Assembly (NCBI GenBank): GCA_951406725.2
Contig: OX597825.1
Location: forward strand, 76,074,001 to 76,138,000
Direction of reading: 5' to 3'
DNA length: 64,000 nt
Source: Octopus vulgaris
Taxonomy: Eukaryota
The notes below the pieces were generated by a model. The model was not told where the DNA came from and searched no databases. It saw only the letters and a program-made list of their open reading frames with translations. Shown here in pieces: positions 1-64,000 of this stretch. The position numbers and the translations under genes were made by a program. How positions within the stretch are numbered: the stretch's first letter is position 1; the number at the start of each line of letters is the position of its first letter.

Positions 1-449
1 GGAATAGACCAGAAAGAAGTGAGCAACGTTGGAGATGAATTTATTCATGTGAGGGAGGGGTTTAGTTGATTACACTGACACAAAGATCATCATCATGATC
101 ATCATGATCATCATCATACCCACTACCACCACCACCACCAGAGATCAGGGATGGTAAGTAGATGGGGAGGATGAAAGGAATAAGGCGGGGAACAGAGAAG
201 AGATGGGTTAGTTATAAGGTTGAGAAAAAAGGAGGATCAGAATTGAAAAGAGAATGAGTTTAGTGGGGGACAGGTCTAGGGCTATCCATCATTATAAGTA
301 TGTTTTAGAAAAGAATGAGAATTAAACTTGGTTCCACTGAGAGTGTGGACCCAACCATTTTGAAGTATCAAATGCATTCTCATAAAACATGCAGCCTGCC
401 TCCCTATCATCTTTAGATATTTTAAAATAGAATAAAAATATAATTTTAC

Positions 450-676
450 TTCACTGATCCTCAGAGATTTATCAAAGAAATTGAATCTTAGGCTTGTGAT
501 TTCACTGTCTTCATATGTCTTCAGATTAAAATATCTAACATAGTAATCTCCATATATAGCTAGATGTTTCCAAAACAACTTTCTAGTGGTAGAAGATAAC
601 CTGTCTTGATTTATTTCTACGGTGAAATTTCGTTCATGTTCTTCAGGAGAAATAACTTTCAACTGCCAATCTTTAC
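450..676 (-). CDS. Host gene internal exon (long type, phase 1 to 0), third PLAT-like module: (S)KDWQLKVISPEEHERNFTVEIN...FFDKSLRISE
   Basis: Acceptor tttatatttcag| at 677-678 and donor GAA|gtaaaa at 449-448. Length 227 nt (3n+2), open frame inside ORF 282..662. Phase matches the upstream exon at 15885 (A+GT=Ser). An alternative donor atca|gtgaag a few nt earlier cannot be excluded. Confidence 0.75.
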
Positions 677-712
677 CTGAAATATAAATTCAGAAAATAT
701 GTCTTTTAGTGT

Positions 713-748
<36 letters not shown>

Positions 749-858
749 ATATGCACACATAAATACATATACATTTTAATCTGTAAGACCCTTAAGTGAT
801 GCATTTATATCGTTCACCTAAAGTACTCATAATTTGTTACATCATTTTGGATTTGTGG

Positions 859-1772
859 AAGTAATGATGTGGAAGTGTGGTAAGAAGTGGAGATGTGGCA
901 GTATGGTAAGAAGTGCAGCATGGTAAGAAGTAATGATGTAGCCGTGTGGTAAGAAGAAATGATGTGGGAGAGTATTAAGTAATAATGATATGCCAGTGTG
1001 GTAACAAGCAATGATGTGGTAATGGGGTGAGAAGTGATGAGGTAGCAGTGTAGTAAAAGTAATAATGTGGCAGTGTGGTAAGTAGTAATGATGTGGCAGT
1101 GTGATAAGAAGAAATGATGTAGGAGTGTGGTAAGAATTCACGATGTGGTTGTGTAGTAAGAAGTACAGATGTTGCGGTGTGGTAAGAAGTAACGATATAC
1201 AGTGTGTGAAGAAATAATGATGTAGCATTGTGTTAAGAATTCACGATGTGGTAGTGAGGTAAGAATGATATGGAGGTGTGGTAAGAAGTAAGAAGTGCAG
1301 ATGTGGCAGTGTAATAAAAGTAATGATGTGTGAATTGGTAATAATTAACGATGTGGTAGTTTGGTAACAAGTGATAATTTGGGAATGCGGTAAGAAGTAA
1401 TGATGTGGCAGTGTGACAAGAATTAATGGTGATACAGTGTGGTAAGAATACTGGTGTGACAGTGTGGTAAGAAGTAATGATGTAACAGTATTGTAAGAAG
1501 TAAAGATGTGGTAATGTGGTAGTGAAGTAAGTAGTAATAATTATGCGGCCGTCTGGTACGAAGTAATGATTTACTAGTTTTGCAAGAATTAATGATGTGT
1601 GAATGTGTTAAGTAGTATTGATGTAGCAGTGTGGTATGAAGTACAGATCTGGTAGTGTGGTAAGAAGTAATGACATATTAATGTGCTAAGAAGTAATGAT
1701 GTGGCTGTGTGGTAATAATTAATAATGTAGCAGTGTGGTAAGGAGTAATGATGTGGCAGTGTTGTAAGAAGT
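859..1772 (+). repeat. Degenerate ~26-bp minisatellite (consensus GTAATGATGTGGCAGTGTGGTAAGAA), roughly 35 units, derived from a SINE 5' head
   Basis: Unit recurs throughout the interval, and the last unit runs directly into a tRNA-like SINE body (gtttgcttgccaactgcatggtttgggattcattccc...). Confidence 0.85.
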
Positions 1773-1839
1773 TTGCTTGCCAACTGCATGGTTTGGGATT
1801 CATTCCCACTGTATGGCACCTTTGCCATGTGTCTTCTAC

Positions 1840-2625
1840 TATCAGGGTGGTCTGAAAAGTTCATAGGCTGTGTATGAAGGAGAGATGCTACAGTTGTGAA
1901 ATCTTGCATGCATTAATTTCAAATCTTCCTATTAATAAAGAAATAGTTTCTTTCCATCGAAACTGACATCTGACTGTTCAAGGAAGACTTCAAACGTAAG
2001 AGCTTGCCACTTCTCTTGCAAAGGGACAAAGTCTGGCATCGTGGTATTATCAAGTATTTGTAGAAAAAGTGATTAGACCCCAAGAACTGTCATACAGACA
2101 TGATTGCTACATTAATGGATAATGCTCCAGCTTTAATGAGAGTGCAAAAGTGAGCATCTGAGGGGAAGAGATAGTCTTAAAGATGGCTCAATGTCTGAAT
2201 GATTTGCAATTGCCACCACTCAGGAAAACAATTATTGTGTTCACCAATTGGTGATGGATGATTGATGATTAACTATAAATTAAACTAGCAGTATCGCCCG
2301 GCGTTGCTCGGGTTTGTAAGGGAAATAACTATATAAGCATTTTTAGAGAGTTACTTCCCTTATATAACCAGAGTAAAAATCATTAAAATGCGGAAAAATG
2401 ATGGTAATTTTTTTTTTAAATCGTAGACTCATCATAGATGCACGCTAATACCCAGAAGGGCTCGATATGAATCACGACTATAAGATACCCACTTTTGGTT
2501 AAACTGCACCGCAAAATGTGGGAGTAGTTAGGAATCTAAATCGGAGTAGACAGACACACACACACACAACTTTAGTTTTATATATAAAGATAGCGAATGT
2601 TATTTGCAAATCCAGTGAGAAAGTA
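1840..2625 (+). mobile_element. Decayed mariner transposon 5' part (TIR plus N-terminal HTH region of transposase), interrupted by a Helitron
   Basis: TIR-like tatcagggtggtctgaaaagttc. Conceptual translation DKVWHRGIIKYL..DMIATLMDNAP..GRDSLKD..ATTQEN..VHQLVMDD resembles the Himar1-type transposase N-terminus, with many stops. Confidence 0.7.
2285..2590 (-). mobile_element. Non-autonomous Helitron
   Basis: Minus strand starts TC (tctttatatataaaac) and ends with GC hairpin cccgagcaacgccggg followed by CTAG. Inserted between A and T with no TSD; the mariner sequence resumes on the other side. Confidence 0.85.
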
Positions 2626-3771
2626 GTGAGGAGATGACAATGGACCAAGGTGTATGGCAATATGAGGTTGTTGAGACGAGTCATCCACCAAAACAAAACT
2701 GAATTCTGGAAGCACTCTGTGTTATTCTGCCCATACTCAACATTAATTCTTAAACTCCACCCCAATGAACCAAACTTCATCTCTTCATGCACTATACTTT
2801 CACTCCCTATCACTCCTACCATCCAATTCTGCTCTGTCATCTATCTCATCTGTCTTCCCTCAGCAAGCTGTATCATTGCTATCCTGCTGGTCCCCTATAT
2901 ACTTGTGTCTCACCACTCACTGCATCCCCGTTCTCCTCCCTTCATCTCTTTTGCACTCTCATGAACTGTTTGCTCACTATCCCAATCCAGTCCTTTCTTC
3001 TACCCCATTTACATTCATCTCCTAATATCTAGAGGCACACACTGGCACGTTGCCACCATCTCTCTCTCTTTCCCACAGACTGGGGTAACCCTCATCGTCT
3101 GGCACAAAGCCACCTCTCTCAATATCACTCTCCCTCCCAGTTGAGGGGTTTTTGGGATACAAATTCTTCAGTAACCTCACTGGTGTTGGTGCCATGGGAA
3201 AAGCACTCAATACACTCTGTAAAATGGTTGGCATTAGGAAGTCATCTAGCAATAGAAACTCTGCCAAAACAGACAACTGGAGCTTGGTGCAGTCCTCTGG
3301 CTCACCAGCCCATGTCAAACTGTCCAACCCATGCCAGCATGGAAACAGACAATGTGTGTGTGTATGTGTACTCGCTCACACACACACACACACACAGTGT
3401 TACCAAGTCTGCACTCTATGACATTACATTGTCATTTCATGCACACTCATAAATATCTTGCGACCAATAAAATATCCAAAGGCTCAGTTTGCAGAAAACC
3501 TGTAGAATTTGTTGGGATGGTTGATTGTTTCAATCTTTTGGATTACTTAAGCTGTACACCTCATTATCTCTCAAAACTACATTAGCTACTATACCTTCAA
3601 CTACCTCCTTAACTATTTTGATACCAACTCTCTCAATATCATGCCTAGTTCTATCATACAAAACTCCAGTTTTAAAGTGATTGAAATTAAAACCTTCCAA
3701 TAAAATTCAATGTTAATTCATGTTTCAAAAATCATTTTAATAACCACAAATCATTTTAATATATTCTTCAT

Positions 3772-3980
3772 TGAGCTGGCAGAAACGTTAGCATGCCAGG
3801 TGAAATGCTTAGTGGTATTTTGTGTCTTTATGTTCTGAGTTCAAATTCTACTGAGGTCAACTTTGCCTTTCATCCTTTTGGGGGTCAAAAAATTATGTAT
3901 CAGTTGCATACTGGGGTCGATCTAATCGACTGGCCCCCTCTCCAAAAATTTCGGGCCTTGTGCCTTGAGTAGAAAAGAAT
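3772..3980 (+). mobile_element. tRNA-derived SINE (same family at ~24473-24580 -, ~25570-25790 -, ~34020-34190 -, ~37970-38180 +)
   Basis: A-box-like gagctggcagaaacgttagc, B-box-like gagttcaaattc, and a shared body ctttgcctttcatcctt; several dispersed copies in the window. Confidence 0.75.
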
Positions 3981-4581
3981 ATATTCTTCATTATTTTCAA
4001 AATTAAAACTTTTTCTATTAAAATACGGTAACTGAAGAATTTATCTGTGAACTTCCATTCAAGACTGAGTGGCAATATTTATTTCCAGTGTAAAATGGAC
4101 ACTAATATATAATTAATATGAAGACATTATAATTGGTCTAATTAATAAATGTTGACATGGCTGTGTTGTTAAGAAGTGTGGTTTGGAATTAAGTGACATT
4201 AGGTTCAATCCCCCCATGTGTCACCTTGGGCATATGTCTTTTGCTTTACCTTCATGTTGACTAATGCCTTTGATTGAACATTGTTGTACTTAAATGCTTA
4301 AAGAGCAGTTCTTGAAATATCTTTGACTCCCTCATCTAACCTTAGCTCTGATGTTATTACTAGCTTAGGCTCAATTATTTGTATGTTGCTTAGCTAAGAT
4401 GGCAGAACCTAACACTTACTTCTAACAGTCTGTCTCAATACACTGGAGCCTTGTTTGTGTATCCTGTTGCTAGCCCAGTACATCTGGTCCTATATAAATT
4501 AGGTATAGAGAAATTTCACCTGCTTTCAAATTCCATAACGTTTGTCACTAGCACTTGCAAGATCAGTAGTTCTACCAACTT

Positions 4582-4641
<60 letters not shown>

Positions 4642-4688
4642 TATTGCATTTCTAAATCTCTCAGAGAGACTTATACAGTAGCAGCACA

Positions 4689-5030
4689 ATAAAGTGATGG
4701 TTTGTTTGTTGCCAACTTAATGTGGCAGTCCCAGGAAAGGGAAGATTGTTACTGCTATTTAGCCCCAGGAAACTTCAAATGTGAATAAGCATTGACAGCT
4801 AGTAAGCCAAGCTACTCCAGACTGATGAAGAGCAATGATTCTGAAACTAGTCTCTGAATGCTGGCTTTGCTGGGTGGAGGTGTTTATCTCCCCTGTTTGA
4901 AAATTTAAGGACACACAATGCTTGTGTCACATAGTCAACTGGAAACGATGTTTCCTGCGCCTAAATAGCAGTAGCATTCTTCCCTTTCCTGGGACTGCCA
5001 TATTCAGTTGGCAACAAACCACCACTTTAT
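4689..5030. repeat. ~340-bp element with ~70-bp inverted terminal repeats around a hammerhead motif (Penelope pLTR-like remnant)
   Basis: 4689-4762 is the near reverse complement of 4961-5030; flanked by (TA)n. Confidence 0.75.
4805..4866 (+). ncRNA. Minimal type I hammerhead ribozyme
   Basis: caga-CTGATGA-aga..tct-GAAA-CTAG-TC-tctg: GUC cleavage triplet, palindromic stem III, and stem I extendable (agccaagc..caga / tctg..gctggct). Confidence 0.8.
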
Positions 5031-5514
5031 ATATATATATTCTCTCTATATAAACGGCAGTATATATATCAACCGATTCTGATGAAACTTGACACACATA
5101 GCCAATGTCATAATCAAAACTAACGCAGCGAAAATTTTGAAAAGTTCCCCAGTTCTGAAAAAATCGATAAATTCGACATGGGTCGAGAATGTTTTATATT
5201 GGTATCATTTTGGTTTTGATGTATATACACAATTTATTTTTCTATGTCCATATAGAGTTGGTTTCGTTTTCTTTTGTTTCATTAGTATAGATATACATAT
5301 GTATGTGAGTAAAGAAATAATGGGGTATATATGTAGATATAGCGTATTTATCTTATTTAATTTGTTGTTTTGGATTATTGTTGATATGTGGGGCATTTCG
5401 TTTGCATTGTATTACTTTGTTTTTGTTGTATGTATGAATATATGTAAATGTTTTTTTTTTGTTGACTGTTTTGAATTGATTTTGTTTTTCGCTTTGTTTC
5501 TATAAACGGAAAAA

Positions 5515-8500
5515 TTGTTATCTCCCTTGCATTCTAACAGTCAAATTAAAAATACCTAGTTTTAAATTAGTATATATGAAATAATGTTCTAACATAAATA
5601 GATACATGTGTGCATGAATTGTGTATGTATGTAAATTGTAAAAAGTATATATATATATATATAATGTGTGTAGTGTGTGTGTATAAAAAAATAAGTTCAA
5701 AAAGAGCAATTCAAACGTTTTGAAGGATCCCCACCAAAAAGAAAAAAAGACAATACAAATATGTAAAAAATAATAATAATAATTAGTATTACTATTATAA
5801 AAATTGTACATTGTCATTCTCATCAGTGAAGAATAATTTAAAACTAAAATATGTAAAATACGTAAAACAAACTAAATTTCGATAACTTAATCTATATTCA
5901 TCAATTTATTTATTTATTTTATAAACACTTTGGTTTAATCTTATTCTACTTATGTTATATACACTACAAAATCTACTGTTAATTTACTACTACATTATAC
6001 TACTACAAATTATAACTACAAAAATTAGTAACATAAATCATGGTTAAATATATACATACACACATTAGCTAAACTTACTATATAAGTAATTTAACTTATG
6101 TCTACATTTAATTTTTCTCTCATCTTGGTAATTAAACAATTTTATATTATTAGATAGTAATATCTCCATAAATTCATTTGTACATAGTAAACAAAATCAG
6201 TACCTATTCGATAAGATTTAGCTTTACAAACTATCTCCCAATTTAAAATATACTTAATTCCTTTAGATTTCAATTTCCATATATATTTGCTAAGGACAGT
6301 AGAATTAATCAATGTTTTATTCTCAAATGAATGCATGTGTTGAGCCACCCTTAATTTAATTTATTAGAAGTTGACCCCACGTAAATTGCATTTAAATTAT
6401 AACTATTTGTATTAATATTATCATCAATCAAAGTAACTACACATTTATATACTACATCATACAAATTACATTTTGTCTTATCTCTACATGTACAATTAAT
6501 TATATTCTGGTCTTTATTATTATTAGAATAATTATTTAGCATGTTACTGTAAAACTTATTAAGCTTAAATCTATTAAAAGAAGAAATAATGTTACCAGCA
6601 TTCTTTGTATTAGAATAACCAATTCCAAAATTATTACTAGAAAAAAATGTTATATTTTTATTATCTATAATGAATACTTCAATTAGTTTTAATATCTCTT
6701 TAATAAAGTTTGTTTTAACTTGAGCCCTATAAAGAATAATTAACCAAATTTTGTTCTTATTATTAACATTATTTTTTATTTATTATATTATTATATTTAT
6801 AATTATCATTAAGCAAATTAAATTTATTCTTATCTTTTAGTCTATTATTATATTCATTTTTTGTATTATCATAATACCTATTATTAAAACCATAGTTACC
6901 TAAATAAAACTTTTCATAATTCTTAATATTAGGTTTATTATTATAAATATCATAGAAATTATTATATTATAAACTTTTATATTATGATTATATTTATAAT
7001 TATTGAAGAATTTAATACTAATATTATATCCTGCCTCCTGCAAGGCTTCATTATAATAAGATGTGTTTTTGGAAAATCTCAAAATTAGAAGAAAGCATCG
7101 ATATTCTTTTACCTATATTATCTATCAACGATTTCTTAATTGAGGGTGGGTGATTACTATTAGCATTAATATATCTAAGGTTTTCATTAATTTTATGGAA
7201 TGTTCAGGTTTTACCTGTTATTAAATTAAAATTAGCATCTAACTAATTAAAATTATAGTTCTCTTTATATATAGTAATACCTAATCTGTATCTTTTAAAA
7301 AAAAACATATAGTTTCTTCTTATATAATTCTAGTGTTCTATTGGTGCAATTCTTAATAAAAGGTCATCCCTATATAATACACCCTCCAACTTTAATTTTT
7401 CAAATTGAAGTTCTGATAATAATTAAATACCTACTAAATCAGTTACCTGGGCAGGATCGGGGGCCCCCATAGGTATATCAAAATAGTCTCTAGTATCCTT
7501 CCTAGCCCACACTTTATTATTATATCTAATCAACGATTCCCTAGCCTCTTTAACTACATTTTCATCATAAGTCATTCCAACCTTATTCTTTGCAAAAATT
7601 AGGGCCTTATTGAGAACAATCTCATTTATAGAAGAATAGTAATTATCTATATCTATTTGAATGAATTTATATCTATTTTTATCTTTAGTATTATTAAACC
7701 ATTTTAAAGTATCATTAGTACTACTCCAAAGTTTTAGATAATTAAGTTCATTTAATCTATTAATTTATTTATCTAAAATAATCTTAATTTACCTAGAGCT
7801 GATTTACATGGACAAACATGTCTAACTTTTGGGTCAGAATAAAAATTATCTTTATGATTTTTTAAAGTAATTCTAGGGTGCATAGGTATATAAGGTTCAG
7901 TTTTATTATCTAACTCATATTTCATCATGATTAATTTAGAGACCTTATTTATATTATAAAGAGTATTTTCAGGAACAATTTTACATTATCTATATATTTC
8001 TCTAATAGATTATCATATAATTTAACATCTAATTTATACAGGTTCTTAATTTTAACTGATTGTACTATAATTCCTTCCATATTTCACATTTCTTTTATTC
8101 CAATAGCTAGATTTCTTAAATATTCATTGTGCCTGTTATATTCCCCACTATAATTATATAGATGAATAACTAAACTTGTGTATGTGTATATGCATCTGTG
8201 TATACGTACATATGTCTGTATGTATGCATACAAAAATGATAGGTATATGTGTGTATATATAAGTATATATAAATATGTGTATACATAAGCGTCTGTATTG
8301 TGCAAATAAATCAGTTATAGGACAGAATTATTTTAGATTTAAAGTTATGAATATATAAAAATTTTAGTTAGATCATTTACTTATTTACGATCAAGCTCGC
8401 TCTTATATAGCATCTTTGTAAAGATTTTTAAAATTAAAAATATTTTCATTTGATATTTTTTGTCAAATAGTTAAAAAGATATGTCAATCTGATGAAGCAT

Positions 8501-8867
8501 CATTACATAGTTAAACGGATTTGATTATTCTTGTAAAACATCGTTTTATTAATGAAGTGGAAACAGCTGTAGTTTATGAGATGTGCCATTTGTTTTCTAT
8601 AAAATATTGAAATTGAATTGAATTTATAATTGTCCAATTTATTTTGCTTTTCCATTTCTGATTTATATATATATATATATTTCCTCCACCTCACTCTCTA
8701 TTTATATCACATCGAAACTAACTATTACTTAACTTTTCCTCTCACACATTCTCCGGTGAAGGGATATTATTATTAATTAATATTCTAGAAACAGCTGTAA
8801 GACCTTCTATCTATAAATGGTCTAATATCTATGCAGCCATGTTTTTTTTTATCTTATTACGCAAAAA

Positions 8868-8870
<3 letters not shown>
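5515..8870 (-). mobile_element. Decayed AT-rich Penelope-like retroelement (RT + GIY-YIG)
   Basis: Minus-strand RT motifs DIPMGAPDPAQVTDLVG (~7430-7480) and LYRDD (~7360-7380). GIY-YIG remnants VVYKC..AIYVGSTSN and LSKYIWKLK..LNWEIV (6142-6542). Hammerhead-like motifs at both ends. Confidence 0.8.
8485..8575 (+). ncRNA. Hammerhead-ribozyme-like motif (probably decayed); a second degenerate copy lies at 8749-8802
   Basis: CTGATGA-agcatcatta...taatgaagtg-GAAA-CAGCTG-TA with weak stem I. The second copy has core CCGGTGA, stem II gggatatt/aatattct and GAAA-CAGCTG-TA. Confidence 0.55.
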
Positions 8871-8897
<27 letters not shown>

Positions 8898-8898
<1 letters not shown>

Positions 8899-11656
8899 CA
8901 TCATCATCATCATCATCGTTTAACGTCCGTTTTCCGTGCTAGCACGGGTTGGACGGTTCGACCGGGGTCTGGGGAGCCAGGGGCTGCTCCAGGCTCCAGT
9001 CTGATCTGGCAGTATTTCTACAGCTGGATGCCCTTCCTAACGCCAACCACTCTGCGAGTGTAGTGGGTGCTTTTTACGTGCCACCTGCACAGGTGCCAGA
9101 GGGGTCTGGCATCGGCCAAGATCGGTTGGTGCTTATTATGTGCCACCGGCACAGAAGCCAGTCGAGGTGGTGCTGGCATCGGCCACGTTCGGATGGTGCT
9201 TTTTATGTGCCACCGGCACAGAAGCCATTCGAGGCAGGGTTGGCATCGGTCACGTTCGGATGGTGCTTTTTATGTGCCACCGGCACAGAAGCCAGTCGAG
9301 GCGGCACTGGCAACGGCCACGTTCAGATGGGGCTTTTTATGTGCCACCGGCACAGGTATCACAACTACTGTTTCCATTGATATTTGGTTCGATGTCATGT
9401 ACATGCACTTGACTCGACAGGTCTCCTCAAGCACAGCGAGATGTTCCGGGGTCCAAGGTACTTTGAATGGGCAGGGGGTATGCAGAACTGGTGCCGGAAG
9501 CATCCCGGGTCTTAGTAGTCACAGCACATCTCCAGAGATCCCGGTCCTTCGCCATTGCCTCACTGAGGCCCAACGCTCTGAGGTCATGCTTGACTACCTC
9601 ATCCCATGTCTTCCTGGGTCTACCTCTCCCCCTGATTCCTTCAACTGTTTGAGAGTGGCACTTCTTCACACATCTCTCCTCATCCATCCGCAGTACATGA
9701 CCATACCATCGCAAGCGTCGCTCTTGCACACCGCATCTGATGCTTCTTATGCCTAGCATTTCTCTCAGGATGCTTACACTCTGTCGTGCATTCACACTGA
9801 CATTACACATCCAGCGGATCATGCTAGCTTCATTTCTTTCAAGTCTACGCATGTCATCTGCAGTCACGGCCCATGTTCCACTGCCGTGAAGCATGGCAGT
9901 TCGCACACATGCATCATACAATCTACCTTTCACTCTGAGTGAGAGACCCTTTGTCGCCAGTAGGGGTAGGAGCTTTCTAAACTTTGCCCAGGCTATTCGT
10001 ATTCTAGTGGTGACACTCTCTGAGCATCCACCCCCACTACTAACTTGGTCACCCAGGTAGTGGAAACTATCAACTACTTCTAGTTTCTCCCCCTGGAGTG
10101 TGATGGAATCTGTTTTCTGAGTATTTGTGGTGTCTATTGTCCCTGTGCATCTGCCGCACATGAAAGCTATCTTATCAGTTTACATTCCCTTTGATGTTGC
10201 TGCACCTCTTATGCATCCATAGCTTACACTGGGTGCATCTTATGGAGTTTCTACCTACACCTTTCCTACAACTCGAGCAGGGCCACCTGCCTGATGGGGT
10301 GTGTGTTGAGTTCGCCTTTCTGCATACTATAACTTTGGTCTTCGCTACATTTACTCTAAGGCCCTTTGATTCTAACCCTTGTTTCCACACCCGAAATTTC
10401 TTTTTTAGTTCCGGTAGTGATTCTGCTATGAGGGCCAGGTCATCAGCATAGAGGAGCTCCCAGGGGCAACCTGTTTTGAATTCCTCTGTTATTGCCTGGA
10501 GGACTATGATGAATAAAAGGGGACTGAGGGCTGAGCCCTGGTGTACACCTACTTCTACCCGGAATTCTTCACTATATTCGTTGCCAATCCTAACCTTGCT
10601 GACAGCCTCTCTGTATAGAGCCTGTACAGCCCTTATTAGCCATTCGTCAATCTCCAGTTTACGCATCGACCACCAGATAAGGGATCGGGGGACCCTGTCA
10701 AAGGCTTTCTCCAAGTCCACAAAAGCTATGTAGAGGGGTTTATCTTTAGCTAGGTACTTCTCCTGCAGTTGTCGGACCAGGAATAAAGCATCAGTGGTGC
10801 TTCTACCCAGCACAAAACCGAACTGCATCTCATCTAAGCAAATTCTCTCCCTAATGAGATGGGTTATGACCCTCTCTGTGGCCTTCATCACCTGATCCAA
10901 CAGTTTAATACCCCCGTAGTTATTTCTATCTAGAACATCACCCTTACCCTTGTAGCAGTTGACTATGGTGCTGCTACGCCAGTCATTGGGTATGACTCCA
11001 TTATGAACTACCTGGTTAACAATACGGGTGACTAGGCCATAGCCCACATAACCAGCTGTTTTAAGCATCTCAGCAGTGATACCTGATGGGCCGGGGGCTT
11101 TACCTGGTTTCATATCCTTAATTGCCTTAACTACAAGGGAGCTGTCTATTTGGATAGCTGGTCCCTCTACTGGGTCAACATTTGGCAGGCTCTCCTCCTC
11201 CCATTCATTCTCCACATTCAGCAGTCTTTCATAATGGCTTCTCCAAGCCTCTTTCTTTTCACCAACATTAAAAGCAAGTGCCCCATCATCCATGCGGACA
11301 CATTTCTCTCCTGTAACATCACTATTTTCTCTCACACACTGTCTAGCAATACGAAATACCTCAGTTCTTTGCTCCTCACGTCGCTGGACATTGGCAAACT
11401 TCTTCTTTTCTGCTATATCTTTGGCTATGTATACCTGCCGCCCGGCCTCCCTTTTGGCTACTTGGTACGGTTCCCTGCTACCCCCATCCCTCCAGGCTCT
11501 CCAGGCCTGTTTCTTTGAACTAATGGCTTTGTCTACTGCACTATTCCACCACCACGTAACTCTAGGTCTGGAAGGAACTTTGCACCATCCACAGATTTGG
11601 TCTGTGGCACTCAGCAAGCTGTCCCGTAGGAATTTCCAGCTACCTTCTATGTCCGA
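8898..11656 (-). mobile_element. 5'-truncated RTE-clade LINE, young copy
   Basis: RT ORF 10175-11689 (FVDLEKAFD, GVHQGS, LLYADD) continues after one frameshift into 9427-10161 (RLRWYGHV, RGRGRPRKTW). 3' UTR has tandem repeats and a (GAT)n tail; (TA)n on both sides. Confidence 0.95.
10175..11656 (-). pseudogene. RTE reverse transcriptase (partial ORF2) with PHD-like Cys/His finger
   Basis: RT motifs as above, plus CSSC..CTQC..HKRC..(frameshift)..CGRC. Confidence 0.9.
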
Positions 11657-12244
11657 TATATATATATATATATATGTACTGAACTTCAATTAGAAAATTT
11701 TAAGTTGGAGGGTGGTTTATATAGGGATGATCTTTTATTACTAAGAATTGCGCCAATAGAACACTTGAATTATATAAGAAGAAACTATATAGTTTCTTTA
11801 AAAGATATGGATTAAGTATTACTATATATAAGGAGAACTATAATATTAATTATTTAGATGTTAATTTGAATTTAATAACGGGTAAAACCCAACCATATCA
11901 CAAATTTAATGGAAACCTTAGATATATAAATGCTAATAGTAATCACCCACCCTCAATTAAAAATCGCTGATGAATAACATTGGTAAAAGAATATCATTAC
12001 TCTGTTATCATTTAAAGATTTTCAATGAACATGCACCTTATTATAATGAAGCCCTGCGAAAGGCAGGATATAATAATAATATCAAATTCTTTAATAATAA
12101 TAGTTGTAATTATAATATAAAAGATTATAATAAACATAATGTTAAAAATTATGATAAGTTTTATTTAGATAATTATGTTCTTAAAAATAGATATTACAAT
12201 AATACAAATCATAAGAATAATAATCGAAGAAAAAATAAAAATTT

Positions 12245-13325
12245 GCTATTGATCTCGTGCAGGATACCCAAACTGAACAACCCGAGGGAAGTACGGCAAC
12301 TATTGTTGCAAAGAAGGTGAAAATAATGGCAACGAAAAAAGTGCACGAGCAATTGGCTGATAGATGGTAGGAGAAACCTCTGCATGGCAAATATGTGGCC
12401 CGCAGCAAACAAGCTAATGTTGACCAGAAGCAAACCCATCAGTGGCTACGGAGCTCAGGGCTAAAAGCAGAGAGCGAAGGTTTCATCCTGGCTGCTCAAG
12501 ATCAAAGCTTATTAACCCGGAACTACCAGGCCAATGTGATGAAAAATGGAGCAGACCCAGAATGCCGATTCTGCAACGACATGATTGAAACAGTGGACCA
12601 CCTAATCTCTGGATGTAAAGTCTTAGCACCAGTGGAGTATAAATTAAGACATGACAGAGTTGGCCAATATCTACACTGGCTAATAAGTCGGCATTACAAT
12701 ATCAAAACTGCCGACAAGTGGTATAATCACCACCCTGAGGCTGTAACTGAAGGAGAAAATGTAACCATTCTGTGGGACTTTCCAGTACATACAGACCGAA
12801 CCATCAAGGCCAATAAACCAGATATTGTTGTGAAAGACCAAAACAATAAAGTTTGCTTATTGATCGACATGAGCATACCCTGTGATCATAATATCTCAGC
12901 GAAAGAGTTTGACAAGCTCAGAAAATATAAAGACCTACTCATTGAAATTGAGAAAATGTGGCATCTCAAGGCGGTTACAATACCAGTGATCGTAGGAGCA
13001 CTAGGAATGATCAAGAAGGGAACCGAAAATTATATGAGAATGATCCCTGGCTTACCATCCCTGCAAGAAGTGCAAAAGATTGTCTTAACTGGTACATCAC
13101 ACGTATTGAGAAGAGCATTGTCGATGTGAGAACTGTTGCTGCTCATGTATTTTAATATAACTTTAAAAAAAAAAAAATTAAAAAATGAACGAACTATTGA
13201 GTTTGGTTTGATGGCCTACCAATGTATACTATGAGTTTCTTTGCCCTAGGAGTCGGAAGACACTCGGCAAGAAATGGAAGCAAATTTGAAAGAAGAAAAA
13301 TAAAGTAATAATAATAATAATAATA
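12245..13325 (+). mobile_element. 3' end of an RLE-type non-LTR retrotransposon (R4/Dong-like)
   Basis: ORF 12395-13129 has EGFILAAQDQ, CCHC knuckle CRFC..ETVDHLISGC, RHD and PD..D endonuclease motif KPDIVV..LIDMSIP. Ends in a (TAA)n tail. 5' boundary approximate. Confidence 0.85.
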
Positions 13326-13904
13326 TAAATAATAAGAATAAAGTTTGGTTAATTGTTCCTTATGGGGCTCAAGTAAAAACAAATATTATTAAAGAGATTT
13401 TAAATATAATTGAACAATTCATTCGGGATAATAGAAAATATAATAAAATGTTTTCTAGTAATAATTTTGGAGTTGGTTATTCTACCACTAATAATGTAGG
13501 TAACAGTATTTATTCTTTTAATAAATTTAAGTTGAATAAATTTTACAAAAAGAAATTAAAATAATGATTCCAATAGTAATAATAAAGATAATCTTGTAAT
13601 TAATTGTACATGTAGAGATAAAAATAAATATAAATTTAATAATAAATGTAATTTGCATGATGTAGTTTATAAATGTATAGTTACTTTAATTGGTAATAAT
13701 ATGAATGATTATAACTTAAACGCAATCTATATAGGGTCGACTTCAAATAAAATTAAATTAAGGGTGGCTCAACATATAAATTTCTTCAAGAATAGAATTT
13801 TAATTAATTCTACTGGGCTTAGTAAATATATATGGGAACTTAAATCTAAACGTATTAAGTATAATTTAAATTGGGAGATAGTTTGTAAGGCAAAATCTTA
13901 TAGT

Positions 13905-14097
13905 CATCATCATCATCATCATCATCATCATCGTTTAACGTCCGTTTTCCGCGCTAGCACGGGTTGGACGGTTTCGACCGGGGTCTGGGGAGCTCGGGAC
14001 TGCCCCAGGCTCCAGTCTAGTCTGGCAGTGTTTCTACAGCTGGATGCCCTTCCTAACGCCAACCACTCCGCGAGTGTAGTGGGTGTTTTTTACGTGA
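13905..14097 (-). mobile_element. RTE LINE 3' end fragment inserted in the GIY-YIG ORF
   Basis: (CAT)n followed by cgtttaacgtccgttttcc..cagctggatgcccttcctaacgccaaccac, nearly identical to the 8898 copy. Confidence 0.9.
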
Positions 14098-15209
14098 TAG
14101 GTAGTAATTCTTGTTTATTATGTACTAGTGAATTTAAGGAAATAATATTTAATAATCATAATAAATTAACTAATTTATTAGATGAGCATAAAATTAAATG
14201 TAGACATAAATTACTTTACTCATATAAGTTTTTAGATAAATAGCGAGTATATTTAAACCCTATTTTTGTTACTCATTTGTTGTAGTTATAATTTGTAGTA
14301 GTATTAATTCTATAAGTTAGCATGTGATTGTATATTGTATATTACATAATTGAATAAGTTTAAATTAAATAATTATTATTAAATAAATAAATAAATTAAT
14401 ATTGTGTTGTGATTGTAGTTTTGTAGTAGTGTTTTGAATATAATTCAACACGAGTTTTTATAGGGTTTATTACATAGTTAGAATTAGATTAAAATTAGAT
14501 GTTTATTTAATTATTATTATTATTATTATATGTGAACTAAAATCTAAAAGTATTAAGTGTAATTACTTTGGGAAATAGTTTGTAACGTAATATATTATTG
14601 AATAGGTAGTAATAAGATTTTTTTTATGTACTATTTAATTTAATAATAATAATAAGTACTTTGTTTATTCTCTTAATGAGTGAAATATTAGATCTAGACA
14701 TAAATTAATTTACTTATATAATAAGTTTAACTTATTTGTGAGGATTTATTTAGGAATATTTATTTGATATATAAAATAAATTTTTTATTAGTGATGTAGT
14801 TTTGGTTTCATGGTAGTGTTTTGTATATATGTCAATATGAGTTTGTATAGGGTTTATTTAATATTTGGAATTAGATTAATTTTAGATCTTTATTTAATTA
14901 ATAAGCATATAATTCAATTAATGAATATTGATTAAATTATAGTTTTTTAAATTAACTTAGTGGTTCAAAAATTGAGACCGCTAGAATAAGTACCAGGCTT
15001 GCATAGAATGGGTCTTAGGGTTGAATTGTTTGAATAAAGGTGGTGCTCCAGCATGACCATATTTAGTCTATTTACTAATTATATACTATTTATTTATTAT
15101 CATGTACTTTATAGTGATCTAGGTAAATGTTTTATCTTAAATTATATTTTTTCTATATGATATGATTTACGTCTATCATTGTTTGAATTACATAATAGTG
15201 GTTTTTCTC

Positions 15210-15252
<43 letters not shown>

Positions 15253-15884
15253 TGTGAAATTTGATTTAATACTAAATTGAATTTTTCCCTGTAAGTTTGG
15301 AGTTATACTCCCTAATATTATTAACATATATATATATATATAAATATATATATATACATATATGCATGTATATATGTACATACACTCTAAGACCTATTCA
15401 GTAATTTAAGATATATACTTGTGAATTTAAAAAATTTAACATTCATTGCTTCTTTTTAGCTTTACAGCAGAAATGTGATCCACAGATTTACATGCACCCC
15501 TAATATTAGAAAGATTCTCAACCCCTAATCTGAAGTGTTAATTTATGAAAAGTCATACAAAAGATCCCTTTTATTTCTTCACTATTTTCATTGATTACAC
15601 AGAAACTAACACAAAATCCCACACAAGTTCTTCATGTGGCATCATGTCATACAGATTATTTATCAAAGGAACGAAACAGTCTATCCATGATTACCAAATG
15701 ACTCAAAATTTTAAGAAATTTGTATCAAGTAAACAAAACAGTAAACATGAATTCTATGCATCTATTTCTTTTAGTTTCATTAATTTCAATTTCAAATTTC
15801 TAAGCCTGCTTTGAATTATTTCAAAATGAATAACTTTCTTGTAATGGCTGTCCCCATTGGTTTAGTTGTTAAATGAAATCTTAC

Positions 15885-15978
15885 TGTTCAGGAGTTTACA
15901 AGAATATTCAGGAGAATTTGTCTCGTCTATGTTAAAACAACCATATTCTTCTTCAGGAAGCATTCTTGTCATGGCAAT
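15885..15978 (-). CDS. Host gene exon (short type, phase 0 to 1): IAMTRMLPEEEYGCFNIDETNSPEYSCKLLN
   Basis: Acceptor ataatttttcag|, donor A|gtaaga, 94 nt (3n+1), open frame; phases fit both neighbours. Confidence 0.85.
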
Positions 15979-16163
15979 CTGAAAAATTATAAAAGAAAAT
16001 TTTAAGCAGATTAGTTTTATTATATATTTAAATTAACAGAAAATGTTTACATTGATAGACTGTCAGTTTTTGCCTTTATGAATCAGGTGTTATGATCAAT
16101 ATTTCATCCATTTCAACAGCCAATTTATGCTTGGAATATAAATTCAAAAACTATGACATTTAT

Positions 16164-16225
<62 letters not shown>

Positions 16226-16639
16226 TTTGTAAGACACTAAATTATGCATTTATACCATTCATCCAAGGCACACATAACTTGTCCCATCATTTAGGACTTG
16301 TAGAATGGGTTGTCTGAGCACAGATGTGGCAGTATGGTAAGAAGTTTGCCAACTGCATGATTTTGGGTTCAGTCCCACAACATGGCACCTTGGACAAGTG
16401 TCTTCTGCTATGAAGGTGGGTTGAAATCCATAGGCTGTCTATGCAGTAGTGATGCTAGAGCCGTGAAATCTTGGCTTTACTGCTTTGAGTCAGAGACTGT
16501 CTTCAAAAGGGCCACACCATCAATGGAGAGTACTATGCCAACTTGTTGAGGAAGTTATGAATGGCTATCAAGACCAAATACTAACTGGGACTAACTGGGA
16601 AGACAGTTTTTGTATGTGGTAGATGCTCAGGAGCAATAA

Positions 16640-17870
16640 ACACTGAAAATGTGCAGAGAACAACTTCGGCAACATTCCAAGGAGAAAAACTAGAAGTAGT
16701 TGATAGCTTCCATTACCTAGGTGACCAAGTCAGTAGTGGGAGGTGGATGCTGTGAAAGAGTAGGTGCTAGAGTAAGGATAGCTTGGGCAAAGTTCAGATA
16801 GATCCTACCTCTGCTGGTGACAAAGGGCCTCTCGCTCAGAGTAAAAGGTAGACTGTATGACGCATGTGTATGAATAGCCATGATACATGGCAGTGAAACA
16901 TGGGCCATGAATGCTGAGGACATGCGTAAGCTTGCAAGGAATGAAGCCAGTATGCTCCACTGGCTGTGCAATGTCAGAGTGCATACATGACAGAGTGCAA
17001 GTGCCCTGAGAGAAAAGTTGGACTTAAGAAGCATCAGATGTGGTGTGCAAGAGAGACAACTGTGCTGGTATAGTCATGTGTTGCAAATGGATGAGGACAG
17101 CTGTTGAGGGAACCTGTGGAAGAGGTAGACCCAGGAAGACCTGACATGAGATGGTGAAGCATGTCCTTCAAACATTGGGCCTCACAAAGGCAATGACTAG
17201 TGACTGAGACCTTTGGAGATATGCTGTGCTTGAGAAGATCCAGCAAGCCAAGTGAAGCCATTTCTCATGGGCTATGGCAGTGGTGTATACCCAGCCTACT
17301 TATGAGTAACCTTCATTCATTGGACAATAAACTTTGCTTGCAAAAACCTGTTGAGGAAAGTGAAATCAAAATCACTGACATGGCCGATGGCAGTACCGCC
17401 TGATTGGCACTTGTGCCAGTGGAACATTAAAAGCACCATCCGCGTGTGATCGTTGCCAGGGCTGCTGACTGGCTCCTGTGCTGGTGGCATGTAAAAAGCA
17501 CCATTTAAGCATGATCGTTGCCAGCATCGCCTTACTGGTACATGTGCCAGTGGCATGTGAAAAACAACATTCAAGTGTGGTTGTTGTCAGTGCCGTCAGA
17601 CTGGCTCATGTGCAGGTGGCACGTAAGAAACACCTTTGAGCGTGGTCATTGCCAGTACTACCAAACTGGATCTTGTGCCAGCAGCACATAAAAACACCCA
17701 CTACACCCTCAGAGTGCTTGTCATTAGGAAGGGCATCTAGCTGTAGAAACTTTGCCAGATCAGATTGGAGCCTGGTGCAGCCATCTGGCTCGCCAGTCTG
17801 TAGTCAAAGCATCCAAGCCATGCCAGCATGGGAAGCGTATGTTAAACGTTGACGATGATAATGATGATAT
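16640..17870 (+). mobile_element. RTE LINE 3' portion (decayed)
   Basis: FQGEKLEVVDSFHYLGDQ and LSLRVKGRLYDAC homology, 3' UTR repeats, (GAT)n tail into (TA)n. Confidence 0.9.
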
Positions 17871-17904
17871 ATGTATGTATATATATATATGTATATATAT
17901 ATAC

Positions 17905-17956
<52 letters not shown>

Positions 17957-17997
17957 TAAGGAAAATTAAGGAACGGCCATAATAGGCCATAATATAG

Positions 17998-18046
<49 letters not shown>

Positions 18047-18209
18047 TATGTATATATATATATACATGTATGTATACATATATATATATATATGTATGCA
18101 TATAAATACATATACATATATGTATATATATGTACATATATATGTATATATATATATGTATGTATATATATAAATACATATACATATACACACACACATA
18201 TATATATAT

Positions 18210-18567
18210 ATCATCATCATCATCGTTTAACGTCCGCTTTCCATGCTAGCATGTGTTGGACGGTTCGACTGAGGATCTGGGAAGCCCGAAGGCAGCACCA
18301 GGCCAGTCAGATCTGGCAGTGTTTCTACAGCTGGATGCCCTTCCTAACGCCAACCACTCCGTGAGTGTAGTGGGTGCTTTTTATGTGCCACCGACACAGG
18401 TGCCAGACGAGGCTGGCGAACGGCCACGCTCGGATGGTGCTTCTTACGTGCCACTGGCACGGAGGCCAGGCGAGGCTGGCAACAGCCACGATCGGATGGT
18501 GTTTGTTACATGCCACCAGCACGGAGGCCAGTCAATGCGGTGCTGGCTACAGCCACGTTCGGATGAC
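18210..18567 (-). mobile_element. RTE LINE 3' UTR fragment
   Basis: (CAT)n plus conserved RTE 3' end and ~3 UTR repeat units. Confidence 0.9.
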
Positions 18568-19027
18568 ACACACACACACACACATATGTAATGAGAACAC
18601 TAACTGTGAATAATAATTGTCTTATAGTATGATAAACCCATCCAAAATATCTCAGCATCCAAAGAGGGAATGATGATGATGATGATGGTGGTGGTAAAGA
18701 CACTGCTGATGTGGTGATGATAGTACACCTTCCTATATATATATGCACACACACACAAAAACAAATGCACACTGATACATGCAAAATAACTCCAGGAAAT
18801 AAGGTAAGCCTGTATGTGATTATTAGACTTACTAGAAATAGGTACCAAATCTCCTTTAAGACTCACCATATTGTCTTAGGAAAAAAGAACTGACTGAATT
18901 AAGACTTTAGGTATATGCATCTGAGAAAACAACTTGATGTCCATGTCTGGAAAGTCTTTGATCCCTAGGTTTTCTCAGCCTTGACTGAGAAAACCTAGGG
19001 AGTCATTAATAATAGCAACAATTACAA

Positions 19028-19074
<47 letters not shown>

Positions 19075-19128
19075 ACAATTAAAATTTTTAAAAATATTAA
19101 TGGAATTCAAGAAGGTAAAATTTCTCAC

Positions 19129-19361
19129 TTTGGATATGTCAATAGATTTGTTTTTGTTTCCAAAGGATATTTCAATCTCACCAATGTTTATATTTCCAAT
19201 ATTGGTAAAAGCAGAAAATGTTGGGAGATAAGCTAACTTTTTGAACATCAGACTTCGTGAAATATTTGTTTCTCTGCCAGTCACTCTAACACACATTTGT
19301 ACTTCTTTTGTATCTCCAACTAGTTCTTGGCGAGAAGTTAGTTCTATTTTCCACACAGTAT
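19129..19361 (-). CDS. Host gene exon (long type, phase 1 to 0): (D)TVWKIELTSRQELVGDTKEVQMCVRVTGRETN...NIGEIEISFGNKNKSIDISK
   Basis: Acceptor ctttcttttctag|, donor AAA|gtgaga, 233 nt (3n+2), within ORF 19006..19500; alternating hydrophobic pattern like PLAT/LH2 beta strands. Confidence 0.85.
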
Positions 19362-20454
19362 CTAGAAAAGAAAGAATAAAATAAACAAAGCAATAAAAAA
19401 GATGGTGTAGTAGTTGTAATACATTTAAAAAAAAAAAGAAATGTGCTTTGAAAAAGGGTGAATTACTTGATATTTTGAGATTTGAGTTATTTCTCAACAA
19501 AAGATGACTGATTTTCTTAACATCAACCTTTTTCTTACCATTTTTCTGTTGAAATACAATGTCTTGGTTTCAATTAATTTTGAGAATAATGAAGAATTTA
19601 TTAAGTAACTTTGTTTCTTTTAAGCATTTATTTGGAATATAAATTAATATGAAATTTTGACAGAAGAGTTTCATTCAGATCACTTTAAAATAAGGAATTT
19701 GTATCATAGAACTTAAATAGTTTCAGGCAGGTTGGTATCAAAAGAATAAAGAAATAAAGAAATGGTAGTTGTAACATTTATGGTTGTGTTATCTTTAGTG
19801 AGTCAAATAATTGATAAAAGAAAGAATTATCATCAACAATGTTTAATAACATTAAACATTTATAATATATGTAATATACAATTTGTTGTTTGTATGTTAT
19901 ATAATGAAATAATGAATTTTATTAGGGAGACCAAACTGAGAGCTTGATAATCTGCTAAACTAAACATTAAAATTTGAAAGAAGAAAATAAACAGCTTTGC
20001 AAGTTTAACTCAGTGTTTATCGAACAAGAGAGGTGCGAAATTTAAGGAGCGACTTGCTAGAATATACATGTAAGTGAGGAGACATAAACAAGAATAGCAA
20101 AAATCTATTACACCAAAAGAACTGGTAATACATACATTACAAGTGTTCTCTGAAGAGAACATAAGATTGATGCATAATTCAACATGAATGTAAAACAACA
20201 TTAAACATCATATAAGGTAAATGAAGGTTTCTGTGGGAACACTAGAAGTTATATTCACTTTGTGAGTTTACATATGTGAGGATGAATTATGATGTTGTCG
20301 ATGTCAGCATTAGATACAGCAAGAGCTGGTAGCAGTGATATCAGCGGTGATGAATTTCATTGTGTTGGAATGTGCAGAAAGTGAGCAAATAGTTTCCTGG
20401 TGCAAACGCAAACTAGACTCCCTAAACGGAGAGAAATTCTTCTATTTAACTTGA

Positions 20455-22860
20455 ACTGGTGCTGAATTCAAATTGGTCCCAAGTCGTTACCTCCTCCACA
20501 AGGGGTAACAACACTTTGGATCTGCTATTTACTGCTTCTCCTGAAACATTTATTAGTGTCACTACTGAAGAACCTTTAGGTGACTCTGATCATTCCATGA
20601 TCATGGCCAACTTGTCTCTGATTGGTTGTAACAAAAACCACAACCATCTTCAAACTGCTCGCTTTGACTGGAATAAAGCAGACTGGAGCTCTTATAGTAT
20701 CGAGCTGCAATTCCCAAACTGGCTTGAATTTTATTCCTCTGGAGATGTGAACACTATACTTCAGAACATTCTGAATTCAGTATAGATGGCATGAGCAGCA
20801 TCAGTACCACGCAAGCACAAAAAACCACCCAATAGTGCAATTTGGGAGACTGCAGCAGTCCGACGTGCCAGGAAAGAATGCTGTAATGCTGAACAGGAAT
20901 ACAAGATGCATAAATCAGAGATCAACAGGAAAAAGCACAATAGATCATCCAACCATCTCAAGTAGGTGACAAAAAAAGGTAGTGCTTGAATTTGAACAGC
21001 GCATAGCAACCAAGCCTGACAGCAAAGTGTTCTGGAAGTATGTACATTCAAAACAGAGACCTCACTCTCCAGCTAGCCCCCTTCACAATCCCCACACAGG
21101 CCAGATTACTGACAATCCCAAAGAATGTGCAGAAATCATTGCTGGATGCTATGCAGGCATCTTTACTGTCGAAGATCAAAATGTTCCATCTCCATCACCT
21201 CTGACACTGGACTCTGTAACCTACAACACCGCCTTCAGAATAAATGTAACTATGCCTCTCTTGGTCTTGATGGTGTTACATAACTACTTCTCAAACACAG
21301 TGGGTACTTTATTCTAAACCAACTTTCACTATTCTTTCAATTCTGTCTTGGCAATGGTGTTACTCCAGAGCAGTGGAAAACGTCCAGTGTTATCCCTCTG
21401 TTCAAAAAAGGTGACCGAACATCACCTGTCAACTATTGCCCTGTCAGTCTTACTAGCTGCATCGCCAAACTGATGGAATCCTGTATCAGGGAAACCCTCT
21501 GGAACTTCTGGAAGTCTCATAGCCTCATCCAGCCGTCACAATTTGGATTTATTCCTAACTCCAGCTGCTGTAATCAACTCATCGAGTTTCTTGAGGACAT
21601 TACCCATAACACTGATCGTGGATCCTGGGTGGATGTTGTTTGCCTGGACTTTGCTAAGGCTTTTAATTCTGTGCCACACAAAAGACTTATGGTGAAACTC
21701 TCTGAAATGGGTGTAAGAGATTATATCTATAACTGGTTGAAGTTCATTATCGGCTGAAAAGAGGTCGTCACAGTTCTAGGAGAGCACTCTTCACACTATG
21801 AGGTGACATCTGGTGTACCACAGAGATCTGTTCTTGGCCCCCTTTTATTTGTTGCATATGTTAATGACATAGATGCCAACTTAAAGAATTCCACACTGCT
21901 GAAATAAGCAGATGATATCAAGCTGTACCTTGAAATAAAGAGGACAGATCCTGTACACTATAGATCTTTATTGCAATCAGAATTGAACACAATGCGAAAG
22001 TTGATCATGGACTGGCAACTCAAGCTGGCTGTGGACAAATGTACCACCATGAATTTTGGGAGGAAAAACCACCCAGCATCTACTCACTCCCTCCACAACA
22101 CTAATCTCAAAAAGTCTTCTTGTGAACATGACCTGGGCATTATTGTCGACAGCGATTTGCGTTGGACAAAACACATTGCTAAAATTGCCAAGAAGGCTGA
22201 GGGTGTCTTGGCATCACTTACTAAGTCCTTTGTGAGTTGATCTCCAGCTATTTATCTGAGGCTTTATATAGCTATGGTGCGGCCTCACCTGGAATTTGCA
22301 TCACCGGTCTGGAACCCCTATCTTGCCCAGGATATTAATCTTCTGGAAACCATTCAGCGACGTGCAACAAAGAGAATAACCTCCATCAGGCATTTGCCAT
22401 ATTCTGAATGCCTTACTTCCCTGGGCATGGATATGTTGAATCTCCGACGTCTGGCAGTTGACTTGGCAGACAGCCATAAAATTAATAACCCTCTTACTAA
22501 CAATAACTCTGAGCACCTTTTCAAACTCCACCTGTCTAACACCCATGGACATGTTTACAAAGTCAGAAAACAGCACAACTCCCACTTTTTCACGCTAAGA
22601 GTTGCTGAAGCAAGGAACAAACTGCCAGCATCAGTTGTTAGTTGTCGGAGCACTGCATCCATCAAAACTTCCATGCTTCCTGAGATTCGCCAGCACTACA
22701 CCTGATTTTCTCCCCTCCATACACATGCAAGCCTGTATCTGACTCATACACTGTTCATTTCCCAGACATTTGTACATAACTGCATCTGTTTTATATGCAC
22801 TTTTGACAAGTTGTGGTGCACCCAAGCACTGTATACAAAAATTTCATTATTATTTCATTT
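20455..22860 (+). mobile_element. Decayed CR1-clade LINE (APE tail + RT)
   Basis: RGNNTLDLLFT and LGDSDH (APE end); QFGF, LDFAKAFNSVPH, ADDIK, VRPHLEFASPVWNPY..LETIQRRATK; short ATTTCATT-type tail. Confidence 0.9.
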
Positions 22861-24110
22861 CAAGTTGCTAGGCTCCACAGTGATATGTAAGGATTTTTCA
22901 TCCATTTTAGAGTATTTGATTGGCTGACCGGTTAATTTGGCATTATTGTCTAAGGGACAAATTGCACCTAAATAGTAACCAATCAGAGCAAATGGTTAAA
23001 ACATGATCTTTATAGCTAAGTGTTCTCTGCTTCATCCAAACAACAACTATAAATAAAAGGGAGAGAGAAGAGTTTGTCATTCATGCTTTTGTCAATCCAT
23101 TCTGCTACTGAATAATGAATCTGTGAAAAGATGGAAGCAAGAATATCTCATATAAATTAAAACACAGTTGTCAGTTACAATAAGAATAATTTCTTGGAGA
23201 GGAAGTGGAGGAAGGAAAATTATCTTCAATAAAATAGTTTTCATTGAGGATCCAAAGACAAAAAGCTTTCAGTAGCAACAAGAAGGGTCTCTACAGAGAG
23301 CTGAATTCTAGGATTTTTGTAAGTCCACCAAAACATTTTAGAATATTCCATGATGTCTTTAGGTGCTAAAATAAAGTTTCTTCTTTGTTTTTCGCTCTCT
23401 CTGCCTCTCATAAACTAATGTCAAAGATAATTAACTGGAAAAAATGTTAGAGGGGTATTATAATAGAGTTCAGGAATCTAATCAAAATAGCTCTGGTTAT
23501 TATTACAAAAAATACTATTATTCATCAGTGGTTTTGACTTTTAAACTTAAATATTCCAGGTTCAGATTTGAGGAAGGTTATTTGGGTGGGTCCTTGGGCA
23601 AATGCCTTCTATGATAGCCTCTGACCAAGCAAAGACTTGAGAGTAGAATTGGTAGACAGAAAGTGAAAGAAAACTGACATATATATATATGTGTATACAT
23701 GTGTGTGTGTGTGTGTGGAAAGGGTGCTTGTGTTTCCTTGTCTGAGCAATAACTGTAAATGACCACCACTGTCATACAAGTGGTGTTCTTCATTTCAAAT
23801 CTGATGTAAGTATATGTCTCACTATTTTTTTTATCTTTTACTTCTTTCAGACACTAGACTGTGGCCATACTGGGGTACCACCTTGTGAAAGTTTAGTTGA
23901 ATAAATTATCTCTAATACTTTATTTATTTTTTATAAGCCTGGTACTTATTTGATAGGTCTCTTTTGCCAAACCACTAAGCCATGGAAATGTAAACATGCC
24001 AACATCAACTGTTGCTGGGGAATGCACACACACACACACACATACATATGTATCATCTTCATCATCATCATCATCACCATTTAAAATGTTTCTCATGCTG
24101 GCATGAGTTG

Positions 24111-24153
<43 letters not shown>

Positions 24154-24792
24154 GTATATGTATATGTATGTATATACATATATACAATGGCCTTCTTTCA
24201 GTTTCTGTTGACCATATCCACTCACAAGTCTTTGGTGTGTCTGAGGTTATAGTAGAAGACACTTGTCCAATGTACCACCGCCATCAAGATAGCTATTGAT
24301 ACACGATCTGTATCCATTATAACCTTCGAACAAGGGAGGTCAGCCGCTTCACACTGCCAGTCCGACAACTACAGACGCGTTTCGGGGTATCATCATCATC
24401 ATCATCGTTTAGCGTCCGTTTTCCATGCTAGCATGGGTTGGACGGTTCTACTGGGGTCTGTGAAGCCAGAAGGATGAAAGGCAAAGTCAACCATGACAGA
24501 ATTTGAACTCAGAAGGTAACGAAATGCCATTAAGCATTTTGCCCAATGTGCTAATGATTCTGCCAGCTTGCTTCCTTCTACTAAGGAAATATTATCATGA
24601 ATGTGGCTTTGGAAACTGGCGTTAATGGGAGGATTTAATTCTTTGTGGTAACATCAATACAGTCATTTATAATTCATTTTGCTCACTCACCTTTTTAACA
24701 ATAACATCAAGTAAAAGTCCCACAGGCAGAAAGGCAGACCTATTTCATAATTTCTAATAAAGTGAAATAAGAAATATCTTTCATCAACTTAC

Positions 24793-24877
24793 CATTTATC
24801 AATGAACACTCGTGGAAAGTATGATCAAGATATAGACAGGAATATATTTTGGAAGTGTTCATGTTCTTCAGTATGAC
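24793..24877 (-). CDS. Host gene short exon, variant A: VILKNMNTSKIYSCLYLDHTFHECSLIN
   Basis: Acceptor ccttttactttag|, donor G|gtaagt, 85 nt (3n+1), open frame. Confidence 0.8.
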
Positions 24878-25354
24878 CTAAAGTAAAAGGAAAATAGAAA
24901 AATGAAAATTATGTGTCCAGGAATTACATGAGTTTGGAGATGAGTCAATTTGTTCTTGATCTTGTAATTACAAAGATGAGAAATATCTAATTTATCCATC
25001 CATTCAGCAATTCTATCTCTACTTCACATAAAGTCTTTTTTTCCCCAAATATTGATAGCTTTATAGTCAAGCAAGACCGTGTTTACAGGAGCTGAGCTGT
25101 TCAGATTTACTCATTAAGAAATTAAAACAACATAGAAGAATTATATAAATTCACAAATAATGGCAGCAGGGAAGGAGCCTGGTCTTGTCATCTGAGTATA
25201 TTCAACTTGAAAATATTACTCTATTCTAAATCATAAATTCATATAGAACTGAATGTAGAAACAGAGGTAGTGATGGAGTCTGGTAGATATAATATGTCTA
25301 CATTTGGGTCGTTTACCTATTATATCCCCTTTTGCGTCTACATAGGCTATCTAC

Positions 25355-25401
<47 letters not shown>

Positions 25402-25999
25402 CATATATACAATGGGCTTCTTTCAGTTTCTGTTGACCATATCCACTGACAAGTCTTTGGTGTGTCTGAGGTTATAGTAAGAGACACTTGTCCAATGTAC
25501 CAGACTGTGAGATTGAACATGAAATCATGTATTTAAGAAGCAAAATTCCAAACACTACCAAGGAAATATTGGCTTCAAATTTTGGCATAAGGCCAGCACA
25601 TTCTGAGGAGGGAATAAGTCAATTACATTGACCCCAGTCTGCAACTGGTACTTATTTTATTGACTCCATAATGATGAAAGGCAAAGTCAACCATGGCAGA
25701 ATTTGAACTCAGAACATAAAGGTAGACGAAATGCCATTAAGCATTTTGCCCAATGTGCTAATGATTCTGCCAGCTTGCTTCCTTCTACTAAGGAAATATT
25801 ATCATGAATGTGGCTTTGGAAACTGGCATTAATGGGAGGATTTAATTCTTTGTGGTAACATCAATACAGTCATTTATAATTCATTTTGCTCACTCACCTT
25901 TTTAACAATAACATCAAGTAAAAGTCACACAGGCAGAAAGGCAGACCTATTTCATAATTTCTAATAAAGTGAAATAAGAAATATCTTTCAGCAACTTAC

Positions 26000-26096
26000 C
26001 GTTTTTCAATGAACACTCGTGGTAAGGAATTCGAGAAGTATAATTAAGATATAGACAGGAATATATTTTGGAAGTTTCCATGTTTTTCAGTGTGAC
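26000..26096 (-). CDS. Host gene short exon, variant B: VTLKNMETSKIYSCLYLNYTSRIPYHECSLKN
   Basis: Acceptor ctattttcctttag|, donor G|gtaagt, 97 nt (3n+1), open frame. Confidence 0.8.
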
Positions 26097-27522
26097 CTAA
26101 AGGAAAATAGAAAAATAGAAAATTATGTGTCCAGGAATTACATGAGTTTGGAGATTAGTCAATTTGTTCTTGATCTTGTAATTACAAAGATGAGGAATAT
26201 CTAATTTATCCATCCATTCAGCAATTCTATCTCTACTTCACATAAAGTCTTTTTTTTTCCCAAATATTGATAGCTTTATAGTCAAGCAAGACCGTGTTTA
26301 CAGGAGCTGAGCTGTTCAGATTTACTCGTTAAGAAATTAAAACAACATAGAAGAATTATATAAATTCACAAATAATGGCAGCAGGGAAGGAGCCTGGTCT
26401 TGTCATCTGAGTATATTCAACTTGAAAATATTACTCTATTCTAAATCATAAATTCATATAGAACTGAATGTAGAAACAGAGGTAGTGATGGAGTCTGGTA
26501 GATATAATATGTCTACATTTGGGTCGTATCCCTATTATATCCCATTTTGTGTCTACATAGGCTATCTACCCTGCCTTTTTATATACCATCTCACCTCTTT
26601 ATCAGCTCTGTCCCATTCATCTCTCTATTACTCACACTCAGTTCACCATTCATTTCTTCTAGTCACTCTGCTCTGGTGTATGTGTAACTAAGGATAGTAG
26701 TGAATCCTTCCTTTTCTTTGTACCAAGCAGCTAATGTAGAGATGCTGTCGGCTTTGTCTAGCCTCTTGTCTTTCAGATACTCACCCTCTCTCCTTACTCT
26801 GTGCCATTCAGCCTGTCTTATGAAAGATGACACTGGAACCATCTAGTCTCAATCCCACCTACAACCATCCCATCATTCCTTTCTATACAGTCACTCTTCC
26901 TTCACTCTTCTCTTCAGTCTTCTCACTCTTCTCTTCACCCACCGATCACTCTTCCTTCTCCTCTTCACCTTCTCTTCATCCACCTTTCTCCTCAGTCTTT
27001 CTGTTACTGCCACCATACACTTCTCCTTTACGCAAACACATCCTAGTTTCTCCCACCACCGCTCTATCATTCACCCGCTTTCTCACATTGCATTAAGTGA
27101 ACAGACACACAGCATAAACTAGGAAATCTCATTAATTTTGGTAATATGACAAAATGCAACTAGCGTACTTTTTAATTGGATTAGCAATTAACTGAAGATA
27201 GCATAGGGTGAAGATGACCTCTTAGTCTTATGAAGAACATGAGAGTCTCCCTATCATGTGTGTGTCCATGTAACTGATTACATTCTGCACAGAGGTGAGC
27301 TAGATATGGTGAGGTTTGTTGACTATTCTTTGCCAGAAAGTTGTCCAGTATCTCTGCACTTTCTAAGACAAGTGGAATGAAATTTCTCTCATCTACAACA
27401 CAAGTAAGGATTGACAAGAAGAACGCCCTGTTGTAAAGCAATGCCTTCGTAATAGGTATTCATCTAACTCATGCAATCATAGAAGAACAAATATATAGCT
27501 AACAAACTGATATATTTAAAGA

Positions 27523-28535
27523 TAGGAATGAAGCCAGTATGATCCGATGGATGTGTAATGTCAGTGTGCATACTCAACAGAGTGTAAGTACCTTGAGAGA
27601 AATGTTGAAACTAAGAAGCATCAGATGTGGTGTGCAAGAGAGATGACTGCGCTGGTATGGTCATGTGACGAGAATGGATGAGGTCAGCTGTGTGAAAAAG
27701 TGTCACATCCTAGCGGTTGAGAGAACCTGTGGAAGAGGTAGACTCAGGAAGACCTGGGATGAAGTGGTGAAGCACGACCTTCGAACTTTAGGCCTCACCA
27801 AGGAAATGACTACTGACCGAGACTTTTGGAAATATGCCGTGTGTGAGAAGACCCGGTAAGCCAAATGAGACCATAATCTCGTGGCCTATGCCAGGAGCGT
27901 AACCAGCCCACTTATGCATACCTTTTCCTTCTTTGGACACTAAAACACTGCTTGCGAAGACCTGTTGAGGCAAGTGAAATCAAAATCAAAATCAAATTCG
28001 ATGACTGGCGTCCGTGCTAGCAGGGTGCAAAGAGCACCATACGAGTGTGATCATTGACAGAGTGGCTAACCAGCTTCCATGCCAGTGGCACTTAAAAGGC
28101 ACCATTCGAGCATGATCATTACCAACGTCACCTTACTGGCACTTGAGCCCCGTACTAGTAGGGTATTAAGAGCACCATCCGAGCGTGATCATTGCCAAAG
28201 CGGCTATCTTGCCTCCGTGCCGGAGGTGCGTAAAAGACATCAATGAAGTGTGATCATTACCAGCATCGCCTTACTGGCACCCGTGCCAGTGGCATGTGTA
28301 AAAAGATTCGAGCAAGGTCGTTGCCAGTACCACCTGACTGGCCCCGTGCCGGTGGCACGTAAAAGCACCTACTACACTCTCGGAGTGGTTGGTGTTAGGA
28401 AGGGCATCCAGCTGTAGAAACTCTGCCAGATCAAGATTGAAGCCTAGTGCAGCCATCTGGTTTGCCAGCCCTCAGTCAATCGTCCAACCTATGCTAGCAT
28501 GGAAAGTGGACGTTAAACGATGATGATGATGATGA
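27523..28535 (+). mobile_element. RTE LINE 3' portion
   Basis: NEASMIRWMCNVSV..RKTWDEVVKHDLRTLGL, UTR repeats, (GAT)n tail into (GATA)n. Confidence 0.9.
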
Positions 28536-28559
28536 GATAGATAGATAGATAGATAATTA

Positions 28560-30120
28560 ACTTCTTTATTGGCCACACAGGGTTTAACACAGAGGGGACA
28601 AATACAATGTCGAGTTTTTCTTTTTGAGGTGGGTGAAAACAAAGTAAAAAAAAAAAAATAGGGACAACGATTGAAAAGGATCGAAATTGCTTGGGATATA
28701 CACAAAAAAAAAATCGAAATAGTACAAAAATTTCCCAAGAAATGGGGAGGTTTATCCGTTGAAAAAAAAACCTACGTAAAGACCATAGTAACCTTGGGAA
28801 ATAATGTCACATATTAACATATTTATTTACAAGTAAGTAATTCTCTGTTTTAAATTTTTTCCAGTTGATAGGATCATGCTCAAGGTGGCTTTGTCATTCA
28901 TACATGCCATCCTTGCTACATTTAGCCATCTGTTTTTGAAACATTCACTAGACAAAACTTGCTTCTCTACTCTCATCTTCCTTTTCAAGTGATACTTGAA
29001 AAAGTTGATGAGAGATTGATCAGATGTGTCCGTGTTTCTCGAGCCATATCTATAGAGCTTATCCTGAATGGGTAGCACTTCTCGGTAGCAATGCCAGGCC
29101 AGAGATCTCTGGAAGTTACCCATAGGTCCCGGCCCGAAAGTTGTCTGCTGGACAGCATGGGCTTGCTTCTCCAGGTGCCAAGCCACAAGCCCACCAACTT
29201 TTCCGGGTTGATTTTCACTCCTGTCATCTCTTTGTAGTCTTTCAGCGTCTCGCCAACCAGCTTGATCTGCTCGTGGCTAGACACTATGACGGTCACGTTA
29301 TCCGCATATGTGGACACACTCGTCCTGCACCCCAGTTCTCGCGGTATACCCCTCAGTGTCAGCAGCTTGCACAGTAGTGGCTTGAGAGTCAATACATACA
29401 GAAGTGATGAGAGGGGGCATCCCTGACGGACCAAACGTGCAATGTCAAAAGGTCTCAATAGATGCCCATTCATGCAAATTACTAAATGGATGCCTCTGTA
29501 CAAAGCAGCCATCTGGCTGCAGAATACAGGACCAAAACCGGCTGCTGAGGACAGCCTTCAAGTATTGATGGTCTACCCTATCGAAAGCTTTGGATTGATC
29601 TAAATTGATCAGGGCCCCACTCATAAAGATTCCTTAAATACTCTGTCTATGATATAGCACATCAGATGGAGGTTTTCATGGATGCTCCAGCCTGGCATGG
29701 TACACTTTTGCACCTTATTGACCAGTTTCTCGATTACATGCACCAACCTCTTGGCCAAAGTTTTCAAGTCTGCATTGAGTAGAGCGATGGGCTGAAAGTT
29801 ATCTATTACGTCCCCCTTGATTGGATCTTTCTTCAGCAGCATTACGGCTCCTCAGCTCACAAAATTGGGGATGCTCCCATTCTACTGCTAGTTGCTGTAC
29901 ACTGCTGCCAAGACATCTCCAAACAAGTCTGGCATACATTTGTAAATCTCATAGGGCAGACCATCCAAACCCAGCAATTTTTCCCTCAAGTATCCTGCCA
30001 TCGCATCCCTCACTTCCACCACCGTGATGGCACCTTCACAGCACTCTGCCTCTCTTGCCAAGAGTCGTGGCAAGCTGTGCAGGTAGACACTGAAGTCCAC
30101 CCTGAGTTCTCGCTCGCCAA
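28560..30120 (-). mobile_element. Decayed L1/Tx1-clade LINE RT fragment
   Basis: GLDGLPYEIY, NFQPIALLNADLK, LDQSKAFDRVDH, VRQGCPLS, YADN. Confidence 0.85.
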
Positions 30121-30267
30121 AAGTTACTGTTCCATTCTAGGTAGGTTCAGCAAAGAAAATGTTCTATTCAACTAGAGATAAATGTCATTTTAATTACACA
30201 TTTTGAAAAAGAGCTACTAATAGTTTCATGCTGTTGAGATACAATAATTTGGCAGATGTATATAACA

Positions 30268-31020
30268 TGCTGTGTGTCTCCATTTTTGAAAACCAGGACA
30301 CTAGTCTATGAGAAAACTTGAGAAAAATGGGAAACAAGAAGGTTGAAGCAAAAAGTAGAATGAGAAGACAGAAAAGTAGGAAAACTAAGAGCTTCATCAA
30401 CTTTGGCTGTAGAAATCATAATTAATCTAAGTTGAGTTGAATAATATAATGGAGAGGAGGCCAGAGCCTTTGAGATAGCGACTCAATCCAGATAGGGTGG
30501 TTTCCTCCATTTCAACAAAACAAACTTGTCCATGTGCCTGCATGGATAACCATATATGAGATTTGAAAACCAACTGCATGCCACATACAATCACAGGGAG
30601 AATCATGGAGAAATCTATGCCATATATGCATGGATCAAAGAGATGCAAGTTATGTCAAGTTAAAAGGTCACACATTCTTTTTAGATTCAAACACCACTGA
30701 ATTCCAGAACCAAAACTTTTAGCAAATGCATGCATATGGACAAGTTTCTTCTATCAAACTGGAAAACACCACCCTCTTCATATTGGGTAGCTATCTCACA
30801 GACTTTGGCCTCCTCTCTGTTATATTATTCTACGCCAGATTGATTAATCATGATTTCTACAAACAAAGGGAACAAAGACTTGGTTTCCTTACTTTTCTTT
30901 CTTTTTTCTCATTCTACTTTTACACGAACCTTCTTCATGTTTTTCTTCTCAGTTTTTCTCATATATTTTCATGTTTTCTAATAGATCAGCATTCTGGTTT
31001 TCAAATAAGTCACATGGTAT
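30268..31020. repeat. Old MITE-like element with ~280-bp imperfect inverted repeats
   Basis: 30268-30543 aligns to the reverse complement of 30726-31020; a further inverted pair at ~30190-30270 / ~32025-32110. Confidence 0.65.
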
Positions 31021-32429
31021 GTACTAAACCAGACAGATTTCTTGGAGACAAATGGCATCTTATAATAATACTCCTTGTCATTGCATTACTTAGCCTGTTG
31101 GTAATGTTTTCACATGATTAGAGAAAAAGAGGGAGAAAGAAAAGAGGGAGAGAGAAAACAAGGTAAAGAGAAAAAGAGGGGAGGAAAAAGAGAGAGAAGC
31201 ATCCATGACATGAGATGGAGAGAATGTAATTGTAACATTTTTACATGATTAGTTGAAAGGAAATAGAGGAGAAAGAAAGAGGAGAGAGAGAAAAGAGGAT
31301 AAGGCAAAGAGTGAGACAGAAAGAGGAAGGAAGAAAATGTGGGAGAGAGGGAAGAGTCCATGATGTGGGGAACAGGGAATGTAATATTTATTATGTGGTT
31401 GAAAAAGTTAGTTGAAGGCAGAGCAAACGGGTGGTGTTCTGATGGTGATGTTAAATAAAGGCAGAGAGAAAGCGAGAGGGGGGAGGGGAGATGAAGGAGA
31501 GATAGAGGGAGTGAGAGTGTGACACCAGTGGAGGAGGAGGAGATGGCAGTGGTGGTGATGGTGGTGGTGGTGGAGGTGGCAGTTGTGATTGGATAGTGAA
31601 AAGTGTATTGTTTTTTAATTGAACTAAGTTTTTATATATCACCTATCACTTAACACATGCACCTAAGTGCAATTCCGTGAAATATTCATGATTATTTACA
31701 TAGCAGATGTATGCAATTTAACTAAAGGTTGTATCATATGTATTGGATATTTTTTCTTTATGATAAAAATGGAAAAATAAAAGTGAATATTTATTTTGAG
31801 TGCAGTGAATTAAGTCTATAAATTTGTGCATAAAGTATATAAAGTGTATATACAAAGTGCATTACATAATCATTGTATTCCAGTTTCTTTTACATTTCAC
31901 TGAATAGCAGATGAGCAACTATCTTTCCATATAGACACAAGGTACACTTTCAGGTTTTTTGGATAAAGTTTTCTGAAATAACCCAATAGGTTTACCATGA
32001 ATTCCATGAAATATTTACAGATTTCACTTATGTTATATAAATCTGCAAAATTATTATATCTTTACAGCATGAAACTATTAGTAGTTCTTTTATATATTGT
32101 GTACATTAAAATCTCTCTCTGTCTCTCTCTCTCTCTCTCTATCTATGTATCTTTTTTTACCTCTGTTTCTTTCCCTCTAGCTCTTCCTTTTGGTCTCTTT
32201 TCCTCTTACTCTCTCTCTCGCCCTCACTCTCATTCTCTTGCCTCTCTCATCTCCTCCCTCTCTTTCTCTCTCTTCCTCTGTCTCTCTCTTCTCTCATTCT
32301 GGTTGGGTAGCCTCTATAGCAAGATACCTTTTTCTGCCTCTCTGTCTTTCTGTCACACCTTTCATCATCTGACATGAGATCTCCCAATCCAATGCCCTGT
32401 CCCTTCTCAAAATTCCTTGCCTTGCAAGT

Positions 32430-32638
32430 TACTTGGTGACTCTGTCAGTGCTGGTGCCACATAAAAAGCGAAGACCACACTGTGAAGTGATTGAAATTTG
32501 GAAGGGCATCCAGCTGTAGAAACCATGCCAAAACAGACACAGAAGCCTGGCGTTGTCTTCTACCTGGCCAACGCCTGTCAAACCATCCAACCCATGCCAG
32601 TATGGAAGGCGGACATTAAACGATAATGATGATGATGA

Positions 32639-32642
<4 letters not shown>
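32430..32642 (+). mobile_element. RTE LINE 3' end fragment
   Basis: gaagggcatccagctgtagaaac...(GAT)n followed by (TA)n. Confidence 0.8.
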
Positions 32643-32682
<40 letters not shown>

Positions 32683-32733
32683 AGATAAATAGATATAGGT
32701 ATAAGTATGTATGTATGTGTATATGTATATATA

Positions 32734-33998
32734 TCAGGCTGAGTAAAACGTAAGCAACGTTTTGCAACATGAAATTCATCACAATATATTTGAACAATGC
32801 AGAAATTTTATTCATCAAAGTAAGCACTATTACAATCAACATATTTTTGCTGAGTTACAAGTTTGTTAACATGAAAATCTGGAGTTCTGGAGCTGATAAA
32901 CTTTTTGGATGCACTTTCATCATCAGTTTGATTTTTGAACTCTTCTCACAGGAAACCTTCACAGTGCTTGAAAAAGTGGTTGTCAGTAGGAGACAGGGTT
33001 GAGGAATAAGCTGAGTGGAGAAGAACTTTGTAGCCAAATTTCCCCAACTTATGGAGCATCATTAGTGAAACGTGTAGTCAAGCATTGCCATGAAGAATGA
33101 TTGGCCCTCTCCTGCTGATCAGTCTGGAATGGAGGAGGAGCAGTTTTTCGTTTATTTTGGCAATTTCATGGCAATATGTTTCTGCAGTAATGGTCTTTCT
33201 GGATTTCAAGAAGTTATAGTGGATGAGTCTAGCAGTACAGCAGCAATCAGTCACCATAACCTTCTTTTTGAAGTGCTCAGGTTTAAGGAAAATTTTGGTG
33301 CTTCATTTTGGTCCAACCACTATGAAGAACGTATTTTATTATTGTACAGAACCTACTTTTCATCACAAGTTACAATGTGATTGAGAAATGGATCGGTCTG
33401 GTTACAGAGAAGAAGCAATGAGCCAGTTTCATATCTGCAAGTTTTATGATTTTCATTCCAATCGTGTGGTACCCATTTGTTGAGAATTTTGTATTTTCCA
33501 ATCGCATGCAAATGGTTGCAGGCAGTTTCCTGGCTACCTTGAAGTTCTTTTGCTAGTTTTCAAGTGGTTTTACATGGATCTTTCTCAATGACAATCTTTA
33601 ATTGACCATCATCAATAATAGATGGGCGTCCACTTTGCTCATGATCTTCAAGGCTCAGTTCTCCACTGTGAAATAGTTTAAACCATTTTTGAGCTGACCA
33701 CTCACTGGTCATTTCCTCACCAAACATTTTGTTGATATCACAAGCAGTTTCAGCTTCTTTATGCCCTTTTTTGAAGTTGAATAGCAAAATTGCTGAAATA
33801 GTTTGACAGTTCCATTTCAGATGATTGTAACAATGGTGAAAAGAATATCAATGTTACTTTATTGATGCATTTGAGAAAGTCAATGTCTGTATTATCAGAA
33901 AATTGCAATAAAATATTTTTAAAAAATTCAAAATTCTGCAAGAATCCAGTAAAAATTCTTCATGGTTCAAAACGTTGCTTACTTTTTACTCAACCTGA
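32734..33998 (-). mobile_element. Full-length but decayed mariner transposon
   Basis: ~30-bp TIRs (tcaggctgagtaaaacgtaagcaacgttttg / caaaacgttgcttactttttactcaacctga), TA flanks, ~1.26 kb; transposase remnants FKKGHK..WFKLF..LEDHEQSGRP, WVPH, YSSTLSPTD. Confidence 0.9.
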
Positions 33999-34622
33999 TA
34001 TATAAGGACGGACACACATATGTATTACATTGATCCCCAGTACTCAAATGGTAGTTATTTCATTAACCCCAAAAGGACGAAAGACAAAGTCAACCTTGGC
34101 AGAGTTTGAACTCAGAACACAAAGACAGAAGAAATGCTGCTAAGCATTTTGTCTGGAATGCTAACAATTCTGCTAGCCCACTGCCTTACATATTTGGCTA
34201 TATTGACTAAAGAATATTGCCAATGGTGAATAAAAAAATATTATATTTGGTAATATCCAACCAAGCACCTGTTACATCAGTGAAAGTAAAGAAAGAAAAG
34301 TTGAATTTTCACACCTAAAAGCTTACTGGAATATTCTAGAACTTCTTGGTGGGTTTATAAAACCCTGTTATTCAAGTTTCTTTGTGATTTTTTTCTTATT
34401 ACAGCCAGAGGCCATGTGTCTGTTGGCTCACATTTGATAAAATAGTTTTCATCCTTTTCATCCATATCTGATAATATAATTTTTAACCTTTAACCTTCTC
34501 TCTTAGAGATTGTTCCTGTAGTAACTGATAATTATATTCTAATTTATAAAGAAACATTTGACAATTTATTATTTCTTAATTCACACACATAATGTATTTA
34601 ACAAATTGTATGTTATGTATCT

Positions 34623-37323
34623 ATCATCATCATTATCATCATCGTTTAGCATCTGCTTTCCATGCTAGCATGGGTTGAACGGTTCAACTGGGGTCTGGGA
34701 AGCCAGAAGGCTGCACCAGGCCCAGTTTGATCTGGCAATGTTTCTACGGCTGGATGCCCTTCCTAACGCCAACCACTCCATGAGTGTAGTGGGTGCTTTT
34801 TACATGCCAGACGAGTCTGGCAAACGGCCACGATCGGATGGTGCTTTTTATGTGCCACAAGCACGTGGGCCAGGCGAGGCTGGCAACGGCCACGAACAGA
34901 TGGTGCTTTTTACGTGCCACCGGCACGAGGCCAGTCGGGGCGGCGCTGGCAATGGCCACGAACTGATGGTGCTTTTTACGTGCCACGAGCACGAGGCCAG
35001 TCGGAGCGGCGCTGGCAATGGTCACGTTCGGATGGTTCTCTTACGTGCCACCGGCACTGGTAAATCAGCTGCAATTTCCATTGATCGATTTCGATTCTGA
35101 TTTTCACTTGCCTCAACAGGTCTTCACAAGTAGAGTTTTGTGTCCCAAGAAGGGAAGGTATGCATAAGTGGGCTGGCTACATCCCATGTAGAAGGCCACG
35201 GGTTATGGTCTCACTTGTCCTGCCGGGTCTTCTCATGCACAGCATACTTCCAGAGGTCGGTCTATAGTCATTTCCTCAGTGAGACCTAAAGTTCGAAGGT
35301 CGTGCTTCACCACCTCGTCCCAGGTTTTCCTGGGTCTGCCTCTTCCACAGGTTCCCTCAACCGCTAGGGTGTGGCACTTTTTCACACAACTATCTTCATC
35401 CATTCTCGCCACATGCCCATACCAGCGCAAACGTCTCTCTTGCACACGACATCTGATGCTTCTTAGGTCCAGCTTTTCTCTCAAGGTACTTACACTCTGT
35501 TGAGTATGAATACTGACATTACACATCCATTGGAGCATACTGGCTTCATTTCTTGTGAGCTTACGCATATCCTCAGCAGTCACGGCCCATGTTTCACTGC
35601 CATGTAGCATGGCTGTTCATACACACGCATCATACAGTCTGCCTTTTACTCTGAGCGAGAGGCCTTTTGTCACCAGCAGAGGTAAGAGCTCTCTGAACTT
35701 TGCCCAAGCTATTCTTACTCTAGCAGTTACACTTTCAGCACACCTGCCCCAGCTGCTGACTTGGTCACCTAGGTAACAGAAGCTATCAACTATTTCTAGT
35801 TTTTCTCCCTGGAAAGTGACAGAAGTTGGTCTCAGAGCATTTTCAGTGTTTATTGTTCCTGAGCATCTGCCACATACAAAAACCATCTTCCTAGTTAGCC
35901 TTCCTTTGACATTGCTGCACCTCTTATGTGTCCATAGCTTACACTTGGTGCATCTTATAGAGTTTCTACCTACACCTTTTCTACAGATCGAGCAGGGAAA
36001 TCTACTTGAAGGCGTTTGTGATTTGTCTACCTTCCTACTTATTAGGACTTTAGTTTTAGCTAGATTGACTCTAAGGCCCTTCGATTCTAAACCTTGCTTC
36101 CACACCTGAAACTTCTCCTCCAGTTCTGATAGTGACTCAGCGATTAGAGCAAGGTCATCAGCATAGAGGAGCTCCCAAGGGCATCCTGTCTTGAATTCCT
36201 CCGTTATTGCTTGGAGGACTATGGTAAATAGGAGGGAGCTGACGACTGAGCCTTGGTGGACCCCTACCTCTACACAGAATTCTTCACTGTACTCATTGCC
36301 AACCCTCATCTTTCTAGCAGCGTCCCTGTACATGGCTCGCACAGCTCTCACTAACCATTCATCTATCCCTAGTATCCTCATTGACCACCAGATACGGGAT
36401 TGGGGAACCCTGTCGAAGGCTTTCTCCATGTCAACAAAAGCCAGGTACAGGGGCTTATCTTTGACTAGGTATTTCTCCTGCAGCTGCCTTACCAGGAATA
36501 TAGTATCAGTAGTACTTTTCCCTGGCACGAACCCAAACTGCATCTCATCTAAACTAACTGTCTCTCTAATTAGTTGGGCTATGACTCTCTCCATAACCTT
36601 CATCACCTGATCCAACAGCTTGATACCTCTGTAATTATTTGTATCTAGGGCGTCACCTTTACCTTTGTAGCAGTTGACTATTATGCTGCTACACCAGTCA
36701 TTGGGTATGACTCCTTCGTGTATCACCTGATTGACTATACGAGTGACTAGGCTATAGCCGACACTACCAGATATTTTGAGCATCTCTGCGGTGATTCCTG
36801 ATGGGCCTGGGGCTTTCCCTGTCTTCATGCTTCTAATTGCCTTAACTACCAAGGAACTGTCAACTCGGATAGCTGGTCCCTCTGTTGGGTCAACATTCGG
36901 TAGACTCTCTTTATCCCATTCATTTTCTTTATTCAGCAACCTTTCATAGTGGCGTCTCCAAACCTCTCTCTTTGCATCCTCGTTTAGCGCAAGTGATCCA
37001 TCTTCCATGCGAACACAATTCTCTCCTACCACATCACAATTCTCTCTCACACACTGTCTTGCAACGCGAAACACCTCCAGTCTTTGGTCCTCACGGCGCA
37101 GAACATCGGCAAATTTTTTCTTATCTGCTTCCCCTCTGGCTAGATAGACCTGTCTCCTAGTTTTCCTTTTGGCAGTCTGATACAATTCCCTGCTACCATC
37201 ATTCTTCCAGTCCTTCCAAGTCTGTCTCTTTTCTCTAATAGCCCTGTCTACAACACTGTTCCACCCATACCTTGGGACGAGAGAGGACTTTGCACCAGCC
37301 ACAGATCTGGTTAGTGGCGCTCA
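34623..37323 (-). mobile_element. 5'-truncated RTE-clade LINE, young copy
   Basis: 561-aa RT ORF 35617-37302 plus in-frame continuation 35233-35610 after a single TGA; 3' UTR repeats and (GAT)n tail. Confidence 0.95.
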
Positions 37324-38558
37324 GGGGTGGAGGGGGTGGAGGGGATGGAGGGGTGGAGGAGGTTGGAGGAAGCGGTGTGAGGAACTTTGACTAGCATAGT
37401 TGAAAGGGGACCGCAGTGTCGATAATAATTATTATTTGATAACTAATATAGACTTGGGGCAAAAGAGGTAACATCTGAGTTCGTCAGGCAATCTAACTAG
37501 TCCATAAACTAGGAAGAGGTTCTGTTAATCGTGTGAGCAAGAAAGTAGGTTTGAAAAATCTGAGAAAGTGAGATTTTAGTGGAAAGATAAGTGGCTATGA
37601 ACCGGGAGCAACAGGGAGACAAGACTAAACGAAAAACATATTTGAGCTAGACAGAGTAATGAGAGAATACTGAGAGAATACTGAAAGAAAGAAAGAAAGA
37701 ATAATATAATGAGAGAGTACTGAAAGAACAATATAATATGAGAGTAATCGAAGAATAATGAAAGAATAATGATGATACGTGCAAAGATAGAAGGTAGAGG
37801 AAAGCGAGGCTGAAAGAAGAATTTCTTAACTTTAACCGTTCATGATCTGTGCGTATTTCTTCATTACATATTTGGAAGCGAGTGGGGGGGGGTATATTAA
37901 AAGTGTTTAGTGTTATAAACAAACATTTTTGAATTAATTGCTTTCCCTTATTAATATTTCAACATGATAAGGTGGTGAGCTGGCAGAATCATTAGCACAC
38001 AGGGAAAATGCTTAGTGGCATTTCGTTCATTTTTATGCTATGTGTTCAAATTCCACTGGAGTTGTCTTTACCTTTCATCCTTTCAGGGGTTGATAAAATA
38101 AGTACTGGGGTCAATGAAATAGACTTAACTCCCTTCCCCAAAATGGGCTGGCCTTGTGCCAAAATTTGAAATCAATATTTCACCATGTTCACATAACACA
38201 ACTTACATAACTAATGATATTTCTTTTGACTGTGAATAAAAACAGTTTTTAGGGTGATTGAGACTACAGAATTGAAAAAGTGCTTTGCTATTATCCATTT
38301 TAATAAAAAACAAAACTTTAGACCTAGCATAAAGTGAACACAGAAAAGTGATGTTGAGTGATTCATCCAAATCATCTACTTTCTAAAAAGAAGTTATTAA
38401 TACATATCTGTGTGTTTTACTGAATTATATATGTGCATACATGTCTGTAACATATCTCATTTACTCAAATCCAGAAACCCTGCAAACAAATACTACATTG
38501 AAGTCAAGTCAACCACTTATACTCCTTTGAAACTAAAAAAAAAAAATAAATTACTCAC

Positions 38559-38770
38559 AATTGTGTCTAACCAAAAATTTCCATAGTCAAAACTCGATAA
38601 CTCTATTGTTGAATTTGTATTCATTTCCTTTGGAAGGAAGAATGATATATTTGATGTTCTAGAATTTGTTCTAAATCTTATATAGCGTGTCACATCAGGT
38701 TTTATTTGGAAAGACTTAGGATAAAAGTAATTCATCTCACTGAATAAAACTGCAATGTTCCAACGTACCC
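38559..38770 (-). CDS. Host gene exon (long type, phase 1 to 0): VRWNIAVLFSEMNYFYPKSFQIKPD...IELSSFDYGNFWLDTI
   Basis: Acceptor ctattaccttctag|, donor ATT|gtgagt, 212 nt (3n+2), within ORF 38517..38831. Confidence 0.85.
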
Positions 38771-39569
38771 CTAGAAGGTAATAGAAAAATCTTGACATTA
38801 ATGGCAACAAAATTTCTAAATTAATAAACATAAAAGAATAATTGTTATGTAAGGAGGGAAATTAAAAATGAAATTATTAGAATATGATTGGAAAACATTT
38901 CACCATAGATTTATTACATTTCTTTTCATTTACAATTTATTTAAATTTGATGTCAAAAATTTTATAAACTTTGAAGAGAATTTGAAAAAGTGCTTTTTTG
39001 GAACAGCAGATCTCAAAGCACACACACATAAAGTTATAAATAAGAGTATGTAAATGTTAGGTTGGAAATCCCTTTTGGATAAAAAAATAAGTGAAAGGCT
39101 GTCTTAGGACTCAATCTAATCTCCCCCGTAGACTTGACAGATGTTCTACCACTGGACCAAAGCAATCCTTCAAACTTTTATGTCCATTTTAGAAGCTTTA
39201 TTCTTACCAATGAAAATCATATGTTGTTGATGTCATAATAATTTTTCTATAAACTTTTGAGAGAATGTGAATTAATTCTTATTTTCAGAATACCTCAAAG
39301 CCTTTGGCTAATTCTATCCAAAAAGGTTTTTCAATGCAATATTTACATGCTAAATTTCTGAACTGGATAGGAAAAATCTTGAGAAAATATTAAAAAGTTT
39401 ATTAAAAATATTAGGATTTCATTAAAAATCATGTTTGTTAGGAAGTATCTATATATATACACAGAAAATTATAAGTTCAAAAAGGTCATATTTTGGTGGT
39501 GTATATATATACACAGAAGGAGATATATTTAGGAGTTTACAAAGAATTTGAGATGAACTGACCTGTTTC

Positions 39570-39830
39570 ACCCTTTTATCGTTTTCAGAATGTACTAAGG
39601 AGGAAGATATTTTTCAAGCCCTGCCTGAGAATTTTGAAAAGGTTACGATTTCGTGGAATTCTTGTATTGGAATTTGCATGGATGGTGCCCCAAGTATGAC
39701 AAGGAAAGTGAGAGGCTTGGCAGCAACCATCAGAAAGATAAATCCAAATATTATATCAATGCACTATTTTATACACAGAGAGACATTAGTCTCCAAGACC
39801 CTTTGTGTTGATGAGGAAATGAGAGTTTGT
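39570..39830 (+). mobile_element. hAT (Charlie/Buster-like) transposase fragment
   Basis: CIGICMDGAPSM..HYFIHRETLVSK matches the hAT CTDGA..HCxxH motif. Confidence 0.75.
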
Positions 39831-40752
39831 TTATCTCAAATTAGTAAAACGGTGATTTAATTATGAACACAGAAAGAAATTATACATTAATCCCTATTTT
39901 TGTACGCAGTTGTATCCGTAAAAAATTTTATTTGCAGAGAGCAGAAATTGAAAGAAGATATATGAAATGGATATGTTTGTGTGTGTGTATGTGTGTATTT
40001 GTGTGTGTGTGTGTATGTGTGTGTAGGTGTATGTGTGTGTGTGTGCATATGTGTGTGTGCGTGTGTGCTTTCGCATGTGTATGTGAGAGAAAAAGAGGGT
40101 GAGAAAAATAGAGTGAGTGAGTGAAGGTGTGTATCGTGTTGACTGATGTCTTTTAAGGTACACACACATGCATAGAAAATGTGAGGTCATCATATAAAAT
40201 TTTTACGATTGTTGATTAATGGAAAAGATTATGTTAAATTTTTGAAATGCAAATATGTGAATGAAAATTAAGTTCAGACCTCTACATGGTAGGTAGACCT
40301 GGTTGAAATAGCAGACAAATCTCCCTCAAAACACCCTACTGTCTTAATCCGTCAATTCTGTCTATTATGTAATTTGAATGAGAAACTGTAACTAAAGATT
40401 AAGATTATTTACCTCACAAAGAGGTGAAAGAAGAGAGACAGTGTAGTGAAAGTTTTGGCTGACTGTCATCCTGTACTCCCCTTGTTGCTAGTGAAATGGT
40501 ATATGCCGGCTGTGTGAGCAACTGGATGTTTTAATGGCTGAACAAACAGGGAAATTCCATTAGAAAAGGTTTTAATCGATTTTCTCGGTAAGTATGTGGG
40601 CAAGGAAAAAATTACAAACCACATTCCAATCTATGTACCTGTCTTCACATGTGTGCCATTTTCCACGTGAATCCACCCGGCCGTTTGGCTGTGAACCGCA
40701 AGACAAGAAAGAATACAATGATTAACCATGTCCAATTTATATTATAGAGATA

Positions 40753-42005
40753 TTTGGGTTGACAACTAAGTTTCTGCCATTTAAAAAAATTTTGGAATTT
40801 ATTTTTTTAGAGAATTCTATTTTTGAATCATTTTGGAATCTATTTTGTTTTTTTCTAGTTAATTTTAGTTAATTTTTGTTTATTTTCAGATCATTAAAAT
40901 GGAATGTCAAGTTAAGAAAAACAAGCATTTTCAACACCTCCTTCGTTTTGCTTTTAATCAAGGTTCTAAGGCCGCAAAAGCTGCTCGTGACATTTGTGTT
41001 GTGTATGGTGAAGGTGTCATAGCTTAAAGAACTGCTTGTGATAGGTATGCGAAGTTGAAAAATGGAAATTTTGACCTCAAAGATGCACCTCATTCTGGCC
41101 ATCCAGTTGAGTTCAATGAAGAGCGATTAAACCAACTTTTGCACGGAAATTCTTGTTAAACAACAAAGAAACTGGCAGAGAAAATGGAATGCTCCTACAT
41201 TGCTATAGAGAAGCATCTTCACTCGATGGAAAGGTTCAGAAGTATGGAGCATGGGTTCCGCATGCAACAAAAATTAACAAGCCACAATCTCCGTTAGTTT
41301 CTTGCTCGTCACCGCTCAACTTGTGGATGCAAGCAACAATTTCTTTACCGAATCATTACTGGCAACGAAAAACAGTGCCTGTACATCAATATGAAGCAGC
41401 GTAAGGAATGGCTTAGCCCCGATAAACAAGCGACACTGTGTGTGAAACAAGATCTTCATCCACGTAAAATGATGTTGTGCGTATGGTGGTACTGGGAAGG
41501 GATTATCCATTACAAATTGCTTGAAAGGAACCAAACGCTCAACGCGGAACTCTATGTTCAACAGATGGAACAACTCAACACAGCTATCCAAGAGAAAAGA
41601 CCTAATCGGCAGCATGGAGTTCTTCTGCTGTACGACAACACCCGCCCTCATATTGCCAATATGACCAAGGAAGCCATTCAAATACATGGCTGGGAAGTGC
41701 TGCACACCTGCTATACTCTCCTGATTTGGCACCAATGGATTTCCACCTCTTTTGATCCTTTTCAAATGCTATGCGTGGGGTTTCATTCAATACTGATGCA
41801 GAATTAAGAGCTTGGTTGGATCAATTTTTCGAGTCGAAATCTGGTGATTTCTAACAATGAGGTATTGAAAATCTTGGTGAATGTTGGGAAGAAGTTGTAA
41901 ACAACAAGGGTGAATACATTATTGATTAATTAGTTGTTATTTTTTATTAAGCCTTTAAAAAAATTTTAAGTTAAAAAAACAGTGGGAACTTATTTGCCAA
42001 CCTAA
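40753..42005 (+). mobile_element. Full-length decayed mariner (DD34D) transposon
   Basis: TIRs ttgggttgacaactaagtt / aacttatttgccaacctaa with TA flanks; WVPH, IITGNEK, MMLCVWW, LLLYDNTRPH, YSPDLAPMDFHLF, with frameshifts. Confidence 0.9.
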
Positions 42006-42009
42006 TATG

Positions 42010-42077
<68 letters not shown>

Positions 42078-42078
<1 letters not shown>

Positions 42079-44157
42079 AGATTGGAGGACCCTTTCAAAG
42101 CTAGTTGACCGTACCTTGGTAGATAAAGCAATTAAGAGTATGAAGACAGGGAAAGCCCCCGGCCCATCAGGAATCACTGCAGAGATGCTCAAAATATCTG
42201 GCAGTGTCAGCTATAGCGTAGTCACCCGTATAGTTAACCAGGTGATACACGAAGGAGTCATACCCAATGACTGGTGTAGCAGCACTATAGTCAACTGCTA
42301 TAAAGGAAAAGATGACGCTTTAGATACAAATAATTACAGAGGCATCAAGTTGTTATATCAGGTAATGAAGGTCATGGAGAGGGTCATAGCCCAACTAATT
42401 AGGGAGAGAGTCAGCTTAGATGAGATGCAGTATGGGTTTGTGCCAGGGAAAAGCACCACTGATGCTACATTTCTGGTATGACAGCTGCAGGAGAAATACC
42501 TGGCCAAAGATAAACCTCTGTACCTGGCTTTTGTTGACATGGTGAAAGCCTTTGACAGGGTCCCTCAATCCCTTATCTGGTGGTCAATGGGGAAACTAGG
42601 GATAGATGAATGGTTAATGAGAGCTGTGCGAGCCATGTACAGGGATGCTGTCAGTAAGATGAGGGTTGGCAATGAGTACAGTGAAGAATTCCAGGTGGAG
42701 GTAGGGGTACAACAAGGTCCAGTCCTTAGCCCTCTCCTATTTATCAGAGTCCTCCAGGCAATAACGGAGGAATTCAAGACAGGATGACCCTGGGAGCTTC
42801 TCTATGCTGATGACCTTGCTCTATTTGCTGAGACACTATCAGAGCTAGAGGAGAAGTTTCAGGTGTGGAAAGAAGGATTAGAATCGAAGGACCTTAGAGT
42901 CAATCTAGCAAAAACCAAAGTCTTAGTAGGAAAGCAAACAAATCACAAATCCCACCAGGAAGATGACCTGCCTGATCTGTAGAAAAGTTACAGGTAGAAA
43001 CTCCATAAGATGCACCTGATGCAAGCTATGGACACATAAAAGGTAACACAATATCAAATAAAGGTTAAGTGGGAAGACAGTGTTTGTGTGTGGCAGATGC
43101 ATAGGGGCAATAAACACCAAAGATGTACAGAAAACAGATTCTATCACATGCCAGGGGGAAAAATAGAAGTAGTTGATAGCTTTCATTACTTAGGTGCCCA
43201 AGGTAGTAGCTGAGGTGGATGCTCTGAGAGCATAGCTGCTAGAATAAGAATATGCTGGGAAAAGGTCAGAGAGCTCCTACCTCTGCTGGTAACAAAGGGC
43301 CTCTTGCTCAGAGTGAAAAGTAGACTGTATGATGCATGTGTGCAAACAGCCATGCTACATGGCAGTGAAACATGGGCTGTGACCACTGAGGACATGCACA
43401 AGCTTGCAAGAATTGAAGCCAGTAAGCTCTTCTGGATGTGTAATGTCAGTGTGCATACATAACAAAGTGTAAGCGCCATGAGAGAAAAGTTAGACATAAT
43501 AAGCATCAGATGCGGTGTGCAAGAGCAACGACTGTGCTGATATGGTTATATGTTAATTATGTGTGGGGACAGCTATGTGAAGAAGTGTCACACCATAACA
43601 GTGGAGAGAACCTGTGGAAGAAGTAGACCCAGAAAGACCTGGGATGAGGTTGTGCAGCTCAACCATCAAACGTTGGGCCTTACAGAGGCAATGACATGTG
43701 ACCAAGACCTTTGGAGATATGTTGTGCTTGAGAGGACCTGGCAAGCCAAGTGAGATTGTAGCCATGGCTGATGCCAGTGTCACATAACTAGTGAGCCCCT
43801 CTAAAAGTACCCTTCAATTGTTGGGCAATATGCTGTGTTTGAGAAGACCTGTTGAGTCAAGTGAAATCATAGCTGTGGCCAATGCCAGTGCTGCCTGAGT
43901 GGCACCCATGCTGGTGGTACGTAAAAAACATCAATCGAGCGTGGTTGATACTAGTGCCACCTGACTGGCTCCCATGCAAGTGACATGTAAGAAGCACCCA
44001 GTACACTCTTTGACACTAGGGAGGGCATCCTGCTGTAGAAACTTTTCCAGATCAGATTAGAGCCTGATGGAGCCTCCTAGCTTACAAGTCCTAAGTCAAA
44101 CCATCCAGCCCATGCCAACATGGAAAACAAACATTAAACGATGATGATGATGGTGAT
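42078..44157 (+). mobile_element. 5'-truncated decayed RTE LINE
   Basis: KTGKAPGPSG, KAFDRVP, LLYADD with stops; UTR and (GAT)n tail; (TA)n on both sides. Confidence 0.9.
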
Positions 44158-44191
44158 ATATGTATGTATATACGTATATATATATATATAT

Positions 44192-44250
<59 letters not shown>

Positions 44251-44252
44251 TT

Positions 44253-44293
<41 letters not shown>

Positions 44294-44444
44294 AATTAAG
44301 GACTGAACACGAAAAGTGGACAGTCAACATGCTAGATATAGATGTCAAATCGCCATTCTCCACAAAAGATTATGTTCTCAGATCAAAACTCAGCACAAAA
44401 CCAAAGCAATAAACAAGTGAAAATATACGAAATAAGATAATTAC

Positions 44445-44508
44445 CCATGTACTGATCAGTTTCGGCTATTATTATCCGCAAGGATAACTGCAGCCTTCAT
44501 CAGCATGG
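44445..44508 (-). ncRNA. Type I hammerhead ribozyme (inverted copy)
   Basis: Reverse complement of the 44844 motif, differing only in the stem II loop (ttgc vs ttac). Confidence 0.85.
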
Positions 44509-44843
44509 TCCGTTATAAATGCAATTTGCTGGACTAGATGCAAACACGATACCGAAGTATCGCGTGCATGGAGTTCAGCCTATTACATTCGAATATATAT
44601 TTCAAATGCCTTTACTTTGGTGCGTTGAGACCCGAGAAAACCAGCCTGCAGCTAATAATTAGCAGCAGTCAATTTATCGCTTAGAGAACATATTTATTTA
44701 TATAAAATTAATTAAGGGTAGTAAGGCATTTCAAAAGTAAAGGCATTTGAAATATATATTCGAATGTAATAGGCTGAACTCCATGCATGCGATACTTCGG
44801 TATCGTGTTTGCATCTAGTCCAGCAAATTGCATTTATAACGGA

Positions 44844-44907
44844 CCATGCTGATGAAGGCTGCAGTTATCCTTACGGATAATAATAGCCGAAACTGATCAG
44901 TACATGG
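44844..44907 (+). ncRNA. Type I hammerhead ribozyme
   Basis: ccatg-CTGATGA-a-ggct..ttatcc ttac ggataa..agcc-GAAA-CTGATCAG-TA-catgg; predicted cleavage after 44902. Confidence 0.88.
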
Positions 44908-45349
44908 GTAATTATTTTATTTCGTATATTTTCACTTGTTTATTGCTTTGGTTTCGTGCTGAGTTTTGATCTGAGAACATAATCTTTTGTGGAGAATGGC
45001 GATTTGACGTCTATATCTAGCATGTTGACTGTCCACTTTTCATGTTCAGTCCTTAATTGGTATATATAAATATTTTAATCTTCGGAATCTTTTTTAATAT
45101 GCTAGACCACTGGTCTTAATTGATAAATATCAATTTCTACCCTTAATTAATTTTATATAAATAAATATGTTCTCTAACCGATAAATTGACTGCTGCTAAT
45201 TATTAGCTGCAGGCTGGTTTTCTCGGGTCTCAACGCGCCAAAGTAAAGGCATTTGAAATATATATTCGAATGTAATAGGCTGAACTCCATGCACTCGATA
45301 CTTCGGTATCGTGTTTGCATCTAGTCCAGCAAATTGCATTTATAACGGA

Positions 45350-45413
45350 CCATGCTGATGAAGGCTGCAGTTATCCTTACGGATAATAATAGCCGAAACT
45401 GATCAGTACATGG
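45350..45413 (+). ncRNA. Type I hammerhead ribozyme (tandem copy)
   Basis: Identical motif 506 nt downstream; predicted cleavage after 45408. Confidence 0.88.
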
Positions 45414-45780
45414 GTAATTATTTTATTTCGTATATTTTCACTTGTTTATTGTTTTGGTTTTGTGCTGAGTTTTGATCTGAGAACATAATCTTTTGTGAAG
45501 AATGGCGATTTGACGTCTATATCTAGCATGTTGACTGTCCACTTTTCGTGTTCAGTCCTTAATTGGTATATATAAATATTTTAATCTTCGGATTCTTTTT
45601 TAATATGCTAGACCACTGATCTTAATTGATAAATATCAATTTCTACCCTTAATTAATTTTATATATATATATATATGTGTATGTATATATATATATATAT
45701 ATATATATACCGGAGTAAACACATAAATGTGAAACAAGGTGGAAAAAAGAGTACTCAAATACCAGTAGTAGAGTAATATG

Positions 45781-45934
45781 CTTTATTTTAAGCAGCAAAA
45801 AATTCAACAAAATCTGTTACTCTGAGTTTCTCGTTGCCGTTCATCAGACAGTTTTTGCTAGAATCTGTCTGATGAACGGCAACGAGAAACTCAGAGTAAC
45901 AGATTTTGTTGAATTTTTTGCTGCTTAAAATAAA

Positions 45935-45935
<1 letters not shown>
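45781..45935. repeat. Perfect ~71-bp inverted repeat whose arms each carry a minimal hammerhead motif
   Basis: Arms 45781-45851 and 45865-45935. Plus motif atctgt-CTGATGA-acg gcaa cga-GAAA-CTCAGAG-TA-acagat (45863-45904), mirrored on the minus strand at ~45811-45851. Confidence 0.8.
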
Positions 45936-45985
<50 letters not shown>

Positions 45986-46194
45986 TCAGTTAGTGGTAAA
46001 ATTAGCCTCATTAAGGGATAGTAATATCAAATAAATTACTCACTCATTGCCTAATATTTGTGAATAATAATATTCACAAAATGATAGGTCTAAATATAAA
46101 TCATGGTTTATAGTCATTCAAAAGAAAATTACGAAAATGGAGATATAACATTTAATAAAATTAAAAATTTATTATCAGCAAAAATCCAATATAC

Positions 46195-46277
46195 TCTCTA
46201 ACAACCATTTCAATTAAGCCTAAAGATCAAAATAGCATTTATTAAATCATAATTTAGGCAAAATCTCATCAGAGAGA
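46195..46277 (-). ncRNA. Hammerhead-ribozyme-like motif (possibly decayed)
   Basis: tctct-CTGATGA-gattttgcctaaa..tttaggcttaatt-GAAA-tggttg-TT-agaga; stem III imperfect. Confidence 0.6.
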
Positions 46278-46299
46278 TATAAAAGATATACTGTTAGGT

Positions 46300-49200
46300 T
46301 ATTAGGTGTTGTATTTTCGAATCATCACAGCTGCAATGTCAATAGATTTCAAAGTCTTACCTTGAGTTTTATTAATAGACATTGCGAAGCAAAGTTGCAC
46401 TGGGAACTGTGTTCATTTGAACTCAAATGGCATGTCTGTTGCTTTGATTGCAATTCTTGGAATGAAAACCTCTTCCCCAGAGGCACATCCGGTGATGATG
46501 GTAACTTCTATTACATTAGGTGATAATGTCTTCACAATCAACCTTGTCCCATCACATAATTTAGGAGGATCTAAATTTCTTAGAAGCACTATTAGGACTC
46601 CTACCCTCAGAAGAAGTTTATGTGGAGGAATTTCAGGTGGTTCAAGAGCACTAAAGAACTCTGTTGGATAATGGACAGCTTGATTTTCATCAAGGACTGA
46701 ATCAACTGATTTTTACTCTTTAATGACTGTTGGTTAATCCTTGCAACTGTTTCATTTTTGGAGCAAGAATTGTCCTTTCACATAAAATTTTATGTGAATT
46801 ATAATTATTACTCAAGTCTGAAAATACCCTGTTCTTCAATTCAGCTGGAGAATTCATCATGATAACAATATGAGCCAAATTGATATCACTATTCCCATCA
46901 AATTGTACTTTCTTACTTTCTAATTGGAAGAGCCAAGTTAAAACCTGTTCTGCACATTGGTTCTCATGTAATAAACTTCACATGTTAGTATTGAAGGAGA
47001 ATTTCTGTACTTTATTCCATAGGTGTGAAGACTTAATGCTTCTTTAATTTCATCAGATCTTGTTCCTCTCAGAATGACTGATAATGTCTGCCTGAAGTCA
47101 CCTGATAAAACTAATGTAACTCCTCCTATAGATTTATTGTTGCCTCTTATGTCCTGTAAGGTCTTATCAAGAGCTTCCATTGCACCTCTATGTGACATGG
47201 TGCATTCATCCCAGATGATCAGGTGGCATTGGCACAACACTTCTGCTGAACCTGAACCTTTGCTTATGTTACAAATTGGACTCTCATTTCTGACAAGATT
47301 TAGCAACAATTTAAAAGCAGAATGAGCTGTTTATCCTCTTGGGAGAAGCGGGGCAGCAATGCCAGGTAATGCTACAGCAACTGAAAATCTTTTTTCTTGC
47401 TTTATCTTGGAGAAAAGCAATGTTGCTACAAATGTTTTACCTGTGCCACCAGGAGAATCTGATTGACAAAATAATTTTATCATATGCACAGTATTGTTGT
47501 GGAAGATGTTCATGTTCATTCACAAATGCAGCCAACTGTGTGATGTCATGTCTCTCTTGCTATGTCTTTTAAAGTAAAATCACAAATTTGACAGTTTGTT
47601 TTTGGCAGTCCAGAGCCAAACTCTTGTAAATTTTTGCCTCCCATGGCCAAAACTTCAATTCAATTAATGCTTGGTGAAAATTATTTCAGAGAACTGAATA
47701 TTGATATCTGGGTTTGCCAGTTGAACTGCCAACTTTAAGACCTCAGCCATGTCCTTACAGGGTTTCCTTGGAGAATCTGATACTGATGCTTCAGTCAATG
47801 CAAGGTCCCAATGCTCATCGTTTTCTAAAAAACCTTGTTGATAGCATGCTTCCCTATAAGTTTAACACACATGACCATTTACCCTCCTCAAATCTTGGAA
47901 TGATTTGGGATTACATACTTCATGCAAAAGGAACTGTTAGTAATAGCATTCTGCTTGGCTTGGGTAGACACTGTAAACTCTTGGCAGAACGTCAGCCCCA
48001 CGTGCCATTGTTGTTTCTCCAGATGTAATACTTGGGTAACTCTGAGTAGAGAAATTTTCTTGCATCTTCATCTACTTGACACAACTTTAAAAAGGCAGTA
48101 AGGGTAGTTTCTTTTGAAGAAAGTGCTTGTTGCAAGGCTGTCTGTTTTGTAAGAATAATCCTTTGGCCATTCTCTAGATGGACACTCAGATGAATGATGG
48201 CTGGGTGCCTCTCATGAATGAGAAAATTGAAGATGCACCAAAAAGCCTCATTGCTACTGATGTATTTTCCTTTGTCATACTGTGCATCCTCATCAGTTTT
48301 ATTTGTCTGCTGACTGCCATTCTGCATAAAAGTGTATGTTGCAGCAACTAAACCTTTGTTTATATATTTGCAAACATACTTAATAGACTTAACAGAGTTG
48401 CAGAATCCAACTTTGATATGGGCTTTGAAAGTTTTTGTAAGAAGAGAACAGTAGGGTACAACCCACTGATTGTCAATGATGGATTCTTGCCCTTTTCTCA
48501 TTCTTTTTTGAGAAGTAAATCCACCATGCCCAGGTTTTCTTTTTATGTAAAGTGGGTAGCTACCTTCTCCAGTTTGGGTTTCTTGTACAGAGGGACATGG
48601 GTAGTTCTTGGTACACTTATTATACCTCATGCATGGGAAGGATGGATTAACTGAACCACATGGCCCATGGATCATATGGGACTTGACAATTTCATGCAGC
48701 AAAGGATCTTGCTGTGGATCAGGCAGTTCAGCTGAGAAAAATAAATCAATATCATTTGGTCAAAGTTTTTCATGTAACCAAATCAAAATGTGGGTATGTG
48801 GAAATCCTTGTTTGTGTCATTCAAATTGTGTACATGTCACATTTGACTGTTCCAAAGACTTTGCCTTTTTTTAGGAGATCCAACAGCTTTATGACTTTAA
48901 GTCTGAACAGCCTAGCTATAATATCATGCGATATTTGGCTTCTTGATGATGATAAAGCTTACTCTTTATTTCATGCCATGTAGGGTCACATGTGATTGTA
49001 ATGAAGAGATCTGGACAATCATAGTGTCTGACATATGTAAGTGCATCTTGGGTACACTCATGCATATACCATGGACTTGCTGTAAAGCTTGATGGAACAA
49101 TGGCACAAAGCTGTCCAATGTTTTCAGCAGTCAATGCTCCTTCATTACTGATTGCATCTCTCAGGTGAATGTAATCTGATGCACGGAGATCTTTCTGATG

Positions 49201-51179
49201 TGTTTTAATGTAAAAAAGCCTTTTCCCTTCAATTTTTGCATACATATCAACTGCAAATTGCTGGAAGAGCTCACGTGAACAATGAAGAATATTGCTATCT
49301 TAATATGAATAGGTAAGCATAGAATTCCATGCAGCTTACTACTTTCATCAGTGCAGGATCTCTTGTTTTAAGATCTGTTTTTTTTCCTTATTCCAAAAGT
49401 GATATCCATCTTGGTCAAATACACAGATTAATGGATACTGGAGTGCATCATATGATCGGAGGGTTGCATTTATTCACTGAATATTATTTCTTCTTCCTTA
49501 AATAATAATATCTCTCTTCCCATACTTGTTGCCTGTAATAATTGCTGCTATTTCATAAGCAGCAGAGGCATCGTAGTGGCCTCTGTGCTCATATTTTTGT
49601 CTGCATCAATAACTATCTCGTATTCAGTGGGTAGTGCAGATTCCAATGCATACTTGAGGCTTCTGATGTAGCTATTGTTTGCATGCAACATATCTTGCAG
49701 ATCAAAGATTACCTCTTCTTTCAAATTTGGATGGTTAAATGACCATTGCTAAGCCTGCTCCTTGTAATTTGCCACAAAATATAACTGTAAAAACTGAGGA
49801 TTTTTGCTTTCAGTTGGCAACAAAGATCCAGTATGATGGTATACTTGACTGTGAACTTTAAAAGTTGGCTTCATGTTTCCTACTCTTATAACACTGCTAC
49901 CAAAGGAGGTCATTTAGAAAGCAGAAATATAATTGCTAAAGTTTTGCAAGAAGTGCATATTCCTTGGTGTGTCTCCCAAAATCAATGCCTTCAAAGTATC
50001 TGTGGGTGTACCAAATGTTGGCAAAACAACCGTTCCTCCACCACAACACATAGTGGTGGTTTCTCTTTCCCGTTTCTTTCCTTTACAAAATCTGCACTCT
50101 TTTGACATTGCTCTAATATCAATCAATTTCTCTGTAAAAAAAATTTGTTTTGGATCATAACTGAAAGCTGATCTTTTCCAAGTCCCCTTAAAAGATGCAA
50201 CTCTTTTGTCAAACATCTTGATCAAGATGCTATGTTTTTCCTCTGAGGATTGGCAAAGTCTTGCAGCAACTGTTTGCTCCTGTTTTTTTCTTTGTCTCAT
50301 CTCTCGCCGACTTACTGTCTCATTGGCAACTCTGGCAGCTTGTCTTTTTCTTGCATCTTTTAAACGTTTTTCTTTTTCCTTTTTTGACCCCTGGCTCCTG
50401 CAGATTGCATTTTGTTGACATAATTGTTCCACCCATTTTCCCCTTGCCTCTTGTGACTCATTGGCCCTGCATGCAGCAACTCTCCTCTGGTTGTTTTCTT
50501 GTCTTTGCTGTTGTTGTGAAGGGGTCTCTAGTGACCTTACTCTGGCTACATGTACTTGTCTTTGCTTCACTGTAAAATACTGATCATCTACATCTACCCC
50601 GTCTCCTCTTGTAGAGAGTAAGAAAATTTTTCTCGGAAACCCTTTTTGAAAATTAAAATGGGGATTAAATGAAAAAATGAGAGAAAGTTATGTGAATATC
50701 TTCATAAGAGTGATTGAAATAAAAGGTGATTGTGGCACGCTGCACAAATGCATACACACACACACGCATGTGCGCATGCATATACAGTGTCAAACATCAA
50801 CGTTTCTTTCTCTCTTGCTTTCCTCCTTTCTTTGTGCTGGCTCACTTTCACCTTCACCTATAGAACATGCATACAGTATCAAACATCAGCGTCTCTCCTC
50901 TCTCTCTCCTGCCATGTCTCTCTCTCAATAGAAACTTGTTTTCTCTCTGTTTTTTCTCTCTTCTCTCTACCTTTCTCTCATTCTGCATTTCTTTCACAAA
51001 TAATCTCTCTGTAATAGTTCATCTCTTTTAGTCTATGTCTGTTTCTGTCTGTCTGTCTCTTTTTAACTCACTCATACACTTACACTATCTACATTTCTCC
51101 CTCTATTGAAAAATGTGATGAATGAGATGGGGGAGGAGAAGTAAAGACCAGAAGTAAAGAGCACAGACATCTGCTAATA

Positions 51180-51185
<6 letters not shown>
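46300..51185 (-). mobile_element. Decayed autonomous Helitron (RepHel: HUH Rep + Pif1-like helicase)
   Basis: CRFC..MCCGGG zinc region, PDLFITITCDPTW, GFPHTHILIW, MIHGPCG..YVCKYINKG, PGGTGKTF, IIWDE, GDFRQ, QFPVQLCFAMSINKTQG; many frameshifts, 3' end not seen. Confidence 0.92.
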
Positions 51186-51221
<36 letters not shown>

Positions 51222-51229
51222 CAGATATA

Positions 51230-51560
51230 TTCTCTTTAAAATACTGTCCAATACATGTTTCTACAGCATAGATATCCTATGATGTAATATCCAGGTGCAT
51301 CCTCTGGTTTCAGTTGCATTATGATTTCATCCAAGATAAATATACCCAAACAGCTTTATCCAAGATGTTATTATTATGAATTTTTGAAGTAAACTGATGT
51401 ATAAGAAATTCTGATAATCATATTCTATGTATATTTTGGGTGGCGGGGGATCATGTGCATTTAGCAGAGGTAGTTGAGAAATTTGATATAGCTATAAAGT
51501 CTGTTACGATTAACCCTAGACTGACATTCATGTCTGACAATTTTAAAGAGAATAACTTGT
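51230..51560 (-). mobile_element. Very decayed Penelope-like RT C-terminal remnant
   Basis: LSDMNVSLGLIVTDF..PPATQN..SEFL resembles PLE FLD..TD.Y..HP..K..IPYSQFLR. Confidence 0.4.
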
Positions 51561-51641
51561 ACATATGACTTTAATAAACAATTTTCTAGATGTTACGATT
51601 ATCCATCCTTATTTTATCACCTATATATATAAATATACATA

Positions 51642-51693
<52 letters not shown>

Positions 51694-52046
51694 CATATTT
51701 GTTGTTGAAAATAGCCCTAAATTTGAAAAACTTGTACTTGGTTTCAAATATATATATTTACATATATACCAAACTAGTTTAAACATGTTTTGTTTATCAA
51801 TGGTAAAAATTTAAAATTAATGAATTGCAAAAACATTTTCAAAAGTTTCAATGTTTACGAGTTTAAATGTTCATAATACTCAGTAATATGAAAAAGTGTT
51901 TATCACATTGTTTAAATTCATAAAATTCAATTTAAATTCGATAAGTAAAATTCAATAGTGCAATCCTTAACATTTATGTATTAACTTTGTTGATCGATAA
52001 TTAATGTTATCCTATGGATGCATTTACAACCCCTATCTCAATTTGC

Positions 52047-52090
<44 letters not shown>

Positions 52091-52134
52091 AATACACACA
52101 AACACACACACACACACACACATACATACATACA

Positions 52135-52170
<36 letters not shown>

Positions 52171-52588
52171 CATATCGTCTATATACAAATATCGAAATGC
52201 GAAATAGACAAAACAGGGACAACTGAAGAAGGGGAATATTCCTTGTGTTGTATGTCTTGTACTCTGTTCTTTTCGTTGTTTGAAAAATAGTTTGTTTCCA
52301 TGTGTTTGTTTTTATGTTTTCGTTTCTCATTGTGTTCAAAGTTTTTTTGATATCCTGTACCCATATATGCATATATATATATATACATATAGATATAGGT
52401 ATGTACATATATGTATGTATATATGCATATATTTATATATTATTTTATTATTATGTGATCGAATGCCACACATCCTTTTCCATGTAAGTACATATGTATA
52501 TACATATATATATACACACATGCACACACACACACATATATATTTATATATACATATACATACATATATATATACACATATATACATA

Positions 52589-52623
<35 letters not shown>

Positions 52624-52869
52624 TAGTGAGCTGTGATTTTTGCTACCCAGGTATCGGTTAAACTTTTGAATAATCTGTAACAAGAAAATTCATCTTTCTA
52701 TTTCAACAAACATATACATATATATATATATATTTATATATATATATATATGCATACATATATCGGAGCCTAGTGCAGCCTTCTGGCTTCCCAGATCCCC
52801 GGTCGAACCGTCCAACCCATGCTAGCATGGAGAACGGACGTTAAACGATGATGATGATGATGATATATG

Positions 52870-52930
<61 letters not shown>

Positions 52931-52980
52931 CATATATATATGTGTGTGTATACACACACACACACACACACACACATATA

Positions 52981-53030
<50 letters not shown>

Positions 53031-53081
53031 GTGAGGGAAGAAATGGAGCTGGACGAAGATTTTACAAAATTCCTTTTTATT

Positions 53082-53167
53082 ATTTTCTACATATGTTTCA
53101 AAGGCTGCAAAGTCCCTAATTCGGATTGAATAAGGAGACCATTTTGCAGCTTTCTCTTCAGGAAAAT
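53082..53167 (-). ncRNA. Type I hammerhead ribozyme in pLTR
   Basis: attttc-CTGAAGA-gaaagctgcaaa..tttgcagccttt-GAAA-CATATG-TA-gaaaat on the minus strand. Confidence 0.85.
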
Positions 53168-55101
53168 CCAGGAACTTAAATCTCCAAACAAATATGCAGC
53201 AAGCTTTTCGACAAACGCTCTCTAGGAGCCCATGAATGGCACAAAACTGTCTCTCAATATGCGTTGACGTCAGGGTGGGTGAAAGCAGACGAAAAAGTCC
53301 GTTGAGATAATTCGGGGTCAACTCCCGGTTAGCATTGGGAAGGGGAAGAATTACAGAAAACCAAAGAGTTTGAATATATTCTGTATAACTAGTGTTAATA
53401 TTCGAATTGTTTAAAGAATGAATGCTATCGTATTTGGGTGTGAGAAACTACCTACATGTATGTGTGTGCGCGCCTATGTATGTGTGGCAGTATGTTTAGG
53501 AAGGAGCTAGGCAGAACTATATAGCGGCTATTAATGGTCAAGCAGCCGATAGAAACCTGTGTCTGTGTGTTCGTCTGTGACCAGTTTATAGAGAGATGAC
53601 TTGCCGACAAGGGGCGTATAATCCCTGATAGTGTTTCTAAATAATTAGCAGTTCATACGCTAAAGGGGAGTAATTTCCCCTTTCAAATTTAATTCAAAAT
53701 TTTTTCAAATTTTTTTCCAAAATTTTTTCTTTTCTTAGGACATCAAGGTGTTAATTATCTTAGACTTCAATTATATGCAAGAAATGTATGCGCCGCCAAT
53801 GCGGACATCTAAAAGAGTTTTGCAAAATCGAGTTAACTAATTGCCCTCGGGTGAACAAAATGTGAAAAAGTTCAGAGTTGCAAAGATTACAGATTCTTTT
53901 ACCTCTATCAAACGGTACAGACACCGATAAAATCGACCATTCCAGTCTAAAGGCTGTATTCGCGTTCTTCAAACGCCATACTAATTTACTTAGTCCGGTC
54001 GCGTGTTGTTTTCCAAAATCGCGAAACGTTGTGAAGTGGTTCGATATTCTGGCGGCCAATTTTGATGATGACGCTCCGATATACAAGTAGACATCTGATT
54101 CAGTATAAACTCTGCATTGGTAAATGGCGTTTCTAATCTTGGAATTACTAGATAAGAACCTTATTCTATTGGGATTGGCTTCCGATATTAATACGGCGTT
54201 CTTATTACTATGATGATTGTAAGAACTACGGCTGTCTACGACATTATACACCCCACTATCAATACTATTTAATGGAATATCACCTGTATATTCCCTGCCA
54301 CTGAGATCACTGTGGTTGCTAATGTCCGTGATGCTACTGTTGTTAAACCCACTGCTAAAATTGTTATTGGAACTCCCTACACTAATGACTCGGACAGTGC
54401 TCTCATCCCTATTACCATTACTAACGTTAATGCCACCACCATTGCTCTTAACCTTATTCCTATTATTAACTCCATGGCTGGTATGGAGATTGCTAATCTC
54501 TGTGCCGGTTCCATTATCATTATTATTATTATTAATACTGCACGTTGTTCTGGCATTAGACGGAGCTGCGTCTCCGAACGTGGGTGAGAGTGTCGTATTA
54601 AGCAGCCTATTGTTATGGGAGGAAATTATCTGTGAGAGATTTTTAGTATTGGAGAAGGCTATCCTAACTTTGTGTGAGTTAACAGTGGAGTAATATCTGG
54701 AATTTCTGGGAAAATTACTGGCAATGGCTTGGCGAAACTGCAGGGCTTTTTAAGTCGATGGAGACACCACCACCTAACCCAAGACTGAAGAAATTTGAGG
54801 ATGACTTATACATGTAGGTAGTTTCTCACACCCAAATACGATAGCATTCATTCTTTAAACAATTCGAATATTAACACTAGTTATACAGAATATATTCAAA
54901 CTCTTTGGTTTTCTGTAATTCTTCCCCTTCCCAATGCTAACCGGGAGTTGACCCCGAATTATCTCAACGGACTTTTTCGTCTGCTTTCACCCACCCTGAC
55001 GTCAACGCATATTGAGAGACAGTTTTGTGTCATTCATGGGCTCCTAGAGAGCGTTTGTCGAAAAGCTTGCTGCGTATTTGTTTGGAGATTTAAGTTCCTG
55101 G

Positions 55102-55187
55102 ATTTTCCTGAAGAGAAAGCTGCAAAATGGTCTCCTTATTCAATCCAAATTAGGGACTTTGCAGCCTTTGAAACATATGTAGAAAAT
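55102..55187 (+). ncRNA. Type I hammerhead ribozyme in inverted pLTR
   Basis: Same motif on the plus strand; predicted cleavage after 55181. Confidence 0.85.
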
Positions 55188-55379
55188 AATAAAAAGGAAT
55201 TTTGTAAAATCTTCGTCCAGCTCCATTTCTTCCCTCACTAAATATATAAAACTTCAATTATCCGCACTAAGGCACGGTTGCGATACCCCAACCGTGATTT
55301 GTCTGTTGTGATTTTTGCTACCCAGGTATCGGTTATAATTTGAATAATCCGTTACAAGATAATTCATTTATCCATTTCA

Positions 55380-55422
<43 letters not shown>

Positions 55423-55689
55423 CGAAACATGGAGTAGATGAAACAGGGACAACTGAAGAAGGGGAATATTCTGTATGTTGTATGTCTTGTTTCTATGTTT
55501 TTGTTTCTGTTTTCGTTTCTCATTGTGTTCAACATTTTTTTTGATGTCCTGCACCCATATATGCATGTATATATACATATATATGTATGTATGTACATAT
55601 ATATATATGTATACATGCATATATTTATATATTATTTATATTATTATGTGATCGAATGCCATGCATCCTTTTCCAAGTAAGTTTTATCT

Positions 55690-55721
<32 letters not shown>

Positions 55722-55727
55722 TACATA

Positions 55728-56575
55728 CTAGCTGGCGTACCTGGTAATTCCCGGGAAAGTGGGGCTTATCGTTTGGTTCTGTTCTCATAATTGTTTCACT
55801 AATCCAATAACAACAATACAAAGTATGTAGCCCTAAAAACAGGTTTTGTGCATTTACAGAGAATACTGAACTGTCTTAGACAGGATCTCATTTTTGAGAC
55901 TTCCCAATAAGTTATGAATACCTAAATTGTGAGGTCAGTTATGTAATGACATGAAATTAGTTACCCGATAGTAAGAATTCAAATAAAGTAGCTCTGAAAA
56001 GGGCTTTAATGCATTCTCAGAGTATATATAACATAGGAGGAAATACTAATAAGGTATGTATACTGAAATCATGAAGCATGTTACATAATAACTGGCTAAT
56101 CAGATATGAGATAATAACAATTCAAAGTAAATAACTCTGAAAAGGGCTTTTGTGTGTTCCCAGAGAAAATTACCTTCAGAGGTGCTAGTGTTGATATATT
56201 CATGAATAAGTCACTAACCAAAATAAGTGGACCTATTGTTTAGGAAAATACTATTTACTTGTTTAAAGGTAGTACAGGATAAATTGCGAAAACAACTCTA
56301 ACAGTTCAAATAATAAGAAATAAGAATACTCAATTTCATTTTTACCAAATAATTTAGGAAAATAAATGGGTTATTTTCCTTGGCTAGATATAAGGATCCC
56401 TTCCAGGGTCCCTATCATCAATTTTTTTAACAATTTGAGTATGCCATGAGGTTTCTAGGCATGAGTTCTACTCATATGTCAAGTGTCATCAAAATTGATA
56501 AAATGATGTAGGAGGAGTTAGCTAACAACTCCACAAACACACCCACAGACAGAATTTCCCACATATGTAGTATAT
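55728..56575 (-). mobile_element. Probable non-autonomous Helitron
   Basis: CTAG 3' end at 55728 next to an imperfect GC hairpin (acctggtaattcccggg); 5' end approximate. Confidence 0.45.
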
Positions 56576-56590
56576 ACATACATACATACA

Positions 56591-56627
<37 letters not shown>

Positions 56628-57199
56628 ATATATAGGGATATACATGGAAAGAAATAAAAACTGTAAATACTCAGATGATGAACACCCATGTTTAAGAATA
56701 TAAATATTTATATATTTGCAAACTAAATTTACATGGAAATGAAAGGGATAATGCATTGTTTTTAAGTCCAATGCCCGCTTCTCGGAGTTCAGAAATATGT
56801 AATATTTGCAATGCTTGCGATTAACAGATAGGATGTGCAAAAAGTAAAGGATATGCAAGCAGTAGATGGATGCAAAGAGTGAGCAAGGGGTGGGGGAGAG
56901 AATAGTGGCATTATTGCCAGCTGATGCATTAAGCTGACTTCCTTCATTATTGGGACAAGATTGGTAAACTGTAGTTCACATTTTGTTGCAAGAAAATTTA
57001 AGGGTAGAATATATGTGTGTATATATTGCTTGCTTCCAATGTTATCCAGCCAAACTGGCGCATAATGGGAAAATACTATGAAATAAGTTATCCTGAAATG
57101 TAAATATGAATGGAATAGAACAAAATTTGCATAAATCGAACAAGTGGTTGTGAAGATATTAGGGGTTTTCAGAGTACTTTGAAAATTCGGCTTTAGGAT

Positions 57200-58430
57200 C
57201 AATACCACTAAAACCAATCCTATGGCTGCGATATGTTGATGACACCTTCATACTCTGGCCCCCACCAGGAAGATGTCCAAGTGCTGTTAGATCATGTGAA
57301 CTCAATAAAGCCATCCATACAGTTCACAATGGAAAAAGAGAAAGACAATCAGCTAGCATTCCTGCACATATTAATAACATGTACCAAGTATGGATTCAGG
57401 ACATCCATATACTGCAAGCCGACCTTCACTGGACGATACCTCAACTTCAAATCCCACCATCCATACAGTGTAAAGAGAGGGATTGCTCAGTGACTAAAAC
57501 ATTGAGCAATGAATATAAGTAGCGATCGTGATACCCACCACGAAGAAATGATCAAGCTCAGTAACAATCTAATGAGCAACAACTACCCCAAAAGCATACT
57601 CTCCACTCCAATTATGAACAAAAGAAAGGATGAAACTGATAAACTGTACACATCTGTCTACCCTTTGTAAAAGGCCTCTCCAAAAAGATACAAAAGATAT
57701 GCAGCCCATATGGTATCAGGACAGTATTCAAAAGTAATACAACACTTTGCAAATATCTCCTTCGAGTAAAACCACCAATAGAAGAGAATATGACTAAGAA
57801 CTGCATGTACTCCATCACATGCAGCTGTGGTAGGTTATACAAAGATGAAACATGCCACCCCCTCAAAATAAGGGTAGAGGAACATCGCAAACTGTGACAT
57901 GGGGAGATATTGATAAATTGAGTAAAGCTGATCATGTATAGAAAAATGGAAACCAACTCCACCTATGGGATGAAGTTAAAATAATAGACAGAGAACAACA
58001 CTGGAAAATTCGAAAACTAAAAGAAGCAGCACATATGCTAGGACACAACAACCTCCTAATCAGACTGAGTGCAGATATGAACAGCATAGGGGAACCAGTA
58101 TTAAGGAAGGATAGGAGAATATTAGATTTATAAGCCCTAAAATTCACTCCATAATTGCCCACAGGCATATGGCATAGTGGTTAAGTGCACAGGCTACTAA
58201 CCCCCAAGATTCCAAGTTCAATTCCAGGCAGTGTCCTGAATAATAAAAATAATAATAATAATAATAGTAATAATAATAACAACATCGAAAAATACCTTAG
58301 GGATGATAACCTAGGTTCGAAATTTCCCCAAGACGCTAGATGAAGGCTGGAGGGTATATCAGCCAAAACGTTGTGTTAGCAATAAGCAAGATGAGGACAA
58401 ATATCTGTCAATTGTAAATAATGTATATTA
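57200..58430 (+). mobile_element. Decayed Penelope-like element (RT C-terminus + GIY-YIG)
   Basis: WLRYVDDTF, IQFTMEKE, LAFL.ILI, YLNFKSHHP..VKRG, MYSITCSCG..Y; degenerate hammerhead near 58335-58378. Confidence 0.85.
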
Positions 58431-59482
58431 TTTGATGTTTAAAATTTCCCTCTGCTAAACATTTAACATTTTTCTCTCTCTCTCTCTTTCTCTCTACCTC
58501 TCACTTCAACAAATACTTTAGCCATGTTATTCCCCTCTTTACGTCGTTATCATTTCTCTCTCTTTCTCTTCGTCTCTCACTTCCAGTAACCACATGACAG
58601 CTTAATACATCAGCTGCCAATAATTGCAGCTAGATTCTTCTTTCTTTTTCCATACAAACATGAAGATTTCAAATAATTAATAATTTTCTGCATACATCAT
58701 TCAGTAAATCAACCCTAAAATTATTTGTCCAAATTCTTAAACTCTGAGCAACATTAATGCTTTAGCCATTTTAAAAAGTATTACATTTTTATCCATTTTC
58801 ATGTGTCAACATTGGTTGGAAAAGTTCTTGAAAATTTCAATAATGACATGTGATTGACTGGAGATATTGATTTTACAGTTGTTTGTCTTTTTTATTGCTG
58901 ACAACACAACTGTGAATTGAACCACTAAATGTAGAAAATGTCTTCCCCAGGGATTGAATAGGAACAATAAAATTTGAGCTCATAATACTGATCTTCACAG
59001 TTGAGCATATTAATCTTACAATTATTACATTTCTTTGTGTGTGTGTGCATGTGTGTGTGCACATGTGTGGGGGTATGTGCATGCATGTTTGTGTGTGTGT
59101 GTGTATTTGCATACATGTTTGTGTGTCTGTGCATGAGTGTGTATGTGTGTCAGTATGCGTGTGTACATGTATGTGTACATGAGTGTGTGTTTGTACATGT
59201 GTGTGTGTACATGTGTGTGTATGTGCATGTGTGTATGTGTAATGAGTCTGTATGTACACATCTGTGTGTTTGTGTGTGTGGTGCATGAGTGTGTGTGTGC
59301 AAATGTGAGCAAGAGTGTGTGTATATGTGTGTGTGTGTGCATGGGTGTCTGTGCATGAGTGTACATGTGTGTGTGTGTGTATGTTTGTGTGTGTAAGTGA
59401 AAAATATTCCTTAAGGAGTTTAAAGGAGAAAGAAAAGCTAAAAAGAAAAGAATAAAGAAGAGTTCTAAAGCAAAAATCTTAC

Positions 59483-59570
59483 ATTTTTCTAAATTCACCT
59501 TCTTGTAGTTACAAGCTGATGAGCATCTGCCACCATACTTTACTGGAAGATCTGTATTTTCAACATGTGC
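59483..59570 (-). CDS. Host gene exon (short type, phase 0 to 1): AHVENTDLPVKYGGRCSSACNYKKVNLEK
   Basis: Acceptor ctattttattttag|, donor T|gtaaga, 88 nt (3n+1), two Cys like the other short exons; phase fits the 38770 exon. Confidence 0.7.
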
Positions 59571-60242
59571 CTAAAATAAAATAGTTCAACAAAGTTAACA
59601 ACAGTATAGTATTTAGAATGGTTTGATGATGATGACAATGATGATAGTAAAGATTATAATCATTATCTTCATGCTGTTGATGACAATGATAGTAAAACAT
59701 TTATAATGTACAGCCAGGACTCTGATTCTCAGTCAAAAATCATTTGAATTAGTCTACACACACACATACGTGTATATACATATATCATAATCATTTAATA
59801 TCCATATACTATGCTGGCATGGGATTGATGGTTTGACTAGATCTAATGCAACCAAGGACTGCATCAAGCTCCAGTGTCTGTTTTGACACAGTCTTTCAAG
59901 CTGGGCACCCTTCCTAACACCAACCCCTTCAAAGCTTAAACTGGGTGCTTTTTAAATATCACCTGGACTATTGACATCTCCATGCAGTGCACAGAACTAC
60001 AAATCCTAGGGCAGATGTAACGGGGGCAGTTTCATGCTTGGAGCTGAAGTTGATCACTATGATGAAGGGGCGAACAGGTATGACTGTCTGGGGTAGTTTA
60101 CTTCCCATTCACATGGTTTCAGGTTCAGTCCTACTATAAGGCACCTTGGACAAGTGACTTCTACTATAGCCTCAAACTGACCAAAAGCTTGTGAGTGAAT
60201 TTGGTAGGTGGAAGTACTGCCGTGTGTATATGCATATGAGAA

Positions 60243-60277
<35 letters not shown>

Positions 60278-60467
60278 AAATGAGAAAATGGAGAAATATA
60301 TCTAAATCAATCATCAACTATCCGATAATACCGAATCACCTAATACAGTAAATGAATTAATTGCATCGCAATTTTTAACATTTATGTATTAGCTTTGTTG
60401 GGTACTTCTCTAGCAGTATATTGGATATATGTTATCCCATGGAGGGTTGAATTTACAACCCCTATCT

Positions 60468-60504
<37 letters not shown>

Positions 60505-61369
60505 GGAGAGTTCATGAAAAAAACAAAAGACGAAGACAGGTGGTGTACAAAACAAACAGATGTATTAGTATAATGCTCAGGAATAGAAAAAGTCTTTTAT
60601 GTTTCGAAAGGGACACAGAAAAAAAAAACAAGGAGAGAAAAAATGTGTGTAGTGGCTACCGATCTATCATGGCGACTGCCAGACAGCAGGATCACACAGG
60701 AGAGCGAAGAAGTAGGGGAGATAACAAAGTAAAGATGACCCCCCCCAACACGAAGGTGCATGTGTGTATAAGAGAGTATGTATGTGCATGTGAAAGAGGG
60801 CTGGTGGTTTGGACGTGTGCGTGTATGCATGTGTAGGTGTGAAAATGTGGGGATGGGAATTGGTCAGTGCTGGTGTGTGGGTGGTGTGTTGTGATGTGAT
60901 GTGTAATGTTGTATGGTGTGATGTTGTTGGGAGGCGGGAGTGGGGAAAGCATGGGTGGGGTGTGGGTTTGGCTGGGGTTTGGGGTATGTGGGTGGGGGTA
61001 GAGGTGGGAGAGGGTGTAGGGGATAGGATGGGGGGATGGGAAGGATAGGAAAGGTGGAGTAGGAATGTGTAGGGGTGGGGTGGGCTTATGGGGGAGGTTT
61101 GACGATGAAGGGGGAAGGGGAAGGTGGGTATGTGAGGAGAGAGAAAGAGAAGGATATATATATCCTTTTCTTTTTACTTGTTTGTCATTTGACTGGCCAT
61201 GCTGGAGCACCGTCCTTTAGTCAAACGAATCGACCCCAGGTCTTATTCTTTTGTAAGACTAGTACTTTTTCTATTAATATCTTCTGCCGAACCACCTAAG
61301 TTACAGGGACATAAACACACCAACATCAGTTGTCAAGCAATTTTGGGGGAGACCAAGACAAACATACAA

Positions 61370-61404
<35 letters not shown>

Positions 61405-61407
<3 letters not shown>

Positions 61408-62997
61408 TCATCATCATCATCGTTTAACGTCCGTTCTCCATGCTAGCATGGGTTGGACGGTTCGACCAGGGTTCTGGGAAGCCAGAAGGCTGCACCAGGC
61501 TCCAGTCTAATCTGGCAATGTTTCTACAGCTGGATGCCCTTCCTAACGCCAACCACTACGTGAGTGTAGTGGGTGCTTTTTACGTGCCACCTGCACAGGT
61601 GCCAGGCGGGGCTGGCAACGGCCACGGTCAGACTGGTGTATTTTATGTGCCACCGGCACGGAAGCCAGTCGAGGCGGTGCTGGCATCGGCCACGAGTCGG
61701 ATAGTGCTTTTTACGTACCACCAGACCAGGGATCCTGGCTGGTTCAATTCGATTTCGATTTCGATTTCGCTTGCCCCAACATGTCTTCACAAGCAAAGGG
61801 GGTTGGCATGGGTGCCTGTCGTACGGTCGCATTGGAGTATTTTACGTGCCACGGCCGCGAGTCGGATAGTGCTTTTTACGTACCACCAGGCCAGGGATCC
61901 TGGCTGGTTCAATTCGGTTTCGATTTCGATTGCCCCAACATGTCTTCGCAAGCAAAGGGGGGTTGGCATGGGTGCCTGTCGTACGGTCGCATTGGAGTAT
62001 TTTACGTGCCACGGCCACGAGTCGGATAGTGCTTTTTACGTACCACCAGGCCAGGGATCCTGGCTGGTTCAATTCGGTTTCGATTTCGATTGCCCCAACA
62101 TGTCTTCGCAAGCATGGGGGGTTGGCATGGGTGTCTGTCGTCGGGTGAGGTTCTATATCGATTTCGCTTGCCTCAACCGGTCTTTTGCGTCCAAGGGGGG
62201 AAAGGCATTCATAAGTGGGCTGGGCTCACTTGTCCTTCCTGGTCTTCTCACGTACAGAATATTTCCAAAGGTCTCGGTCGCTGGTCATTTCCTCAGTGAG
62301 GCCTAAAGTTCGAAGGTCGTGCTTCACCACCTCGTCCCAGGTTTTCCTGGGTTTACCTCTTCCACGGGTTCCCTCAACTGCTAGGGATTGGCACTTTCTC
62401 ACACACCCATCTTTATACATTCTCGCCACATGACCATACCAGCGCAATCGTCTCTCTTGCACACCACAACTGATGCTTCTTAGGTACAACATTTCTCTCA
62501 AGGTGCTAACGCTCTGTCGAGTATGTACACTGACATTACACATCCATCGGAGCATACTGGCTTCATTCCTCACGAGCTTACGCATGTCCTCAGCAGTCAC
62601 GGCCCATGTTTCGCTGCCATGTAGCATGGCTGTTCGTACACACGCATCATACAGTCTGCCTTTTACTCTGAGCAAGAGGCCTTTAGTCACCAGCAGAGGT
62701 AAGAGCTCCCTAAACTTTGCCCAGGCTATTCTTATTCTAGCAGTTACACTTTCAGCGCACCCACCCCCACTACTGACTTGGTCACCTAGATAACGGAAGC
62801 TATCAACTACTTCTAGTTTTTCCCCCTGGAAAGTGACGGAAGTTGTTTTCTGCAGATTTTCGGAGGTTAATGCTCCCGAGCATCTGCCACATACAAAAAC
62901 TATCTTCCCAGTTAGCCTACCTTTGACATTGCTGCACCTCTTATGTGTCCATAGCTTACTCTAGGTACATCTTATGGAGTTTCTACCTACACCTTTT
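61405..62997 (-). mobile_element. 5'-truncated RTE LINE with expanded higher-order 3' UTR repeats
   Basis: ORF 62226-62690 (RLRWYGHV, RGRGKPRKTW), ~170-bp unit repeated about three times at 61690-62140, (CAT)n tail, (TA)n flanks. Confidence 0.92.
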
Positions 62998-62998
62998 C

Positions 62999-63029
<31 letters not shown>

Positions 63030-63054
63030 TATACATACATACATATACATATAT

Positions 63055-63160
63055 GTACAAGGAAACACAAATAACAAGCGGTGTTCCACAGGGCACTGTC
63101 TTGGGGCCACTGCTGTTCATAGTGGCCCTTTCAGACATGCCCTCAGTTGTTAAGCAATGC
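63055..63160 (+). mobile_element. Short CR1/Jockey-type RT fragment
   Basis: ITSGVPQGTVLGPLLFIVALSDMP. Confidence 0.75.
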
Positions 63161-63225
63161 TGGGGGAGACCAAGACAGACATACAAACATATATATATAC
63201 ATATATATACATACATATACATACA

Positions 63226-63274
<49 letters not shown>

Positions 63275-63790
63275 TGAAGGGCTTCATTCAGTTTCCCTCA
63301 ATCAAATCCACTCACAAAGCATTGGTCAGCCCAAGGCTATAGAAGAAGACACTTGCTCAATGTGCCACGCAGTTGGACTGAACCCAGATCCATGTGGTTG
63401 GTAAGCAAGATACTTACCACACAGCCACTCCTGCGCCTATATGTGAAATATGTGTGTGTGTGTATGTATGAAAGATATATAAATGTGAAGGCACATGGCT
63501 TAGTGGTTAGGGTGTTGAAATCATGATTGTGAGATCGTGGGTTCAATTCCCAGACGAGGATTTATGTTGTATTCTTGAGCAAAGTATTTCATTTCACATT
63601 GCTCTGTGATCATTTCATCATCTGACATGTGGCACATGGTGCACATGTACAGGTAATGTCGATTTGATGGGAGGAATGAACTTATGCGTACACAAACATT
63701 TAATCACTATAAAGAAATCATCTGTGTGGTTGTTTGGCAAGAATTTACCAAACTCTCATAAGTCATCTAATGAAGGAGAGTCTACGATGA
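63275..63790. mobile_element. Two tRNA-derived SINEs in divergent orientation (63275-63440 -, 63490-63790 +)
   Basis: A-box tggcttagtggttagg and B-box gggttcaattcc on +; SINE head rc on -. Related copies at ~1750, ~4155, ~16320, ~23590, ~60090. Confidence 0.65.
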
Positions 63791-63857
63791 TATATCTATC
63801 TATCTATCTCCCCTCTCTCTCTATATATATGTATATATATATATATGTATATATATA

Positions 63858-64000
63858 TCATCATCATCATCGTTAAGCGTCCGCTTTCCATGCTAGCATG
63901 GGTTGGCTGGTTCAACGGGGGTCTGGGAAGCCAGAAGGCAGCACCAGGCCCAGTCTGATCTGGCAATGTTTCTACGGCTGGATGCCCTTCCTAACGCCAA
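63858..64000 (-). mobile_element. RTE LINE 3' end (continues past the window)
   Basis: (CAT)n plus conserved RTE 3' terminus. Confidence 0.9.

Follow-up and report, generated by a model that had tools for sequence, protein, structure and literature searches.

The 64,000-nucleotide stretch of Octopus vulgaris DNA analysed here (the window) is the middle part of an octopus gene for a predicted cell-surface protein; the family to which it belongs is expanded and apparently undescribed. The gene is real, and is annotated but uncharacterised. The point of note is the family, an expansion within octopods of predicted receptors that cross the membrane once and combine a PLAT ectodomain with a tyrosine tail. 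PLAT domains are otherwise known in enzymes, on the inside face of PKD1 and in LOXHD1.

The window holds the end of module M0, modules M1 and M2 and the start of M3, with introns of 1.1-20.7 kb. The exons are listed below in the order of the gene, with identities to P0005 (330 residues, deposited for O. vulgaris as 'Hypothetical predicted protein'), to P0004 (O. sinensis LOC115217841, 536 residues) and to other family members.

59483..59570, minus strand: M0 short exon, 88 nt, phase 0 to 1, two Cys; closes the membrane-distal module M0; 100% to P0005 84-112, 86% to P0004
38559..38770, minus strand: M1 long exon, 212 nt, phase 1 to 0; 100% to P0005, 94% to P0021, 80% to P0004
26000..26096, minus strand: M1 short exon, copy A, 97 nt, a length typical of the family; 94% to P0007 and P0023, 91% to P0004
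24793..24877, minus strand: M1 short exon, copy B, 85 nt, with a 12-nt in-frame deletion; the form used by the deposited model P0005
19129..19361, minus strand: M2 long exon, 233 nt, PLAT/LH2 fold
15885..15978, minus strand: M2 short exon, 94 nt, with the last PLAT-fold strands and two invariant Cys
450..676, minus strand: M3 long exon, 227 nt, membrane-proximal PLAT module; in O. sinensis P0004, not in P0005

A sequence-only reading of this DNA had proposed these seven exons, and a direct check of the window reproduced their sizes, AG/GT ends and phases, as well as a spliced frame that is open, with no stop, whichever short M1 exon (97 or 85 nt) is used. The exons are beyond chance, since 237 residues of P0005 equal five window exons (85-nt form) letter for letter and every exon is matched by P0004 at 80-94%. 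A plain scan for long exon-like frames gave three: two real exons on the minus strand and an unrelated frame on the plus strand. The third real long exon was missed; homology is the decisive evidence. The same reading had called the gene unannotated, which is wrong, as the public model P0005 covers five of the six exon positions, all except 676-450. It was right that the gene runs past both window ends, because tblastn with the family reveals no family exons in the window beyond these seven.

The window copy could also be a truncated, secreted or decaying paralogue, whatever the function of the family. P0005 stops after M2 without a membrane helix, its final exon lying outside the window; the copy B short exon has lost 12 nt; and copies A and B cannot be joined in frame, giving 21 stops when spliced together. 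Against this, the frame stays open in each of the seven exons, their splice sites are canonical, and exon 676-450 is 93% identical to the membrane-anchored P0004. We regard such decay or truncation as rather unlikely.

The two M1 short exons lie in a duplicated segment:

24466..26571: tandem duplication of ~0.9 kb, copies at 25666-26571 and 24466-25356, 94.5% identical, carrying both short M1 exons

Substitutions between the copies affect 9 of 85 exon positions versus 11 of 746 intron positions (Fisher p 5e-5), or 16 of 800 intron positions when the ragged end of the duplicate is kept (p 2.6e-4). The exon differences mostly change residues. All five altered residues of copy B are present in other paralogues, three of them together in O. 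bimaculoides P0006, and at the level of sequence this recurrence points to exchange limited to the exon, or to selection, as the source of the copy B differences. P0007 appears to carry the short M0 exon twice, once off-frame, and thus duplication of short exons recurs.

The exons sit in AT-rich, repeat-rich animal DNA with the following elements.

10175-11689 (minus), 35617-37320 (minus), 21284-21757 (plus) and 28985-29557 (minus): intronic LINE reverse-transcriptase frames, RVT_1
46413-50687: Helitron-like remains, with a PIF1 helicase fragment at 46938-47330
41298-41807 (plus; Transposase_1) and 33560-33847 (minus; by eye): mariner-type transposase fragments
53021-53461 and 54808-55248: pair of 441-bp inverted repeats (99.3% identity) on either side of a 329-aa frame at 53760-54749
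44166-45710: nested set of inverted repeats with 90-98% identity
858-1772: 26-bp minisatellite, directly upstream of the M3 exon acceptor
61687-62141: 160-bp tandem repeat, 94%
9066-9355, 17405-17696 and 34817-35057: 62-67-bp tandem units in a common dispersed repeat

Additional LINE copies lie near 9427, 16600-17900, 42080-43750 and 62226. The frames beside the PIF1 fragment presumably resemble Rep fragments (no Pfam match for the two frames searched), and the end of the 329-aa frame, which has no Pfam match, is taken by us to resemble the GIY-YIG endonuclease of Penelope-like elements; fragments related to this element occur near 6351-7764 and 13560-14243. The intronic segment 22871-22968 (minus) aligns at 78-89% with the final exon predicted for paralogue P0023, and is possibly intron sequence common to paralogues or a repeat, or a cryptic terminal exon.

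The modules had been read as repeated, PLAT-like and closed by two Cys, and each of these claims stood in part. The exon-pair layout of repeated modules is confirmed, while the modules do not align confidently to each other in sequence. In predicted models (pLDDT 84.7 and 72.4), the whole-domain beta-sandwich of M2 and M3 superposes on solved PLATs, with model residues 211-324 (M2) and P0004 model residues 325-432 (M3) matching PLAT domains; structural matches to known PLATs have 4-21% identity. On these models, the PLAT call is right for at least two modules. For each chain, only the best alignment is listed, and it falls on M2 or M3; M0 and M1, with 7 and 8 strands in the models, are probably shortened, diverged PLATs. 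The two-Cys end holds for M0-M2, the M2 short-exon Cys being invariant (21/21 and 20/20), and fails for M3, which has no conserved Cys. Pfam PLAT (PF01477) has no match in the seven exons, in 20 proteins or in the subsequent sets of 10 and 9, and no PDB sequence matches were found; being invisible to Pfam, the family is filed in databases as 'uncharacterized'. We rejected a lipase or lipoxygenase, as there is no catalytic domain, the ectodomain models are all-beta and the matches cover the PLAT part only. Foldseek rows to KIR/LILR have rmsd of 16-32 and are not fold matches.

Used as queries, the three long exons gave 20 proteins from 573 candidates, including 9 from O. sinensis, 4 from O. vulgaris and 6 from O. 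bimaculoides. A profile run against 1.84 billion representatives added 22 new proteins to 8 known already (30 matches, E up to 0.001), two of the 22 being from Argonauta hians (P0034 is 27% identical to P0005, E 5e-22). No named match of this profile, which is narrow so that older relatives are possible, falls outside Octopoda, in support of the lineage restriction suspected earlier. Complete members have 3-5 modules with a signal peptide, helix and tail; P0004 runs from a signal peptide through M0-M3 and a stalk to a helix (454-478 in the model) and tail. Modules are duplicated in P0011, P0012 and P0031, and M3 is absent from P0016 and P0007; some of these cases may reflect splicing or annotation errors. 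The P0008 model seems to fuse adjacent family genes. Putative shared contigs carry 4/4 O. vulgaris, 5/9 O. sinensis, 3/6 O. bimaculoides and 2/2 Argonauta proteins, which suggests that the genes are clustered within species, a putative clustering based on candidate shared contigs rather than gene positions. In a tree of 25 rows (first 470 residues, midpoint root; P0008, P0011, P0012, P0020, P0022, P0031, P0033 and P0036-P0045 omitted as fused, module-duplicated or fragmentary), the Argonauta pair stands apart from all others, and the window gene lies inside a supported group of five vulgaris/sinensis proteins, adjoining one bimaculoides protein. On the reading we favour, the octopod family has grown by gene duplication and by module gain and loss, probably with exon exchange between family copies.

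Divergence is graded along the protein: across 10 full-length Octopus proteins, identity climbs from 41% in M0 to 66% in M3. Distal exons are ~32-37% identical across the family, and best matches between O. vulgaris and O. sinensis 80-94%. Rapid divergence with a distal bias, together with duplications confined to one lineage, is what reproductive proteins typically show, and counts in favour of gamete or reproductive-tract recognition proteins. We consider this decidedly unlikely, as a multi-gene family with signalling tails would suit a receptor repertoire better than a single sperm-egg pair.

Complete members are predicted from sequence to be type I single-pass membrane proteins with tyrosine-motif tails, and we are highly confident of the family architecture (PLAT ectodomain, single helix, tyrosine tail), which for the window gene is predicted on its relatives. 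A hydrophobic N-terminus (16 of 18 proteins), higher positive charge after the helix (13 of 14), an excess of sequons (128 versus 74.8 expected) and Cys pairs conserved in M0-M2 together predict extracellular modules, in agreement with the surface location and the NxS/T sequons noted earlier. The tail is predicted to be cytoplasmic and unstructured. Removal of two false calls, near-duplicates and short tails left 13 non-redundant tails from 22 scored, whose tyrosine contexts were read through SH2 binding preferences. YxxPhi (21 versus 9.3 in shuffles), YxN (10 versus 4.1) and Y[ED] (15 versus 7.6) are enriched, while YxxP is not significantly so in these 13 tails (7 versus 3.7). Strict ITIM/ITAM motifs are rare, the strict ITIM being mostly juxtamembrane and the ITAM limited to one ITAM-like pair. 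Three family proteins, one from Argonauta, carry the acidic-V/I-YxxL/I core that is reported, in an extract of PMC11507803, for Botryllus FcoR.

Tail tyrosines would be sorting signals if the family served lipid or lipoprotein capture and uptake and derived from a lipase C-terminal domain. This is very improbable: lipase, lipoxygenase and Rab6IP1 structural matches are tied within 1 Z unit, and housekeeping uptake predicts neither the diversity gradient nor the YxN enrichment. The type I layout would equally fit cell-adhesion or cell-identity molecules, neural or epithelial, that, like clustered protocadherins, bind one another or the members of a partner family, and YxN and YxxP motifs occur in guidance receptors too. 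Clustered expansions of neural adhesion genes are known in octopus (PMC9068888, in extract). Such a role is nevertheless unlikely, as the distal (32-37%) and interspecies (80-94%) identities would be fast for wiring molecules and, more weakly, six O. sinensis gene ids are absent from three brain-atlas supplements of PMC9712504.

We therefore lean, with moderate confidence, towards a diversified recognition receptor that binds ligand distally, rests on a proximal PLAT base and signals clustering via tail tyrosines. The protein would be a type I single-pass membrane glycoprotein, with the exons coding for its ectodomain, and would consist of a signal peptide, four exon-pair modules, a stalk, one transmembrane helix and an unstructured tyrosine-motif tail. 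The variable distal modules would bind a variable ligand, perhaps a microbial or cell-surface lipid or protein, and the conserved proximal PLATs would form a stalk or partner surface. Upon receptor clustering, a cytoplasmic kinase would phosphorylate the tail tyrosines, which would then recruit SH2 proteins. By analogy, the layout is typical of immune or self-recognition receptors and the domain unusual; the most likely use is in immunity or in telling self from non-self. A recognition system of this kind would be an independent route to diversity in innate recognition, alongside those based on Ig, lectin and LRR domains, and would supply concrete candidate genes for octopus immunity and self-recognition.

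In behaviour, the octopus sucker reportedly recognises the animal's own skin. Another use, in our view quite unlikely, would be as receptors of contact chemosensation or of skin and suckers that respond to hydrophobic cues and, among other things, recognise own skin. The family occurs only in octopods among named matches, PLAT domains bind lipids and proteins (PMC8051682, in extract), and octopus suckers detect hydrophobic molecules via expanded, positively selected receptors (PMC11526382, in extract); however, known chemotactile receptors are ion channels, and tyrosine-kinase signalling would be slow for a touch reflex. A bolder and rather doubtful form of the recognition-receptor reading is an octopod-evolved, clustered and recombining self/non-self system on a PLAT scaffold, in which distal modules would discriminate individuals or microbes, tails would integrate activating and inhibitory tyrosine signals, and mutually exclusive or skipped exon modules would diversify the receptors further. 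If true, it would be a candidate molecular basis of octopus immune specificity or of the sucker's own-skin recognition.

In the open-access literature, we met no account of a single-pass receptor family whose ectodomain is built of tandem PLATs, and neither PLAT with octopus nor the six gene ids gave any match. The family is not described in the accessible parts of PMC9712504 (with 3 supplementary files), PMC10778463 (with 1), PMC9068888, PMC10700109, PMC4890752 and PMC12549020, or of the SPLASH and Argonauta preprints.

Among known systems, the PLAT enzymes (lipoprotein and pancreatic lipases, lipoxygenases) and Rab6IP1/DENND5 differ from the octopus family, which has no catalytic domain and bears tandem modules on a membrane anchor. 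LOXHD1 shares tandem PLAT repeats and, to our knowledge, has no signal peptide and no helix. The octopus proteins are not LOXHD1, as had been argued, since complete members combine 3-5 modules (four in the layout above) with a signal peptide, sequons, disulfide-type Cys pairs, a helix and a Tyr tail in a multi-gene family, versus the 15 tandem PLAT repeats given for LOXHD1 in the extract of PMC8051682. PKD1/REJ proteins are likewise membrane proteins with a PLAT domain, a single intracellular one after the first helix, accompanied by REJ and GPS domains (PMC1934368, in extract). The octopus PLATs, in contrast, precede the sole helix and are predicted to lie outside the cell, the reverse of PKD1; we rejected membership of this mostly multi-pass group, as there is one internal helix after the modules and no REJ/GPS Pfam match. 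Plasmodium CCp3/LAP1 is an extracellular adhesive protein with an LH2 domain (PMC10892792, in extract). Its one LH2 sits among LCCL and scavenger-receptor domains, and no sequence similarity to the octopus family was found. KIR/LILR and Hydractinia Alr are diversified innate receptor families. Botryllus fester/FcoR is another (PMC11507803, in extract). Although the octopus ectodomain is PLAT rather than Ig or Sushi and strict ITIM/ITAM motifs are rare in the tails, the family resembles all of these in its clustered (here putatively), multi-gene, predicted type I proteins with a variable ectodomain and tyrosine core motifs in the tail.

Follow-up and report, generated by a model that had tools for sequence, protein, structure and literature searches.

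A tandem pair of diverged short exons in a positively selected octopus gene family, and its possible origin by exon capture

Mutually exclusive splicing of tandemly duplicated exons is secured in several ways. For human clusters, the available part of the survey by Hatje et al. (PMC5740500) gives frame-shifting lengths in 377 (60%), steric interference in 9% and U2/U12 incompatibility in 0.79%, and the accessible portion of another study (PMC8373072) states that tandem exon copies mostly end up constitutively spliced together. An exon pair in Octopus vulgaris, referred to as A and B, shares with mutually exclusive exons born by tandem duplication the adjacent homologous exons, the equal phases and a length not divisible by three. 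However, no U2/U12 or steric block is present, the copies are not sisters, splicing has been seen for the B type only, and the pair appears to be limited to a haplotype rather than conserved.

A similar excess of exon over intron divergence has been reported for the opsins L and M of gibbons, where, as far as the available part of PMC3213168 goes, it is maintained through conversion of the introns. Like the opsins, the octopus locus combines near-identical neighbours, exons more diverged than introns and mosaic site patterns, but the two variants here lie within one gene, and the family shows dN above dS instead of purifying retention of fixed differences. MHC class I genes resemble the gibbon opsins in their exon divergence above that of introns, accompanied by intron conversion. 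Paired immune receptors (PIR/LILR, KIR and Siglec pairs) form tandem clusters, with shared ectodomains, differing tails, tyrosine motifs, positive selection and conversion. The same features are found here: the host gene and P76.33 (a paralog named, like P75.59, after its position on contig C12) carry near-identical ectodomain regions on different tails, and tandem clustering, tail tyrosine motifs, positive selection and conversion are shared as well. In contrast to the paired receptors, no Ig homology emerged for these proteins, and the tail motifs (YENI, YAMP and YTQP) include no ITIM or ITAM that we recognised as canonical by consensus.

The window analysed is a stretch of 64,000 nucleotides (assembly GCA_951406725.2, contig OX597825.1, positions 76,074,001 to 76,138,000), and all coordinates below refer to it unless a contig is named. 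Its features, in the order in which the gene is read, are as follows.

59483..59570, minus strand: short two-Cys exon, phase 0-1, which closes domain 1
38559..38770, minus strand: upstream exon encoding the body of domain 2, phase 1-0; differs from P76.33 by 20 nonsynonymous and 0 synonymous changes; donor joint seen
25357..26571, minus strand: unit A, extra copy of the ~1.2-kb unit, placed upstream; a paralog-like mosaic with a (TA)n tract at its end
26000..26096, minus strand: exon A (97 nt, phase 0-1), whose two Cys stand 13 residues apart and which carries the sequon NYT; splicing not seen
25350..25410, no strand: duplication junction, where the (TA)n tract meets unit B at its first base, with no homology
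24113..25356, minus strand: unit B, resident copy of the unit; in two other DNA-like runs its start immediately adjoins the upstream flank
24793..24877, minus strand: exon B (85 nt, phase 0-1), whose two Cys stand 9 residues apart and which carries the sequon NTS; the copy taken by the public protein model; B-type exon spliced from 38559 through B to 19361
24278..24465, minus strand: B-only segment of repeat tail and unique sequence, replacing ~163 nt common to A and both paralogs
19129..19361, minus strand: downstream exon encoding the body of domain 3 (PLAT-like by prediction), phase 1-0
15885..15978, minus strand: short two-Cys exon, phase 0-1, which closes domain 3
450..676, minus strand: body of domain 4 (PLAT-like by prediction), frame open, omitted from the public model

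A sequence-only reading of this DNA had described a ~1.2-kb tandem duplication with two copies of a short coding exon (26096-26000 and 24877-24793). The duplication is present, though interrupted by an unrelated segment: 26571-25666 aligns with 25356-24466 (94.6%, with gaps) and 25502-25357 with 24277-24132 (94.5%), and the ~163 nt (unit A) and ~188 nt (unit B) between these blocks are unrelated. Both copies possess, as that reading held, an intact pyrimidine-rich AG acceptor (18 of 20 pyrimidines), a GGTAAGT donor cut after its first G, and a phase of 0 to 1; the splice sites are equally good, with acceptors alike in strength and GTAAGT donors in both. The hand counts were reproduced: 9 of 85 aligned exon nucleotides differ (7 nonsynonymous, 2 synonymous), in addition to a 12-nt in-frame indel, against 17 of 800 in the intron (10.6% versus 2.1%; Fisher p = 3.7e-4, a single test picked post hoc after inspection of the data). 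Both Cys are preserved in each exon, and the sequon moves, NYT belonging to the copy at 26096 and NTS to that at 24877. The frame from 38770-38559 to 19361-19129 is kept with A alone or with B alone, and joint inclusion gives a stop within the second copy, which confirms that only single inclusion can be productive; skipping of both copies leads to an early stop too.

Known forms of exclusion were searched for at the pair. Neither steric nor U2/U12 exclusion was found, the intron between the exons measuring 1,122 nt and both copies being flanked by GT-AG introns with GTAAGT donors. A check for pairing of the docking/selector type yielded weak, repeat-derived inverted pairs, of which one (242 nt, 76%) has only A inside it and another (107 nt, 74%) only B. 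Given this intron length, the GT-AG introns and the weakness of the inverted pairs, no known pre-splicing exclusion is evident.

The host gene is one of a family with at least 15 members in the genome (at least 16 matches in each of two genome searches). A profile search over 1.84 billion representatives returned 29 proteins; the 16 proteins whose source names were checked and 10 from another search all come from Octopus or Argonauta, and judged by these named proteins the family appears confined to octopods. Title-level literature listings, six LOC identifiers among the queries, held no description of the family. P76.33 and P75.59 are 89-98% identical to the host gene over long stretches and carry one unit each. 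Between the host gene (15,400-64,000 and beyond) and P76.33 (C12:76.32-76.42 Mb), ~80 kb of ectodomain region is shared at 89-98%, with 98.1% in one 20-kb block; TM and tail exons differ, and P76.33 is without domain 4. This pattern suggests ectodomain exchange or a chimeric origin.

Exon duplication recurs elsewhere in the family. In P76.33, the short domain-1 exon is found in two copies 17.6 kb apart (C12:76384481-76384397 and 76366881-76366794), the upstream of which (85 nt) has acquired two compensating frameshifts, so that it is open and of the same phase, with scrambled sequence; it is likely a later stage of such an exon duplication. The public model of P76.33 (P0004) joins both short-exon copies by way of another donor. 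P84.05 (C12:84046186-84050146) has an in-frame duplication of the domain-1 closing exon and the domain-2 body, 82-89% alike and included in protein P0022, and in the P79.83 region the domain-3 body exon occurs twice, 9.4 kb apart (C12:79834256 and 79843685). In P75.59 (C12:75.537-75.597 Mb), no exon is detectable past the domain-3 body as far as 75.64 Mb; transcripts of its type nonetheless occur in run X15, and it may be a truncated or secreted form.

Comparison of the four units revealed that the copies are not each other's closest relatives. Eight informative sites among A, B, P76.33 and P75.59, with one homopolymer and one indel edge left out, group A with B once, A with P75.59 five times and A with P76.33 twice; on these site patterns, A and B are not sister copies. 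Twins of a simple recent duplication should share many sites, the paralogs having 9 and 12 private intron sites. In the intron, A is 1.9-2.2% from B, P76.33 and P75.59, and those three are 3.2-3.5% apart. The nine exon differences between A and B comprise, among the four copies, three shared with paralogs, four confined to B, one confined to A and one with three states. Some of B's residues also occur farther afield: the probable orthologue from O. bimaculoides has its Ile, Asp and His, and a protein of O. sinensis has its Phe. The exon differences are likely older than the duplication. No exact donor of A was found in the assembly, where the best other copies reach 96-98% identity, and this is the chief weakness of a capture account. 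Differences at six scored sites, as well as a 6-nt deletion, are private to A; the donor would thus be an unsampled allele or copy, or A would be older.

Selection was assessed at the level of the pair and of the family. Between A and B, pS is 0.103 and pN 0.108, giving a pN/pS of 1.05 that is imprecise because of the small synonymous count (2 of 19 sites). The host gene differs from P76.33 by 47 nonsynonymous and 5 synonymous changes over five exons (ratio 2.7, p = 0.024) and, over four exons, from P75.59 by 35.5 and 2.5 (ratio 4.1, p = 0.008); one branch is common to both tests, and six distant paralogs stand outside these totals. Exon A against the paralogs gives nonsynonymous-to-synonymous counts of 3:2 and 2:1, and the upstream exon alone 20:0. 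By these counts, positive selection is real at the family level and strongest in the neighbouring exons, and two upstream exons also diverge more than their flanks. The diversifying selection proposed by the sequence-only reading is supported for the family (47:5 and 35.5:2.5) and not supported between A and B (1.05). The excess of exon over intron divergence likely reflects old selected exon variants that have persisted while introns were shuffled and homogenised by conversion.

Assembled contigs from other individuals (Logan) provided information on the splicing of the exon and on carriage of the tandem. Usable rows on the exon were present in 6 of the 24 runs listed, and X1, X4, X7, X10, X15, X16 and X17 were examined. 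The RNA status of a run is a guess backed by joints at GT-AG exon ends, none being recorded as RNA; the contigs drop rare variants and may merge variants of different copies, X1 was read to ~76%, and contig depth was not taken as copy number or expression. The joints 38559-24877 and 24793-19361, which had been proposed for mapping, occur at GT-AG ends in X4, X7 and X17 (three of the four runs of the first survey). A 139-nt contig of X17 contains the end of the upstream exon, B with the 12-nt deletion and one other letter, and the exact start of the host gene's downstream exon. X16 carries a B-like exon joined on both sides and without the 12-nt deletion, which is missing from the B-type exons of X4 and X7 as well; the rows of X15 fit paralog P75.59. 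In total, a B-type exon lies between the flanking exons of the host gene in four of five RNA-like runs, from four studies and under two organism labels. In these runs, B-like exons are the expressed resident form. No joint of A occurs among the 15 of 163 joints listed, from runs without confirmed carriage of the tandem, so A may still be used; joints of A or a junction missing from contigs are no proof of absence.

The two DNA-like runs speak to the arrangement of the units. In both X1 and X10, a contig has the first 108 nt of B with 0 other letters, preceded not by (TA)n but by flank-type sequence, so these haplotypes carry B without A in front. The junction A-(TA)n-B was seen in neither run, and the tandem consequently rests on one assembly. 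In X10, contigs have no listed difference from B across most of the flanking intron and an exon with several substitutions and 15 inserted nucleotides, which suggests, with the proviso that contigs can merge close copies, that the exon is hypervariable among alleles.

The account that we favour, and hold to be somewhat probable, is that the tandem is a haplotype variant made by exon capture, in which A was copied, already diverged, from a related gene or allele to a place ahead of the resident B. Briefly, a break at the start of B would have been repaired through one-sided invasion of a ~97%-identical donor, synthesis would have proceeded over 1.2 kb as far as the (TA)n tract, and the new end would have been rejoined to B without homology, yielding flank-A-(TA)n-B. 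The sequence-only reading had instead seen a simple recent tandem duplication followed by rapid selected divergence into a new isoform switch. The gap between exon (10.6%) and intron (2.1%) divergence, the nonsynonymous nature of seven of nine changes, the intactness of both copies and the positive selection on the family all speak for it, but pN equals pS, A and B are grouped at just one of eight informative sites, three of the nine differences are shared with paralogs, and most differences are found elsewhere, be it in paralogs, in other individuals or in O. bimaculoides. As a statement on timing this view is largely refuted, and as a whole we consider it highly improbable.

Two further explanations concern the assembly and the age of the event. 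Two alleles of one diploid, or B and a collapsed paralog, could have been written in tandem by the assembler; B is single-copy against the flank in both DNA-like runs, neither of which showed the junction, polymorphism at the locus is high, the paralogs around it are 94-98% identical, and the junction falls at a microsatellite. On the other hand, there is no N gap (zero N in 20000-30000), the assembly is contiguous, with 227 contigs altogether and one of 89.6 Mb, the neighbouring gene P76.33 has a real-looking duplicate of the equivalent exon, and the junction is without homology. False assembly joins usually need overlap. An artefact of this kind is judged unlikely. It is quite unlikely, too, that an older tandem duplication was overwritten piecemeal in A by later paralog conversion and that other haplotypes lost A or never had it. 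Conversion has evidently taken place, all three groupings of the four copies being represented, and the private changes of A and the replaced segment of B would suit a greater age; against this, variants found only in B, at 21-45 nt from where the unit starts, occur immediately next to the flank under two organism labels, and loss of A by deletion would need a crossover inside the first ~21 nt.

The protein in which the pair lies was characterised by homology and structure prediction. The downstream exon is 100% identical to the predicted O. vulgaris protein CAI9731345.1 (P0002), the model of which takes exon B. Mapping of homologues gave a predicted signal peptide, four domains of ~100 residues, a TM helix and a tail that contains tyrosine motifs; past the left end of the window are the exons for TM helix and tail, and past its right end those for the signal peptide. 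Over the tail, O. bimaculoides LOC106873224, the likely orthologue of the host gene, agrees at 69%. The product is predicted to be a single-pass membrane protein whose extracellular-facing ectodomain consists of four beta-sandwich domains, and AlphaFold models (pLDDT 82.7 and 72.5) contain beta-sandwich domains. The suggestion of an extracellular recognition or effector protein thus agrees with the predicted orientation; given its TM helix and cytoplasmic tail, the protein hardly resembles a secreted venom effector.

PLAT/LH2 domains occur in lipoxygenases, pancreatic and lipoprotein lipases and RAB6IP1, and further in polycystin-1 and LOXHD1. The predicted models of domains 3 and 4 match nine PLAT-bearing entries with Z 7.6-10.0 and an rmsd of ~3-4.7 Å over 95-114 residues, the next rows having Z of at most 6.1, and both domains are predicted to be PLAT-like. 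In contrast to the PLAT/LH2 proteins, there is no Pfam match here, and prediction places the domains outside the cell, on a protein that crosses the membrane once. At the curated cut-off, Pfam gave no match, to PLAT or otherwise, for single exons or for the family proteins searched (0 of 10); a PDB sequence profile search had no match below E = 0.13, and an ESM Atlas search no usable one. Foldseek rows for KIR, PirB and ferlin were dismissed as multi-domain noise on account of low TM (~0.12-0.18 for PirB/KIR) and rmsd above 15 Å. Domains 1 and 2 received no fold assignment. Domain 2, which holds the A/B exon and was modelled together with other domains, has best structural rows of Z at most 5.3 and a profile comparison with domain 3 at 1% probability. 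Profile-profile comparison of the four domains was not significant; their exon phases and Cys pattern suggest a common origin. In the predicted structure, the A/B exon supplies the closing beta-hairpin, or last three strands, of domain 2, with the 12-nt indel in the turn between the two Cys-bearing strands, and the Cys-to-Cys stretch of this hairpin measures 9-15 residues in 29 of 32 aligned proteins, namely those with both Cys.

Other observations were made on the gene and its surroundings. The public model (330 aa) passes over the exons for domain 4, TM and tail, all of them open and intact in the genome, and is likely truncated by annotation. A conserved exon-like block of 89 nt just outside the window was excluded, being absent from homologous proteins. 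A minisatellite with a 26-nt period and ~33 degenerate copies (921-1772) lies immediately upstream of the domain-4 exon. Two pairs of near-perfect inverted repeats (441-446 nt, 98-99%) at 53021-53461/54808-55248, with an ORF of 329 aa between the arms (53760-54749, minus strand), and at 44279-44724/45134-45579 are likely young transposon insertions. Long reverse-transcriptase-like ORFs in introns (9427-11689, 35233-37320, 42080-43753 and 62226-62960) are, judging by their motifs, presumably of LINE type, and remnants near 46.4-49.3 kb and 41.3-41.8 kb we take to bear helitron-like and mariner-like motifs, respectively.

For a haplotype formed by exon capture, many transcripts with both exons are to be expected because the splice sites are equally strong and neither a steric nor a U12 block exists. 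These would be lost to NMD, presumed to operate in octopus, and the surviving mRNA would contain A or B. The outcome is likely an either/or filtered by frame on one haplotype, unregulated and leaky, rather than an evolved switch, although an isoform switch is possible. That the haplotype has gained a pre-selected alternative to a hypervariable disulfide hairpin in an octopod-only family of recognition receptors with PLAT ectodomains, with both isoforms made, exclusivity supplied by frame and NMD, and the nascent mutually exclusive pair still segregating, is a tentative and rather doubtful proposal. If carriers do not splice both, the tandem is likely a hypomorphic structural variant, and the case cautions that exon divergence above intron divergence in tandem copies need not imply selection after duplication.

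If carriers do splice both, the locus would offer a rare view of how a pair of mutually exclusive exons is born. It would mean that such pairs can begin with useful differences ready-made, taken from alleles or paralogs, and that exon capture converts allelic or paralog diversity to splice diversity in a single step. Events such as the tandem duplication of exons and mosaics made by conversion are already known; what would be new here is the capture of a pre-diverged exon in a positively selected octopod family. The host protein is a putative receptor, and, whichever way the exon pair is used, the family is a candidate for non-self, self or gamete recognition in octopus.
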